64,000 nt of DNA from Leucoraja ocellata (lineage: Eukaryota): positions 868,001-932,000 of the forward strand of contig JAWMAR010000140.1 in assembly GCA_036785375.1 (NCBI GenBank). The letters are read 5' to 3'. Below the pieces are notes generated by a model, which was given only the letters and a program-made list of their open reading frames with translations, searched no databases and was not told the origin of the DNA. Position numbers and translations under genes: made by a program. Of this stretch, positions 1 through 64,000 are shown in pieces; positions within the stretch are counted from its first letter, which is position 1; every line of letters starts with the position of its first letter.

Positions 1-180
1 TAATGTTTTGCAGATGTCCTCTGTGGATGTGAAGCTGCCCACAGACATGGCCAGTCCTCCCTGTGTGGCCACTACCACATCATGTGGTTGATTTATCACA
101 CCTCCAGAGCAACAAAAGCATGAAAACAAGAACCTCTGTAGGAGTCCAGCAGTGCAGTGACCAAATGCATGAGGTCATTT

Positions 181-697
181 TTTATTTTATTTTATTTTAA
201 TTATTTTGTATCAAAAATAATTTATTTAATTATGATCACAATACAAAACAAACCCGTGATAACACCCCCCCCCCCCCCTCCCCCCACCATAGTACAAAAT
301 CACCAAATTATCTGGACACTAAATTTTAACAATGTTACAATCCTTACAAATATACTAAATAACTACTATACAACGATGTCCCTCTCTAACACCACCCGGA
401 CGTGGACCTAACTCTGGTAGAGGGGCAAGCATCTGGCTCGGGCAAAGCCCCTTCCACCAGGCGCCGTGACTCGCGGATGTCCAGCTTGGCCAGGCCTAGG
501 AGCAATCTAACCAAGGCATCTTTGGCCCTACCCACTCCCTAGATCCCGTCACCAGTCCTCCAGATGCTGATAGCAGAGCCACTCCTCTCCACGCGGACCC
601 TAGGTGGAGTGGCGGTGCGCCTTGCCCTCCGGACCTTGGCTACAAGGGACATTCTACTGGTCCCTCTAAACTCAGCAGGAACGACGCTGCTCTGGGC
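181..697 (-). mobile_element. 5'-truncated Tx1/L1-clade non-LTR retrotransposon with degenerate 16-bp TSD
   Basis: Minus strand of ~375-535 translates ...DALVRLLLGLAKLDIRESRRLV..., typical of a Tx1 ORF2 C-terminus. A-rich tail at ~181-230. Flanks atgcatgaggtcattt (165-180) and atgcatgtggttattt (698-713) match 14/16. Confidence 0.7.
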
Positions 698-1188
698 ATG
701 CATGTGGTTATTTGGGGGGGGGGGGGTGGATTATGGTCTGCATCTTGACATAAACCCCACTTCGAACCAATTGACTGTGATACAGTCAGATGACATCTGC
801 CACTTGCATGCATGCTTTTGAACAGGCAAATCCACTTGTTGCTGTCAGAGATCACTTGTTTCTTCTGGACCATTGTTGCCTTCCTCATTGATAGATTCAG
901 CGTTAAAACTTTAAAGAACTTGGTGTACTTACCCATATGTTCATCAATTAAAACCAACTAAACAGGTTAACCCTGACGCACCTGTGCATAGATTTTTAAA
1001 TTGTTTACTGAGAAAATTGACTTATATTTGCTGGGGAATTCATCCTGCTTTTAAAGCAGTTCATTGGGTGACACAGTGTAATCAATGAATACTTTTTTTT
1101 AAACTCCATGTTTTAACAATTCTGGCCTATTAAACGCTTCAGACAACAAACACATCCACTGTTGGGTGGAACTTACTGGGAATGCATT

Positions 1189-1320
1189 CTGGAGAAGGGT
1201 CTTGATCCCGAAACGTCACCCATTCCTTCTCTCCAGAGATGCTGCCTATCCCGTTGAGTTACTCCAGCAATTTGTGTCTTTCTTTGTTTTAAACCGCCAT
1301 CTGCATTTCCTTCCGACACA
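1189..1320 (+). mobile_element. Penelope-like terminal (pLTR) unit with degenerate hammerhead-like core
   Basis: ctggagaagggtcttgatcccgaaacgtcacccattccttctctccagagatgctgcc...gagttactccagc, the motif repeated throughout the window. Confidence 0.75.
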
Positions 1321-1554
1321 CTTCTCTGCACCGGTCCTCCAGATTCAGGATTCAAACATGCACATAGACGTCTGAATTTACCGGTGGCAACTCACAAAGG
1401 TTTTGCGAGGAATATTCAGGTTTGAGGGTTGGTGTAGCAGAAGGGAATGGCTTAGTCAGCTGTCAAATTTTCTTCAGCTATGTTGTTGAGAGGTTAGTCT
1501 GTCCTCTCCTCCACATCTGCCAACATTGAATCACTCTCATTAAATTCTGTTAGA

Positions 1555-1963
1555 GATTTTAGACCAGACTTTAGACCTTAGACACCAGGCCCACACCGAC
1601 CAGTGATCCCCACATACTAGCACTATCCTACACACACGATGCCAAATTAAAAATTTTACCAAACCATTTAGTGTACAAACCTGTATGTCTTTTGGAGAAG
1701 GTACACAAAATTGCTGGAGAAACTCAGCGGGTGCAGCAGCATCTATGGAGCGAAGAAAATAGGCGACGTTTCGGGCCGAAACACTTCTTCAGACTCGAAA
1801 ACTGGCGATCTCTGAGAAAACATCCCTATGACATGCAGTCACAGGGAGAACGTGCAAACCCCATAGTCAGGATCAAAGCATCATAGCACCCATAGTCAGG
1901 ATCAAACTCGGGTCTCTAGGGCTGTGAGACAGCAACACTACCACTGCGTCATCATGCCACCCA
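1555..1963 (-). mobile_element. HE1-type V-SINE interrupted by a Penelope pLTR unit (~1698-1795, minus)
   Basis: Matches other SINE copies (cactatcctacacacac, caggatcaaactcgggtctc). Nested gctggagaaactcagcgggtgcagcagcatc...gacgtttcgggccgaaacacttcttcagact. Confidence 0.75.
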
Positions 1964-2308
1964 AAGAGATATTACATTTTAGATTATTCATATAAAGTAG
2001 CTTTAAGCAGCAAAGAGGTGACATGCATGTGTCTGAACATATGTTTTAATCTTTAAATCAATATGTAATGATAATTTAAATATTATCCTGTTGAGCGTTC
2101 TGCATTGTACAAATCAATTCTTGGGAAAGTGAAGAATTTGTATTCAGTAGAAAACCCTTCAGCTGAGTCATGGCTCTCTTGCTGTGCAATATAATATCAG
2201 AGATGTCAAAAGGAATTGGATAAACTCAGAGTAGTGACAATTGTTTGGGTGTTCGAATAAGCATATATCTGTAAATGGTTGAAGAGGTGTGCATTATTTA
2301 ATTATATA

Positions 2309-2778
2309 TTTTTTAAAAAAAAATAATATTTTTATTAGAAGCAGTGTACAAAAGTATAAACCACGGCATATGACGTAATACTTTTATTGTACAGTTTCCA
2401 TTTTGATTTTACTAAAGATGAAATAGAAAAAGAGAGAAAGAGCAAGAAAGAAAGAAAGTGAGAAAGAGAATGGATATGTAAGAATAGAACCACTTAACTA
2501 CCAAATGAGTGTAATCAAAGAGTGAGTGAGTAAAAACTTAAAAAAATAATAAAAAGACAAAAACTAAAAAAAGGACAAAAAAACAAAGTGTTGATATACC
2601 TGCTTCATTTCTCATCACACCCAACACCCAGTCCATAATTCAGTTTAATTCCAAAGTTGTGTTGCACCATACTATCTTTGTAATGAATCAATGAAAGGAG
2701 ATTATATCTTTGAAAATTGCTCTGATTTTCCTGCTAAGACAAGTCTCATATTATCAAGATGTAACGTCTCAGACATGT
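2309..2778 (-). mobile_element. Older L1 3' fragment (ORF2 C-terminus plus 3' UTR)
   Basis: Minus strand translates MSETLHLDNMRLVLAGKSEQFSKI*SPFIDSLQR*, resembling the L1 L.LEK.R...F.KIW.PF terminus. Followed by a pyrimidine-rich UTR and AATAAA/A-rich tail. Confidence 0.65.
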
Positions 2779-3659
2779 TTTTAATTTTTTATTGAGTACG
2801 GCTCATTAATACTTTAAAGCGTTTGCAAAGCAGAGTGAACACTTTCAGGACTTGTTTACAAAAATCATGTTTTTCATTTTTCTGTCAATTGAAACTACAA
2901 CATGGCTGGTCCCCGTGGGAAGCACAATGTTTTATTTTAAATCACGTAGATTCTTGACTTAAATCCCAGAAAATGTAAAGCATGAAAATGAGAAGGAAAT
3001 AAGGATCTTGATGTGGCAGAACTTTGGAAAAATACCGAGAAAGAGATATTTGTTTGAACATCCCAAGCCAGTCCCACCCACTGCAGTAATAAACTAACGG
3101 TGATGCTAATAATAATAGGAACATTTGAGTTTTTGCCATTCAGGCTCAAGTTTTAATGGAGTGAATTTGAATAGGCATTTTATCACAAATGATCACTCAA
3201 GGGTATTTAAACAAGTCAGTTTATGTGTTAAATCTTTAACCTCCTTGTTATGCAGACTATTATAAATTAATTAGATATTATTAGATGCAGTTAAGACCTG
3301 TATGAAATGGTAAATGGAGAATTATTGCACCCAACTGAGAGGTTACATGATATCAAAACGACACGTTATCCAAGACTAATGGAGTCTTGGCTGAGCAAAA
3401 AAGCTGATTCAAGATTTTAATTTCAGAAATACCAGCCTTTATTTTTGTAAATGTTATTTTCCAATAACAATTTTCTCTTCTGGTCTCCCTATCCTTTTCT
3501 CTGTGAGATAGAATGCAGCGATGGACTAGCTCCTGATTTTTATTTGGTTCAGATTATATATAGAAGAATGGAACAACAGTCTCTGAAGACTGTGGGACTA
3601 ATGGACTAGCATTAGTTGGAAATGCTAGTCCAATAGCAAGTTTTGGATAGAGCCAAGCC

Positions 3660-3958
3660 TTATCCACGTGGAGAGGATGGTTCCACTAGTGGCAGAGTCT
3701 AGGGTGAGAGGTTATAGCCTCAGAATTAAAGGACATTTCTTTAAGACGGAGAAGAGGATAAATTTCTTTGGTCAGAGGGTGGTGAATCTGTGGAATTCTT
3801 TGGAGGCCAAGTCAATGGATATTTTTAAGGCAGATATTCTGGGGAGAAGGCAGGAAAATTAGGTTAAGAAGGAGCGATAGATCAGACATGATTGAATGGC
3901 AGAGGAGACTTGATGGGCTGAATGGTCTAATTCTGCTCCTATCACTTATGACCTCATG
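3660..3958 (+). mobile_element. CR1/HER1 LINE 3' fragment
   Basis: ORF 3668-3862 ...ESRVRGYSLRIKG..FKTEKRINFFGQRVVNLWNSL; 3' tail gatgggctgaatggtctaattctgctcctatcacttatga. Confidence 0.85.
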
Positions 3959-4588
3959 ATTAGTTAGGAATGCCCTATAGCACCACTGGTACCAATCTAA
4001 TTCCTGCCACCGTTTACCAAAATTGGCCAATGTCATACACATCTCTAGAAGAATACAATAAAATCCAGAATGGTCATGTCATTTTTTCTTTAAGCGTGGA
4101 GCTCAAACGAACGGCAGTGGAGGGCTGCAAATGAACTATGTTGGTAATTTTTGCAAACTTGACAAAATTAACTTTTATTGGCACTGTGTGCTAGTTCGTC
4201 CTTTAAATGGGGAAAGGATTCTCTAAACTGTGTGATATTATTTATGTTGCTTACTTTGAAGAGGCCTTTATTAGATACTAATTAAACAGCCCCTCTTAAA
4301 TGGCTGCACTCTTCATAGAAAGGGAAGTTAACTTGATGGCAGAAAAGTGGTTACAAGAGCTCAGAAGAGACCTGGAGAAAACACTCCTCTTGTTGGTGCT
4401 GAGGTACATTTGAGGAACGCCTTATCCTTTGTAGTGGAATTAACTCCTTGCATAGTTAGCTATAGGACTTGTTGGAACTGTGGAGGACAGATTTCTAGAT
4501 GTGGTTCAAGTGTCCAGTAACAGAATCCATACTCGGTGAATATCTGTGCCTCCACAATGATTCCTCACTCAATGAGTTCTCATTTTCA

Positions 4589-4763
4589 TTTTTTTTTTTT
4601 TTTTTTTTTTTAATTTTATTTTTATTAGAAGTACGGTAAATTACAATACTACACAACACATATATCTTAATACATTTTTTGTACCGCTTCATTTTTTTTT
4701 GTGCTTTAAGAAAAAGATAGAAGTAAAGAAAGTAAAGAAAGTGCGCAAGAGTCGTGAAGTGCA
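4589..4763 (-). mobile_element. Young, heavily 5'-truncated L1 (3' UTR plus poly-A) with 14-bp TSD
   Basis: Poly-T at 4589-4611; perfect TSD agttctcattttca at 4575-4588 and 4764-4777; near-identical to the start of 48907-49346. Confidence 0.85.
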
Positions 4764-6330
4764 AGTTCTCATTTTCAACTGCTGCTCCCAAGCCAAGAAT
4801 ATATCTTTCCAAAGGAGTCAAGGAAAGAGCATTCACGTTGTGGCCCTGTTTCCACCAATCATTCTACCAGTACGCACAAGAAGCACAAGAAGCACATGGA
4901 ACGCAAGAAGCGCAAGACGCCATTGTGTGCAGATGCTGAGAAGAGTGCTCAGCTCTGGCTGAACAATTTCTAATCTTGTGATGTGGACTCGATAAGAAGA
5001 TCTTTCCTCGTTGTAGAAGCCCTCTTTTTGCCTTACTTATCCACATTTTATAATTCTAAGAAGCTAATTTAAATACACTACAAACCAATGTTATCTCTTT
5101 AAGATAATGTACAAGGGTAAATGTAACTTGTAATGAATGTTATCAATATGATCTACAACACTGTCTGACAAGCAGAGAAATTAAATAATATGTTGCTGTT
5201 TGCTTACTTTCTAATGCGAGTGATTGACAATGAGAGTGTGAGTGACTGTTCCAAAAGTAACAACAAATTACTAGAATGAATGGCAGTCACCACTTTCAGA
5301 GTTCCACTCCAGGGTTGGTTCTATTAGATTTGTGGAGAATTTTTGGTGAAATTAATAGTGCAGCGAAGACCTAATGCACACGGAAAGTGTCAATTCTCAA
5401 TGTTGCTTGCATTAAGAATGCAGCAACTCGGATATATGATGAAATGTGAGAGGTTTGGTAGAGAGAGGGAGGACAGTGAAGCTGGTGGAGTTAGTAGCTG
5501 GAGCGGAAACCATGACAACATTTGGGAACAAGTAGTGGATTATTGAAGGAAAGGGGGATGAAAGGATTTGAGCTCCAAGCAGACAACTGTGATGAATGCT
5601 ATTTTTCACAGGAGAGAATACTGATGGTCTATTGACTACTAACTCAAACTCCTCTTTTTAATCAGAAAAACACTACCAAAAACTGCTCTTTTAGACTTGA
5701 ATCATATGATTTACTAGGTTAATGCGGTTATCGTGGACATGAAGTGAGGGGCTAATAATTCAAGGCTAACCAATGACTAACATGTGAGTTGCAGGGCGAT
5801 AATTCGGATGAAGGTTTAGAATGGCATCATAAAGCTTCAGTGAAAAACTTAAGCTGTTTCTGAACGTCAGCAAACAAACATCAGATTGGTGGCTTCAGGT
5901 CACAGCAGTGAACTGGAATGCTTTATAAGCGGCAGCCTAATACTTATTTACAGTAACACATTTCAATCCTTGAATTTGAGAACAAAAAAAAATCACTGCG
6001 ATGAAAGTGCAGACTATTATGTGAATGGAAGTATAATATTGAAAACAATGGGGTGTGACACTGGTACCGAGCAGCATGTGACTAGCACCATAATATAGTT
6101 ATTTTCTTCAGAGCTCAATTACCAGAAGTCTATTTTAATCCAGTTATCCGAAAGGCCAATTATATTGCTCTCTCTCTCTGTCAACATAAATGTAGTATAA
6201 TTATGGATTCAAGCCATTGATTCAAAAGTCTTAGGTTTTATAAATTGTGTGATGCCACCTTCAGGAGGTAATGTATAAACTCTTGGGAGATCAAGTGTCC
6301 AATCTAAATTTGGTAAAGAGCCAACTGGAT

Positions 6331-6572
6331 ACAATAGACAATAGACAATAGGTTCAGGAGTAGGCCATTCGGCCATTCAATGTGATCATGACTGATCATC
6401 CACAATCAGAACCCCGTTATGCCTTCTCCCCATATCCCCTGACTCCACTATTTTTAAGAGCCCTATCTAGCTCTCTCTTGAAAGCATCCAGAGAACCTGC
6501 CTCCACCGCCCTCTGAGGCAGAGAATTCCAAAGACTCACAACTCTCTGTGTGAAAAAGTGTTTCCTCGTTTC
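6331..6572 (-). mobile_element. CR1/HER1 3' fragment
   Basis: ORF 6417-6611: FFTQRVVSLWNSLPQRAVEAGSLDAFKRELDRAL; (caataga)n tail. Confidence 0.85.
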
Positions 6573-6915
6573 CTCGTAGATACCTTGGGTTTTTTTTAAA
6601 GATTGTAGCAATGTTCTGAGTTGTGCAAATGTATAATGTGAATATACTCTCCTTCGGTATCTACATGTAAAGTACTCTAGTGCTAATAATGCTGCCCTAA
6701 ATCACTTAAGCAGCTACCAAAGCAAGTCAACTCCGTCCCACCCTTCACCTGGCCTCATTGAACATAGACTGCAACTCCATTTACTTTCCATTCTCACAGG
6801 CCATGGAATTCAAAATCAACAATGTTGCTAATTATTTAAAACTCCCCTTTCCTCTCTCTTTCTGAGCTGCCTTTGGCAGTTCTTGCCCTTGACTTTTCCA
6901 ACTGATCTCTGTTGA

Positions 6916-7113
6916 TAGATGCAAAATGCTGGAGTAACTCAGCGGGACAGGCAGCATCTCTGGGGAGAAGGAATGGGAGATGAAGGAAGTCTGAAGAAGG
7001 GTCTCGAGCCGGAACGTCACCCATTCCCTCTCTCCAGAGATGCTGCCTGTCCCACTGAGTTACTCCAGTGTCTATCTTCAGTTTAAACGAGCATCTGCAG
7101 TTCTTTCCTACAC
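6916..7113. mobile_element. Inverted (fold-back) Penelope pLTR dimer with perfect 15-bp TSD
   Basis: Minus unit 6916-6982 followed by plus unit 6988-7113. TSD actgatctctgttga at 6901-6915 and 7114-7128. Confidence 0.85.
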
Positions 7114-8310
7114 ACTGATCTCTGTTGAGTCTCCTTCACCCTGCTTTTGCCTGAACCTCATCCAGCTTTGCACTTCTAACCTTTAATGTTCGCCTCTGCC
7201 AGTGAGCACTGCACCGATTTTTATCACCACCGCTCAGTGCCCTTCTTGTGCTTTCTGTTATGGTTACATAAAATGTAATTGATGTACAAATGAGACATCA
7301 GAAAGTAGCAGGGTAAAAGAACAAACTTCAAAGACATTATTATCGATAAGCGGTCGCCAATAACCAGGCAATGATTCATCAAAACTATCCTTTTGTTTGC
7401 TCTATCCCTGCCTGTCTACATACACAAAGAGACAGCAGATGAGGCTCATGTCTAAATGGATAATTACTTCAATGTGGAAGCATAGTGACACTTTTTCCTG
7501 CAATGTCATCTTTAAGTACATTGGTTTGAATAATGGTGAAGGCTGTTAAAAAGGGAAGCATAATGATGGTAACAACTAGGTCAGTTACATTTTAATTGCC
7601 ATTACATTTCATTACTAACATATCAATTCGCTGCTGCTCAGTTAAGCAGAAAACAATATCGCAACACATAAAGTGCAGCCGGATGCAGTCTTGTTGCTTT
7701 GCCCACCTCTAAGGCCAGCCTAACTTAGCTAATGGCAAAGTGAAACCTTCCTACTTTAATCGGCTAAAGTAACTGAAGGCTCATGCTGATTGTGTTCTCC
7801 CTTCAGGGATCACTGATCGGTCAAATTTACCTCAAACACTGCCGATGCTAAAATTAAATTATTTGCATTTAGTTTCTGGTACTTGAGCTGCATGGAACAC
7901 CTGCCTTGAAATACCATTTAATGATTTATAATTGAAAAATAAAGCATGGCCCACAAGAATTAAAAAATATGGTCTTGAATTGATGCCCACCCAGGGTAGA
8001 GGGGAATGTTTAAAGGTACATATAAATGTTGGCAGGAAGTGGGGTTTCCTCTTTATCTTTACTCACACAGTGAAGGCCATGAAATTCCTTCCTATTTCTA
8101 GAACCCAAAATCTGAGCAGCACCATATCCTTCCCATGAGCCTGAATCATCCGTCACCTGTGGGATCTCTGCCAGCCTGTATATGTAGGACCAGTGTCTCT
8201 CCCTACCTCCCCACATTCACAGTGGCCCGGACATTTGAATTAGCGCGCGCTGAGCAGAACTGCGTAGGAATTTTCAGTGGATGACAGAAACCCAGCATTC
8301 CTTCTCTTTC

Positions 8311-8430
8311 TTGAATTGAATTGAATACTTTATTGTCACATGCGACAAGTCACAGTGGAATTATTTACTTGCATACCCAAGGTATGCAAATAGTCACCCA
8401 AAAAGGGTGCTTATAAAGTTACAATTATCT
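8311..8430 (-). mobile_element. Rex1/Babar-type 3' tail
   Basis: (ttgaa)n microsatellite next to tttattgtcacatg...cacagtggaatt, the reverse of the aattt-cact...tgacaataaa tail seen on other copies. Confidence 0.55.
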
Positions 8431-8576
8431 CACGCTTCCCCTTTGTTCTTCCACCCCTCCCCCTTCCCCCATGCCATGCCCTCCTTTGTTCCATCCCTCT
8501 GCACCTGCCCGCAGTAAGTTGAAGCCTGTTGATCATTGTGCGGGTCAATCTATCAACAATTCAACGAGGCATAAAC

Positions 8577-9613
8577 TAGGTATGTTGCAAAACCTACCTG
8601 AATCGTCGTTGAGAATCTGCCCCAGCCCTTGTGCGCGATTTTGGCGCTGTTTAGAGGGGGCGGGTTTAAAACGCGATTTTTACTAGGCTGTTGCAATCGA
8701 AAATGTTCAGCCTAGTAAATCATTAACAAAAAATCGCTGAAAGACCCCGTCGCAAAAGGTAATATTAGTTTTTATGGCCTTGTATAATAGTTATAGTAGT
8801 TTAAAAATCACTCTCTAAATCCGTGACCTCTCGCAGCCCCAGGGTTTTATAAAGCAAACAATTAAAAGTATGTACCTTATTTTTACATTAAAAGGGGCTT
8901 CTTAAGAACCCTGTATATAAAGTTTTCTATAGCGAATAGTTCATTTTGGGCTCTTTATATCCCGCAGTATTTTTCTGGGCATTTGAGGGCACAAATCTAG
9001 CGCAATGTGAACGTTCTAAACCAGCGCGTTCACAGGAACCCACTAGAAAGCTGATTTAAAATGGACTTTAATTTACTGCAATTGAACACTAAATTCCTTC
9101 CATTTGGCCTATAAATTAATGTAAATGAGATTTTAAAATCATGTTTTATTGTGAATTATTTATGAATATTATTTGGACACAGGCTATTTAAAAACGTTAA
9201 TCATTTATTAAGAAATGGATAGATGTTTAGATCTAGTAATTGAAGTTTGAAATTACTACACTTGGGTAACTAACTAATTATATGCTTTAATTTCAGGTCA
9301 TCCAAGTTAGGTTATTTTATGTTTGTTTCAGAATGATTCAATCTACGATAACTGAAAATTTCATTCAGTTCTCTTAATTTTTAAGAAGGTTATGGCCTTT
9401 TGACAGCACGCGATCACAGCTTTTTTGTTATGTCCATAGAAAATCAATAGGGAACAAGATGCTAATTTCCGAGTATGAAAATGGCCATAACTTTTTAAAT
9501 ACTTGAGATATGAAAGTGAATTGGGTGTCAAATTAAACTTATTTTTATGCTTTATCTGATGGGATAAATTACAGACTTGATTTTTTAAATCTCAAAATTT
9601 TGTAACATTGCTA
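8577..9613 (+). mobile_element. ~1-kb non-autonomous DNA transposon, TAG..CTA termini, 7-bp TSD (hAT/hATw-like)
   Basis: Imperfect TIRs taggtatgttgcaaaa / ttttgtaacattgcta; TSD cataaac at 8570-8576 and 9614-9620; homologous inverted copy at 19723-20735. Confidence 0.85.
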
Positions 9614-10175
9614 CATAAACTTTGGTGATGACCAGCAACAACTTCTCACCACAGCCCCTGCCTCGATGACATCTCCTCGTGGTTGATCAGATCAGCATTC
9701 CTGACTGGAGTGGAGTCACCCTGCTGGCTGGGAGGCCTTTCAAGCCAACTCAAACAATTGTAGTTGCAGCTTCTCCACTGATCTAAAACTACGTTTCGCA
9801 CCAGCTCTTTCTTGCTAACCTGAGCAAATAGGCTTAAATGCTTTCCCCTCTCATGAATGGTAACTTGGTCAGCTTTTTGGTTTAAAAATAATGTTATATA
9901 ACAAAGCCTGTATTTCTGAACCACACTACAGATGGTTGTGAACAATTTAAAGAGATATGTTGGAGTTAAACTTTCACAATGTAGCATCTTCCAAATGGAG
10001 AAATGAAAAACTTAAAAATATCCCAGGATACCCTCTGGCCGTCAACATAATTTCAGTGATGTATTTTTAATTGTTTGCACAACTGATCTCTCTTAAGACA
10101 ATTTTTCAACTGTTCCATATTTAATTTACTCACCATTTTCAGTCTATTTCATAATAATTCCTGAATATTATATCT

Positions 10176-10700
10176 CACAATCACAATCACAATAATACTT
10201 CAATAGCCAAGTACGTTTTGCAACATACGAGGAATTTCAATTGCCAAGTCATACAAATAAAAAGCAACAAAAAACACAAAATACATTTTAACATAAACAT
10301 CCACCACAGTGACTCCTCCATATTCCTCACTGTGATGGAAGGTGAAAAAAGTTCAATCTCTTCCCTTCCTTGTTCTCCTGCGGTCAGGGGCCTTGAGCCC
10401 TTCGTTGACGGGACAATCTTGATTCCCGTACTTGGCAGCGTTTGGGCCCTCCACATCGGGGCAATCAGCATCTGCATCAGGGGGATGTCAGCTCCCACAT
10501 GCCGGCAAGGTAAGAAACTGAAAAAAAAAGTTTCCCCCAACCCTCTACCCCTCCCTGCACATAAAACAAGCCGGGGAAGCATTTAGACAGACATTTAAAA
10601 TGCACTAAACATTATTTAAAAGACAAAAAAACAGACAGACTGTTGGTGGGGCTGCCAATCGTGCCAATGGAGCCACGACCTGGTGGTGGTGGCTCCATGG
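10176..10700 (-). mobile_element. Non-autonomous element with Rex1-type 3' tail
   Basis: (cacaat)n tail; ccaccacagtg...cactgtgatgg hairpin shared with 56928-57348; GC-rich body. Confidence 0.6.
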
Positions 10701-10970
10701 ACAGACAAGACCCCAGGGGTCAGGCATATATGTCCTACATCCTCCATCTCACTCTATCATTCTGTTTACATCCACAGCTTGCACATCCACATACCGGATA
10801 GTAACGGATACTCAACGGGCCGATGGCCATCATTCTGCTCCGATGTCTTATGAACCTTTGGTTCTCCCATAACGGGTTGGAATATTGAAGTTTAGATCCA
10901 TTTCTGGGATCGTGGACTCCTGTACAACCACCATCTCCAAATTTGCAGGTGTACTTAGACACTTGTTTTA

Positions 10971-11195
10971 TGTAGTGAGACCAGGCAGGTTGAGCAAAGT
11001 GGTTTTTATTAACAAAACACAAACAAAAGCTCGTAATACCACGTACCTATTCTAGCTAACAAATACAGCTCCTGTCGATGCGGGGAGTGTTCATTACTAA
11101 CTAAAAGCCCACAAATGAACCCCTGCGGTCACGTGGCAGTGCCGACCAATGACGAGGGTTCTGACTTCCCAGTCCCACCACTAGGTGCCACTATA
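10971..11195 (-). mobile_element. Possible solo LTR (Gypsy-like)
   Basis: Ends tgtagtg...cactata (TG..CA with one transition); AATAAA on minus at ~11005-11010. No convincing TSD. Confidence 0.4.
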
Positions 11196-12107
11196 TATTG
11201 TTATCCTGTAAACTGACTCAACATTTGATTTAATTAATCCAAGTGCTTCAAATCAATTCCAACTAAGCTTACACAGGAGGCTATTTTTGAGGGTGCATGT
11301 GCTTAATTAAATTCAGGATCAACTGGGACCTTTTGAAGTGAGGGGTTTCTGAGGTTGAAGAGTACTACAAAATTGGGAAGTGTTCCTCTTGCTTTCTTTC
11401 ACACCAGCTTTGTTTGCCGAGCTCTGATCCGTGCGATAGAGTTACTGTCCCAGGATTTTCTACTACAGTGACACCACCTACAGTTTGTCTTGATAGCGGG
11501 TGACTGGATTTTAAGTAAATGGGTGAAGCCACATCCTTATCTCCAAGCTAATTTATCATCATTGTAGAACATGACTTTTTATGTTCTGTCAACAGTTATT
11601 AAAAACCTGTATAAAATTCATGTCGATATTTCAAAGTGAATTGCTGTGCAAATGTTTCAGTGTTCATTAAATAGGAATAGGTTGTGTTCATCAGGGAAAG
11701 GGTGCATTACTTTTATGATTCTATAATATCTGCATTATGATCGTCTCATCATTCTGGATGTTTGAAGGATGGCCTTCATATCCCACTGCTAAGTGCCATC
11801 CGAAGGATCTCCTTGACTAATAATGAAAGCAGTCTGCACAAGAAGTAATTTAGAACAGGAATGAAAGGACTTTAATTGGACTCAATGTTACTTGCAAAAT
11901 GGTTCACTGCCAATGGAACTCTACTCTTGAAAGCGTGCAAGTAATAGTTCAATTCAGAATAAGTTTCACTGCTATAAAGTAATAGGGAAGAGGTTTTTAT
12001 TGTGCTGTGTCTCAAACACAAGGCAACATTTTCAAAAATATTCAGGAGCAAAAACATTTTAATTTTGTAAAATATTCAATTTTATTAACTATATCAATGG
12101 GCAAGGC

Positions 12108-12200
12108 TGGAGAAGAGGGGTCTCGACCCGAAATGTCACCCATTCCTTCTCTTGAGAGACGCTGTTGGCCCCGCTGAGTTAATCTGGCATTTTGTGTCTA
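12108..12200 (+). mobile_element. Penelope pLTR unit
   Basis: ggggtctcgacccgaaatgtcacccattccttc...ccgctgagtt...ttttgtgtcta. Confidence 0.75.
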
Positions 12201-13378
12201 TTTTTAGGTTATTTTCCTGTCCAGCATTGATTACATGATGTCCACCACTTGCTTCTACTCTGAGAAGGAATTAAACAAGATGGACCTGTAATAAAATTAA
12301 GTTGACAATGGTGTTACCTTCTCCGTAACATCCAGTGGATTATTTTTGAGAGTTCTGGTTCCTGGCAACTTCAAAATCCAATGCAAGGAGGCAACAGATG
12401 GGAATGCTGACAAGCTAACATTGCAATCAGCAGATAGGAATGCTAAGCTTGAATATTGGTGAAAGCGCGATGAGCAGGATAACTGCAGACTAATGAGCAT
12501 TCACTCTGGATGTTGTGCTGAATGGGATCACCTGATGGAATTAGTGATGTAACTGTTTAAACTCATATTAGATGCTGTAGAAACATGCAAACAACTGACT
12601 GGATATTTGAACACTCAGGCACAGAGGGAATCCCATCTGCAACACCCGTGCATGCAGAAGCCATGTCCTTCCATGTAAAACCAACTAGCTTCTCCTGTTC
12701 TCTTTGCAATGGAAGTCATTGCTGTAGCCTGATCCCACCTGCAAATTGATGTCCATGTGCTGACATTGTTATGAGACATGTTAGCACATTTAAACCAGTC
12801 ATGGCTGGTGCTCATCGACAGAAGGAATCCTTGACCATGGTTGCACCAGAGATCCTGCCACATGACTGAAATGTTGTTGCCTGCTTCCAAAACTCAAAAA
12901 AGCAGGAGCTAATCTCAAGCATGTAGTTGAGGTATTTACTATCCCTTACAACATGCTTCTTGTCAAACTTTCCAATTGATCTCCAGCTGGGTCAAATTTC
13001 TGAAATATGTAATAAGGCTCCATGCAAACGTCGATCTTTACTACACTTTCTTTGGAGATTACTTTCCTGATTGCCATCTTATTAAATTGACATTTTTTTC
13101 CTCTGTTCCGTTCAGCATGAAGGCGGGCAGTCTCTTGGTTCTGCAGGACACGTTTCTCGATGTACGTGAAATATTCCTACACGTTGTTCAGGATTGATTT
13201 AGCGCTTCTAATAAAATGATATACATGAGGCTCCAGGCATTTATGGGATAGAGTGAGCAGGAGTGTGCTTAGGCCATATAGGGGCAGAGCAAGCTTCAAC
13301 TCCACCATGTCTCATCCATCTACCTGCAGCCGATCTGCTGCCTGCAAAGATTGGGCTGGTAGAGGTGAGCCATTGTTT

Positions 13379-13733
13379 ATTTAGTTTTAGTTTAAAAATC
13401 TTTGGAGATACAGCATGGAAACAGGCCCTTCAGCCCATCGAATCCATACCGACCAGCGATCGCCGTACGTTAACACTCTCCTACACACACTGGGGACAAT
13501 TTACAATATTACAGAAGCCAATTAACCTACAATTGTAGTGTGGGATGAAACCAAAGTTTCCACGCCGTTGGAGTGTGGGAGGAAACCAAAGTTCTCGGAG
13601 AAAATCCATGCAGGTCATGGGGAGAACGTAAAACTCTGTACAGGCTAGCACCCGTAGCCAGGATCGAACCCGCGTCTCTGACGCTGCAAGCGGCGTAAGG
13701 CAGCAACTCTACCGCTGTGCCAACGTGCTGCCC
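13379..13733 (-). mobile_element. HE1-type tRNA-derived V-SINE, full length
   Basis: tRNA-like head (B-box ggttcgatcc on minus), V-domain acgttctcccc...gggttttctccg, CR1-like tail with (taaac)n. Small internal duplication at 13537-13593. Confidence 0.85.
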
Positions 13734-14542
13734 TTATTTGATTGATTTAAACAAATTGAAGTTCAATGCCTGGAGGTGATCATCGACAATTTGAGGGGAA
13801 ACACGGCCATGATGTGGGTGGTTGGTTATATTTTTGTACATTTGCTTCTAATAAATAAAAAGAAAAAAAGGAAAAAAATGATGTGGGTGGTAAGTGAGCG
13901 AAGATGAGGTGACAGGAGAAGTTTTCATGTAGGGTCTAGCGAGACTCCTGCTCATCATGCCCCCACCGTGGTAAGTTCATCACCTTCCACAGAAGGCCTT
14001 CTTTAGTGTGCTGCCGGCTCCTGTCGAGATAGTTGCCAACAGGGCTGTAAGCAATTAAACTGTCATCAGGATCTTAATGATATTCTGGGGGCCAAAACGG
14101 AATGGGATAGTACATTTTACAAAGTCAATTTTAATTATACAGCTGCCATGTTCTCATTTGGTGTGGTGCGTTAAAATCGCTTTGTCCGGTAATATTGTGT
14201 TAGTAATATAGTGTGTGTGGTCGGGGAGCTCACAACATTATTGCTGCAAGCTTGTTAGGTTCTTGATGGATTGCAAATAGTGGCGACAGTATTAGCATTC
14301 ACTGGCATACATGCTTTATAAAAAATCACACCATTATTGTTTTAAAAATTGATTTTACAGTCAAAATGCCTTCAACTGCCATCATTTATAATTAATCGAA
14401 TCCTGCTCTGAACCACTCATTTTCTCAATAAAATGAATACATTCTGATGAAGTCCGAGTGTATCAATTCTATTATTGTTCTCAAACAAGTAACACAAAGC
14501 TTCTCTATCATAATAGCAAATATTAACCTAATTGTATAAGTA

Positions 14543-15132
14543 TGATTGTCAAAAAGGAACAACAGAGGATGTATTTCCTGCAGCAGCTGAGGAAACACAA
14601 TCTGCCACAGGCAACGATGGTCCAATTCTATACGGCCATCGTAGAGTCTGTTCTCACCTTCTCCATCATGGTCTGGTTTTGGCTAAGCCACCAAACACGA
14701 CACCTGGAGGCTGCAGCGAATCATCCGATCAGCTGAGAAGGTTATTGGCTGCAACCTTTCCTCCATTGACGAACTGCACACTGCAAGGGCCAGGAAGCGA
14801 GCGGGTAAGATCATCTCTGACCTCTCTCACCCTGGCCACACACTCTTTAAATCACTTCCCTCTGGAAGGCGACTCCGGACTGTCAAAGCTGCCACATCCA
14901 GACATTTTTCCACGAGTAGTAGCTCCACTCAATAACCAAAAATCTGTAGCCTCCTTTTGCTCTGGTATTTTATTTAATTCACCTGTTGAATCAATAATGT
15001 TTTATTATTCATGTTTTATGCTTTATGTGTAATTCCTAACTGTCATTGTATGTCATGTTGTCACTTACGGGTGGAGCACCAAGGCAAATTCCTTGTATGT
15101 GAATACTTGGCCAATAAACGTATTCATTCATT
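14543..15132 (+). mobile_element. Rex1/Babar LINE 3' fragment
   Basis: IVKKEQQRMYFLQQLRKHNLPQATMVQFYTAIVESVLTFSIMVWF; ends ggccaataaacgt(attc)n. Confidence 0.85.
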
Positions 15133-16319
15133 CTCATAAAAAATTACTATTAACAATGAATATAAATTGTAGTAATAGATATTAATTCCAGCATAACATT
15201 TTGATCCTTTACTCAGTTCTTTGTTAAAGGACTATGCTTAAATGTACAGGCCATCCCTTCAGTTGGCAAGTGTACTTCATTTCATTATTTGGGCTAATTG
15301 TCCCCTGAAAATTTCACTTATGCTATTCTATAAGTCTCACAAACAATGTGCAAAAGGACACCTGACTTCAACTTTTATCACAATGTAATTGGTAGTTACT
15401 GGTATTTGTTGGACAAATGGACTGAGCTGGTGCACCCCTTTATAATCCTCTTCTTTTCAGCTACCAAAGGGGCTCACTAAACACAGTGGGAGGCTCATTA
15501 GAGCAGTGCATCAGTTAGCACACGTGCGATTGGAAGTTTGCAATTTCCAGATCCATCACTTTCACTTGATGCACTGCCCCTGCTGTTTGAGTCCAAATTT
15601 GAAAATGTTGAGCGAATATTTATTCACAACTGTCCTTCAAGCAGCTAATGAAGTCAATATTTTCTTTCTTTGAAAAAAAAAGCCAAAAGCAAACGCAGGG
15701 TCCATTAAAAAAAATAAGCAAGACACAATTTTCACTGTTGATCATATAAACTGCTGGTAAATCATATTTTCATCTTATTACTCAGATTTAATAAGTCCCT
15801 GGCTGTCTGGTGTATTTGTTTTTGGTGGAACATTTCATTTTCTTTCTCATTTCCCACTGTGTGTATACCGGCCTGTTCTCAAGGTAGAAAGTAATAAGGC
15901 CTAATTTAACGTAATGACATTTTAAACATAAATAGTGATTGCTTGTTCCACCAGGTTAAGAACTGTGTGCTTCAATAGAGTCAAATAAAATGCTTTTAGC
16001 CACATGATAATTTTAATAATTGGTTCTCATATACAAGATGCAATTATATTGTGAGAAATATTAAAGCGGAATTGAGAGATTGAGACAGGGACTTTTCCTG
16101 GTTGGATACCATTTCCTAGCAATTGCATTTCATATTTTTTTTGTATGAGTGTCGGTATCCAGTTGAATCCCCAGCCTCAAGATGCACAGTTGGCCAATAA
16201 GCTACTTGAAATGGTGTTGGTGTGGGTCCACCCAGTGTCATGCAGTAAAATGGGTCGTGCCACAAAAGCTTTTCACTGTACCTCAGTACACGTGACATTA
16301 ACCTAAACTGAAACTGATA

Positions 16320-16662
16320 TGTGTAGGAAGGAACTACGGATGGTGGTTTAAACCGAAGATAGACACAAAATGCTGGGATTAAACCGAAGATAGACACAAA
16401 AAACTCAGCGGGATAGGCAGCAGCTCTGGATAGAGGAATGGGTGACATTTCGGGTAGAGACCCTTCTTCCGACTGAGAGTCAAGGGAGAGGGTGATTCAG
16501 AGATAAGGAAGTGGAAGGTGTGAAAACGAGATATCAAAGGGGGTGGAGATCAAGGAAAATGTAGAATAGATCATTGTTAGCTAGGAGAAGATGACAACAA
16601 AGAAAACTGAGATAAGGCTGGAGAACTGGGAAGGGAGAGGGATGGAGAGAGAGATAAGTTGT
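16320..16662 (-). mobile_element. Penelope (Poseidon-type) 3' region/pLTR
   Basis: gggtgacatttcgggtagagacccttcttccgactgagag plus the purine-rich body seen in the other Penelope copies. Confidence 0.75.
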
Positions 16663-16674
16663 CTCTATTTCTTT

Positions 16675-16900
16675 TACCTCATTCTCACCCCTCCCCCCCC
16701 TCCCACCCTCTCTCCCCTTCCTCTTCCCCCCTCTTTTAAAGGACTTACCGTACACTGTACTTTAGCCGTCTTAATTACAGCACCTACCTTCCTGTCCATC
16801 GCGGTGTTTGTCAGTATCATCTTTGCACCGTGTGAATTTCACTCAGAGAGCGCTCCACCCGCTTGCCCGGTTCCCCGTCTACATAACGGGCTGGTGATGC
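16675..16900 (-). mobile_element. Internal fragment of the Harbinger-like MITE family seen at 38002-38806
   Basis: Reverse complement aligns by eye to ~38150-38380 (gagcgctccac..gcttgccc; taattac.gc.cc.accttcctgt.catc). Confidence 0.6.
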
Positions 16901-17009
16901 CATGACCATCCTTCATCCTTCCGCGACACAGCAGAAAAAGGATCAGGAATTCACTCGCTGTCCTTGAGTGGCCCTGCATAGAAGACAGTGAGGAATTATC
17001 ATGTGAAAA

Positions 17010-17129
17010 CGGAACGATACGAAACAAAATAACTTGATTTATCCCAGGAGGGAAATTGATCTGCCAACAGTCACAAAACACAAAGCACATGGAACATGAC
17101 ATTAAAGTGATGAATGGAAAGGATTGGGG

Positions 17130-17164
<35 letters not shown>

Positions 17165-17500
17165 CTTATTTATATAGCACATTTTTAGTCAACTTGCATT
17201 GACCCCAAAGTGCTTCACATAATTACATTACATTTACACACAGGCAAAGGTGGGTGAAGTGTCTTGCCCCAAGGACACAACGACAGTATGCACTCCAAGC
17301 GGGATTCGAACCGGCTACCTTCTGGTCGCCAGCCGAACACTTAGCCCATTGCGCCATCTGTCGTCCCGTACAAAGATTTGGTGGTGGGTGGGGGGTGGGG
17401 TGGGGGGGGGGGGGGGGCGGAGTCAGTCAACACCATGACAGAGGGGGAGGAGTTGTACAGTTTGATAGCCACAGGGAAGAAGGATCCCCTCTGGCGTTCT
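17010..17500 (-). mobile_element. Rex1/Babar 3' end, split by a CORE-SINE
   Basis: Minus translation ..RTERQRGSFFPVAIKLYNSS..; tail atttccctcctgggataaatcaag. Confidence 0.7.
17131..17367 (-). mobile_element. tRNA-derived CORE-SINE with L2-type tail
   Basis: Minus strand: A-box tggcgcaatgg, B-box ggttcgaatcc, CORE gtgtccttggggcaagacacttcacc, tail gtgaagcactttg...tgctatataaataa(tta)n. Confidence 0.8.
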
Positions 17501-17625
17501 GTCCTGCATCTCGGTGGAGCCTGGGCCATCGCAGGTAATTACTGGTGAACCATGTTGATATTAACGATTGGGGTGCGGAGACAGTCACTAGCTCTGGTTG
17601 AGTATATACTTCAGCAAACTTTTCA

Positions 17626-17919
17626 TCATGTGAGGAATATATCGAGTAGATGCACAGACTTTTTCCCAGAGTAGGTGAATCGAGGACCAGAGGACATAGG
17701 TTTAGGGTGAAGGGGAAACGATTTAATAAGAATCTGAGAGGTAGGGCAGCTGGCAGCAACCGGGAACTCCATAACCCTGAACCCATTACTAATCAAGAAT
17801 CTGTCAATCTCCGCCTTAAATATATCCTTTGACTTGGCCTCCACAGTAACGAATTCCACAGATTCACTACCCTCTGACTAGAGAAATTTCTCCTCATCTC
17901 CTTAATAAAGGTACATCCT
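17626..17919. mobile_element. Two opposed CR1 fragments; the minus one resumes at 18534-18570 after the L2 insertion
   Basis: Plus: LFPRVGESRTRGHRFRVKGKRF. Minus: MRRNFSSQRVVNLWNS. Confidence 0.75.
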
Positions 17920-18533
17920 ACATCAACCGACTCCAACTGGTCCAGAACGCAGCCGCCCGACTCATCACCCACACCAAATCCTGGCATCACATCACTCCAG
18001 TCCGCAAACAACTTCACTGGCTTCCCATCTCCCACCGGATCACCTACAAAATCCTGATCCTCACCTACAAAGCCCTCCACCATCTGGCCCCCCCATATCT
18101 CACTGACCTCCTCTCCCCCTACCAACCCTCACGGTCCCTCAGATCCACATCAGCTGGTCTCCTCTCCATCCACGTCCAACCTCCGCAGTTTTGGGGACAG
18201 AGCCTTCTCCAGGGCAGCTCCCAGGCTCTGGAACTCCCTCCCCCAACTGATCCGTAATTCCGTGTCCCTCACCATCTTCCAGTCCCGCCTCAAGACCCAT
18301 CTCTTCACCTCTGCCTATCCTTAGCCACACGTCCCCCTTCCTTTTCATCTGTGCATTAATTGCCTCATTTTGTTTTGAATTGAATTCTGTATTTACTTTG
18401 TGTACTAGTCATGTCTCTACTATTTATTTCATTCCCCTTACATGTTTTTCCTCTATCTGCTAAATTTTTGTAAGGTGTCCTTGAGACTCTTGAAAGGCGC
18501 CCATAAATAAAATGTATTATTATTATTATTATT
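17920..18533 (+). mobile_element. L2 LINE 3' fragment, little diverged
   Basis: INRLQLVQNAAARLITHTKSWHHITPV.KQLHWLPISHRITYKILILTYKALHHLAPPYLTDLL..YQPSRSLRS; (att)n tail; short TSD atcct at 17915-17919 and 18534-18538. Confidence 0.9.
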
Positions 18534-18625
18534 ATCCTTTTAGACTGAGGCTGTGGCCTCTGGTTCCCAAGATCCATCCCTCAGGGTAATGCTGGCTGCA
18601 CAACATGTCTGGTGATGAACACAGA

Positions 18626-18912
18626 CTGGAGAAGGGTCTTGGCCTGAAATGTCACCTATTCCTCCTACCCGGATATGCTGCCTGTCCCGTTGAGATACTG
18701 CGGCAGTTGGTGTTTACAGTGTAAACCAGCAGCTGCAGTTCCTTCCTGCACAATCTATTGTGTCTGCTTCTCAGAGGTAGGAAGTAGGAAAAGCTGCTGA
18801 TGACCTCCGCTGTATGTACATTCATTTTCTCCAGAGATGCTGCCTATCCCTCTGAGTTACTCCAGCGTTTTGTGTCTATCTTCGGTTTAAACATCTGCAG
18901 TTCCTTCCTACA
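18626..18912 (+). mobile_element. Two Penelope pLTR units (18626-18752, 18820-18912)
   Basis: ctggagaagggtcttggcctgaaatgtcacc... and ctccagagatgctgcctatccctctgagttactccagc... Confidence 0.7.
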
Positions 18913-18964
18913 TATTACACGGGCCAATTCCATAAGAGTTAAATTCTGTGCTTTCCAGAAACAG

Positions 18965-19274
18965 TCCAGGGAATCAAGGACCAAAGGACACAGGTTCAAG
19001 GTGAAGGGGAAAAGATTTAATAGGAATCCGAGGGGTAACTTTTTCACACAGAGTGTGGTGGGTGAATGGAACAAGCTGCCAGAGGAGGTAGTTGAGGCAG
19101 GGACTATCCCATCATTTATGAAACAGCTTGACAGGTACATGGGTAGGACAGGTTTGGAGGGTTATGGACCAAGCGCAGGCAAATGGGACTAGTGTAGCTG
19201 GGACATTGTTTGCCAGTGTGGGCGAGTTGGGCCGAAGGGCCTGTTTCCACTGTATCACTCTATGACTCTATGAC
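18965..19274 (+). mobile_element. CR1/HER1 3' fragment
   Basis: ESRTKGHRFKVKGKRFNRNPRGNFFTQSVVGEWNKLPEEVVEAG; tail gggccgaagggcctgtttccactgtatcactctatga. Confidence 0.9.
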
Positions 19275-19722
19275 CAGAATGCTGTGACATGGAGCAGTGG
19301 GGGATGAGTTTAATTAGCACGTCCTACATCAATGTACAAGGTCTGAATCCCATTCACCAATGCTCCTCAAAGCTCTTCCATTCAGATGGCTATGATGTTA
19401 GTGTTTGATCTGGCATCATCCAAATGTGGACCATCATTTGGAAAAATTGCCAGAGGTTTTGCTGGTAATTTATCTCTCCATTCAGTAAAATTCCAAGACA
19501 CCAGACTATTGAATGTTACTGGATTTCATTTTATTTCACTTTTGATTAACATGTTGATATGTAATACAGTACGTACATGTACCAATCACCGTAGATTCAA
19601 TTCTGAATAGGGGATGCCTTGAAAACGATTATATACAATAAACACTCAGCAATTCACTGTATGTTCAACTGCATAGGAAATTGTGTTAGGGAGTGCAAAA
19701 GATTTGTTTGGTTACTATAATA

Positions 19723-20735
19723 TATCAATGTTACAAAATGTTGAGATTTTAAAAATCATCTGTAATTTATCCCATCAGATAAAGCATTAAAAGAAGTTTA
19801 ATTTGACACCTAATTTACTTTCATATCTTCAGTATTAAAAAAGTTATGGCCATTTTCATACTCGGAAATTAGCATCTTGTTCCCTATTGCTTTTCCATTG
19901 ACATAAAAGCTGTGATCGAGGACAGTCAAAAGCCCATAACTTTCTTAAAAATTAAGAAAACTGAATGGAATTTTCAGTTATTGTAGATTGAAGCATTTTG
20001 AACCAAATATGAAACAATTTTACTTGGATGACCTAAAATTAAAGCATATAATTAGTTAGTTACCTAATTGTAGCTAATTACAAAATTCAATTACTAGATC
20101 TAAACATCTTTCAATTTCTTAAGAAAAAGTTATCATTTTTATATAGCCTTAGTGTACAAATAACATTCACACAAGAATTAACAATATAACATGATTTTTA
20201 ATCTCATTGTCATGAATTTATAGGCCAAAAGGAAGGAATTTAGTGTTTAATTCCTGTAAATTAATGGCCATTTAAATCATCTTGCGAGTGGGATTTTGTG
20301 GAACGCGATCGTTTGGAACGTTGCTGTTGCTATGAATTTGAACCCCATATCGGCAGGAAAAACACTGCCGGTTCGAATGGGTCCTTCTCGCAACTTAAAA
20401 TTTTGATTAAAGGCATCTTAAGATGCACTTTTTAAATGTAAAAATAAACGTCGTACCTTGCCTTGTCCCCTACGTGAGATCCGTCCCGTTGTTGGCGTTC
20501 ACAGCTTTAGAAGATGATTTTTAATTTACTCTAGCAATTAAATTATCCAACGCAGTTTAAAAATAACTCCAGAGAACGAATGTCGGAGCGATTTTTCTTG
20601 AGCAACTAAACAGCCTGACGAACATCGATTTAACGGCATTTTAAACCCGCCCCCCCTCTCAAAGGCGCCAAAGTCGTGCACACGGGCAGTGACAGAACTG
20701 CAGTGCCGCTGATGGTAAGTTTTGTAACATACCTA
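19723..20735 (-). mobile_element. Second ~1-kb TAG..CTA DNA transposon with 7-bp TSD
   Basis: Ends tatcaatgttacaaaa / ttttgtaacataccta; TSD tataata at 19716-19722 and 20736-20742; colinear in reverse with 8577-9613. Confidence 0.85.
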
Positions 20736-21382
20736 TATAATACAAACGCATTAGTCACAGGTCAAACTATTGAAATATTTGTACACTGAGATACTAGATT
20801 ATTGCAGTTTTCCATCATTGCCTTTACAGTAGAATGTTTCAATAAAGGAGTAGGTGAATTTTTTTCTTCGAAAGGTCTAACCACGTGAATAAATTAGGAA
20901 TGTGCAGGGAAAGACTAAAGTGAAAGTAGGTAGAGGGCACAAAACAGGTGGAGCGAATGGAGAAGAAAATCACAGACCCACAACAGTAAAAAACACAATG
21001 CTACAACAATCATAACATCCCCGAAGCTTTTCACTGAAGTCTCTCCACAAAGTAGGTCATGTTTTGTGCAAGATATCGTGGCTGTGACATTCTACCAAAC
21101 ACATACCTGGAAGCTGGATGTACAAAAGAATAGGCCTAGCACGTCTGAACTCACACAAAGTGCTTTTGTTCATGCTTCCCCTATCATTACCGAGCCTAGA
21201 AATTGCAGAGGAAGTGCTGGGAAGACAGTGCAATTTGTGAGAAGATGATGGGGGAGAGACAACCAGTTGTGGGGTGGGTGGACAGAGGGTGCATTATACA
21301 AGGCATGGTCCACCTAGCATGTCGTATTTGCTGCACCCGCTGATAGGAGAAGCACAAGCTGTGCCTAATGCTATCAGGTTTC

Positions 21383-22127
21383 GTTTAGTTTAGTTTTGGA
21401 GATACAGCATGGAAGCAGGCCCTTCGGCCTACCGAGTCAGCACCAACCAGCAGTCCCCGCACATTAACACTATCCTACACACACATTAGGGACAATGTTT
21501 GCATTTATACCAAGCCTATTAACCTCCAAGCCTGTATGTCTTTGGAGTGCGGGAGGAAACATTAGATCCCGGAGAAAACCCACGCAGGTCATGGGGAGAA
21601 TAATAATAATAATAATAATAACTTTATTTGTTAAGCACCTTAAAAAACAACCAAAGCTGACCAAAGTGCTGTACAGAAAAAAGAAAACAAGCAAGACATC
21701 ATAAAACAGGCAGAACAACACAACATACAGCCAACACGAGGCGCATAAATTACATACGAAAATCCAAACAATAAATTAAAATACATAAAACACGAGTACG
21801 AAATACGCAGCAAAACCAAGCAAATAAAGTAAATAAACAATTCAACACCTCACTGGTCTACAAAGGCCACGGAGAATAGATATGTCTTCAGGAGTGACTT
21901 AAAAACAGCTAGAGAAGGGGCCTGTTTAACGTGCAGAGGCAATTCATTCCACAATCTCGGAGCCGACACAGCAAAGGCACGGTCCCCTCTGAGCTTCCGC
22001 TTATGTACAAACTCTGTACAGACAGCACCTGTAGTAGGATCATACCCGGGTCTCTATATTGGCTTGGTATTTATGTACAGCAAGCGCTGTAAGGCAGCAA
22101 CTCTACCGCTGCGCCACCATGCCGCCC
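21383..22127 (-). mobile_element. HE1-type SINE split by an L2 insertion
   Basis: SINE halves 21383-21600 and 22004-22127 rejoin at ggggagaa|tgtacaaactc. Confidence 0.85.
21601..22003 (-). mobile_element. L2 3' fragment (second, distinct L2 family)
   Basis: Minus translation KRKLRGDRAFAVSAPRLWNELPLHVKQAPSLAVFKSLLKTYLFSVAFVDQ*; (tta)n tail. Confidence 0.9.
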
Positions 22128-22721
22128 ACAAAGGTTATGCTGACCTGGTTATTGTTGTGAAGATCTGTGACGTTGGGCTTTACCCACATCCCCTACTATC
22201 CCCTCCTCACGCTAGAACAAGCAGCAGTACAGCCACTATGGGCAAGGATCCTGGAAGCCCCTCTTTCTCCCTCTCACTATTCTCACGTAGGATTAATGAG
22301 CTGTCAAAGTGCAAGATAGACGAGACACCTCCACTGCAGTTCACTCTGGCAGTTGCAAAGACAATGCTCGATCCCGATAAAAGAAATGGGAACAGAAAGT
22401 CAGTTTTTGCATGAACTCGTGCTTTATAAAATATCCACACATCGACATTTCATTCCGTGCGTGGACTGTCATTTGACCTGCCTAAACGCACTCAAATAGA
22501 AAGGTCCAACAGCAATAACTGTAGGGGGAATTGTACTAGGACCGAAAAAAATAAATGACTGAGAAAATGTTATGAGGGTGACCTAAATGTGGAATGGCCA
22601 GTGCAGAATATTATTATCAAAAGTTATATATTTAAAGGACGCCCAAGGCCCTATAAAGTTTGTTAGGTCAGTGAAAGATTGGATAATCTTGAACCTACAA
22701 TCCAAGCCTCAACCAAACAGT

Positions 22722-22960
22722 TTAGACTTTAGAATTTAGTGATACAGCATGGAAACAGGCCACCAGCATTCCATGGCGACCAGCAATCACCCTGCACACT
22801 AGCACCATCCTACATAAAAGAGACAGCTTGTTCCATACACCCACCACCCTTTGTGTGAAATAGTTACCCCTCAGATTCCTTTTAAATCTTTTCCCCTTCA
22901 CCTTAAAACTCCATTCTCTGGTCCTTGATTCACCTACTCTGGGCAAGAGACTCTGTGCAT
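22722..22960 (-). mobile_element. SINE tail fused to a CR1 fragment
   Basis: PRVGESRTREWSFKVKGKRFKRNLRGNYFTQRVVGVWNKL, followed on minus by the HE1 tail. Confidence 0.75.
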
Positions 22961-23418
22961 CCCTTGGAGTTTATACTTGCTTTATATGATTAGTTGGTGT
23001 ATATCCACCTTAAGTATTTGATAAGCCCAGTGGAAAAAAACAAGTAATGATACAATATGTATTATGATCAACCATTCTTTTTTAAACAGAGAATCGAATG
23101 GTTTTGAATGGTTCTATCAAGAGTTTGTGAATGAGAAATAACACATTCAGATTCTTGGGCGTGAAGCCACATGTGAAAACATAGCCACTGACAAACTGTG
23201 CTTTCTAGCAGGTATTAATAACTGAAAACTGCCAAAGTGTAAGTGAATACTAGAGCACAACTTGTGATCAAGTTGGTCCATTTAAAAAGGGGAGTGCAGT
23301 GGGCTGAAATCTCCATACAGTAAATACCAAACCATTATTCTTGTTTTATTCGTAAACTTGCTGCATCCTGAAACTCATAAATATTGCTAATAAAAATGGT
23401 GAAAAGGCAAATAGAGCC

Positions 23419-23515
23419 AAGATAGAGAGAAAATGCTGGAGTAACTCAGCGGGACAGGCAGCATCTCTTGAGAGAAGGAATGGGTGATGTTTCGGGTCGA
23501 GACCTTTCTTCAGTC
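23419..23515 (-). mobile_element. Penelope pLTR unit
   Basis: Minus: ctgaagaaaggtctcgacccgaaacatcacccattcc... Confidence 0.75.
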
Positions 23516-23614
23516 TGTGAAAGAGTCTGCTTTTAGTAATGTCGACAATGGGACAAGTAGATTGCAGGATGTTGAGATCTTCCTTGCTGTTCTTCACAGT
23601 GATACCCAAGTGAG

Positions 23615-23695
23615 TGGACAGTGGCTCACCTTAATGTCTCAGCTGAAGGTTGGCCCTTATAGCAGCGCAGTACTCTTTCAATGCTGGTCATCAAG
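23615..23695 (-). mobile_element. Possible old DeuSINE (SacSINE1-like) remnant
   Basis: ttaatgtctcagctgaaggttggccc...cagcgcagtactctttcaatgctg resembles the reversed Deu-domain consensus as recalled; not verified by alignment. Confidence 0.35.
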
Positions 23696-23870
23696 GTGGA
23701 CGTTGATTTTTCCTGTCGGAACAGTTAGGATGACATGGCAAGGATGTACCACGGTGACTGCCGTGAACCACTGGATGCCCGTCTGAGACAACGGACGGAC
23801 CTCGCGGCCAACGAGAAGAAAGACCTGCCAGTCGTGGAGAGCGAGGACACAGCCAGAGGCCACTGAGAAC

Positions 23871-24086
23871 AAGGTAGACACAAAATACTGGTATAACTCA
23901 GTGGGACAGGCAGCATCTGTGGAGAGAAGGAATGGATGACGTTTCGGGTTGAGACACTTATTCAGTCTGAAAAAGGGCCTTGACCCGAAATGTCACCCAT
24001 TCCTTCTCTTCAGAGATGCAGCCTGTCCCGTCCCAGCATTTTGTGTCTACCTTTGATTTAAACCAGCATGTGCAGTTCTTTCCTAC
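23871..24086. mobile_element. Inverted Penelope pLTR dimer
   Basis: Minus unit ending gacgtttcgggttgagacacttattcag abuts plus unit tctgaaaaagggccttgacccgaaatgtcacc. Confidence 0.8.
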
Positions 24087-24343
24087 CGACTGTGATGAAC
24101 TCGGTGGTCGATGAGAAGAAAGACCTGCCGGCTGCCGAGAGCAAGGAGCGACCTGACAGCCAACAACAAAGAAGACCCAGCGGGCCTCCAGCAGACACGT
24201 GCAGCAACAGGCCTGGTTCACCGCTGTGAAGAGGGGCCCAGCAGGCCGTTGCCTGCAGGGAAGCTGAAATGCCCTGCAGACCAGAGTGTCAAGGAGGAGG
24301 CCGCAGGCAGCGATGCACGTGAGGAGTGGGCCGGTAGGAGAGG

Positions 24344-25044
24344 AAATGTATAGAAAGGAACTGCAGATGCTGGCTTACACCGAAGCTAGAGTAAAGGGCC
24401 TGTCCCACTTGGCCGTCATTTGCGCGCCATTTACGCGACCTGGTAGCGCGGGACGGGTGCATGGAGTGGTGTGGAGGAGTGTGGAGTTGCACGTGGTAAC
24501 GTGCAGTGCACCAGGGTTTCGTACTGCACGATATCTTCGCGCGCCACTGGCCTGTCACGTAAATGACAGCCAATTGGGACAGGGTGACGTTTCAGGTCAA
24601 GACCCTTCTTCAGACTGAAACATCATCCATTCCTTCTCTCCAGAGATGCTGCCGGTCCCGTTGAGTTACTCCTGCATTTTGTGTCTATCTTCAATTTAAA
24701 CCAGCACCTGCAGTTCCTTCCCACAGATTAATTTGGTCTGTTGCTTGCTACTTTTCATTCACCTCTTTTTTTGAATAGGGACATTCATCTGCTGTTTTTC
24801 CAATTGCTAGCACCACGCAAGAAACTGGAACATTTTAGAAAATCACCATAAACATCATAAACTGGGTAAATATCATAAACTGGGTATTCAAATGACGTCA
24901 CACGCTCCAGACGGCTGTGCGGACGCAAGATGACGCTACTGGCCTGTCACGTAAATGACGGCCAAGTGGGACAGCCCCTTAACTCAGCGAGACACCCTTC
25001 TATCCAGAGACGCTGCCTGTCCCTCTAAGTTAATCCAGCATCTT
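24344..25044. mobile_element. Penelope insertion (12-bp TSD) containing a nested Harbinger-like MITE
   Basis: TSD cggtaggagagg at 24332-24343 and 25045-25056; pLTR motif gctagag-taa-ctcagc is split by the MITE. Confidence 0.8.
24395..24979. mobile_element. PIF/Harbinger-like MITE with TAA TSD and duplicated right end
   Basis: TIR agggcctgtcccacttggccgtcattt / aaatgacggccaagtgggacagcccct; TAA at 24392-24394 and 24980-24982. Confidence 0.8.
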
Positions 25045-25451
25045 CGGTAGGAGAGGGACCTTCAAGGTCGGCTGCAGGAGGCACCTCCGGGAAACAGAGG
25101 AAAGGGACTGCAGCAGCCTGCGGCTTGCCTGGGCTTACCTGGATCGGGGAGCTCCAGTCCTTCCAACATGTGGAGCAAAGTTCGAACTTTGGACTCTTTC
25201 TTTGTAAATGGCGCCAAAATATTGTGGATGGGCTTTTGATATCAACAAGTGGGCTCGACAGCTTATATTAATAAATTCCATGAAATGAGCTGCCTAAGTA
25301 GCAAAACTTGTACAGCAGGCTCCACAGTTTCCGATGAGTTAAACCAATCTTACACTGCAGCTCCAGCAGAAGATAACTAGGTAAAAGGGAGAGGCAAACC
25401 ATTTCTCCCCCAAATTGGTGCGGGAGGGGAGGAGAGAGCCCTGGTCAACTA

Positions 25452-25582
25452 GGTCAGGGGTTATTGGGAGAAGGCAGGAGAATGGGGTTAGGAGGGAGAG
25501 ATAGATCAGCCATGATTGAATGGCGGAGTAGACTTGATGGGCCGAATGGCCTAATTCTACTCCTATCACATAACCTTATGAC
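25452..25582 (+). mobile_element. CR1 3' tail
   Basis: gggagaaggcaggagaatggggttaggagggagagatagatcagccatgattgaatggcggagtagacttgatgggccgaatggcc. Confidence 0.85.
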
Positions 25583-26872
25583 ATTATAAGCTCTGGCCCC
25601 ACCACTCCGACCAGTTGTTGGGTGCATGAGCCATTTCCCATAGCTCTGCAGCTGAGGAAACACTAGAAACATGCCCTGAACCTCTCCAGCCTTGCAACTG
25701 AATGCTCAACACACACAATATCACCAGCACTGCAATCAAAGGGTGTTAGGTCAGTGGCCACGTGCAATGAATTATATCCAGGAAACCAGGGAATGGAACA
25801 TATGCAAATGGAAAGTAGATTTAGAGTGTACTTATGGTTTTAATTTATTTCTCAATTTCCATTACTGCACTGGTCAGCGTGTCATTTTTCTTGGCCGAGA
25901 TAGTGCAGGGACTCTGTACTCAGTTGTCAGTAGATCGGCTTTAAACCCCTTGCATTTCCCCACCAAAAATTTGTGAAATGTTTTTCCTACCGGCAAAGAT
26001 TTATTTTCCTATTTCGGGCCCCGGGGATTCCTCCTATTCATCAGATCTATGTTTCATTTGGCTGAGGAGTGCGCTTTACTAGCCTGATGTGCAAGGAGGT
26101 TTCTGAAACTAGCATTCACCTTCATGCTCGCACTTGCCGCAGAAACTGAAGAGAAGTAAGCAAATAAATGACACAAGAGAAAGAAAGTTTGACCAAAAAA
26201 ACCTTGAGAATGTAAATTTGAGGTTTGGCCGGGTTTCTGTGAACTGCTAAGCAGTTTCTTTGAACTGGGGAAGCTATATAGTGGGATGTATATATAAAAC
26301 ATCACTTTCAGTGCAGTGAGGTATTTTGTGGCTTGGATAAGATCTATGCACTGTGACACTTGCCAAGAGTGAAATTAAACAAAAGTATAAAACCCCTCAA
26401 ATTACAGGATTTAGAAGTAATCTCCCTCTCTCTCTCTCCCCCAACTTCCAGCTATCCCCTAATATTGATTAACGTGGTGTCTGTTATTACAGTGCAGGTT
26501 TTACACACAGACACATTTTTCATTGGATGTTCAGTTCAAAAATATGATGACAGTCCTTTGGACTGTAATGCAAAATCAACATTACATTTCTGGACCGTTC
26601 TTGTGGAATTTCATCTCGACTCAGTTGTTGGAGTCTACTTGTCCGTTTGTCTCTTTGTCCGACACCCCCAGCTCCCTCCCTGCTGACCCCGTGCACGCCC
26701 AGTTTATGATGAAAAGCAGATTGTGATATTGATGAGGCGAAAGAAGGAAGGCGGAAACAAAGCTGGAGGGACCAAGTGTAGCAGCCAGGCACCGTAGAGC
26801 GAAGTGGAAGCAGCACAAAGGGGTGCACGGAAGATTTACAAATCAGCAAAACAAATGAGACACAATTCACAG

Positions 26873-27092
26873 GTCGAAGATATACACACAAAGCTGGAGT
26901 AACTCAGCAGGTCAGGCAGCATCTCTGGAGAAAAGGAATCGATGACGTTTCGGGTCAAGACCCTTCTTCAGACTGCCTGAGGAAGGGTCACCTATTCAGT
27001 TTCTCTAGAGATGTTGTCTGAGCCTATGAGTTACTCCAGCTTTTTGAGTCTATCTTCGGATTAAACCAACATCAGCGTTTCTTTCCTACACA
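26873..27092. mobile_element. Inverted Penelope pLTR dimer
   Basis: Minus unit 26873-26974, then plus unit ctgaggaagggtcacc...ctttcctacaca. Confidence 0.8.
26944..26971 (-). ncRNA. Best-preserved minimal hammerhead-ribozyme-like core
   Basis: Minus: CTGAAGA a GGGTC tt GACCC GAAAC GTC, giving the CUGANGA and GAAA boxes, a GC-rich stem II and a GUC triplet. Helix III is only the palindrome ACGT and helix I is weak, so activity is unproven. Confidence 0.55.
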
Positions 27093-28418
27093 TTGGCTCA
27101 TTGGTTCATGTTGTATTTAAGGACTTATTATAGGGGTATTCAAATATTGACTCGGGCTTGGAATATTTATTTGAATTCAAAATATATTGCATTTGTATTC
27201 ATCAATGGTTTTCTTTTGGAATATGTAGAACAGATTTGATTATATTATGTAACTCCAGAGTAAAATAAACACAAATGAAGGACTTTTTTATTGCGGGACA
27301 TACATTACTTCAGGCTATCATCTCCAAATTCCTATAATCCAAGGATCTACTTTTTCCTTCCTTTCCCCACTTCCCATTTAATCTTTGGCTGGCAAATGCA
27401 AATCATTTTCCTGTATAACTAATTTAATATTCCTGTTTACTTATTCTATTTCTTTGCATTATTTTCCTTCCCATTTTATTTATATTTCAATGCATTCTTC
27501 CCCTTTGAAGGTTATTCTGTTGCCTCATATTAATATTATCATGCAATTATTTTTTTACCTTCTAAGTATTTCTTCCTTCCAATATCTTCCACAATTAGCT
27601 GTGTTTCCAAAACCAACCCATGTTTCATTTACTTTCTCTGTTTTGTTCCATGATGATTTTTACATTCACACCGTCTTCACCAACTGTACTTGTTCTGAGA
27701 GCTCAACACTTTTAACTTTTATGATAGGTACATGAACAGTCTTTCTGAATACATTAATTTTATGTTTACTGCGACATCTTCATCACAATCCTATAAATAT
27801 TTTGAGTATCTGTTTAGGGATTGAAAAAAAAAAATCAAAATCTGCAAATTACTTTCAGATTAATAGATTGCAAAAGGTTTCCATTGTGGTGAGCATCTGC
27901 AGTTCACAAATGATTTTGTTTTGAATATTTGCAGACTTTGGAAAGAAAGAAGGGTCTGCTCATACCAATGAGAAACATTGCAAATAAATTGAGCTGCCCT
28001 TCATATTCCCTCCTCCTGCTCCCCACTTTGCCCAATGCGGCAAACCACCCACCCATCTACACTTCCAGTCCCCCTCCCCTTCCCTCCCCACACAAACTCT
28101 TCCCATCCCAACCCCTGCCAGTTCCCCACCCCAACCCCTACCAATTTTATGCGTTTCTTATGGAAACGTATGCAATTATAAAAGGACTGGACAAGCTAGA
28201 TGCAGGAAAAATAGGGAATCCAGAATCAAGGGGCCACAATCTAAGAATAAAGGGGAGGCCATTTAAAACTGACATGAGAAAAAAGTTTTCACCCAGAAAG
28301 TTGTGAATTTGTGAATTCTCTGCCACAGAAGGCAGTGGAGGCCAATTCACTGGATGAATTTAACAGAAAGTTATATAGAGCTCTTGGGGCTAGCGGAATC
28401 AAGGGATATGGGGAGAAA

Positions 28419-29467
28419 CAGGGCCAGCTTTAAGCTGATTGGACCAATTGCTCCCAATTGGGCCCCGCGCCTAAGGGGGCACGCGCTAGAGTAATCGTCT
28501 CTCGACTCGGGTAGATCTACCCCGGGTGGAGGGGGGAGAGAGTGGTGGGGAGAGAGTAGAGGGGTGGAGGGGGAAGAAAGGGGTAGACGGGGAGGGGGGG
28601 TGAGAGGGTGAATGGAGAAGGGAGAGAGAGGGAGGTGGGTCATTCCGTCACGGTCCCGGGGCAGCGTTCCCGCCCCTCCAGTCGCCGTGCTTCACGCACA
28701 CAGACCCTGGCTCCACCCCTCTCTCTCCCTGGGAAAATGTGTTGAACAATACAGGGAGGGCGGGCCGGGGGTTTGGGGGGAGGGGGGAGGGCGGCTGGGG
28801 GTTGGAGCAACGTTTATAAACCTCGGCCTCAGCTCACACCCATTCGCCCGGACCCCGGCATCCGTTCCCGCCGCCGACGCCTCTCTCCCTCCCTTCTCTC
28901 CTTCCCTTCCCTCCCTCCCTCCCTTCTTCCCTCCCTCCCTTTTCTCCTTCCTCCTTCCTTTCTCTCTTTTCCCGTCTTTCCTTCCCTCCATCCCTTCTTT
29001 CTCTACTTCCCTCACTCTCTTCTGTCCTTCCTCCCTTCTCTCCCTCCCTCCCTTCTCTCCTTCCCTCCCAAAGGGTAGGATGGGGCTGAAGCCCACAATT
29101 TAATGCCTGGACTGGTTTTTCACCAATGGTTATTGGTTTTCCAGGTTCTAGTTAATTAAATTACATTGTTTTTTTCATTTCACAGTCACTAAAACAATTG
29201 GTATTGTAACTATGTAGTTTTCAGAGGTGATCTACACATTTTGTTTGTTACTTGTAGGCTTCCATGTATGCAGTTTTATATTAGAAATGTAGTTTAGACC
29301 TCTTTGGTCCATTAACTCGCACTTTTTAAGCGCACATTTTGATTACTTTCCATTCTATCATGGAGATATAAAGTCTAAAATAGACTTTATTTGTAGTTCT
29401 TTGATTCTACAGACCTTGGCTGTGAACCTGGGGCTCACCAAAATTGTTCCCAATTGGGCCGGCCCTG
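28419..29467. mobile_element. hAT (Tip100-like) non-autonomous element, ~1.05 kb
   Basis: TIR cagggccagc / gccggccctg; degenerate 8-bp TSD gggagaaa (28411-28418) / gggtgaag (29468-29475); subterminal aattg.tcccaattgggcc at both ends. Confidence 0.7.
28880..29068 (+). repeat. Polypyrimidine/polypurine low-complexity tract
   Basis: About 190 nt almost entirely C/T ((cctt)n/(ccct)n-like), preceded by G-run clusters at 28520-28640 and 28760-28801. Confidence 0.9.
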
Positions 29468-30362
29468 GGGTGAAGGCAGGCATGGGTTACCTGATTGTGG
29501 ATGATCAGCCATGATCACAATAAATGGCGGTGCAAGCTCGAAAGGCCAAATGGCCTCCTCTTGCACCGATTTTCTATGTAACTGTGCAAACCTGTTTTCC
29601 CTTCTTTCAGTTAGTGCCAGCGAACCATGTTTACATACTTCTTCTCCAGGAATATACCTGTAACCAGCAGCCTGGGGGAACGAGGAGTATGAATTACACC
29701 CACTGGACACTGGTAGGAAATTAAAAAAGATTTCGTTTTTGCCTTGACTCTTTGCATAAGCAGTTTCTCTTGGCCAGTATTTATGCTTCATGGACAAATA
29801 TGTTGAGTTTGCAGTTGGTTGAGCCACTTCAGTTTTTCAAACATATTTTCATGGTAATGGAATGTAAGAAAGCTGGCCGTGTTACCCAGACATATTGACA
29901 TAAAAAACCCTTGACTTCATTATTTTATATGTATTCCTCCACAGTTTATTTACAGATACATAAATTATGCTGCAGTGTTTTCAGGCAAGTGGGTAACACA
30001 GCTTTAAGGAGCTTTAAGTTTTATTATGCATCTGTACATATGTGCATACCAGACCAACAAAATACAACGTATTAATGATCAACATATTTTACCAGCTAAT
30101 GCACTGATCAGCCTACATGGTTTAAAAGTAAGAGGCAAAATGTTTTGTATGCACATCCCTCAATGCAGAATAAATTATTTAAAGTTGTTGAAAAAAAATG
30201 CCACATATACTAGAAAGAAAAACAGATAATTGCAGAAATACTCAAAAAGGTCAGACATCATCCGGGGAAAGAGAACATTCAAAGGGGTAGCCCTAGTTTT
30301 CTTTCCACAGATGCTGCCTGACCTGATGAGTATTTCCAGCATTTACTGTTTTTGATTTTTTT

Positions 30363-30592
30363 CCCGTTTGTACGTTCTCCCCGTGACCGCGTGGCTTTTT
30401 GCCTGGGAGCATCGGTTTCCTCCCACACTCCAAAGACGTACAGGTTTGTAGTTTAATTGGCCTGATGTAAGTATATATTGTCCCTAGAGTGTTGAGGATA
30501 GTGTAGGTGTACGGGGGTCACTGGTCGGTGCGGACTCGGTGGACTGAATGGTCTATTCCGCGCTGTATCTCTAAACTAAACTCAACTAAACA
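30363..30592 (+). mobile_element. HE1-type SINE (5'-truncated)
   Basis: gtttgtacgttctccccgtgaccgcgtgg...ctgtatctctaaactaaac. Confidence 0.85.
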
Positions 30593-30784
30593 AATTGGTG
30601 TAAAAAATACGAGAAGGGTGAAATGTAATAATAATTTAAACCAGACATTAGCATAGTTGTTGGGTGGGAATATGGGGAAGGAACGATAGGAGAGAGAGCA
30701 TTGGAGATGTGGTTCCAACTGCCTATCATTACCTGATTCCAGCTCTCACTGTTTCACTACTCTCTCCCATCTCTTTGTAAGTTT

Positions 30785-31255
30785 AGGGAAGAACTGATGC
30801 CGGTTTAAATCGAAGGTCGACACAAAATGCTGGAGAAACGAGGCGCGGCAGGCAGCATCTCTGGAGAGAAGGAATGGGTGATCTTTTGGATCGAGGCTAT
30901 TCTTCAGACAGTTTAGTTTAGAGAAACAGCACAGAAACAAGCTCTTTAACCCACCGAGTCTGCACTGACCAGCGATCCCCCCCGCACTAACAATATCCGA
31001 CACACACCAGGAACAATTTACATCCATACAAAGCCAATTAACCTACAAACCTTCATGTCTTCAGAGTGTGGGAGGAAACCAAAGATCTCGGAGAAAACCA
31101 ACCCACACAGGTCATGGGGAGAACATACAAACTCCGTACAGACAGCATCCCTCTACTTGCTCAGTCCCGATGCAAGGTATTGAACCAACATGTCGACTAT
31201 CCTTTTCCCTCCACAGATGCCGCTTGACCCACTGAATTCCTCCAACAGTTTGTTT
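30785..31255. mobile_element. Penelope unit (30785-30910, minus), HE1 SINE (30911-31150, minus) and older Penelope unit (31162-31255, plus)
   Basis: Same motifs as the other copies of each family. Confidence 0.7.
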
Positions 31256-32067
31256 GGTTGCTTGCTCCTGGATGTGAGTAGTTTCACAGAAATACCCAGT
31301 GATTATTATTTCATAGGAAAGTCAAAGTAAGAAGATAAATCCTCTTTATAGTCTTTGTCAGGTGAATATTGACTGTTGCACATACAGACAAAACTCAGTA
31401 TGCCAATAGATTAAACCTTTTTAGGCTACATAAACACAAAATGAATATGAGTACATTAAGGCAATGCTACATACAGTGTAAGGTTGCCATTGTGTGCCAT
31501 TTATTTGTTTGTAACATTAATTTCTGAAGTCTCATTGTGCTCCACGCAATAATGCATTGCGCGATAGAATCTCAATTATAGAATTCTTTTTTTGATTGTC
31601 TGTTGATGGATATTTCTTCACAACTTCAAAATTTGGTACAATATACAATATATATCATTATTGCATTTTCATAAAGGCATTCAATTCTGATATAAAGACG
31701 GCATCAATTATATACTGGACCAATATCAATTCTTGGTGGAAAACCTGAAAGTATCAGTTTTCATCTTTATCAATATTTGACAATAGCCGACTACACAGAT
31801 GCAGAGAGGGGTGCTCCTGGGATGCCAGAATGCACCGCTGAGCCTACTGGAGACATTGTGGGTTCAATCAGTGAAAGGTCGATGAAAGTAGGTGCCCACT
31901 TGATAACCCCAATGACGTGTCTGCCTAGCCTTTCTCAACATCGGAGGAGCATAGGTGAGTGCAGAAGGCTCCCATCACCATCGGGAGTAAATTAATATTT
32001 GGCACTTTGGACTTTTAACATCCAGTCCTGTGTATTTGTAAACATGGTGAGTGGAGGAATCAGCAGA

Positions 32068-32300
32068 GGTGCTGTCTGTACAGAGTTTGTACGTTCTCCC
32101 CGTGACCGCGTGGGTTTTCCCTGGGATCTTCGGTTTCCTTCCACACTCTAAAGAAGTAGAGATTTGTGGGTTAATTGGCTTGGTATAAACGTTAATTTTC
32201 CCTAGTGTGTGTAGGATAGTGTTAATGTGCGGGGATCGCAGGCTGGTGCGGATTCAGTGGGCCGAAGGGCCTGTTTCCGCACTGTATCTCTAAACTAAAC
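32068..32300 (+). mobile_element. HE1-type SINE
   Basis: ggtgctgtctgtacagagtttgtacgttctccccgtgacc...ctgtatctctaaactaaac. Confidence 0.85.
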
Positions 32301-32739
32301 TTTAAAAATACTGAGGTGTTCAACATGGCTTCTGGAAAGGAAGGTCATTTCTTATAAATGTTTTCTACTTTTGCCTGGAGATATTGAAAAATTGATGAAT
32401 GAGAACATTGTGGTTAGCAATGTTTCCCTGACTTGTGGAAAACCCATGAAAAGATGTCTTACAATGCATTGAAGTACAAGGTAGAATCTTGTGGGACCTA
32501 CTTGGAAGCTGCTGCAACAGGTTAAGATTTGGTTGCGTTCCTTGGGGAGAAAGTTATCTGTGGAGAGTTTGCAGAGACTTAGAATTAATATTTCAGGTTG
32601 AATGATTCTTCTTCAGAACTGAATAAGTATGAAAATAACTGTTTTTGGAGTTGCAGACAGGGTAGTGTTGAACAGCTGGGATGTGCGTGAACCCACTTTA
32701 CACATTTTTCCTTCTGTAAATTAAAAGATGCTCTTGTTT

Positions 32740-32870
32740 CAGTACTGAAGGAGGGTTATCGACCCGAAACATGAATTCTGTTTTTCTCTTTCCACAGATG
32801 GAGGCTGATCTGGTGAGTTTTCCAAGCATTTTCCGTTTTTTAACTTCAGATTTCTTGCATTCGCAGTTTT
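32740..32870 (+). mobile_element. Older Penelope pLTR unit
   Basis: ctgaaggagggttatcgacccgaaacatgaattctgtttttctctttccacagatg...tccaagcattttc. Confidence 0.6.
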
Positions 32871-33614
32871 TGTTGACATTTTTATCAGTTGTACAAAAAT
32901 AAACAAGCAAATTGTCTTGCCCATCTTACACTCCAAAAAAGCAGAATGCAAAGTAACTGCTACAAACCAAATTCCACCTCAACTCCTTTAATCTCTTTGT
33001 ATGGTATGAGAAAAGTTCAGAAAATATAATTTCACAGTTTAAACTACCTTTGTTAATCAGATGAAACTGCCATCTTGTGCAACGAGTGCTCATCCAGCCA
33101 AGGGAGTGCGGAAGAGCCTGAAGAGTCTCTGACTAGGGCAGGGATTATTTTCTACAAAAGCAAGGTGGTACAAGGCCGGTCAACGTGCTGTTCTGGATAT
33201 GTTTTGATTTCATAGAAGAGTCAGAGAGGAGTTTTCCAGGTCATTTCCTTTAAATATCTTGCTTTTTTTTGTGTGTTTCTCAGAAGACTACAATGCTGTT
33301 AATGGGCAGTTATGACCAGGCATTAATGTTTCCAGGCACTACGATGATGCAACAGTTGTTTTTGATAGAAGACATTTTCATTTCCCTGCCTTATATTTTC
33401 ACCTGTTCTTTATTTAAGTACAAATGTGACATGAGTGCTTTTCACATTATGCACTGAAACTGCCAGCTTCAAAGAAGCTTTTCTTTGTTGTTAGTTGATT
33501 CCAAGAGATGCTAAAATGGCCGTTACCAAAGTCATAAAGTTGTTAAAATATTAGGTTTATTAATGCAATGCTAATGATAAATTACCAAATGAAATATCTA
33601 ATTCCCAGGATTTT

Positions 33615-34591
33615 GGGACGCTGTCCACAGCATTCCATTTGAACAACAAGGAAGCTAAGTGAGAGCTAGCTGTCTTTGTTAACAACAGGCGCTTGGATTT
33701 CCAACAGACGCCCACTTGCCTTGGCGTAAAGCTGAACAGGTCACTTACATTTCGTCAACACCTGGCTCGTCTCCTCGACAAGTTCATGGCATGTAGTGGC
33801 CTCATTCGACGCCTGGCAGCAACAAGTTGTAAGCCAGTCCATCAGTCCATCTTCGCACCTCTGCCTTAGCTCTTGTGTACGCACCAGCTGACTACTGGTC
33901 ACCCATATGGAGTATAGCAGACATATTAGCCTGGTAGACACGAGCCTGAACAGCACCTTGTGAACCATCACTGGGTGCCTTCAACCTACTCCAGTTGAGC
34001 AGCTCCCTACACTTGCAGGCATTCCGCCTGCAGGAATCTGAAGGCAAGCAGCAACTCTGGCACTATCTCATCATGCCATGGACCCAGATCACCTCGTCCA
34101 TCAGGCTATCAGCAGAGAGCAGAGGCCACCCCCATTGAAGTCCAGTCACCCCTTTACTCCACATGGAAAACAACTCCGAGCATCCATCCAGCAAACTGAG
34201 ACAAAAGCACACTGGACGGCCACCAACTGGTCACAGGAGTGGAAGGCAACCTCATCTCCATTACACAGCTACATATCTTCACCAGGTAAAAGCTGTCCAG
34301 GGTCTGACCTCCCCAGAGGAGCATGGGTGAAGCTCAACAGACTTGGTACTGGAGTTGGGCGTTTCAATACCAGCGTGTGGAGATGGGGACTCCGCCAGAG
34401 CCCAGCCTGTGCATGTGGAGCAGAACAACAGACAGCCAACCATGTCATCTCTGGGTGCCCACTCTACCACCCACCAAATGGAGCTCAGGGCCTGGCAGAC
34501 ATTGACGCAGAGACAACAACCTGGCTGCTCAACATCTATCTTGAGATCTAACTATTCCTTTGGTGTATTTATGTTTCATTTGCAAGAAGAA
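33615..34591 (+). mobile_element. Vingi (Ingi-related) non-LTR retrotransposon, 5'-truncated and decayed
   Basis: TLSTAFHLNNKEAK*EL...PTCLGVKLNRSLTFRQHL and C-terminal WVKLNRLGTGVGRF...WGLRQSPACACGAEQQTANHVISGCP (CCHC knuckle); ends gcaagaagaa; possible TSD aggatttt/aagatttt. Confidence 0.8.
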
Positions 34592-35579
34592 GATTTTTAC
34601 ATTTACACAAAAAAAATGTTTTCGCCTATATTCTCCTTCTGCATTGTTTACATCTTCTAAGAGATGGTGGAAACTTTTTTTCAAGCACCATTTTACTTGC
34701 CTGAAAGCTGCCATTATGGTTTTTTTTTTCCTATTCTTTTAATAGTTTGGAATCTGAAGCATCAATATTTGATGTTTGAAAATGTATCCATTTCAGCACA
34801 GGTGGCTGCTCATCCATCATGTTCAAAAAATTACATTTTGCTGCCATTACAAAGTTTCTTTGTACTTGGAAACATCTCCATTATTAATTATTTCGGGCCT
34901 TTGGTGTTATTTAAGTGACAGGACATAATTACATCAGAGCATTTTGACTGTCAGTTTGGACCTCTCATCAGCTGTGGAAATTCAAGCTGTCAGATTAGGG
35001 AGACTGCTTTTTATAAGTTTGGTGAACTAATGACAAGCCATAAAACAACAAGATAAAATCTGCCTCTGTCGTGCATAAGATAGTTACACATGTGGAAGAT
35101 TATTTGGTCCACCCCAGTTCAATCACACAATACAACTTTAAATTCCATCCCTTTTACAGTGAACGATTTCTGAACTGATTCCAGGGTTCTCTAATTTGAG
35201 GTTTGTTCTATTATAACGATTACAATATGCGTGAATTTCCCCATATATTTATGAATTGGATATTTTCATTTGGTTCATTATGAACATTGCATTAATTTTA
35301 AAGACTTGGACTTTTATAGTGTTCATTTTAGCACACCATTGAATCAACTAATATCAAAGAAATGTTTGCTTGAAGCCAACAGTTTTAATTCAATTTGTGG
35401 GTTATTAATATGAACCAGTGTTTTCCTGTTCTACTATAACACTTTTAATTTTACTTTGTGTTGTGGATTTAGCTTTTCCATTCCTTGACCATCTTCTGAT
35501 CAGCTCAATTTTCTAGTTCATCTAACATGGCCCAATGCGTAAGATGTAGTGCTCTTTCTTGCACTTGAATTGAAATATA

Positions 35580-35878
35580 TAATATGGAAACGGGACCTTT
35601 GGCCCACTGAGCCCACACCATCCATCGATCACCCGTTCACACACACGGGTTGTGTGTTATCCTACTTTCTCTTCCACTCCCGATAAACTGAGGGATAATT
35701 TGCAAAGGCCAATTAATCTACAAACCCAAACATCCTTGGGCTGTTGGAGTAAACCAGTGTACCCATGAGGTCACAGGGAGAAAATGCAAACTCCACACAG
35801 ACAGCACCCGAGGTCAGGATGGAACCTGGATCTCTAGCTATGTGAGGCAGCAGCTTTACCGTCTACATCACTATGCCA
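35580..35878 (-). mobile_element. Diverged HE1-type SINE
   Basis: gcaaactccacacagacagcacccgaggtcaggatggaacctggatctct...gaggcagcagc. Confidence 0.75.
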
Positions 35879-36805
35879 CTGACTTCATCAATCCTTCAAT
35901 ATTTATATATTGTATCTGGATATTTTATCTTGCACATGATGTGAGTGTCACTGGCTCAAATGACTAAATGGCTCTTAATTGAATGAATTTATTAGAGCAT
36001 TTCAGAAAGAGATTAAGGGTCAACTATATCATTGTGAGTCAATGTCACACATAAGCCAAACCAGACTGACAACTCTCCTCTCTGAAAGTATATTGGTAAT
36101 GGCGTTTCGCAAGAAGATTGCGACCAATATTATTTTATTCTAGAGTTATTCAATTACTTGACATTAATTTCTTCACCTCCTTTGATGGAATTAAAGCTCA
36201 TGTCAATGGATGATTGGCTCAGGTCTTTGGCCACCGACCCAATGACTTAATCAATGAACACCTTATCCCGTGGGAATCAAGCACTTAATGTTTTGGAGCC
36301 TGCAAATCTTGATTAGAATTTCTTCTGAATAGAATTCTGTTATTTTAACTGTGTACTTTAACAATTCAACGACAAGCCAATTGTCCCTTCATGTTATTTG
36401 GGTTTTTTTTTAAACTGCATTTGTAATATGTTGCAGACTCTTTATACTGTGGATCTATTGTCATCAATGACCTCCATAGGATGAGTGACAAGAATAAAAT
36501 TGACTTCTAACACAAAGCTCTTTGTGTTTTAACTGTTGAATCATGAATGCTTTTCTTATTCAGGCTGGAAATATTGTACAGTGCCATTGTCATGATTGGT
36601 AACAATGCTGAAGGAAGATTAACCGGTATATTTTTATGAGTAATTGTTGCTTACCTATCCCGAGATTTCAGTTTTGTTTTCTGGAGCATCACTGTTTACT
36701 GACATAGTCCTTTGCCCTTGCATCATTTATGCTTTGTGCATTGTAAAGTTAAGTTGACTACAATTGGCACTTTAGGTTTTTTACAGCTTAGATGAGTCAT
36801 GGATT

Positions 36806-37425
36806 GTTTAGTTTAGTTTAGTTTAGAGATACAGCGCAGAAACAGGTCTTTCGGCCCAACGAGTCTGCGCTGACCAGCGATCCCCACACATTAACATTAT
36901 CCTACACACACTAGGGACAATTTGCACTTATTCCAAGCCAATTAACCTACACGCCTGTACTTTTCTGGAGAGTGGGATGAAACCAAAGATCTCAGAGAAA
37001 ATGCAAGCAGTCATCTGGAGAAAATACCAATTCCGTACAGGCGGCATCCGTAGTCAGCAGTGCCGGATTTAGATGAAGAGAGGCCCTAAGCTGTTCCACT
37101 TGTGTGGCCCCCAGCGACCGGACAGCCATGGTGGCCAAATCTCCCACAATTCAAAGCGAGAGAGAAAGTGCCCAGCGTCCACCAGTTGCCGTTGCAGTGC
37201 GCATGCGCAGGGCGGCCGATGATGTGCTGGCCGTGGTTGTGCGCATGTGCAAGGCGCTTATATTTTGGAAATGTACACACCGTTTTTTTCAATTTTTTCA
37301 GGGGGCCCCAGTGGGGGCTCTAAGCTATAGCTTGTTTAGCTTATACGTAAATCCGGCACTGGTAGTCAGGATGGAACCCGGATCTCTGGCGCTGTGAGGC
37401 AACAATTCTACCATTGCGCTATCGT
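36806..37425 (-). mobile_element. HE1-type SINE split by a hAT MITE
   Basis: Halves rejoin at gcatccgtagtcag|gatggaacccgg. Confidence 0.85.
37058..37361. mobile_element. hAT MITE, 304 bp, perfect 14-bp TIR and 8-bp TSD
   Basis: TIR cagtgccggattta / taaatccggcactg; TSD gtagtcag at 37050-37057 and 37362-37369. Confidence 0.9.
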
Positions 37426-38001
37426 GAGATAAAAAGCTGGAACCATGTTTTTTGCTGTAAATTATATTGAAGAAGAGATGCACTTTGGTTCTAAGACATG
37501 AGAACTGCTACAAAAGCTGGCTGCCTTCAGCCAAACAAGGTTCACAGTACTTGAAAAGTTGATTAAACCATCTGAACAACATAAATAGTCTGCCTCATGC
37601 TTTACTTCATTCATTGGAGAGTTGAGATTTTTTTTAGAGAGAGAGAGAGAGAGAGAAAGAATTGTTTATTTTCAAATGTCCCGATACGAAACATATATCA
37701 CTTGCAGCCGCACAAAAGATATGTAAACATAGTACGCAGTGGACACCATAATAGACAACAAAAAGTACAACAAAAAGTAGTAATATGAAATTGAGTTGTT
37801 TGCAGAGTCTGCATTGTGTGTACATAAATAACAGTAATTCTGTGGAATAAATGGGCTTCACACAACATTTGATATTAGTGCAACTTGGGTGAATGCATCG
37901 CAACAAAGAGACGGTTTTTGTGCTGTATGACTCTCTTGCTCTGGCCCCAAAAATCTGCTCAGGGTGGTAACAATTTGGGATCAGACTCTATGGCATCTTC
38001 A

Positions 38002-38106
38002 TGGGCCTGTCCCACTTAGGAGATTTTTCAGCGGACTGCCGGCGATTGTCATGTTGCCAGCAGTGACCTGAAAAACCGGCAACTGGAACGGCGACTGTCA
38101 GAGTGG

Positions 38107-38143
<37 letters not shown>

Positions 38144-38806
38144 CGCTTCATTCACCAGCCAGTTGTGCAGGCAGGGGACAGGGCAAGCGAGTGGAGCGCT
38201 GTCGAAAAAATTCACACTGTGCAAAGCCAATGTGAGACAGGCACACACTGTGATGAACAGGAAGGTTGGCGCGGTAATTAAGGCGGGTAAAGCACAGTGT
38301 ATGGTTTAAAAGAGGGGGGAGAGCTGGGAAGGGGGGGGGGGGAGGGAAAGAGGGGGGAGAAAGAGGGAGAAGGAGTGGAGACAACTTTTAAGAAGCCAGA
38401 GATACACGGCTGTGAAGCTCGGCGGACATAAACATTACTGGTCAGTTATCCTTGGTTTTGAAAACTACTGCCTACATTTTTTTTCCCAATGAGCCAATGA
38501 AATTCACCAGTCAGCACCGACTACAACCTATGATAACCTATGAGAACCTTTGACCTCCTGGCAACCCATTAGGACCTCCTGGCGACCCATCTACCGCACG
38601 AGAATTCTCGCTACTCTCCATGCTGGCTTCATGTTAAAAAATTTGCGGCGACCATAATGAGGCCGCGACTAGTTCCCAGAATGTGGGAACTCCTCACGAC
38701 CATGAAGGCGACTCCCCGGCAACCACCCGCGAACGTGTGACGACCACGTGGTGACTGCATAGTCTCCTGCAGTCGCCTAAAATGTTGCCTAAGTGGGACT
38801 GGCCTA
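38002..38806. mobile_element. PIF/Harbinger-like non-autonomous element, 805 bp
   Basis: TIR tgggcctgtcccacttagg / cctaagtgggactggccta; flanks tca / tta; internal (ca)n at 38108-38142. Confidence 0.8.
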
Positions 38807-39544
38807 TTAGGATAATTCGGGAAGTGCTACAAAAAGGAAAGGCATCTGTATTTGATATGGATCCAATTGGAGCAGATACAAAGATCCTGTTGCAATTATC
38901 TTGGAATGAAGAGACATATTTTAACCGTGTGATTGAAAGTAAATCGAGATTGTGGCAAACTTAAACATTTTAGCAGTGTGATCCCTATTTCGAAGAATAG
39001 TAAAGGACACAATACGCATGAATTAGACAGACTTCATTAACTATTAGTGCTAAGATAATTTTGTAGTGAACATTTCTACATGTTAGTACAAAGTGAAGGA
39101 AAGACAGAATCTATGTGGACCGAGACTGGTGCTACAGGATCAGTGATGGGTGAGCAGGAATGTAAGTGACTCTGGCAGATAGTACAATGAAGCTCGAGAA
39201 GCCATCTTGCAGCCTTCATACCTACAAATGGGAAAAGGATCAAAGATATTGGCTAATGTAAAAAATGATGAAGATGAAGCAAAAACACACTCTTTTAAAT
39301 TTTCCAACACAAGGCTCAAATTTGATGTTGGAATTGGTTATAGATAAAGCTAGCGCATGAGGAAATTAGATAAGGGCGTGAGGTTATAGACACTGGCTGA
39401 GACATTGTTCCTGTTTTAGTGCTTTTAATGTCTTTTAATTTTTACTGTTTTTATAGTCCTGTCGTCTTAATGGTTTTAGTAGTTTGTAATAACTTTTTGT
39501 TGACTTCCCATGTACAGCACTTTGTGGTAACTGATGTTGTCTAA

Positions 39545-39680
39545 NNNNNNNNNNNNNNNNNNNNNNNNNNNNNNNNNNNNNNNNNNNNNNNNNNNNNNNN
39601 NNNNNNNNNNNNNNNNNNNNNNNNNNNNNNNNNNNNNNNNNNNNNNNNNNNNNNNNNNNNNNNNNNNNNNNNNNNNNNNN
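39545..39680. other. Assembly gap (136 N)
   Basis: Run of n in the sequence. Confidence 1.
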
Positions 39681-39717
39681 CACCATTCAGAGTTGAAAGC
39701 CAAGAATCATTTCAGTT

Positions 39718-40292
39718 AGACCAGCGATCCCTGTACATTAAAGCCTCTGTCCCACTTTAGAGACCTAAACAGCAACCTCTGGTGACCTGGCCCGCAACCC
39801 CAAAAAAAAATCAAGGTCAAGGTGACCTGCAATCTTCCACCACCTCCCACCCATATGTTGGCAACCTTCCTCGACTATGAAGAAAACCGGCTTCGACTAG
39901 ACCTGCGACAAAAAAATTATTGATTTTTAAAACGGCAACCTATTTTTAGTCAAAGCCTGTTTTAATCATGATGAAAAAATAGCTGCAACCTAGATGAAGC
40001 CTCGACCATTAGGGAGAGTGACCACTTTCGACCATTAAGGAGAGTGACCAAAACCTCCGATGACCTCATGGAAACCTTGGGTGGCGGGCAAGGTCACCAG
40101 AGGTTGCTGTTTAGGTCTCCTAAGTGGGACAGGGGCATAACACTACCCTACACACACTAGGGACAATCTTTACATTTATAGCAAGCCAATTAATCTACAA
40201 GCCTGTACATTTTTGGAGAGTAGTAGGAAACCAAAGATCTCGGAGAAAACCCACACTGGTAACAGGGAGAACGTACAAACACCATACAGACA
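39718..40292 (-). mobile_element. HE1-type SINE split by a MITE
   Basis: Halves rejoin at gtacat-taa-cactacccta. Confidence 0.8.
39742..40137. mobile_element. Harbinger-like MITE with ~59-bp TIRs and TAA TSD
   Basis: ctgtcccactt..gagacctaaacagcaacctctggtgacct.gcccgc.accc occurs inverted at both ends; TAA at 39739-39741 and 40138-40140. Confidence 0.9.
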
Positions 40293-40371
40293 AATAATAA
40301 GTAAGTAATAAGTAATAGGTAATAAGTTTAAGTTTATTGGCCAAGTAGCCTAAGTGGGACAGGCCCATTGA

Positions 40372-40520
40372 ATATAGCTCTTAGGGCTAATGGAATCAAG
40401 GGACATGGGGAGAAAGCAGGAATGGAGTACTGATTTTGGATGATCAGCCATGATCATACTGAATGGCGGTGCTGGCTCGAAGGGCAGGTACTCCTGTACC
40501 TATTTTCTGTTTCTATGTTT
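40372..40520 (+). mobile_element. CR1 3' tail
   Basis: gctcttagggctaatggaatcaaggg...gatcagccatgatcatactgaatggcggtgctggctcgaaggg. Confidence 0.85.
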
Positions 40521-40779
40521 ATAATTGTAAAATATAAAGTTTGTTATTATCGATGGAATAATGAAGTTCCACCAACACCTGTATGACCAAATAATATGAT
40601 TGCCAAACTTAGCCACAGTGCAGACAGTGGCGTAAATGTTTACTGACCGTGGTGCTGCACGGCAGACTGTGGTGGTGTGCGTATTCTCCAGCAGCAGCCC
40701 TGTCTTGCCCGCTTTCCCATGGAGGCCAGTGGCCGAGCCCTGCTCTGCTTGTCCCCATGGCCTAGAGAGGAGGGTGAAG

Positions 40780-41508
40780 AGATCCAAGATGGCGGCGGCA
40801 GTGGACACAAGGAACACAGGGCTGGTGAGCTGATTGGCTGCGGGAGGCAGTGTCGTGCAATTCGATGGTGCAGTGGGTCACTGGAGGCCCTGCAACAGCC
40901 TGGAGCTCGGTTGGATTGAGTGCCGCTCCAAGAGGCCGAGCGTGCGGACCGGACACGACCTGCAGCTGCTCGGAGCAGTGGAACAGCAGTGGAGGACACC
41001 AACGGCCACATTTAACCAAGCCGACCCTACAGTGGTGCCAGGACAATGCCCCTTTATGGCCAGGGTAAGAGCTCTACACTTATAACAACTGGGACTTGAA
41101 AATGGTGGCAAAATCCAGCAACACTTGTATACTGTCTCAGACTAGTATTCCTGTATACTTGCGCTGAATCTAAGATGTGCTTATGACCAGTAATACTTTT
41201 ACTGAATTATAACTTCACTGTTCTTCGGCACATGTGACAATAAAAGTGCCACAAATATACCATTGACAATCTGGAGGACACGAGTGGACAAGGAGGCCCG
41301 ACTATGGGTGGACATGGGGATGGGACTGGACTTTGTGCCTTTCCCCACAATGGGAACCATTGTGGGGGGATGTTTTGATGTTGAAACTATCTATTACTGT
41401 CATGTTGTTTTCTATTTTAATGTGCTGCATGGCAAAAATAATTTCACTACACCTAGGTGTATGTGACAAAATAAATTTGAAATTTGAAATTTGAAATTTG
41501 AAATTTGA
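40780..41508 (+). mobile_element. Two tandem Rex1-tailed non-autonomous elements (~40780-41250, ~41270-41508)
   Basis: First begins ccaagatggcggc (YY1-type motif); both end ttcact...tgtgaca(a)aataaa; the second has a (tttgaaa)n tail. Confidence 0.55.
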
Positions 41509-41552
41509 CAGTAAAATTGAATGCACCGAGTCCATGAGAAGCACCAACACTG

Positions 41553-41707
41553 AAGTAGGAAGTAACTGCAGATGCTGGTTTACGCCGAGGATAGACACAA
41601 AATGCTGGTGTAACTCAGCAGCACAGGCAACACCTCTGGAACACCGCCCACTCCCTCTATCCAGAGATGCTGCCTATCCCGCTGAGTTACTCCACCATTT
41701 TGTGTCT
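41553..41707. mobile_element. Inverted Penelope pLTR dimer with 10-bp TSD
   Basis: TSD accaacactg (41543-41552) / accaatactg (41708-41717); minus unit then plus unit. Confidence 0.75.
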
Positions 41708-42627
41708 ACCAATACTGTGAGATTGTGTTCTAATCACAAAACACAAACTTGCTGCCACCCAAATGAAGGGTGGAGCAATGACGGAGGAAGCCTGCGGACT
41801 TGGTATTTTGTAAGAATGCTTTGCTGTAATACTCTTAGTAGAAATACTCTCTGGTAGATCAGTAGCTCAGCAATAAAAATGGCTTTATATGCACAGAAAC
41901 ACAAGTTTAATTGCAGAATGGCATGTGTAAACAGTAATGTTACGATAAAGATTACAAAAAAAAATCCTTTTTGCGGACTCATCCACAATGATTACAATGC
42001 CCTTCATCATGGCCGATCTGTCATTTCACTCGGAAATAATGTCAAAATGGAAACATCTGTTCTTTACCAGAATTCTGTATTTCCATTTAGTTTCAAGATA
42101 GCAACTATAGTGTTTTCAAATAATAGCACTCCAACAGTCAATGGAAGAATGTACGAGAAATCTTGAGTGATCCATTTTTCCTACAATCAGGATATTACTT
42201 GTACACAAGAAATAAGATAAAGTGGTGTACAGTCCTTGTACACTTGCTCTACCATTTCTCAAGATCATGACCGATCTTTTACCTCCATCCGATTTGCCTC
42301 GAGTTCCTCAATTTGTATTTTTAAAGTTTTTATTGAAATACATTAAATCAAATTTTCTTCACAAATGCCATAGATGAGAAAAACATTTAAATCATTGGAC
42401 ATTTATGGGATGTTAGATGATGGCTTTGTCTGCCTGCTCTTATACATTAGCTAGGTATTATAGATCCCATGACTCATTTCTAAAGTGGCCAAGATATTCT
42501 CTCTGACTTTTATAATGTGATGCAGCATAAAACAGGCTCTTCAGCCAAACAAGGCCATGCCATCACCTTTTTTATTCTCCCTTCATTCCCATAATTTCCT
42601 GTAGATTATATCACTCATCTACACACT

Positions 42628-43436
42628 AGTTCAGTTCAGTTTAGACATACAGCATGGATCAAGCCCTACGGCTCACTGAGTCTGTGCCGACCAGTGGTCC
42701 CCATATACCACCACTATCTTACCCACCAGGGACGATTTACAATTCTTAACAAAGGCAATTAACCTACAAACCTGTATGTCTTTAGAGTGTGGGAGAAAAC
42801 TTGAGATACTGGAGAAAAGCCACGCAGCCACAGGGAGAACGTACACACAGCACCCTTAGTCAAGATCGAACCCGGGTCTCAGGCGTTGTAAAGGGGCCTG
42901 TCCCACTTGGGCGACCTAATCCACGAGTTCTGGCAAGTTTGCCCTCAACTCATACTCGCAGCATGGTCGACACGAGGCAACATGTTGAAAAATGCCTGCG
43001 AGAAAAAAAAGGTCACCATGGAAAAAATCGATACTTTTTTTACTCGTAGGTTTAGTCATAGTAGGTCGGCATGTTAGTCGTAGGTAATCAAGGGTAGTCG
43101 AGGGTAGTCGAAGGTAGTCGTAGATAGTCTTCATCATAGTTGAAGGGAGGTCGAAGGGAGGTCGAAGAAGATCGAAGGAGGTCGGCTTCACTCTCCACTA
43201 TTCGATGTCCAATTTTCCCGAAGTTAGTCGTAGCTAGTCGTAGCTAGTCAAAGCTAGTCTTCAATATAGTCGAAGGAGGTCTTCTGCATAGTCGAAGGAG
43301 GTTGAAGGAGGTCTTCTACATAGTCGAAGGAGGTCTTCAACATGACTTATTTTTCTCCTAAACTCTTCTAAACTTGCCAATTAGGTCGCCCAAGTGGGAC
43401 AGCCCCTTGAGGCAGCAGCTCCACTATCTGTGCCAC
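42628..43436 (-). mobile_element. HE1-type SINE split by a MITE in its tRNA head
   Basis: Halves rejoin at caggcgttg-t(a/g)a-ggcagcagctcc. Confidence 0.8.
42892..43407. mobile_element. Harbinger-like MITE with internal tagtcg(aaggagg) repeats
   Basis: TIR aggggcctgtcccacttgggcgacctaat / attaggtcgcccaagtgggacagcccct; flanks taa / tga. Confidence 0.9.
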
Positions 43437-43749
43437 TGGTTCCCTTCAATAATGACAATCCAGAATTGGTTAATCTTGCTTAGTTTTTAATTATTTGTGG
43501 CACTTTACAGCTTGCTGTTTAAAGTGGTTGCAATCTTTGTTCATTTGATAATGTGCTAACAATGGATTGCTATTAGATAAATGGGAAGTTTTACCATAAA
43601 TATAAGAACTTAAATAGTGATAACTTAGAGCTGACTATTGGTGGTACTTGCTGCCAATTCCACAGAGAATTATTGGGATTTACCCTTTTAACTATGAGCG
43701 AGTTCAGGACTTGAGTACAACAGGAAGAGGAAAACACTTTGGGTGACTT

Positions 43750-44259
43750 GTGCAGCTTACAACAAAATGGTGTGAATATTGATTTCTCTAAATTCAAGTA
43801 ACCCTTGCATCCCCACTCTCTCCATTCCTCCCCCACGCAGGTCGTACTAGAGTATGAAGAAGGGTCTCAACCCGAAACGCCACCTATTCCTTTTTTCCAG
43901 AGATGCTGTCTGACCCATTGAGTTACTCCAACTTTTTGTATCTACGGTTTAAACCAGCATCCACTGTTCCTTCCAATGTGTACCAGCTTCAAAGTTGTCT
44001 TGTTGAGTCTCATTGTCTGCAACTCATTTTCACCTTGGCCACAGCTAACAATGGCTGGTTTCCTTTATCATCGTTACTTTTTTGCATATCATTCATTCAT
44101 TTGTTCTATATCTCTCTATATCATCATCTATATCTCTCGTTTCCCTTTCCCCTAACTCTCAGTCTGAAGAAGGGTCTCGACCCGAAACGCCACCTATTTC
44201 TTTCCTCCAGAAATGCTCTCAGTCCCGCTGAGTTACTCCAGCTTTTTGTGTCTATCTTC
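43750..44259 (+). mobile_element. Penelope 3' end (GIY-YIG C-terminus plus pLTR) with nested pLTR unit at ~43851-43979
   Basis: ..SLQQNGVNIDFSKFK*; core ctgaagaagggtctcgacccgaaacgcc at 44164-44191; nested unit flanked by gtactag/gtaccag. Confidence 0.8.
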
Positions 44260-44394
44260 ACTGGAAATCACTATTCTCTTTACAAAATGTAATCGGTAAA
44301 TGGTCAGTGCACTCAAAACAGAGCGCATCAAAGAAACCAACATTTGCTGAGTTTCCCTGCACAAATGCTAGGTTCAAACATCTGCAACCTTTTT

Positions 44395-44647
44395 TTGGAG
44401 CTACAGCATGGAACCAGGCCCTTCGGCCCAACAAGTCCGTGCCAACCAGCCTACACACACCAGGGACTATTTACACATACACAAAGCCAATTAACCTACA
44501 TACCTGTACGTCTTTGGAGTGTGGGAGGAAACTGAAGATCTTGGAGAAAACCCACACGGTCACGGGGAGAACGTTCAAACTCCATTCAAACAGCACCCAC
44601 AGTCGGGATTGAACCCAGGTCTCTACCGCTACGCCACCGTGCCGCCC
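44395..44647 (-). mobile_element. HE1-type SINE with internal deletions
   Basis: aagccaattaacctacatacctgtacgtctttggagtgtgggaggaaac...cgccaccgtgccgccc. Confidence 0.85.
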
Positions 44648-45277
44648 TACGCATTTCAATGGAGATTTTGTACCAGTGAAAGAAAACAATGTGTATAAAA
44701 AAAGTTACATTAGAGAATTTTACTACATTAGAGAATATTTGTCTTTGCGATAATATTCTTATTTTAAAATGTTCTTTTGGCGATTAAACTTTTGAAAACA
44801 TTTAATATATATATTAGTTTTAATAGTTTGAGTGAAATGTTCCCCAGGGTGACCACTTTTGACCAACACCCATCGAATGGCACACAGAACACTACCATTC
44901 GGGCACAGGCTGCACTTGACCTGCAGGTCCAATCTGTTGGGGAACCCGAGCAGTGAGATCAGGCATCTGGACAACCTCATCAAAATCAGGCTGTCAACCC
45001 CTGATGAATAAGAGTGATGCCGTTGAACTCGCAAATGACAACAAAGAATTCGGACCATTCGCAATTCGGTAAATCTCCCATTCCATTGTCTAGTCTGTAG
45101 AACATCAGTTGTCAAGAAATTACGATAGTGCTTCATTAAGAACGAAATGGCAAGACAACTTCAAAGTTTTTAGCTCATCTAAGATAATTTATGTGAAAGG
45201 ACATACAACGACTTTAATTCCTTTTAATGAAGAGGTGCTGACAGCTACACGGTGGAATGTATGTGGGTGTTGTGTTT

Positions 45278-45950
45278 ATGGAGCTCCAGAAGGCTTTCAA
45301 TAAATTCCCTCATAATACGCTGTTAGTTTAAGCTAAAACCCCAGGATCTAACTGCAGTTAGAAAAATGGATAAGTGGTCAGAGGGAGACAGGATGCTTTA
45401 TGGGAAAAGAGCCGGATGGCAGGGGGGGGGTGACAAGTTTAACTCCACCAGGATTAGTGCTGGGGCCCTGACTGTTAATTATATCTACGAATGAAACGGG
45501 TGATAGGATAGAAAGTCACTGATCCAAGTTGGCTAATCGTACAAGATAGATGTTTTTAAGGGCCATCTAAATGGAAGCATAACATTTCAAATAGATTCTA
45601 ATCGTTTAAGTGCATGGACAAAATTGTGACAAATGGTCTTTTTTGGGGGGAGATGTAAGGGTGGCCCACTGAAGATAAAATTGGAATCCTTCTAATTGTC
45701 ATGGCAACAACCTCTCCCTCACTGTCAGAAAGATGAAGGAGTTAGTTATTGACTCAGAAGACTAGGGAAATTCAGCATGTCCCCTACAACTCTGACCAAT
45801 TCTTACTGATGTTCTGTAGAAAGCATCTTATCCAGATGCAGCACAACTCGTTTAGCAATAGCTCTGCCAAAAACCACAAGTAATTGCAGAGTTGAATTGA
45901 AGCCCACCACACAAACCAGCATCCTCCTCATCGATCCGTCTAGATTTCAC
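45278..45950 (+). mobile_element. Old CR1 RT remnant (~45278-45660) followed by old Rex1 remnant (~45700-45950)
   Basis: Degenerate QKAF.K.PH and G.VLGP.L..IY motifs, then LSL.V.K.KELVID and ..ESIL..C motifs. Confidence 0.6.
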
Positions 45951-46061
45951 ACCACCTCATGATAGTAGTGCAGACAACTAGTTATTCAAGTTATTCTAAG
46001 TTAGTCACTCAAGACTAGGAATGGCAGGGAGCACCAGAGCTAACAATTCCAAATTTAATAA

Positions 46062-46286
46062 TGTGTACTGATTGGGGTTGATCAGCCATGATCACATTGA
46101 ATGGCGGTGCTGGCTCGAAAAGGCCGAATGGCCTACTCCTGTACCTATTTTTTATCTCGGAGAAAACCCACGCAGGTCACGGGGAGAACGTACAAACTCT
46201 GTACAGACAGCACCTGTAGTCAGGATTGAACCCGGGTCTCTGGCGCTGTCAGGCAGTAGCTATACCGCTACCCAACATGCCGCCCT
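46062..46286. mobile_element. CR1 tail (plus, 46062-46152) abutting an HE1 SINE head (minus, 46153-46286)
   Basis: gatcagccatgatcacattgaatggcggtgc..., then atctcggagaaaacccacgcaggtcacggggagaacg... Confidence 0.8.
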
Positions 46287-46391
46287 AACAAAGTGATTTT
46301 TCTTTAATTCTGTGATACACCCACATTGTAGTCTCCATACCACTCACTAGCAATGTTTATACAGTATATTATCAGCACATGGAACTCCTAT

Positions 46392-47158
46392 ACCATATAA
46401 CCATATAACCATATAACAATTACAGCACGGAAACAGGCCATCTTGGCCCTACAAGTCCGTGCCGAACAACTTTTTTTCCCTTAGTCCCACCTGCCTGCAC
46501 TCATACCATAACCCTCCATTCCCTTCTCATCCATATGCCTATCCAATTTATTTTTAAATGATACCAATGAACCTGCCTCCACCACTTCCACTGGAAGCTC
46601 ATTCCACACCGCTACCACTCTCTGAGTAAAGAAGTTCCCCCTCATGTTACCCCTAAACTTCTGTCCCTTAATTCTGAAGTCATGTCCTCTTGTTTGAATC
46701 TTCCCTATTCTCAAAGGAAAAAGCTTGTCCACATCAACTCTGTCTATCCCTCTCATCATTTTAAAGACCTCTATCAAGTCCCCCCTTAACCTTCTGCGCT
46801 CCAGAGAATAAAGACCTAACTTATTCAACCTATCTCTGTAACTTAGTTGTTGAAACCTAGGCAACATTCTAGTAAATCTCCTCTGTACTCTCTCTATTTT
46901 GTTGACATCCTTCCTATAATTGGGCGACCAAAATTGTACACCATACTCCAGATTTGGTCTCACCAATGCATTGTACAATTTTAACATTACATCCCAGCTT
47001 CTATACTCAATGCTCTGGTTTATAAAGGCTAGCATACCAAAAGCTTTCTTTACCACCCTATCTATATGAGATTCCACCTTCAAGGAACTATGCACGGTTA
47101 TACCCAGATCCCTCTGTTCAACTGTATTCTTCAATTCCCTACCATTTACCATGTACGT
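46392..47158 (-). mobile_element. Young CR1/HER1 LINE 3' fragment with an open 223-aa ORF2 C-terminus
   Basis: ORF 46481-47152: QRDLG..VHSSLKV...LYNALVRPNLEYGVQFWSPNYRKD...LERRRLRGDLIEVFK; (ttatatgg)n tail. Confidence 0.95.
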
Positions 47159-47487
47159 CCTTTACAGCTCCATTGTGAAAATTCCTCATACCAAACACAT
47201 TTTAACAGGAGCCCAGCACTTTAATCTCGCAGAAAGACCAAAAATAAAATCTCCAGATGAAAATAAAATTCTGCAGATGCCAGTAATCTAGAAATCTCCC
47301 AGTGAAACAAAACTGCTGAAAATACTCAAGGGATTTGGTGCTATGTGAGACAAGGAGAGCAAAACAGAGTTAGCCTATTAGGTTGGTAATCTTTCATCAC
47401 AATTTATATGTTATCAACCTGAGCTAGTTTGTTAGATCTCCCATTGCACTGTATGGTCTGTTGGACATCAGTTTTCAGGAAGTATTT

Positions 47488-47860
47488 TATCCAGAGATGC
47501 TGCCTGTTCAGCTGAGTTATTCCAGCATTTTTAGTTTAGTTTTTAGATGCATCGCGGAAACAGGCCCTTCGGCCCACCGAGTCCGCACAGACCAGAGATC
47601 CCCGCATATTAACACTATCCTACACACACACACACTAGGGACAATTAAACATTTTTATATCAAGCCAATTAACCTACAAACCTGTACGTCTTTGATGTGT
47701 GGAAGAAAAATGAAGATCTCGGAGAAAACCCACGCTCTCATGGGGAGAACATACTAACTCCATACAGACAGCACCCGTAGTCGGGATCAACCCCGGGTCT
47801 CTGATGCTGCAAGTGCCGTAAGGTAGCAACATGCCACCCTTCTGTGTCTATCTTTGGTTT
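47488..47860. mobile_element. Penelope pLTR unit (plus) split by an HE1 SINE (minus, ~47532-47839)
   Basis: ccagagatgctgcctg...ccagcattt|SINE|tctgtgtctatctttggttt. Confidence 0.8.
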
Positions 47861-48216
47861 GTTAGTTAGTTAGTTTATTTTATTGTCATGTGTACCAAGG
47901 TACAGTGAAAAGCTTTTGTTCCTTAGCTATTCCTCCTTCTACAGATACTGCCCACATGCTCAATGTCTCCATCATTTTCCGTCCTTATTTTTGGAGAAAA
48001 AAAATGTCAGTTCTTTAATGTATTTTCGTCAATGGAGAAGCTCCATTCCAATCTGAGAAAACGACCTTGTTCAATTATTGCAGCATTGAGCTGTTGGCAT
48101 GGATCCGACGATATAATTGAACGTATTTTGTGATGACAGAAAAAGAAAACTATTTTTTTTGAAATTTGCTCTTCAGTACTCCATTAAAAAAAGAAAAACA
48201 TTGAATAAAACGCTCA

Positions 48217-48480
48217 AGAAGACACAAAAAGCTGGAGTAACTGAACGGATCAGATAGCATCTCTGGAGAAAAGGAATAGAAACATAGAAACATAGAAAAT
48301 AGGTGCAGGAGTAGGCCATTCGGCCCTTCGAGCCTGCACCGCCATTCAATATGATCATGGCTGATCATCCAACTCAGTACCCTGTACCTGCCTTCTCTCC
48401 ATACCCCCTGATCCCATTAGCCACAAGGGCCACATCTAACTCCCTCTTAAATATAGCCATGATGAGACCCTTCTTCAGAC
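48217..48480 (-). mobile_element. Penelope pLTR unit split by a CR1 tail (~48277-48458)
   Basis: gctggagtaactg...gagaaaaggaata|(gaaacata)n CR1|...gagacccttcttcagac. Confidence 0.8.
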
Positions 48481-48906
48481 ATGCTAAGACACCTTCAGAC
48501 ATTCAAAAGGCTCAGCTACTGTAATTTTGTGGCACTGTGATGGCATAATACCCCTTTTGTTGTATAAAAACCCAACAGTGACTAATCATGAGCAATTACA
48601 CTACAGATTCTTTGTCACGTGTGACAGAACGCCGCATGTGTGACACCTGGAATGTACTAGACATTTCATATGCACAGAATTATTTTCACCAAGATTGTGT
48701 TCCCAGATCTCACAGGCTCTGCCGCCAGTTTGAGCATCGGAGGCCCTTGCACATCTTCTTTTCGGCATTTTTTTCCATGATTGGTATCAGGGGTTATGGG
48801 GAGAAGGCAGGAGAATGGGGCTAGGAGGGAGAGATAGATTCACCAAGATTGAATGGTGGAGGAGGCAAGATGGGCCGAATGGCCTAATTCAGCTCCTATC
48901 ACTTAT

Positions 48907-49346
48907 TTTTTTTTAAATTTTATTTTTTTAATTTTATTTTTATTAGAAGTACGGTAAATTACAATACTACACAACACATATATCTTAATACATTTTTTGT
49001 ATCGCTTCATTTTTTTTTGAGCTTTAAGAAAAAGGTAGAAGTAAGGAAAGTAAAGAAAGTGCGCGAGAGTCGTGAAGTGCAAGAGTGTTGGGAAAAGAAA
49101 GCCCCTTAGAAAAGAAGTTAGAGAAGGAAGTAAAGTGAGAAAATAGATCCTAGAAAAGAAAGAAAGAGAAAATAGGAACAATCGCTCTATTATAACATTA
49201 AACTCCGCAGAAAGGGGACTACCAACCAAGTCTGTTTTTGTTGTTTTACCTCCCGTTACCAGGTCCTGATACCACTTATTTATTTATTTGTTTATTTAAA
49301 TTACTATTGCACCTCATACTTGTAATAGGTCCAGAAACATAGACCA
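48907..49346 (-). mobile_element. Young L1 3' fragment inserted in a CR1 tail (48783-48906), 13-bp TSD
   Basis: Minus begins WSMFLDLLQV* (ORF2 end), then 3' UTR and poly-A; TSD tcctatcacttat at 48894-48906 and 49347-49359. Confidence 0.9.
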
Positions 49347-50088
49347 TCCTATCACTTATGACCTTATGACTTTATGATTGTTTTCTACTTAGTCACCACT
49401 TTGTGTCTATTCATTTACTGTTGGAAATCTGGACATCACTCACATTTATTACTCATCTCTAATTTCCCTTGAGAACAGGGTGGTGAGCTGCTTTCTTGAA
49501 CCATTTCAGTCATCAGGTGAAGGTGCTTGTAACCGAGAGTTGGGTTGGGTGCTTCAGGATTTAGCCCCAATAATAGTGAAGGATCAGTGACATATCTTCA
49601 GGTCTCTGGTATTACAGGGTAGCATGATTCCATGCAGTCAGTACTGCAACCTTATTGCCCCAGGGATATGCCTTTGGTTTTAACTTTGGGTGCTTTCTAT
49701 GCATAGTTTTTACATTCTCTACATGTTTATTTGTGTTTCCGTTGAATACGTCAGTATCCTCCCACATGCCATGACACATTTATTAGGTTTAGTAGGTTTA
49801 TTTCATGCTGCTAATTACCGCCTAGTGTAGACAAGCGGCAAATGAGCATCTGAGAATGAACAAGTTGCTGAGATGCAGAAATAACAAGAGAAGGGGAATA
49901 GGATTAATGGTTGCTTTGCGGGCAAACCTTGGGCTTCATGGCCTCCTCTGGTAACTTGGAACTCCATGTGTTGGTTCAGCTTCACCACTGCTATCTACGT
50001 TCCTTAGTGCTAGAGGCTATGGCCTGGATAAGTAACAGTTGTTATACATTGTTGATATACATTGCATCCACAGTTGGTGCAGAGGATA

Positions 50089-50555
50089 AAACACTTTAAC
50101 TCCCACTCCCATTCCCACACTGACCTTTCTGTCCTGGGCCTCCTCCTCTGCCAGAGTGAGGCCTAATGCAAATTGCAGGAACAGCACCTCATATTTCACA
50201 TGGGTAGCCTACATCACAGCTGTATGAACATTGACTTCTCCAACTTCAAGTAACCCTTGTTTTTCCTCTCCCTCCATCCATCCCCCACCCTAGTTCTCCA
50301 ACTAGTTTCACTGTCCTCCTGATTAATTTTACTGTCTGTATGTCTCCTTGTCACTTTCCCCTCAGCCAACAATGAAGCATTGTACATTTCCTTGATCACA
50401 TCTGCTTTGATTTGCCCTTTTCACACCTTACCCTTCTATATCTCTAGTCTCCAGACTCTCAGTCTGAAATAGGGTCACAACCCCAAATGTCACCCATTCC
50501 TTCTCTCCAGAGATGCTCTTTGTCCCGCTGAGTTACTCCAGCATTTTGTGCCTAC
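50089..50555 (+). mobile_element. Penelope (Poseidon-type) GIY-YIG C-terminus plus pLTR
   Basis: HFNSHSHSHTDLSVLGLLLCQSEA*CKLQEQHLIFHMGSL...MNIDFSNFK*, then the pLTR. Confidence 0.85.
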
Positions 50556-50764
50556 GGATGAATATTTGGAGTAGTTGTTGGTATCCCTGTTAAGTAGACA
50601 ACTTTGTCATGGATGGTGACAACCATCTTGTTGGTGCTGCACTCAACCAGGCTAATGGTGAGCATTCTATCGCACTTCTGCCTTTTGTCTGGGTTGGTGG
50701 AAAGGCCTTGGTGAATGAGGAGGAGAGTCTCTCACTGCACGACACCCAACCTCTGATCTTTACT

Positions 50765-51079
50765 TTATAGTTTTAGAGATACAGCGTGGAAACAGGCCCT
50801 TCAGCCCATCGGTTCCGCGCCGACCAGCGATCCCCGCATATTAACACTATCCCACACACACTACGGACAATTTTTACATTTACCAAGGCAATTTACCTAT
50901 AAACCTGTACGTCTTTGGAGTGTGAGAGGAAATCGAAGATCTTGGGGAAAACCCACGCGGTCACGGGGAGAACGTACAAACTTCATACAGACAGCACCCT
51001 TAGTCGGGATCGAACCCGGGTCTCCGGCGCTGCAAGCGCTGTAAGGCAGCAACTCTACCGCTGCACCACAGTGCCGCCC
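50765..51079 (-). mobile_element. Full-length HE1-type SINE
   Basis: Minus: gggcggcactgtggtgcagcggtagagttgctgcc...cccgggttcgatcccgact...ctgtatctctaaaac. Confidence 0.9.
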
Positions 51080-51844
51080 CAATCTGTTGTTTTAACCATA
51101 GTATTTATGAGCATGATCCTCTCTCTATGCTTCAAAATCCTTCCTTGTACCAATATACTGCTCGGTCAAATATGCGGCTTCCCTGAAGTTTCCTGCAACG
51201 TTTCACTATGCTAAGTGTGCGCCATAAATGAAAGCCAGTGATGTGCTCCATGAAACAAATTGCCATTGCAATAAAACAGCTACCCGAAAAGTTTACAATA
51301 ATGAACTATTGATGTTTTCTGTTATTTATGTAGAAATGCAAACTTTATTAGAGGGCATACTGTATATATGCTTTAATGCAGATATTAAGTCGTTGCTGCT
51401 AGATATATTGTATGTTGTTCTGCTGTGAGATTTGTTAGCTCAGAACTCTATTCAAATCCACTTAACAGTGCGAAGCAAATCTAATTGCCTGGTAGGTACA
51501 AAATAAATTTACAATGGAAAGCTAAATCATTTAAAATCAATATATACTTTTGACAACAATGTAATTACTGCCACACCATCCTTTACATCGCAAAATAATG
51601 TCAACTTCGAGTGTGGCACTTTATTCTTTAATTTAAATTTTTTAGGGTTTTTTTTTCATTCTTTCTGTCACTGTTTCTCTCAATACCCTGTCTTTAATTC
51701 ATTTCCTGAACCTGAATACTCAGCTATACTTTACAATGTCTTGAGTCAGATTTGTACAGTTAATTTAATCTGTTAGGTTAAGAACACCCATGGTTACTTT
51801 GCTTTTTGTTCAGGAGGCCGGTAACTTGTAGAGGTTGTCACATT

Positions 51845-52453
51845 GAGGTTGAGTAGGCTGTGACTCTATTCCTTGGAGCACAGGAGGATGAGGGATGATC
51901 TAAAGAGAGGTGTCTAAAATCATGAGAGGAATAGACTGGGTAGATGCTCAGAGTCTCTTGCCTGACGACCAGAGGACATAGGTTTAAGGTCAAGGAGAAA
52001 ATGATTTAATAGGAATCTGAGGGGCAACTGTTACACACAAAGGGTGATGGGTGTATGGAACAAGCTGCCAGAGGAGGTAGTTGAGGCAGGGACTATCCCA
52101 ACATTTAAGAAACAGTTAGACAGGTACATGGATAGGACAGGTTTGGAGGCACACAAAAATGCTGGAGAAACTCAGCGGGTGCAGCAGCATCTATGGAGCG
52201 AAGGAAATAGGCAACATTTCGGGCCAAAACCCCAAGGGTTCATAGATGCTGCTGCACCTGCTGAGTTTCTCCAGCATTTTTGCGTGCCTTCGATTTTCCA
52301 GCATCTGCAATTCCTTCTCAAACCCAACAGGTTTGGAGGGATATGGAGTAAGTGCAGGCAGGTGGGACAAGTGTACCTGGGACATTGTTGGCTGATGTAG
52401 GCAAGTAAGGCCGAAGGGCCTGTTTCCACACTGTATCACTCTATGAGTCTATG
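51845..52453 (+). mobile_element. CR1 3' fragment split by a Penelope dimer
   Basis: GVWNKLPEEVVEAGTIPTFKKQLDRYMDRTGLE; resumes ggatatggag...ggccgaagggcctgtttcc. Confidence 0.85.
52150..52326. mobile_element. Inverted Penelope pLTR dimer (second subfamily) with perfect 13-bp TSD
   Basis: TSD acaggtttggagg at 52137-52149 and 52327-52339; arms gctggagaaactcagcgggtgcagcagcatctatg / catagatgctgctgcacctgctgagtttctccagc. Confidence 0.85.
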
Positions 52454-52725
52454 ATATGTGTTCCAGTCCACAGTTTAACAATGTCTTGCAATGTGCCATA
52501 CTCATTAAAAGGCCAAAGTAAGTCACTTTAATCCCACATGACATTTTTGGACCATCATCATTTTACGTTAAAGTGAATGTAAAACAAATAATTGCAATCT
52601 CTCAGGCATTATTTATTACTAAAGGCATGATGATTTTTTCTTTCAAAAAAGAATCAGTAGCCTGGGTGATGCTGAGAGAGTTGGCACTTGGTCCCAAATA
52701 TCCTCACGCTGATTGCTGGAGCTCC

Positions 52726-52992
52726 CACACAGTGGTGCAGCGGTAGAGTTGCTGCCTTACAGCGAATGCAGCGCCGGAGACCCGGGTGCGATCCTAACAA
52801 TGGGTGCTGTCTGTATGGAGTGTGTACATTCTCCGTGTGACCATGTGGATTTTCTCCGAAATCTTCGGTTTCCTTGGTTAATTGGCTTGGTAAATGTAAA
52901 AATTGTACATAGTGGGTGTAGGATAGTGTTAATGTGCAGGGATCGCTGGTTGGCCTGGACCCGATGGGCCGAAGGGCCTGTTTCGGCACTGA
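52726..52992 (+). mobile_element. HE1-type SINE
   Basis: gtggtgcagcggtagagttgctgccttacagcg...gggccgaagggcctgtttc. Confidence 0.85.
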
Positions 52993-53291
52993 TTCTCTTG
53001 ACTAAGCTAAAGGTCCAGCTGTGAACTACCTCCAACAGTTTCTTCAGAGCATCCTGGCAAATCTCTTCAGCGATCCCATACCTGGCCCAGGCTTGAGTTA
53101 AGTAACTCTATTTATTTCAATGTAGATAAATGATTGCAAAGTGGGGAGGCAACGTTTATTGCAATGTAATTTATATCTTTTAAATAATTGTGTTTTTTTA
53201 CTTCATTATTTTCTAGCATTAAAAAAATCTTTGGACTTCTTGTAAAATAGAAACATTTGTTCTTCATAGGCAATGTGTATTTTTCCATGAT

Positions 53292-54082
53292 GGACACAAA
53301 AAGCTGGAGTAACTCAGCGGGACAGGCAGCATCTATGGAGAGAAGGAATGGGTGACATTTTGGGTCGAGACCCTTCTTCAGACGGGATTAGGAAACGAGA
53401 GATACTGTATAGACGGTGATGTGGAGAGATAAAGAACAATGAATGAAAGATATGCAAAGAAGTAACGATGATCATGATATCAGTCTGAAGAAGGGTCTCG
53501 AACTAAACCATCGCCAATTCCTTCTCTCCATAGATGCTGCCTCACCTGCTGAGTTCCTCCAGTATTTTTTGTCCGCCTTCGATTTTTGAAGCATCTGCAG
53601 TTCTTTCATAAACACGATGATAAAGGAAACAGGCCATTGTTAGCTGTTTGTAGGGTGAACATTAGAATCTACTGCGACTTGGATGGGGGAGGGATAGAGA
53701 GAGAGGAAATGCCGGGGCTACCTGAAGCGAGAGAAATCAACATTCATGCCGCTTGTCTGTAAGCTGTCGAAGCAACATAAGAGATGCTGTTCCTTCAATT
53801 TGCGTTTAGCCTCACTCTGACAATGGAGGAGACAGAGAACAGAAAGTGTGTGTGGGAATGGGAAGGAGAATTAAAGTGTCCAGCAACCAGGAGATCAGGT
53901 TGGTTCAGGCGGGCTGAGCGAAGATCGCAAAACGATCGCCCAGTCGCGTTTGGTCGCGCCATTGTATAAGAGTCCACATCTTGAACAACAGATACAGTAT
54001 ATGAGGTTGGAGGAAATGCAAGTGAACCTCTGACAAACCTGAAAAGATTGTTGGGGTCCCTGGACAGTCGAGGGAGGAGGTA
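53292..54082 (-). mobile_element. Penelope element 3' part with GIY-YIG domain and nested pLTR unit (53473-53613)
   Basis: QRFTCISSNLIYCICCSRCGLLYNGATKR..LGDRF..AGHFNSPSHSHT (GIY-YIG with CxxC); nested unit flanked by acgatgat at 53465-53472 and 53614-53621. Confidence 0.9.
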
Positions 54083-54635
54083 TAACGATGTTTCGATGTT
54101 TTGGATGACATCTACACTGTAAATGCATCGATTGTAATCATGTATTGTCTTTCTGCTGACTTGTTAGCAGGCAACAGAAGCTTTTCACTGTACCTCGGTA
54201 CACATGACAATAAACTAAACTGAACTAAACCGATTTCAATATTGACAGCCAGTCTAGCCTGAAGTCATGGCTCAACTTGGTGACAAAACCATTCCCAAGG
54301 GAAGGCTTGGGTTTAAATCAATGTTGTTTATAGCCCGAAAGCCATGTAAGGACATCAGCAACCATCACAGTGCTAGCTTCATAGAATGAATTGGAAATCC
54401 AGGCAAAGTCTCCAAGGGGCAAGACATCAGTGAATGTAGCCAGAATTGAGCTTCCCGAGCGTGACACAAAAATATTTTAGGCATTGCAATTGTTTCATAT
54501 CAGTGACTACATTGTAATTAATATTAATTGAGAAGCACTTTCAAATTAAAGTCAATACTTGGGCAGTGTTTTTGCGTTGGTCGGTGCCTCATACCCGCAC
54601 ATACATACGCCATGTCAGCACTATTATGGTCAAAA

Positions 54636-55690
54636 CCATATAAAATTCTTAAGGGATTGGACAGGCTAGATGCAGAAAAAATGTTCCCGATGTTCGGGGA
54701 GTCCAGAACCAGGGATCACAGTTTAAGAATAAGGGATTTGCCATTTAGGACTGAGATGAGGAAAAACTTTTCACGCCAGAGAGTTGTGAATCTGTGGAAT
54801 TCTCTGCCACAGAGGCCAGTGGAGGCCAATTCACTGGATGTATTTGAGAGAGAGTTAGAACTGACTCTTCGGGCTAACGGAATCAAGGGAAATGGGGAGA
54901 AAGCAGGGCACTGATTTGGATGATCAGCCATGATCTTATTGAATGGCGGTGCTGGCTTGAAACATAAAAACATAGAACATAGAAACATAGAAATTAGGTG
55001 CAGGAGTAGGCCATTCGGCCCTTCGAGCCTGCACCGCCATTCAATATGATCATGGCTGATCATCCAACTCAGTATCTCGTACCTGCCTTCTCTCCATACC
55101 CTCTGATCCCCTTAGCCACAAGGGCCACATCTAACTCCCTCTTAAATATAGTCAATGAACTGGCCTCAACTACCCTCTGTGGCAGAGAGTTTCTGAGATT
55201 CACCACTCTCTGTGTGAAAAAAGTTCTCCTCATCTCGGTTTTAAAGGATTTCCCCCTTATCCTTAAGCTGTGACCCCTTGTCCTGGACTTCCCCAACATC
55301 GGGAACAATCTTCCTGCATCTAACCTGTCCAACCCCTTAAGAATTTTGTAAGTTTCTATAAGATCCCCTCTCAATCTCCTAAATTCTAGAGTGTATAAAC
55401 CAAGTCTATCCAGTCTTTCTTCATAAGACAGTCCTGACATCCCAGGAATCAGTCTGGTGAACCGTCTCTGCACTCCCTCTATGGCAATAATGTCCTTCCT
55501 CAGATTTGGAGACCAAAACTGTACGCAATACTCCAGGTGTGGTTTCACCAAGACCCTGTACAACTGCAGTAGAACCTCCCTGCTCCTATACTCAAATCCT
55601 TTTGCTATGAAAGTCAACGTACCATTCGCTTTCTTTACTACCTGCTGCACCTGCGTGCCTACTTGAAGGGCCGAATGGTCTGCTCCTGCA
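54636..55690. mobile_element. CR1 (plus) with an inverted young CR1 (minus, 54962-55661) inserted in its tail
   Basis: ORF 55069-55650 minus: LYRVLVKPHLEYCVQFWSP...RRLRGDLIETYKIL; TSD cttgaa at 54956-54961 and 55662-55667. Confidence 0.9.
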
Positions 55691-55804
55691 CCTATTTTCT
55701 GTCTCTATGTTCCAACAGCGCGTGCACATGGAACGCTGGCTGGACATCTGCAGAGGAGCTGATTGTGATCAGCTGTTCTGCTGTTGAACATCAGTGGCAA
55801 CAAG

Positions 55805-56270
55805 TGCAGAAAGGAACCACAGATGCTGGTCTATACCGAAGGTAGACATAAAGTACTGGAGCAACTCAAAGAGTTAGGCAACTTCTCTGGAGAAAAAGGA
55901 TGGGTGACGTTTTGGGTTAGGACCCTTCTTTAGATGGAAAATCGAGGGGAGGGATCACAAGGTAAGAAAAGGCCAGAACAAAGCAGGGCCAGCAACAGAT
56001 GACCAAGGAAGGGTGGAGCCCATAATGGCCCATTGTTGAGTGGAAGAGGTGATAACAAAGAGATACAAGGATGTGAATAGTAGAACTAGTAGGGCAACTC
56101 AGATGGGGGAGAGGGGACAGAGGGAATGCAGGGGTTACTTGACATCAACATTCAACGTTTCGGCTCGAAACGCCACCTATTTCCTTCGCTCCATAGATGC
56201 TGCTGCACCCGCTGAGTTTCTCCAGCATTTTTGTGCACCATCAACATTCACACTGCTGGGTTGTAAACTG
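55805..56270 (-). mobile_element. Penelope 3' part with an 84-bp nested unit (56155-56238), 12-bp TSD
   Basis: TSD catcaacattca at 56143-56154 and 56239-56250. Confidence 0.8.
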
Positions 56271-56474
56271 AGTGGCAATGGGGTATCTCAATGCTCCAGC
56301 TTAAACAAACATAAGAGCATAAGTACCAGGAGCAGGAGACAGTCAGATGGATCCTTCTGCCATTCAATAAGATCTTGCTGCTCTGATCTTGGTATCTCTA
56401 CTTTCCTGTCGGATCTCCATAATCCTTCATTTCACTATTGTCCAAAGATGTGTCAGTGCCCTCTAGGATATATT

Positions 56475-56785
56475 CATAAATTCGTAAGTGATAGGAGTAG
56501 AATTTGGCCATTCGGCCCATCAAGTCTACTCCGCCATTCAATCATGGCTGATCTTTCTCTCCCTCCAAACCCAATTCTCCTGCCCTCTCCCCATAACCAC
56601 CGACACCCACACCAATCAAGAATCTATCAATCTCTGCCTTGAAAATATCCATTGACATTGAGAGGTTCTCCACCCTGTGACTAAAGAAATACCTCCTCAT
56701 CTCCTTCCTCAAGGAACATCCTTTAATTCTGAGGCTATGTTCTCTGTCCTCTGGTCCTAGATGCTCCCACTAGTGGAAACATCCA
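56475..56785 (-). mobile_element. CR1 3' fragment
   Basis: aagtgataggagtagaatttggccattcggccc...ctttaattctgaggctatg...cccactagtggaaacatcc. Confidence 0.85.
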
Positions 56786-56927
56786 TGGGAGGAGAAATCA
56801 AACTAACATTTCACATTGAAGACCAAACCTTTAACCCTATTTCTCTTCTCACAGATACCGCTTGACCTCTTGAGTATTTCCAGTGTTTACTTTTTTAAAT
56901 TTTAGATTAAACACCTACATTAGAATA

Positions 56928-57348
56928 GCTCTGCCGCGGGCCAGTGGATCACAACGTCGGGAGCTGGCGCCTGTTCTCCGGAGTTCCCGCGGCAACAGCT
57001 GCATCCGCTGGACTGGAGGGCGGCAGCTTCGACCACCCTGGGCCGCGGCGCTTGGACCGGCCCGTTCGCGGAGCTCGGTTGAGCCGCGGGACTGACTACC
57101 ATCGCCCGGTGGGGTATCGCCTCAGCGCAGGGGGAGAATGAGGAAGGAAGAGACAGTAACTTTAAGATTTTGCCTCCATCACAGTGAGGAGGTGCCTGGT
57201 GAACCCACTGTGGTGGATGTTAATTTGTGTTTATTGTGTGTTTTGTTGTTTATTATTATATGTATGGCTGCAGGCAATGATATTTCGTTCAGACCGAAAG
57301 GTCTGAATGACAAATAAAGGACCTAATCTAATCTAATCTAATCTAATC
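56928..57348 (+). mobile_element. CpG-rich, young Rex1-tailed non-autonomous element
   Basis: GC-rich body; hairpin ccatcacagtg..cactgtggtgg; terminal ttcagacc-gaaa-ggtctgaa stem-loop; tgacaaataaa; (ctaat)n tail. Confidence 0.7.
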
Positions 57349-59788
57349 TCTTTTATTCTAAAAGGCTCTTATCGTATCTGCCTCCAACACCACCACGTGC
57401 GTTCCAATTCCCCACTGCTGTCTGTGTAAAAACCTGACCCGCTCATCTCCATGGAACTTTCCCTCTCTCACCTTATAGTCATGCCCCCTATCAATGCCTC
57501 TCATTGTTTTATACAACTTCTATCAAGTCTCCCCTCAACCTCCGATGTTCTGAGTTTCGAGAATGGTATCCATGTTTGTGAGGGAGTTAGCCACATGAGA
57601 ATTCTACAAGACCTGCCCGCCTCTCTCCGATTGTCTGTAATGCTCTCTCCCTTTGTCTACTCTGCACAGTGTGCCCCACTGTCACTCCAGGCAAGCCATC
57701 AGACCGGAACAAGTTGCAGACCATAGTCCTCAGGGACATGTGTCTTCTCCCTGATTTCCACAATCTGACAGGAAGAGTACGTCCTTTTATTCTAAGGCAC
57801 AGATTCTTGATTAGTACGGGTCTCAGAGGTTATGGAGCGAAGGCAGGAGAATGGGGTTAGGAGGGAGAGGTAGATCAGCCCTGATTGAATAGCGGAGTAG
57901 ACTTGATGGGCCGAATGGCCTAATTTTGCTCCTATCTCTTACGATCACCCAGAGTGTTTCAGGAGCAATCGGCCTTTATCTTCAGTAAGAAAGTATTTGT
58001 ATGAAGCTTGTGCTTCAGTAAGGATGCCCTCATTGTATTTTGCCTCCTAGAGGTGTATGCAGGCTGCCCCAGGTGCAGGCTGGCTTGAGACACCTAGAAT
58101 AACTACTGTAACTGGTTATGGCCACTCATGTTGCATACCCTGCAAAACCTCTATTTACAAGCCATTAATCTGCATACTTTATCCCACAGAAATATTTCCC
58201 TTGCCACATTCTATGCCTATCGCTACAACGCTCTTACTTCATCCTATCATAAGATGCACAAAGTATGAAATATTATAAAATCTACAACACAAGGTAGATG
58301 TCTCTATCAGTCCTTTATCAGTGTGCTTAGAACAAGCACAAGGGCATGATTTACGCAGGATTATGGACATTTTAGTTCAGTTCGTTGGGGAAACAACAGG
58401 AACATATGAAGTCACCTAATCCCATATCACTGTGAACATTGTACCCTGGGCAGAATAAACAGCTGAAATGGTTACAGTCAATTGTACTTGCCAACAAATT
58501 CAAATTCAGGTAATTGAGTCATTGGGGGCTGCACTGGATAGGAGCAATAAGTGGGAGCTGCAATATCAATGTGTAATAGCTCACATTCTGATGAACCGAG
58601 GTAGGCTTGTGTGGAAGTTTGGCTACCAAGTCGTTACCATGATTCAGTTCCCAGCCAGCACTAATTGTGCTGTTGATTGCCTTATTGCATCACCGTGGGG
58701 TTCAATTTCATGAGCAATTAGCACCAGTTTGCACTGCTTAAAAATAAATAGCCTGCCCATCTTTTTTTTTTTAAATGGGGCCGCAGCAAGCAATGGGAAT
58801 TATTCTGGACATAACTGCAGCTTTATTGAGGCGGGACAATGCAGAAGAAATCACATAGCCTGTTCGGTAATAGAAGTGGATAATTCTTCCTACTATTAGA
58901 TGTTGCCTCTGTGTGTGTGTGTGTGATGAACATTGGCTGTGTTTTTCAGGTCTAGTTTGGCAGCATTGACTTCAAATCAGCACTGCGTGCTGACTGATGT
59001 TGCAGTATCTCTGCTTTACATATGCCTGGTGCGTGAGAGTGTCAGATGCACTAATACTCATCCCAAGCAGCTGGAGTGACTTGCATTATAAATATGCATT
59101 GGGCACTTTCCTTGCCAAATTGGAAATAAATTACTACCTGTAATAGCAGTCTGCCAATGAGGGATATGCATCCAAACTTGGAAGCCTTTCTCCACTAATG
59201 TGCATGATTTTTTTTAAATTGTTCCTCTCCATGTCAATCTATGTAGATACCCATTTTTTTTTACTGGGTCCACATCAAAAGGATTTGATTCTTCCTTCCC
59301 CCCCACCACATTAAAATGTACATTGTGTCAGTTCTCAAGGGGAAATGCGTATGATGTTAACATTGAAAGCCATTTCTCTTCCTATTGAAGTCTAAGTACG
59401 TGTGTGGGAGATTGCAGTAATGGAAGAAATGTGTTCATTTTACCTGAGAAGTCACAATGTAAAACTCTTTTATAAATGCACTTGAATAAGATAAACTGAT
59501 CCTTTATCTCTGTCCATTTTCTTTCCTGATGACCATATCCCTTGATTAGGGTACTAACCAAAAGTCCAACAGTCTGAGTTCACCAGCCAGACACACTTTC
59601 CATTGAAAACAGCTCCTTGACATTCATTCTGTCATGCCCTAATGAGGTTATCTTACATTCTTTGAAGATCAGTGTTTCCTCAGGAGAACACCTTCACATG
59701 CAAGGACTCAGTCAAATGAACGTGTGCTGTCCTGCCTCAAAGGTAACTCTATATTTCTTTGGGTTTGGAGACTGTCACTACACACACT

Positions 59789-60086
59789 AGGGTGCCACAA
59801 TGGCGCAGCGGTAGAGCTGCTCCGTTACAGTGCTTTACCTGGGTTTGATCCTGACCACGGGTGCTTGTCTGTATGATGTTTGTACATTCTCCCCGTGACC
59901 GCATGGGTTTTCTCCAAGATCTTCAGTTTCCTCCCACACTCTAAAGACGTACAGGATTGTAGGTTAATTGGCTTGGTGTAAATGTAAAATAATCTCCGGT
60001 GCGTGTGTTAATGTGCAGGGATCGCTGATCAGAGCAGACTCGGTGGGCTGAAGGGTCTGTTTCCGTGCTGTATCTTTAAACTAAAC
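59789..60086 (+). mobile_element. HE1-type SINE
   Basis: tggcgcagcggtagagctgc...gggtttgatcctgacc...ctgtatctttaaactaaac. Confidence 0.85.
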
Positions 60087-60289
60087 AAAAGGGCTACTTC
60101 AGACGTGGTCTCACCAAAATGCTACAATTTGGGCAAGAATCCCTCTCTCTTGTACTCAAAACATTACTTTAATGAACTTCAATAAAGCCCTTGCCTTTGC
60201 GATTGTTCCCAGTAGTTATACATAAGCCTAGTTCATTCAGTGCACCACCTCATCAGATTCCTCTCTATATATATATATATTTAGTTGTT

Positions 60290-60421
60290 GTGTATGATGG
60301 AACTGCAGATGCTGGTTTACACCGCAAATAGATACAAAATGCTGGTGTATCTCAGCGGGACAGGCAGCATCTCTGGAGAGATGGAATGGGTGACATTTTG
60401 GGTCAAGACCCTTCTTCAGAC
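60290..60421 (-). mobile_element. Penelope pLTR unit
   Basis: ggaactgcagatgctgg...gggtgacattttgggtcaagacccttcttcagac. Confidence 0.75.
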
Positions 60422-61267
60422 ATTTCCATTTAGTTGTTTTATTTTTTCTCTATTTGTCCTACCTTACATTTTCCATCTGTTAATTTCTTACTCATTATCC
60501 ACTATCCTTTATGTCTTTTTCATAGCTCCGATTATCACCTCACTCACTATCATCAGCAAACCTGAATGTACTGCACTATCCTTATATCTATCACTGATAT
60601 ACACTGTAAATTTCTGAGACCTCATTACTGATCCTGTCACTAAACTACTATCCATGTTAATATTATTATTCCGACCACATGAGCCCTTACTGAGTGTAAC
60701 AATTAAATGCATTTTGAAAATTGAGACAGGGCACTTTATTCTCCTTTATCTATTCTGCTGGTTAAACTCCCTAAAATGTTTGTTACGCTCTCTAAAATCG
60801 CTTTTAAACTTGTCAAATGTGATTTCCCTTTTATAAACTTATCTCATTTGACTCCACCTCATCTACAACTTTATGTGCCCTATTACCATGTCCTTCATAG
60901 TGAATTCCAATATCTCCCCAACAAATGTCATCTATAGATGGTTTGTATGTCCTGACATTGTCTTTCTTCTTGAAAAGCAATTCCACGATTGCTATCACAT
61001 CTTTTAGGCTTTTCTGGAATCTGGGAATGTTTGAAAGATGATCACTAATGGATTCACCATCCCTGAAACTACGTATTTAGGAAAGCTTGGAAGTAATCCT
61101 TGAGGTCCATGGGGTTTTGCTGGCTTTTAGTCCTCCTACCCTCTCCAATGGTTTCTCTCCATATTGTCCAAATTACTTTAGGATTCTCACACTTGATGAA
61201 CTCTCTGCTCCCCAATATTTCCAGGGAAAGTGGAATAGTCTCCTTCTGTGAAGGCAAATAAAAAAGA

Positions 61268-61893
61268 TGGGTAACTGTTATATTTGATATGGAAGGTGGA
61301 GGGGCAGGTAGTGTAGAGAAAGCAGGGACTCTGCAGAAGGACTTGAGCAGGTGGGAGATTTGGCAAAGAAGTGGCAGATGGAATACAGTGCAGCAATGTT
61401 TGGAGTCATGCAGTCATGTATTTTGGTAGTAGGAAAAAAGGAGTAGACTATTTTCTAAATGGGTAGAGAATTAAGAAATCAGAGGTGCAAAGGGACTTGG
61501 GAGTGCATGATTCCCAAAAGGTTAAGTTGCAAGTCAAATCAGTAGTAAGGAAGGCAAATATAATGCTAGCATTTATTTTGAGGGGAATAGAATGAGCAGA
61601 TGCTATAACCTTAGAATAAAATGATATACCTTTAGAAAGGAGATGAGGAGGAATTTCTTTAGTCAGAGTGTGGTGAATCTGTGGAGTTCATTGCCACAGA
61701 AGGCTATGAAGGCCAAGTGAATAGATATATTTTAAGGTGGAGATTGATAACCTCTTGATTAGTATGGATGTCAAGGGTTATGGGAAGAAGGCAGGAGAAT
61801 GGGGTTGAGAGGGAAAGATAGATCAGCCATGATTGAAAGGCAGAGTAGACCTGATGGACCGAATGGTCTAATTCTACTCCTATCACTTATGAA
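61268..61893 (+). mobile_element. Decayed CR1 3' portion
   Basis: Degenerate LQKDL...KWQMEY...QRDLGV motifs, then FFSQSVVNLWSSLP and the standard tail. Confidence 0.8.
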
Positions 61894-63039
61894 CATATTA
61901 ATGCTACAACAACCCCTGCAATGTTTGAGTGTCCTTTGGCATTTCCTTCTGAGTCCTCACAATTGCATTTTCGTGGAAATATCCACCCACTTTTCACAAT
62001 TGGGAAGATTTCTAATCCAAGGGCTGCTTTCTTGAACACAATATGTCAGAAATGTCCTGCATATGAGTCTGAATCTTGGACTCCGGCATCTATATAAAAT
62101 AATCCTGCACTATTTTGTGTCCATGTCAGTTTACCATGAGTCAAGGATTTGTTGCAGTTTTTTGTTTAGTTACAGAAATTGTGCCTGAATATAATATTCA
62201 TAACTCTCCTGGAAATCAGGCAGGATTGAGACTTATCAATTCTGAGCCAAAATTCCTTGAGCTGCAAACACCAAGTGAAAAGATGCTCACCTTTAGATTA
62301 TTCTGCTTTCTATCAATGTCCACTCACTGCAGGTACAATAATTCCACAACCACAACATTAAGACAATTATGGATAAAATCTTCTTTTCATCAGGGCCCAC
62401 AACCTTATTACCTCATTACCATTAGTTTTGAATCATCCATGTTCAATGAATCTGTTCCAGCCAATTATCTGGGATACTAAAGCTACTTGTTTACCACTTT
62501 ATAGTACTGCAGTATTAAATTCCAAGTTTAAGAGAATTCAACTAAATCAAATATAATTTGTATATGAACATAAAATCATCCCCTGACTCACAAAACTTTG
62601 TACCAATATGATCGTGAACATCTTTCATTAGTTTTCTCTTGGTGTATTTTGATGATAGAGCGGAAATGTGTACAGTGGTCACGGATCTCTTTATAACGGA
62701 TTTTGGTTATAACGGACTGACTTGCCGATGGCTGCCAAAGCCATCCCTGGCTCTCGTCACCACCCTGGCCACTTGCAATGCCAGATGCCTGTAAGTTGCT
62801 ACCAACTCGTGCCATGTCCCTGGCTGGCAGTTACCTGTATGCCATCCCCCCTCGCACTGCCTCCCTGGCCCCTTGCAACCCCAGCTGCCTGCATGCCACT
62901 ATTGGCTCGGGCTACCTCCCTGGGTACAGGCACCACACATGCCACCCACACCCAGGCTCACGGTATTTCCCTGGCCGCCAGCTGCCCACACACCAACCCT
63001 GGTTCTTGATTATGCTGGTGGCCTCGCCGAGGCACTATG

Positions 63040-63762
63040 AAGTTTAGATGGATTCAATGGAAAGGAGGTTGGTTTGTGTGATGGTCTAGATTGCATCCAC
63101 AATTCTCTGCAATTTCTTGAGGTCTTGAATGGAGCCGTTCCCAAACCTCGGTGTGCTGCATCCCGATAAGATGGTTTCTACAACGCATTTTTAGAAGTTG
63201 GTGAGCGTTGTTGGGGACATGCCGAACTTCCTAAACCTTCTGTGGAAGTAGAGGCATTGGTGTGCTTTCTTGGCCACTGTGTGGCTGGTCCAGATACGTC
63301 GCTGGTGATATTTATTCCTAGGAACCTGAAGCTTTCATCCATCTCTACTTTGGCACCATCAATGTCAACCAGAATCTATGCACTGCTTCACTTCCTGAAG
63401 TCAGTCACAATCTCCTTTGTCTTGCTGACATTGTTGGCTTGGCACCAGATAACAAGGTTCTCCATCTCCTTTCTGGATTCCGTCTCATCTTTATTTGATA
63501 TCTGGCCCACTACAGTGGTGTCGTCTGTGAACTTGGAAATTGAGTTGGATTGGCATTTCGCCACACAGTCATGAGTGCACAAGGAGTATAGAAGGGGGTT
63601 GAGAACACATCCCTGCAGGGCACCAGTGTGGAGGATTATCATAGAGGATCATTTGTCACCTATCCTCACCGATTGTGGTCTGTTGGTCAGGAAGTCGAGG
63701 AGTTGAGTGCTGACTCCAAATTCAACGAGTTTGGAGATGAGGTGGGTTGGGATAATGATGTT
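63040..63762 (-). mobile_element. Rex1/Babar RT fragment
   Basis: ORF 63388-63642: GALQGCVLNPLLYSLCTHDC...KFTDDTTVVG...SKTKEIVTDFRK; upstream [14 protein letters not shown]. Confidence 0.9.
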
Positions 63763-63767
63763 GAAAA

Positions 63768-63860
63768 CAGAAGATAGACACAAAAAGCTGGAGTAACTCA
63801 ACGGGACAGGCAACATCTCTGGAGAGTAGGAATGGGTGGCGGTCAGGTTGTGACCCTTCA
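63768..63860 (-). mobile_element. Penelope pLTR unit
   Basis: aagatagacacaaaaagctggagtaactcaacgggacaggcaacatctctggagag. Confidence 0.7.
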
Positions 63861-64000
63861 TTGAAAACTGCACAGCTATCATTTTGATACAAGTGTTTGA
63901 TAGTCAAACTGAAATGGATCAAGGGCAAATGATTGTGAGATTTCATTTTACCTTGTATGGTTGCAATTGACATTGAAGATTGCCTAGTGCTCATAAATGT

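Follow-up and report, generated by a model that had tools for sequence, protein, structure and literature searches.

Single minimal hammerhead ribozymes tied to truncated Penelope-like elements (PLEs), as well as pairs of them on opposite strands, have already been described (PMC4209133). In an element of the anole, two internal reverse transcriptase (RT) start sites were shown in vitro. Both target strands are nicked and extended in that system, and insertion in vitro does not require the ribozyme, which cleaves only when protein is present (PMC11167929). A Cys-rich linker is the mark of Neptune and Nematis (PMC8557442). What defines animal retrozymes is a series of tandem units that each contain a hammerhead and are processed to monomers, which then circularise (bioRxiv 2026.07.22.740005; PMC7229834).

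The window analysed here is a 64 kb stretch of Leucoraja ocellata DNA (contig JAWMAR010000140.1), to which all counts refer. Judged from its sequence, the repeat that recurs in this window derives from a Neptune-type Penelope-like retrotransposon, of which it is the terminal repeat (pLTR) end. The preferred reading, with a probability of roughly three in four, is that the pLTR end of an abundant element of this type was inserted repeatedly by its own RT and GIY-YIG endonuclease and is now decaying neutrally. It is based on linkage to endonuclease coding sequence, 3' ends ~35 nt apart, inverted arms and target-site duplications.

A dispersed unit and its Penelope coding context

The unit profile matched 38 segments, 21 on the + strand and 17 on the - strand, with 0, 0, 1, 0 and 0 matches in five Markov shuffles. 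By our own grouping these segments form 29–30 insertion loci, or ~1 per 2 kb, which bears out an earlier note that had counted about 30 units on both strands at ~2 kb spacing. The unit measures ~100 nt without and ~134 nt with its tail. Short units, fragments and members of an older related family are listed below.

1188..1320, + strand: short tailed unit, decayed core
1695..1795, - strand: short tail-less member of the minor subfamily, with intact boxes and a mismatch in stem II
12107..12206, + strand: short tail-less unit (profile match)
18622..18751, + strand: short tailed unit (profile match)
18819..18913, + strand: tailed unit truncated 3' of the core (profile match)
23416..23517, - strand: short tail-less unit (profile match)
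24996..25044, + strand: unit fragment adjoining another repeat
30781..30909, - strand: short tailed unit, 7-bp duplication of low complexity
47486..47531, + strand: core-less unit fragment (profile match)
48216..48279, - strand: core-less unit fragment (profile match)
60290..60421, - strand: short tailed unit with a perfect 11-bp target-site duplication and, at its 5' junction, 6 extra bases
63764..63861, - strand: short tail-less unit starting inside the core, 8-bp duplication
30299..30349, + strand: older related family, fragment, 20% from the young consensus
31163..31255, + strand: older related family, 29% diverged, boxes decayed, with a 4-bp helix I (AGTC/GACT) visible by eye
32745..32842, + strand: older related family, copy, 27% diverged
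56836..56888, + strand: older related family, fragment, weak match (E 0.002)

Five copies reach the 3' UTR, and two of these five retain endonuclease coding remnants. The longer copies and the units nested in them are as follows.

16321..16655, - strand: ~180 nt of 3' UTR, pLTR unit and tail, with an internal duplication
43746..44260, + strand: 5'-truncated Penelope copy found by DNA similarity; last ~16 codons, 3' UTR and tail-less pLTR unit (core at 44164, GCC at the cleavage site), containing a nested short unit
43851..43974, + strand: that nested short tailed unit, in the 3' UTR (profile match), flanked by a 7-bp repeat with one mismatch seen by eye and below the script threshold
50089..50556, + strand: 5'-truncated Penelope copy (tblastn E 4e-14, profile of relatives); last ~50 endonuclease codons, 3' UTR and tail-less pLTR unit, decayed core at 50464
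53288..54085, - strand: longest 5'-truncated Penelope copy (tblastn E 3e-21; 143 of 151 proteins match; profile E 4e-18); decayed, frameshifted GIY-YIG C-terminal region at ~53721-54085, pyrimidine-rich 3' UTR and pLTR unit without tail, core at 53381, split by a nested unit at 53481-53613
53481..53613, + strand: that nested short tailed unit, in opposite orientation inside the 3' UTR, 10-bp duplication with one mismatch
55804..56242, two-part copy: - part (55804-56155) with ORF end, 3' UTR and tailed unit; + part (56157-56242) an inverted, tail-less partial unit of the minor subfamily

GIY-YIG coding sequence upstream of the terminal repeat was found by tblastn and with a profile of 61 full-length relatives. 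The endonuclease coding stretches lie at 53730-54077 on the - strand (tblastn with relative P0001, E 3e-21) and at 50077-50247 on the + strand (E 4e-14). The earlier note had placed units downstream of such fragments at 43750, 50089 and 53292. The second placement stands on tblastn, and the first shrinks to approximately the last 16 ORF codons, recognised by DNA similarity with no tblastn match. Position 53292 is the unit itself, the coding piece being at 53721-54085. The Penelope origin proposed in that note is nevertheless supported by this coding linkage. Pfam gave no relevant match to the endonuclease fragments of the window, so their identity is taken from relatives, which match PF01541. 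These relatives carry RT, Cys-rich linker and GIY-YIG domain in one protein, while the window copies are truncated within or after the endonuclease and have lost the linker. The linker is seen between RT and endonuclease in P0001, P0014, P0071, P0104 and P0128, and the Neptune-type assignment would follow from this feature of the relatives, which is shared with Nematis.

Profiles of full-length relatives detected neither a full-length element nor RT coding sequence in the window, so the tandem layout and start site of the parent are not visible here. Direct pLTRs arranged around an ORF by partial tandem are likewise absent from these 64 kb, where no full-length copy exists. An open frame in the unit with a short HxxFL-like word was considered as an ORF N-terminus and is unsupported (best E 0.044 against a profile of 61 N-termini). 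A scan of 300 of the 341 non-repeat ORFs gave one Pfam match and no identifiable host gene.

The hammerhead core

Both catalytic boxes, stem II and the palindromic centre are all present in the family consensus. Among the 21 segments that reach the core, four match both boxes and two are fully intact. The core at 26944-26971 on the - strand has both boxes, a 4-bp stem II, ACGT and a 2-bp helix I; stem II is realistically 4 bp with a 4-nt loop. Four "best cores" had been named previously. Those at 26944-26971(-) and 24586-24613(-) do retain the two boxes, the ACGT palindrome and a stem II that can pair, but the cleavage site of 44164 reads GCC instead of GTC, and stem II of 1792 contains a mismatch. 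The description as a minimal type I hammerhead-like core, a known minimal Penelope type, is sound, though the core is degraded.

In a five-pair version of stem II, four pairs vary one-sidedly and none of the five varies on both sides, and 115 of 500 shuffles pair as well. The boxes carry 9.6% mismatches against 9.2% in the flanks (p = 0.89); such a lack of extra conservation is one of the outcomes that the earlier note had named as refuting its reading. Since neither covariation nor box conservation is expected for neutrally decaying copies, these results are weak evidence about the parent element. No copy in the window passes the published hammerhead descriptor, because helix I is only 2 bp and the minimum is 3 (at least 3 bp); two pass when this is relaxed to 2 bp. 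Comparison with the Rfam models, as the earlier note had advised, gave 13 matches in the window at E ≤1 and five around the best core at E ≤10, none of them to a hammerhead family. The hammerhead dimer fold is predicted at -2.9 kcal/mol, against -24.7 for the best dimer fold, and a competing hairpin is predicted to bury the core. With its 2-bp helix I and this predicted hairpin, the core alone is probably inactive. Folding z-scores for five units were unremarkable in four cases and -2.1 in one.

Could the units nonetheless be retrozymes, that is, ribozyme-cut monomers that circularise and then reinsert? The minimal type I core is present, intact in 2 of 21 copies, and four segments start at positions 29-36, close to the cleavage site (32/33). 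Retrozymes of animals originate from pLTRs and are found as monomers too, and one chondrichthyan is among the positive species (bioRxiv 2026.07.22.740005). However, a tandem array of the unit is absent among 34 rows, and nowhere in the window do two or more tandem units each have a complete hammerhead. The closest same-strand cores, 310 nt apart, reflect a nested insertion, and both are broken. The units are not permuted at the cleavage site, most ends lying elsewhere. The short helix I, the boxes conserved no better than their flanks, the lack of two-sided change in stem II and the poor dimer fold also speak against this possibility, which is very improbable. The label "retrozyme-like" used previously is accordingly dropped, given the missing array, the unit ends away from the cleavage site and the ordinary conservation of the boxes. 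The core is probably a passenger from the pLTR that does not set the ends of the unit, and its decayed helix I suggests that the ribozyme may be dispensable for these insertions.

Unit ends and inverted pairs

The 3' ends fall into two classes ~35 nt apart, with 16 of 32 at positions 88-105, none at 109-123 and 16 at 128-134. The classes match the known tail of 30–40 bp, optional in EN+ Penelope elements, and the two RT starts of the anole element (PMC11167929). Seven inverted pairs were found, and six carry the tail on one arm only; an inverted, 5'-truncated adjoining copy with the tail at one end is a feature of EN+ Penelope elements.

6912..7113, inverted pair: - arm tail-less, + arm tailed; perfect 15-bp target-site duplication
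23870..24087, inverted pair whose arms meet at the near-palindrome surrounding the 5' end of the unit: only the + arm tailed
24348..24725, inverted pair split by another repeat: intact core 24586-24613 in the - arm; tail pieces at both ends
26872..27091, inverted pair: best core 26944-26971 in the - arm; tail on the + arm only
41554..41711, inverted pair with truncated arms, of which only the - arm has a tail; 10-bp duplication with one mismatch
52147..52319, inverted pair of the minor subfamily, of which only the + arm has a tail; perfect 13-bp target-site duplication

miRNA-like Rfam matches at 6938, 23893 and 52165 coincide with inverted pairs, which fold as hairpins. Target-site duplications exceed the 95% null at 9 of 24 loci, and the other 15 have none above it. 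Several short units are flanked by duplications and their 5' ends pile up rather than falling at random, which supports their insertion at their present length.

Fifteen of the 20 segments reaching position 5 start within positions 1-5, 0–4 nt before the core, in a 5-nt window picked after seeing the data and with starts curated by hand; none of the other five ends in the next 170 nt. The end hazard is 18%/nt at the pile-up against 1.0%/nt (p = 2e-11), and non-inverted copies alone also show it (9 of 14, p = 4e-8). Overall, 15 of 32 segments start at this fixed point, 12 are scattered at 8-47 and five, the long copies, begin far upstream. Short copies agree with long ones in 10, 11, 10 and 8 of 12 cases at -1 to -4, and in 3 of 12 at -5. 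The site reads TCAGTC and is initiator-like, though motifs of this kind occur often (12 per kb for YYANWYY, 1.7 per kb for TCAKTY).

Random 5' truncation or later deletion would leave the scattered and far-upstream ends, and the pile-up could then be chance, an alignment artefact (the profile starts there by construction) or an RT pause or fold-back at the near-palindrome around the start of the core, where one inverted pair is joined exactly. This is unlikely. Identity falls sharply at -5, the duplications show length at birth, and, inverted arms and one weak pair apart, the sequence upstream of a short copy is matched neither in long copies nor in other short ones. In a scan test, constant hazards of up to 3%/nt give P ≤0.001, although 5%/nt gives P 0.02–0.07. 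An RT stop at a branch point was rejected, as it predicts ends several bases farther upstream than seen.

The site also resembles a splice acceptor, in which case a spliced RNA would be the template and homology would end at an intron boundary. The 56 nt upstream of the unit are 73–80% pyrimidine in all five long copies, CAG directly precedes the unit's TCTG in three of the five, and the D. virilis intron ends at the 5' side of helix I (PMC4209133). Yet the AG is kept in short copies (10 and 11 of 12), these have no common upstream exon, and several copies have a duplication no more than 6 nt from the boundary, which leaves splicing quite unlikely.

The likeliest cause of the pile-up, as far as sequence can indicate, would be run-off cDNA from an RNA starting there, either the parent mRNA or a SINE-like short transcript. 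The latter, a non-autonomous family of short copies with an internal promoter and lineages of its own, copied in trans by Penelope protein, is possible but doubtful, and differs from the preferred explanation solely in the template RNA. It is consistent with the fixed 5' end, from which the duplication in several copies is no more than 6 nt away, and with the excess of fixed-start over long segments (15 and 5 of 32). The Penelope element of D. virilis has an internal promoter (PMC2377424), and pLTR sequences suffice in cis for trans-mobilisation (PMC3846280). Both stem II variants noted earlier are real. Members of the minor one (1795-, 52232-, 56157+) cluster with 94/94 support, and it comprises three short copies and no long one in the window. 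Against separate lineages, the five long copies are each placed separately between short ones (5 changes; mean of the shuffles 4.7). The fixed start, being shared by more than one subfamily, does not stem from one master. The tree, which left out 12 of the 38 segments as too short, intermixes long and short copies and is weak either way (p-AU 0.126 for long-copy monophyly). There is no tRNA head. A tRNA-derived SINE was rejected, with no tRNA genes in the window and no tRNA family match in the Rfam scan.

Possible mechanism and known systems

Under the preferred pLTR-end reading, it is likely that the endonuclease nicks the target and that RT starts inside the RNA at a fixed unit position, ~100 or ~134, which would yield tail-less or tailed copies. 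Priming on both target strands would give inverted pairs whose outer ends are the two start sites. With about even odds, the template RNA begins at the initiator-like TCAGTC, so that copies stop 0–4 nt before the core. Priming on the 5'-proximal pLTR would then produce a fixed run-off cDNA of 100–135 nt, and priming on the 3' pLTR the randomly truncated long copies. More tentatively, this may amount to a fixed-length, "strong-stop"-like Penelope product, in which initiator-start RNA and internal priming generate a self-integrating unit of 100–135 nt. If so, the units would preserve, across the genome, fossil traces of where transcription begins and of both RT start sites, and could plausibly have given rise to tandem retrozymes; with a promoter of its own, such a unit would be a self-propagating SINE-like Penelope derivative with its ribozyme left to decay.

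As a family the repeat is unremarkable: a 2014 report already described single minimal hammerheads dispersed by truncated Penelope elements, and a 2026 preprint traced animal retrozymes to pLTRs. What may matter is the geometry, as a dense family gives a large natural sample for Penelope transposition and for the role of the hammerhead, which the literature calls unclear. Two RT start sites, with priming on both strands, are in line with the sole in vitro study, and the sharp 5' boundary predicts an RNA start site and bears on whether short units propagate alone.

Neptune-type EN+ PLEs, as treated in parts of PMC8557442 and PMC3846280, share the C-terminal GIY-YIG domain upstream of the pLTR, heavy 5' truncation, inverted partial copies, a 30–40 bp tail at one end, variable duplications and solo pLTRs. 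The window differs in having no full-length copy, and those parts do not mention a sharp 5' pile-up at the hammerhead edge. The minimal hammerheads of metazoan PLEs (Cervera and De la Pena 2014, PMC4209133) share CUGANGA, the extra base, stem II, GAAA-NN-UH and the palindromic centre, and are mostly scattered single motifs with opposite-strand pairs. Helix I is 2 bp here, against a descriptor minimum of 3 and 4–5 in Schistosoma (PMC4209133), and the window cores have the predicted competing hairpin.

The anole Poseidon element PAc (Frangieh et al. 2024, PMC11167929) has two internal RT starts downstream of the hammerhead that define the tail, as is proposed here. It differs in clade, judged by the linker of the relatives, and its ORF starts in stem II, whereas the unit shows no similarity to ORF N-termini. 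Animal non-LTR retrozymes (PMC7229834; bioRxiv 2026.07.22.740005) are also short, non-coding, pLTR-related and dispersed as monomers with a type I hammerhead. They are, however, tandem repeats with a complete hammerhead per unit, while the window copies are single or inverted, with degraded cores and Penelope tails. Putative non-autonomous PLEs, namely Chlamydomonas MRC1 (PMC8557442) and a short Heliconius Penelope (bioRxiv 596502), are short and non-coding as well and carry the 3' end of an autonomous PLE; the window unit differs in forming no head-to-tail multimers, and as a separate lineage it is at most a candidate.

The unit and its relation to Penelope-like elements

The unit carries a hammerhead-like core and spans ~100 nt without its tail and ~134 nt with it. 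A profile search of the window identifies 38 segments (21 on the plus strand, 17 on the minus strand), compared with 0–1 in each of five shuffles, and we group these into 29–30 loci. These numbers confirm the density of the repeat proposed in an earlier note from sequence alone, and its two stem II variants (the main and minor subfamilies) are also recovered. Exact matches to the two hammerhead boxes occur 15 times in the window, 5 of them inside the unit repeat. Median divergence from the consensus of the young family is 13.6% (35 segments), and four segments of an older relative differ from that consensus by 20–32%. The window has a G+C content of 42% and is ~29% self-repeated.

Upstream of the unit, five copies continue into a 3' UTR rich in pyrimidines, 3–4 of these as far as the end of the ORF, and the unit is therefore the end of a pLTR, the terminal repeat of Penelope-like elements (PLEs).

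Long copies with 3' UTR upstream of the unit (core position, strand)
16471 (-)
44164 (+)
50464 (+)
53381 (-)
55933 (-)

Used as a query, the frame at 53898-54137(-) finds a single relative (P0001) among 16 candidates and 226 relatives at E <= 0.001 in a larger library. Of six relatives scanned for domains, five contain GIY-YIG and two of them RVT_1 as well. The Cys-rich linker, described in PMC8557442 as a mark of Neptune and Nematis elements, is visible in all five relatives inspected. Searching the window back with the relatives locates endonuclease coding at 53721-54164(-) and 50047-50250(+) and gives two further weak matches, each a single hit; a profile built from 61 full-length relatives recovers the same two places and detects no RT coding in the window. 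Together with the long copies, this upstream endonuclease coding bears out the proposed Penelope origin. We give roughly three chances in four to the reading that the units are degraded pLTR ends left by a Penelope element of Neptune type, belong to an already known kind, and are not retrozymes.

Insertion signatures and the 5' boundary

The 3' ends are cleanly bimodal, with 16/32 at unit positions 88–105, none at 109–123 and 16/32 at 128–134; four old-family and two interrupted segments are omitted from this count, and the profile ends at 134, yet the flanks beyond differ between copies. Penelope elements are described as having an optional tail of 30–40 bp (PMC8557442), which in an anole element is the stretch between two internal RT start sites (PMC11167929). 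The two 3' end classes correspond to presence or absence of this tail. Seven loci are inverted pairs, six of them tailed on a single arm, and their outer ends represent the two classes of 3' end, an arrangement that priming from both target strands would produce. Nine of 24 loci carry target-site duplications above the 95% null, among them perfect ones of 15, 13 and 11 bp; two of these nine duplications consist of low-complexity sequence, and the other 15 loci show none above the null. Two short units are nested within the 3' UTRs of long copies. In two copies (53475-53481 and 60420-60427) the target-site duplication is separated from the unit 5' end by six additional bases. At 55804-56242 an inverted partner and the adjoining long copy belong to different subfamilies, which suggests either that the template switched from one RNA to another or that an older copy was the insertion target.

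The fixed 5' boundary is the main source of interest in this family. Among 32 young segments, 12 begin at positions 8–47, 15 at positions 1–5, none over the next 170 nt and five further upstream. With starts curated by hand and the spike window chosen after the data were seen, the per-base hazard of ending rises from 1.0% before the spike to 18% within it (p 2e-11), and non-inverted copies alone retain the spike (9/14, p 4e-8). A scan test reproduces it in 0/20000 trials at hazards up to 2%, with P <= 0.001 at 3% and 0.02–0.07 at 5%. Identity to the long copies in 12 copies is 10, 11, 10 and 8 at positions -1 to -4, and 3/12 at -5. The 5' ends are non-random.

The boundary falls on TCAGTC, a common word that we take to agree with the initiator consensus and that also fits a splice acceptor behind a pyrimidine tract. 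In D. virilis, Penelope is reported to have an internal promoter (PMC2377424) and an intron that terminates at helix I (PMC4209133). Run-off at an RNA 5' end is the likeliest cause of the spike, at about even odds; the template would be either the mRNA of the parent element or a short transcript made independently. In an RNA beginning at the boundary, helix I could reach no more than 3–4 bp, in keeping with a passenger ribozyme. In a tree of 26 of the 38 segments, long copies are dispersed among short ones with no well-supported branch (p-AU 0.126). Among the openly accessible papers listed in literature searches, none describes this family or an accumulation of 5' ends at the edge of a hammerhead.

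Other repeats of the window

A second abundant dispersed repeat is SINE-like and ~300 nt long (families D5, D7, D11–D13, D19 and D20); no tRNA genes are called in the window. Several C-terminal fragments resemble CR1-type LINE ORF2; a Pfam search of them gives no match, and two are oppositely oriented at 54634-55355. The segment at 14527-14733(+) matches Pfam ALKBH8_N (E 5.5e-12). In fish this model often picks up the ends of LINE ORF2, so the segment is probably part of a LINE and not a host exon. At 24395-24581 and ~24940-24975, Penelope units are interrupted or adjoined by another short repeat, possibly a MITE, whose copies share their ends. An assembly gap of 136 N occupies 39545-39680.

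Other dispersed features
44387-44630, 36815-37081, 50765-51050, 21388-21607 and others: ~300-nt SINE-like repeat
46481-47161(+), 55069-55704(-), 54528-54914(+), 18971-19192: LINE-like fragments
3812-3954, 25436-25578, 48769-48911, 57805-57947, 61753-61895: 143-nt family D10

The hammerhead core and the retrozyme reading

The claimed hammerhead-like core stands for the consensus, which fits the minimal pattern, but fails in most copies: both boxes are kept in 4 of 21 cores, and stem II and the ACGT centre in addition in only two. The published descriptor sets a minimum of 3 bp for helix I (supplement of PMC4209133); no site in the window passes it, and two pass once helix I is relaxed to 2 bp. 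Comparison of the window and the best-core region with Rfam gives no hammerhead match. Nor is the expected extra conservation of the boxes seen: mismatches number 18/188 there and 131/1417 in flanking sequence (p=0.89; main subfamily only, CpG and five variable columns excluded). Stem II substitutions are one-sided. Stem II probability is at most 0.07 in 13 of 14 folded copies, mostly because a longer hairpin is predicted to bury the core, and as a dimer the hammerhead folds at -2.9 kcal/mol vs -24.7 kcal/mol for the best dimer. The hammerhead of the parent element may still be active, since inserted copies are expected to decay neutrally and the folding models disregard tertiary contacts and protein help, the latter being required by the anole ribozyme (PMC11167929). 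An older copy at 31163 has, by eye, a helix I of 4 bp, which suggests that helix I was lost in the younger family. At the U required in the cleavage triplet, five of 26 copies, from two subfamilies, carry a T-to-C change (units at 41636, 43851, 44161, 56157 and 63861).

The earlier reading of a retrozyme-like family did not hold: none of 34 tandem-repeat rows in the window involves the unit, and the smallest spacings between same-strand cores (310, 452 and 648 nt) all come from separate or nested insertions. Four segments starting at positions 29–36 are the sole hint of cut templates. The shark retrozyme families of bioRxiv 2026.07.22.740005 might hold a relative of the unit. PMC4209133 already describes opposite-strand pairs as well as minimal hammerheads dispersed as single motifs, the latter 'probably related to truncated PLEs'. 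Animal retrozymes are described as tandem repeats in which each unit has a complete hammerhead (bioRxiv 2026.07.22.740005; PMC7229834), whereas the skate units form no tandem array in the window and start ahead of the core, not past the cleavage site.
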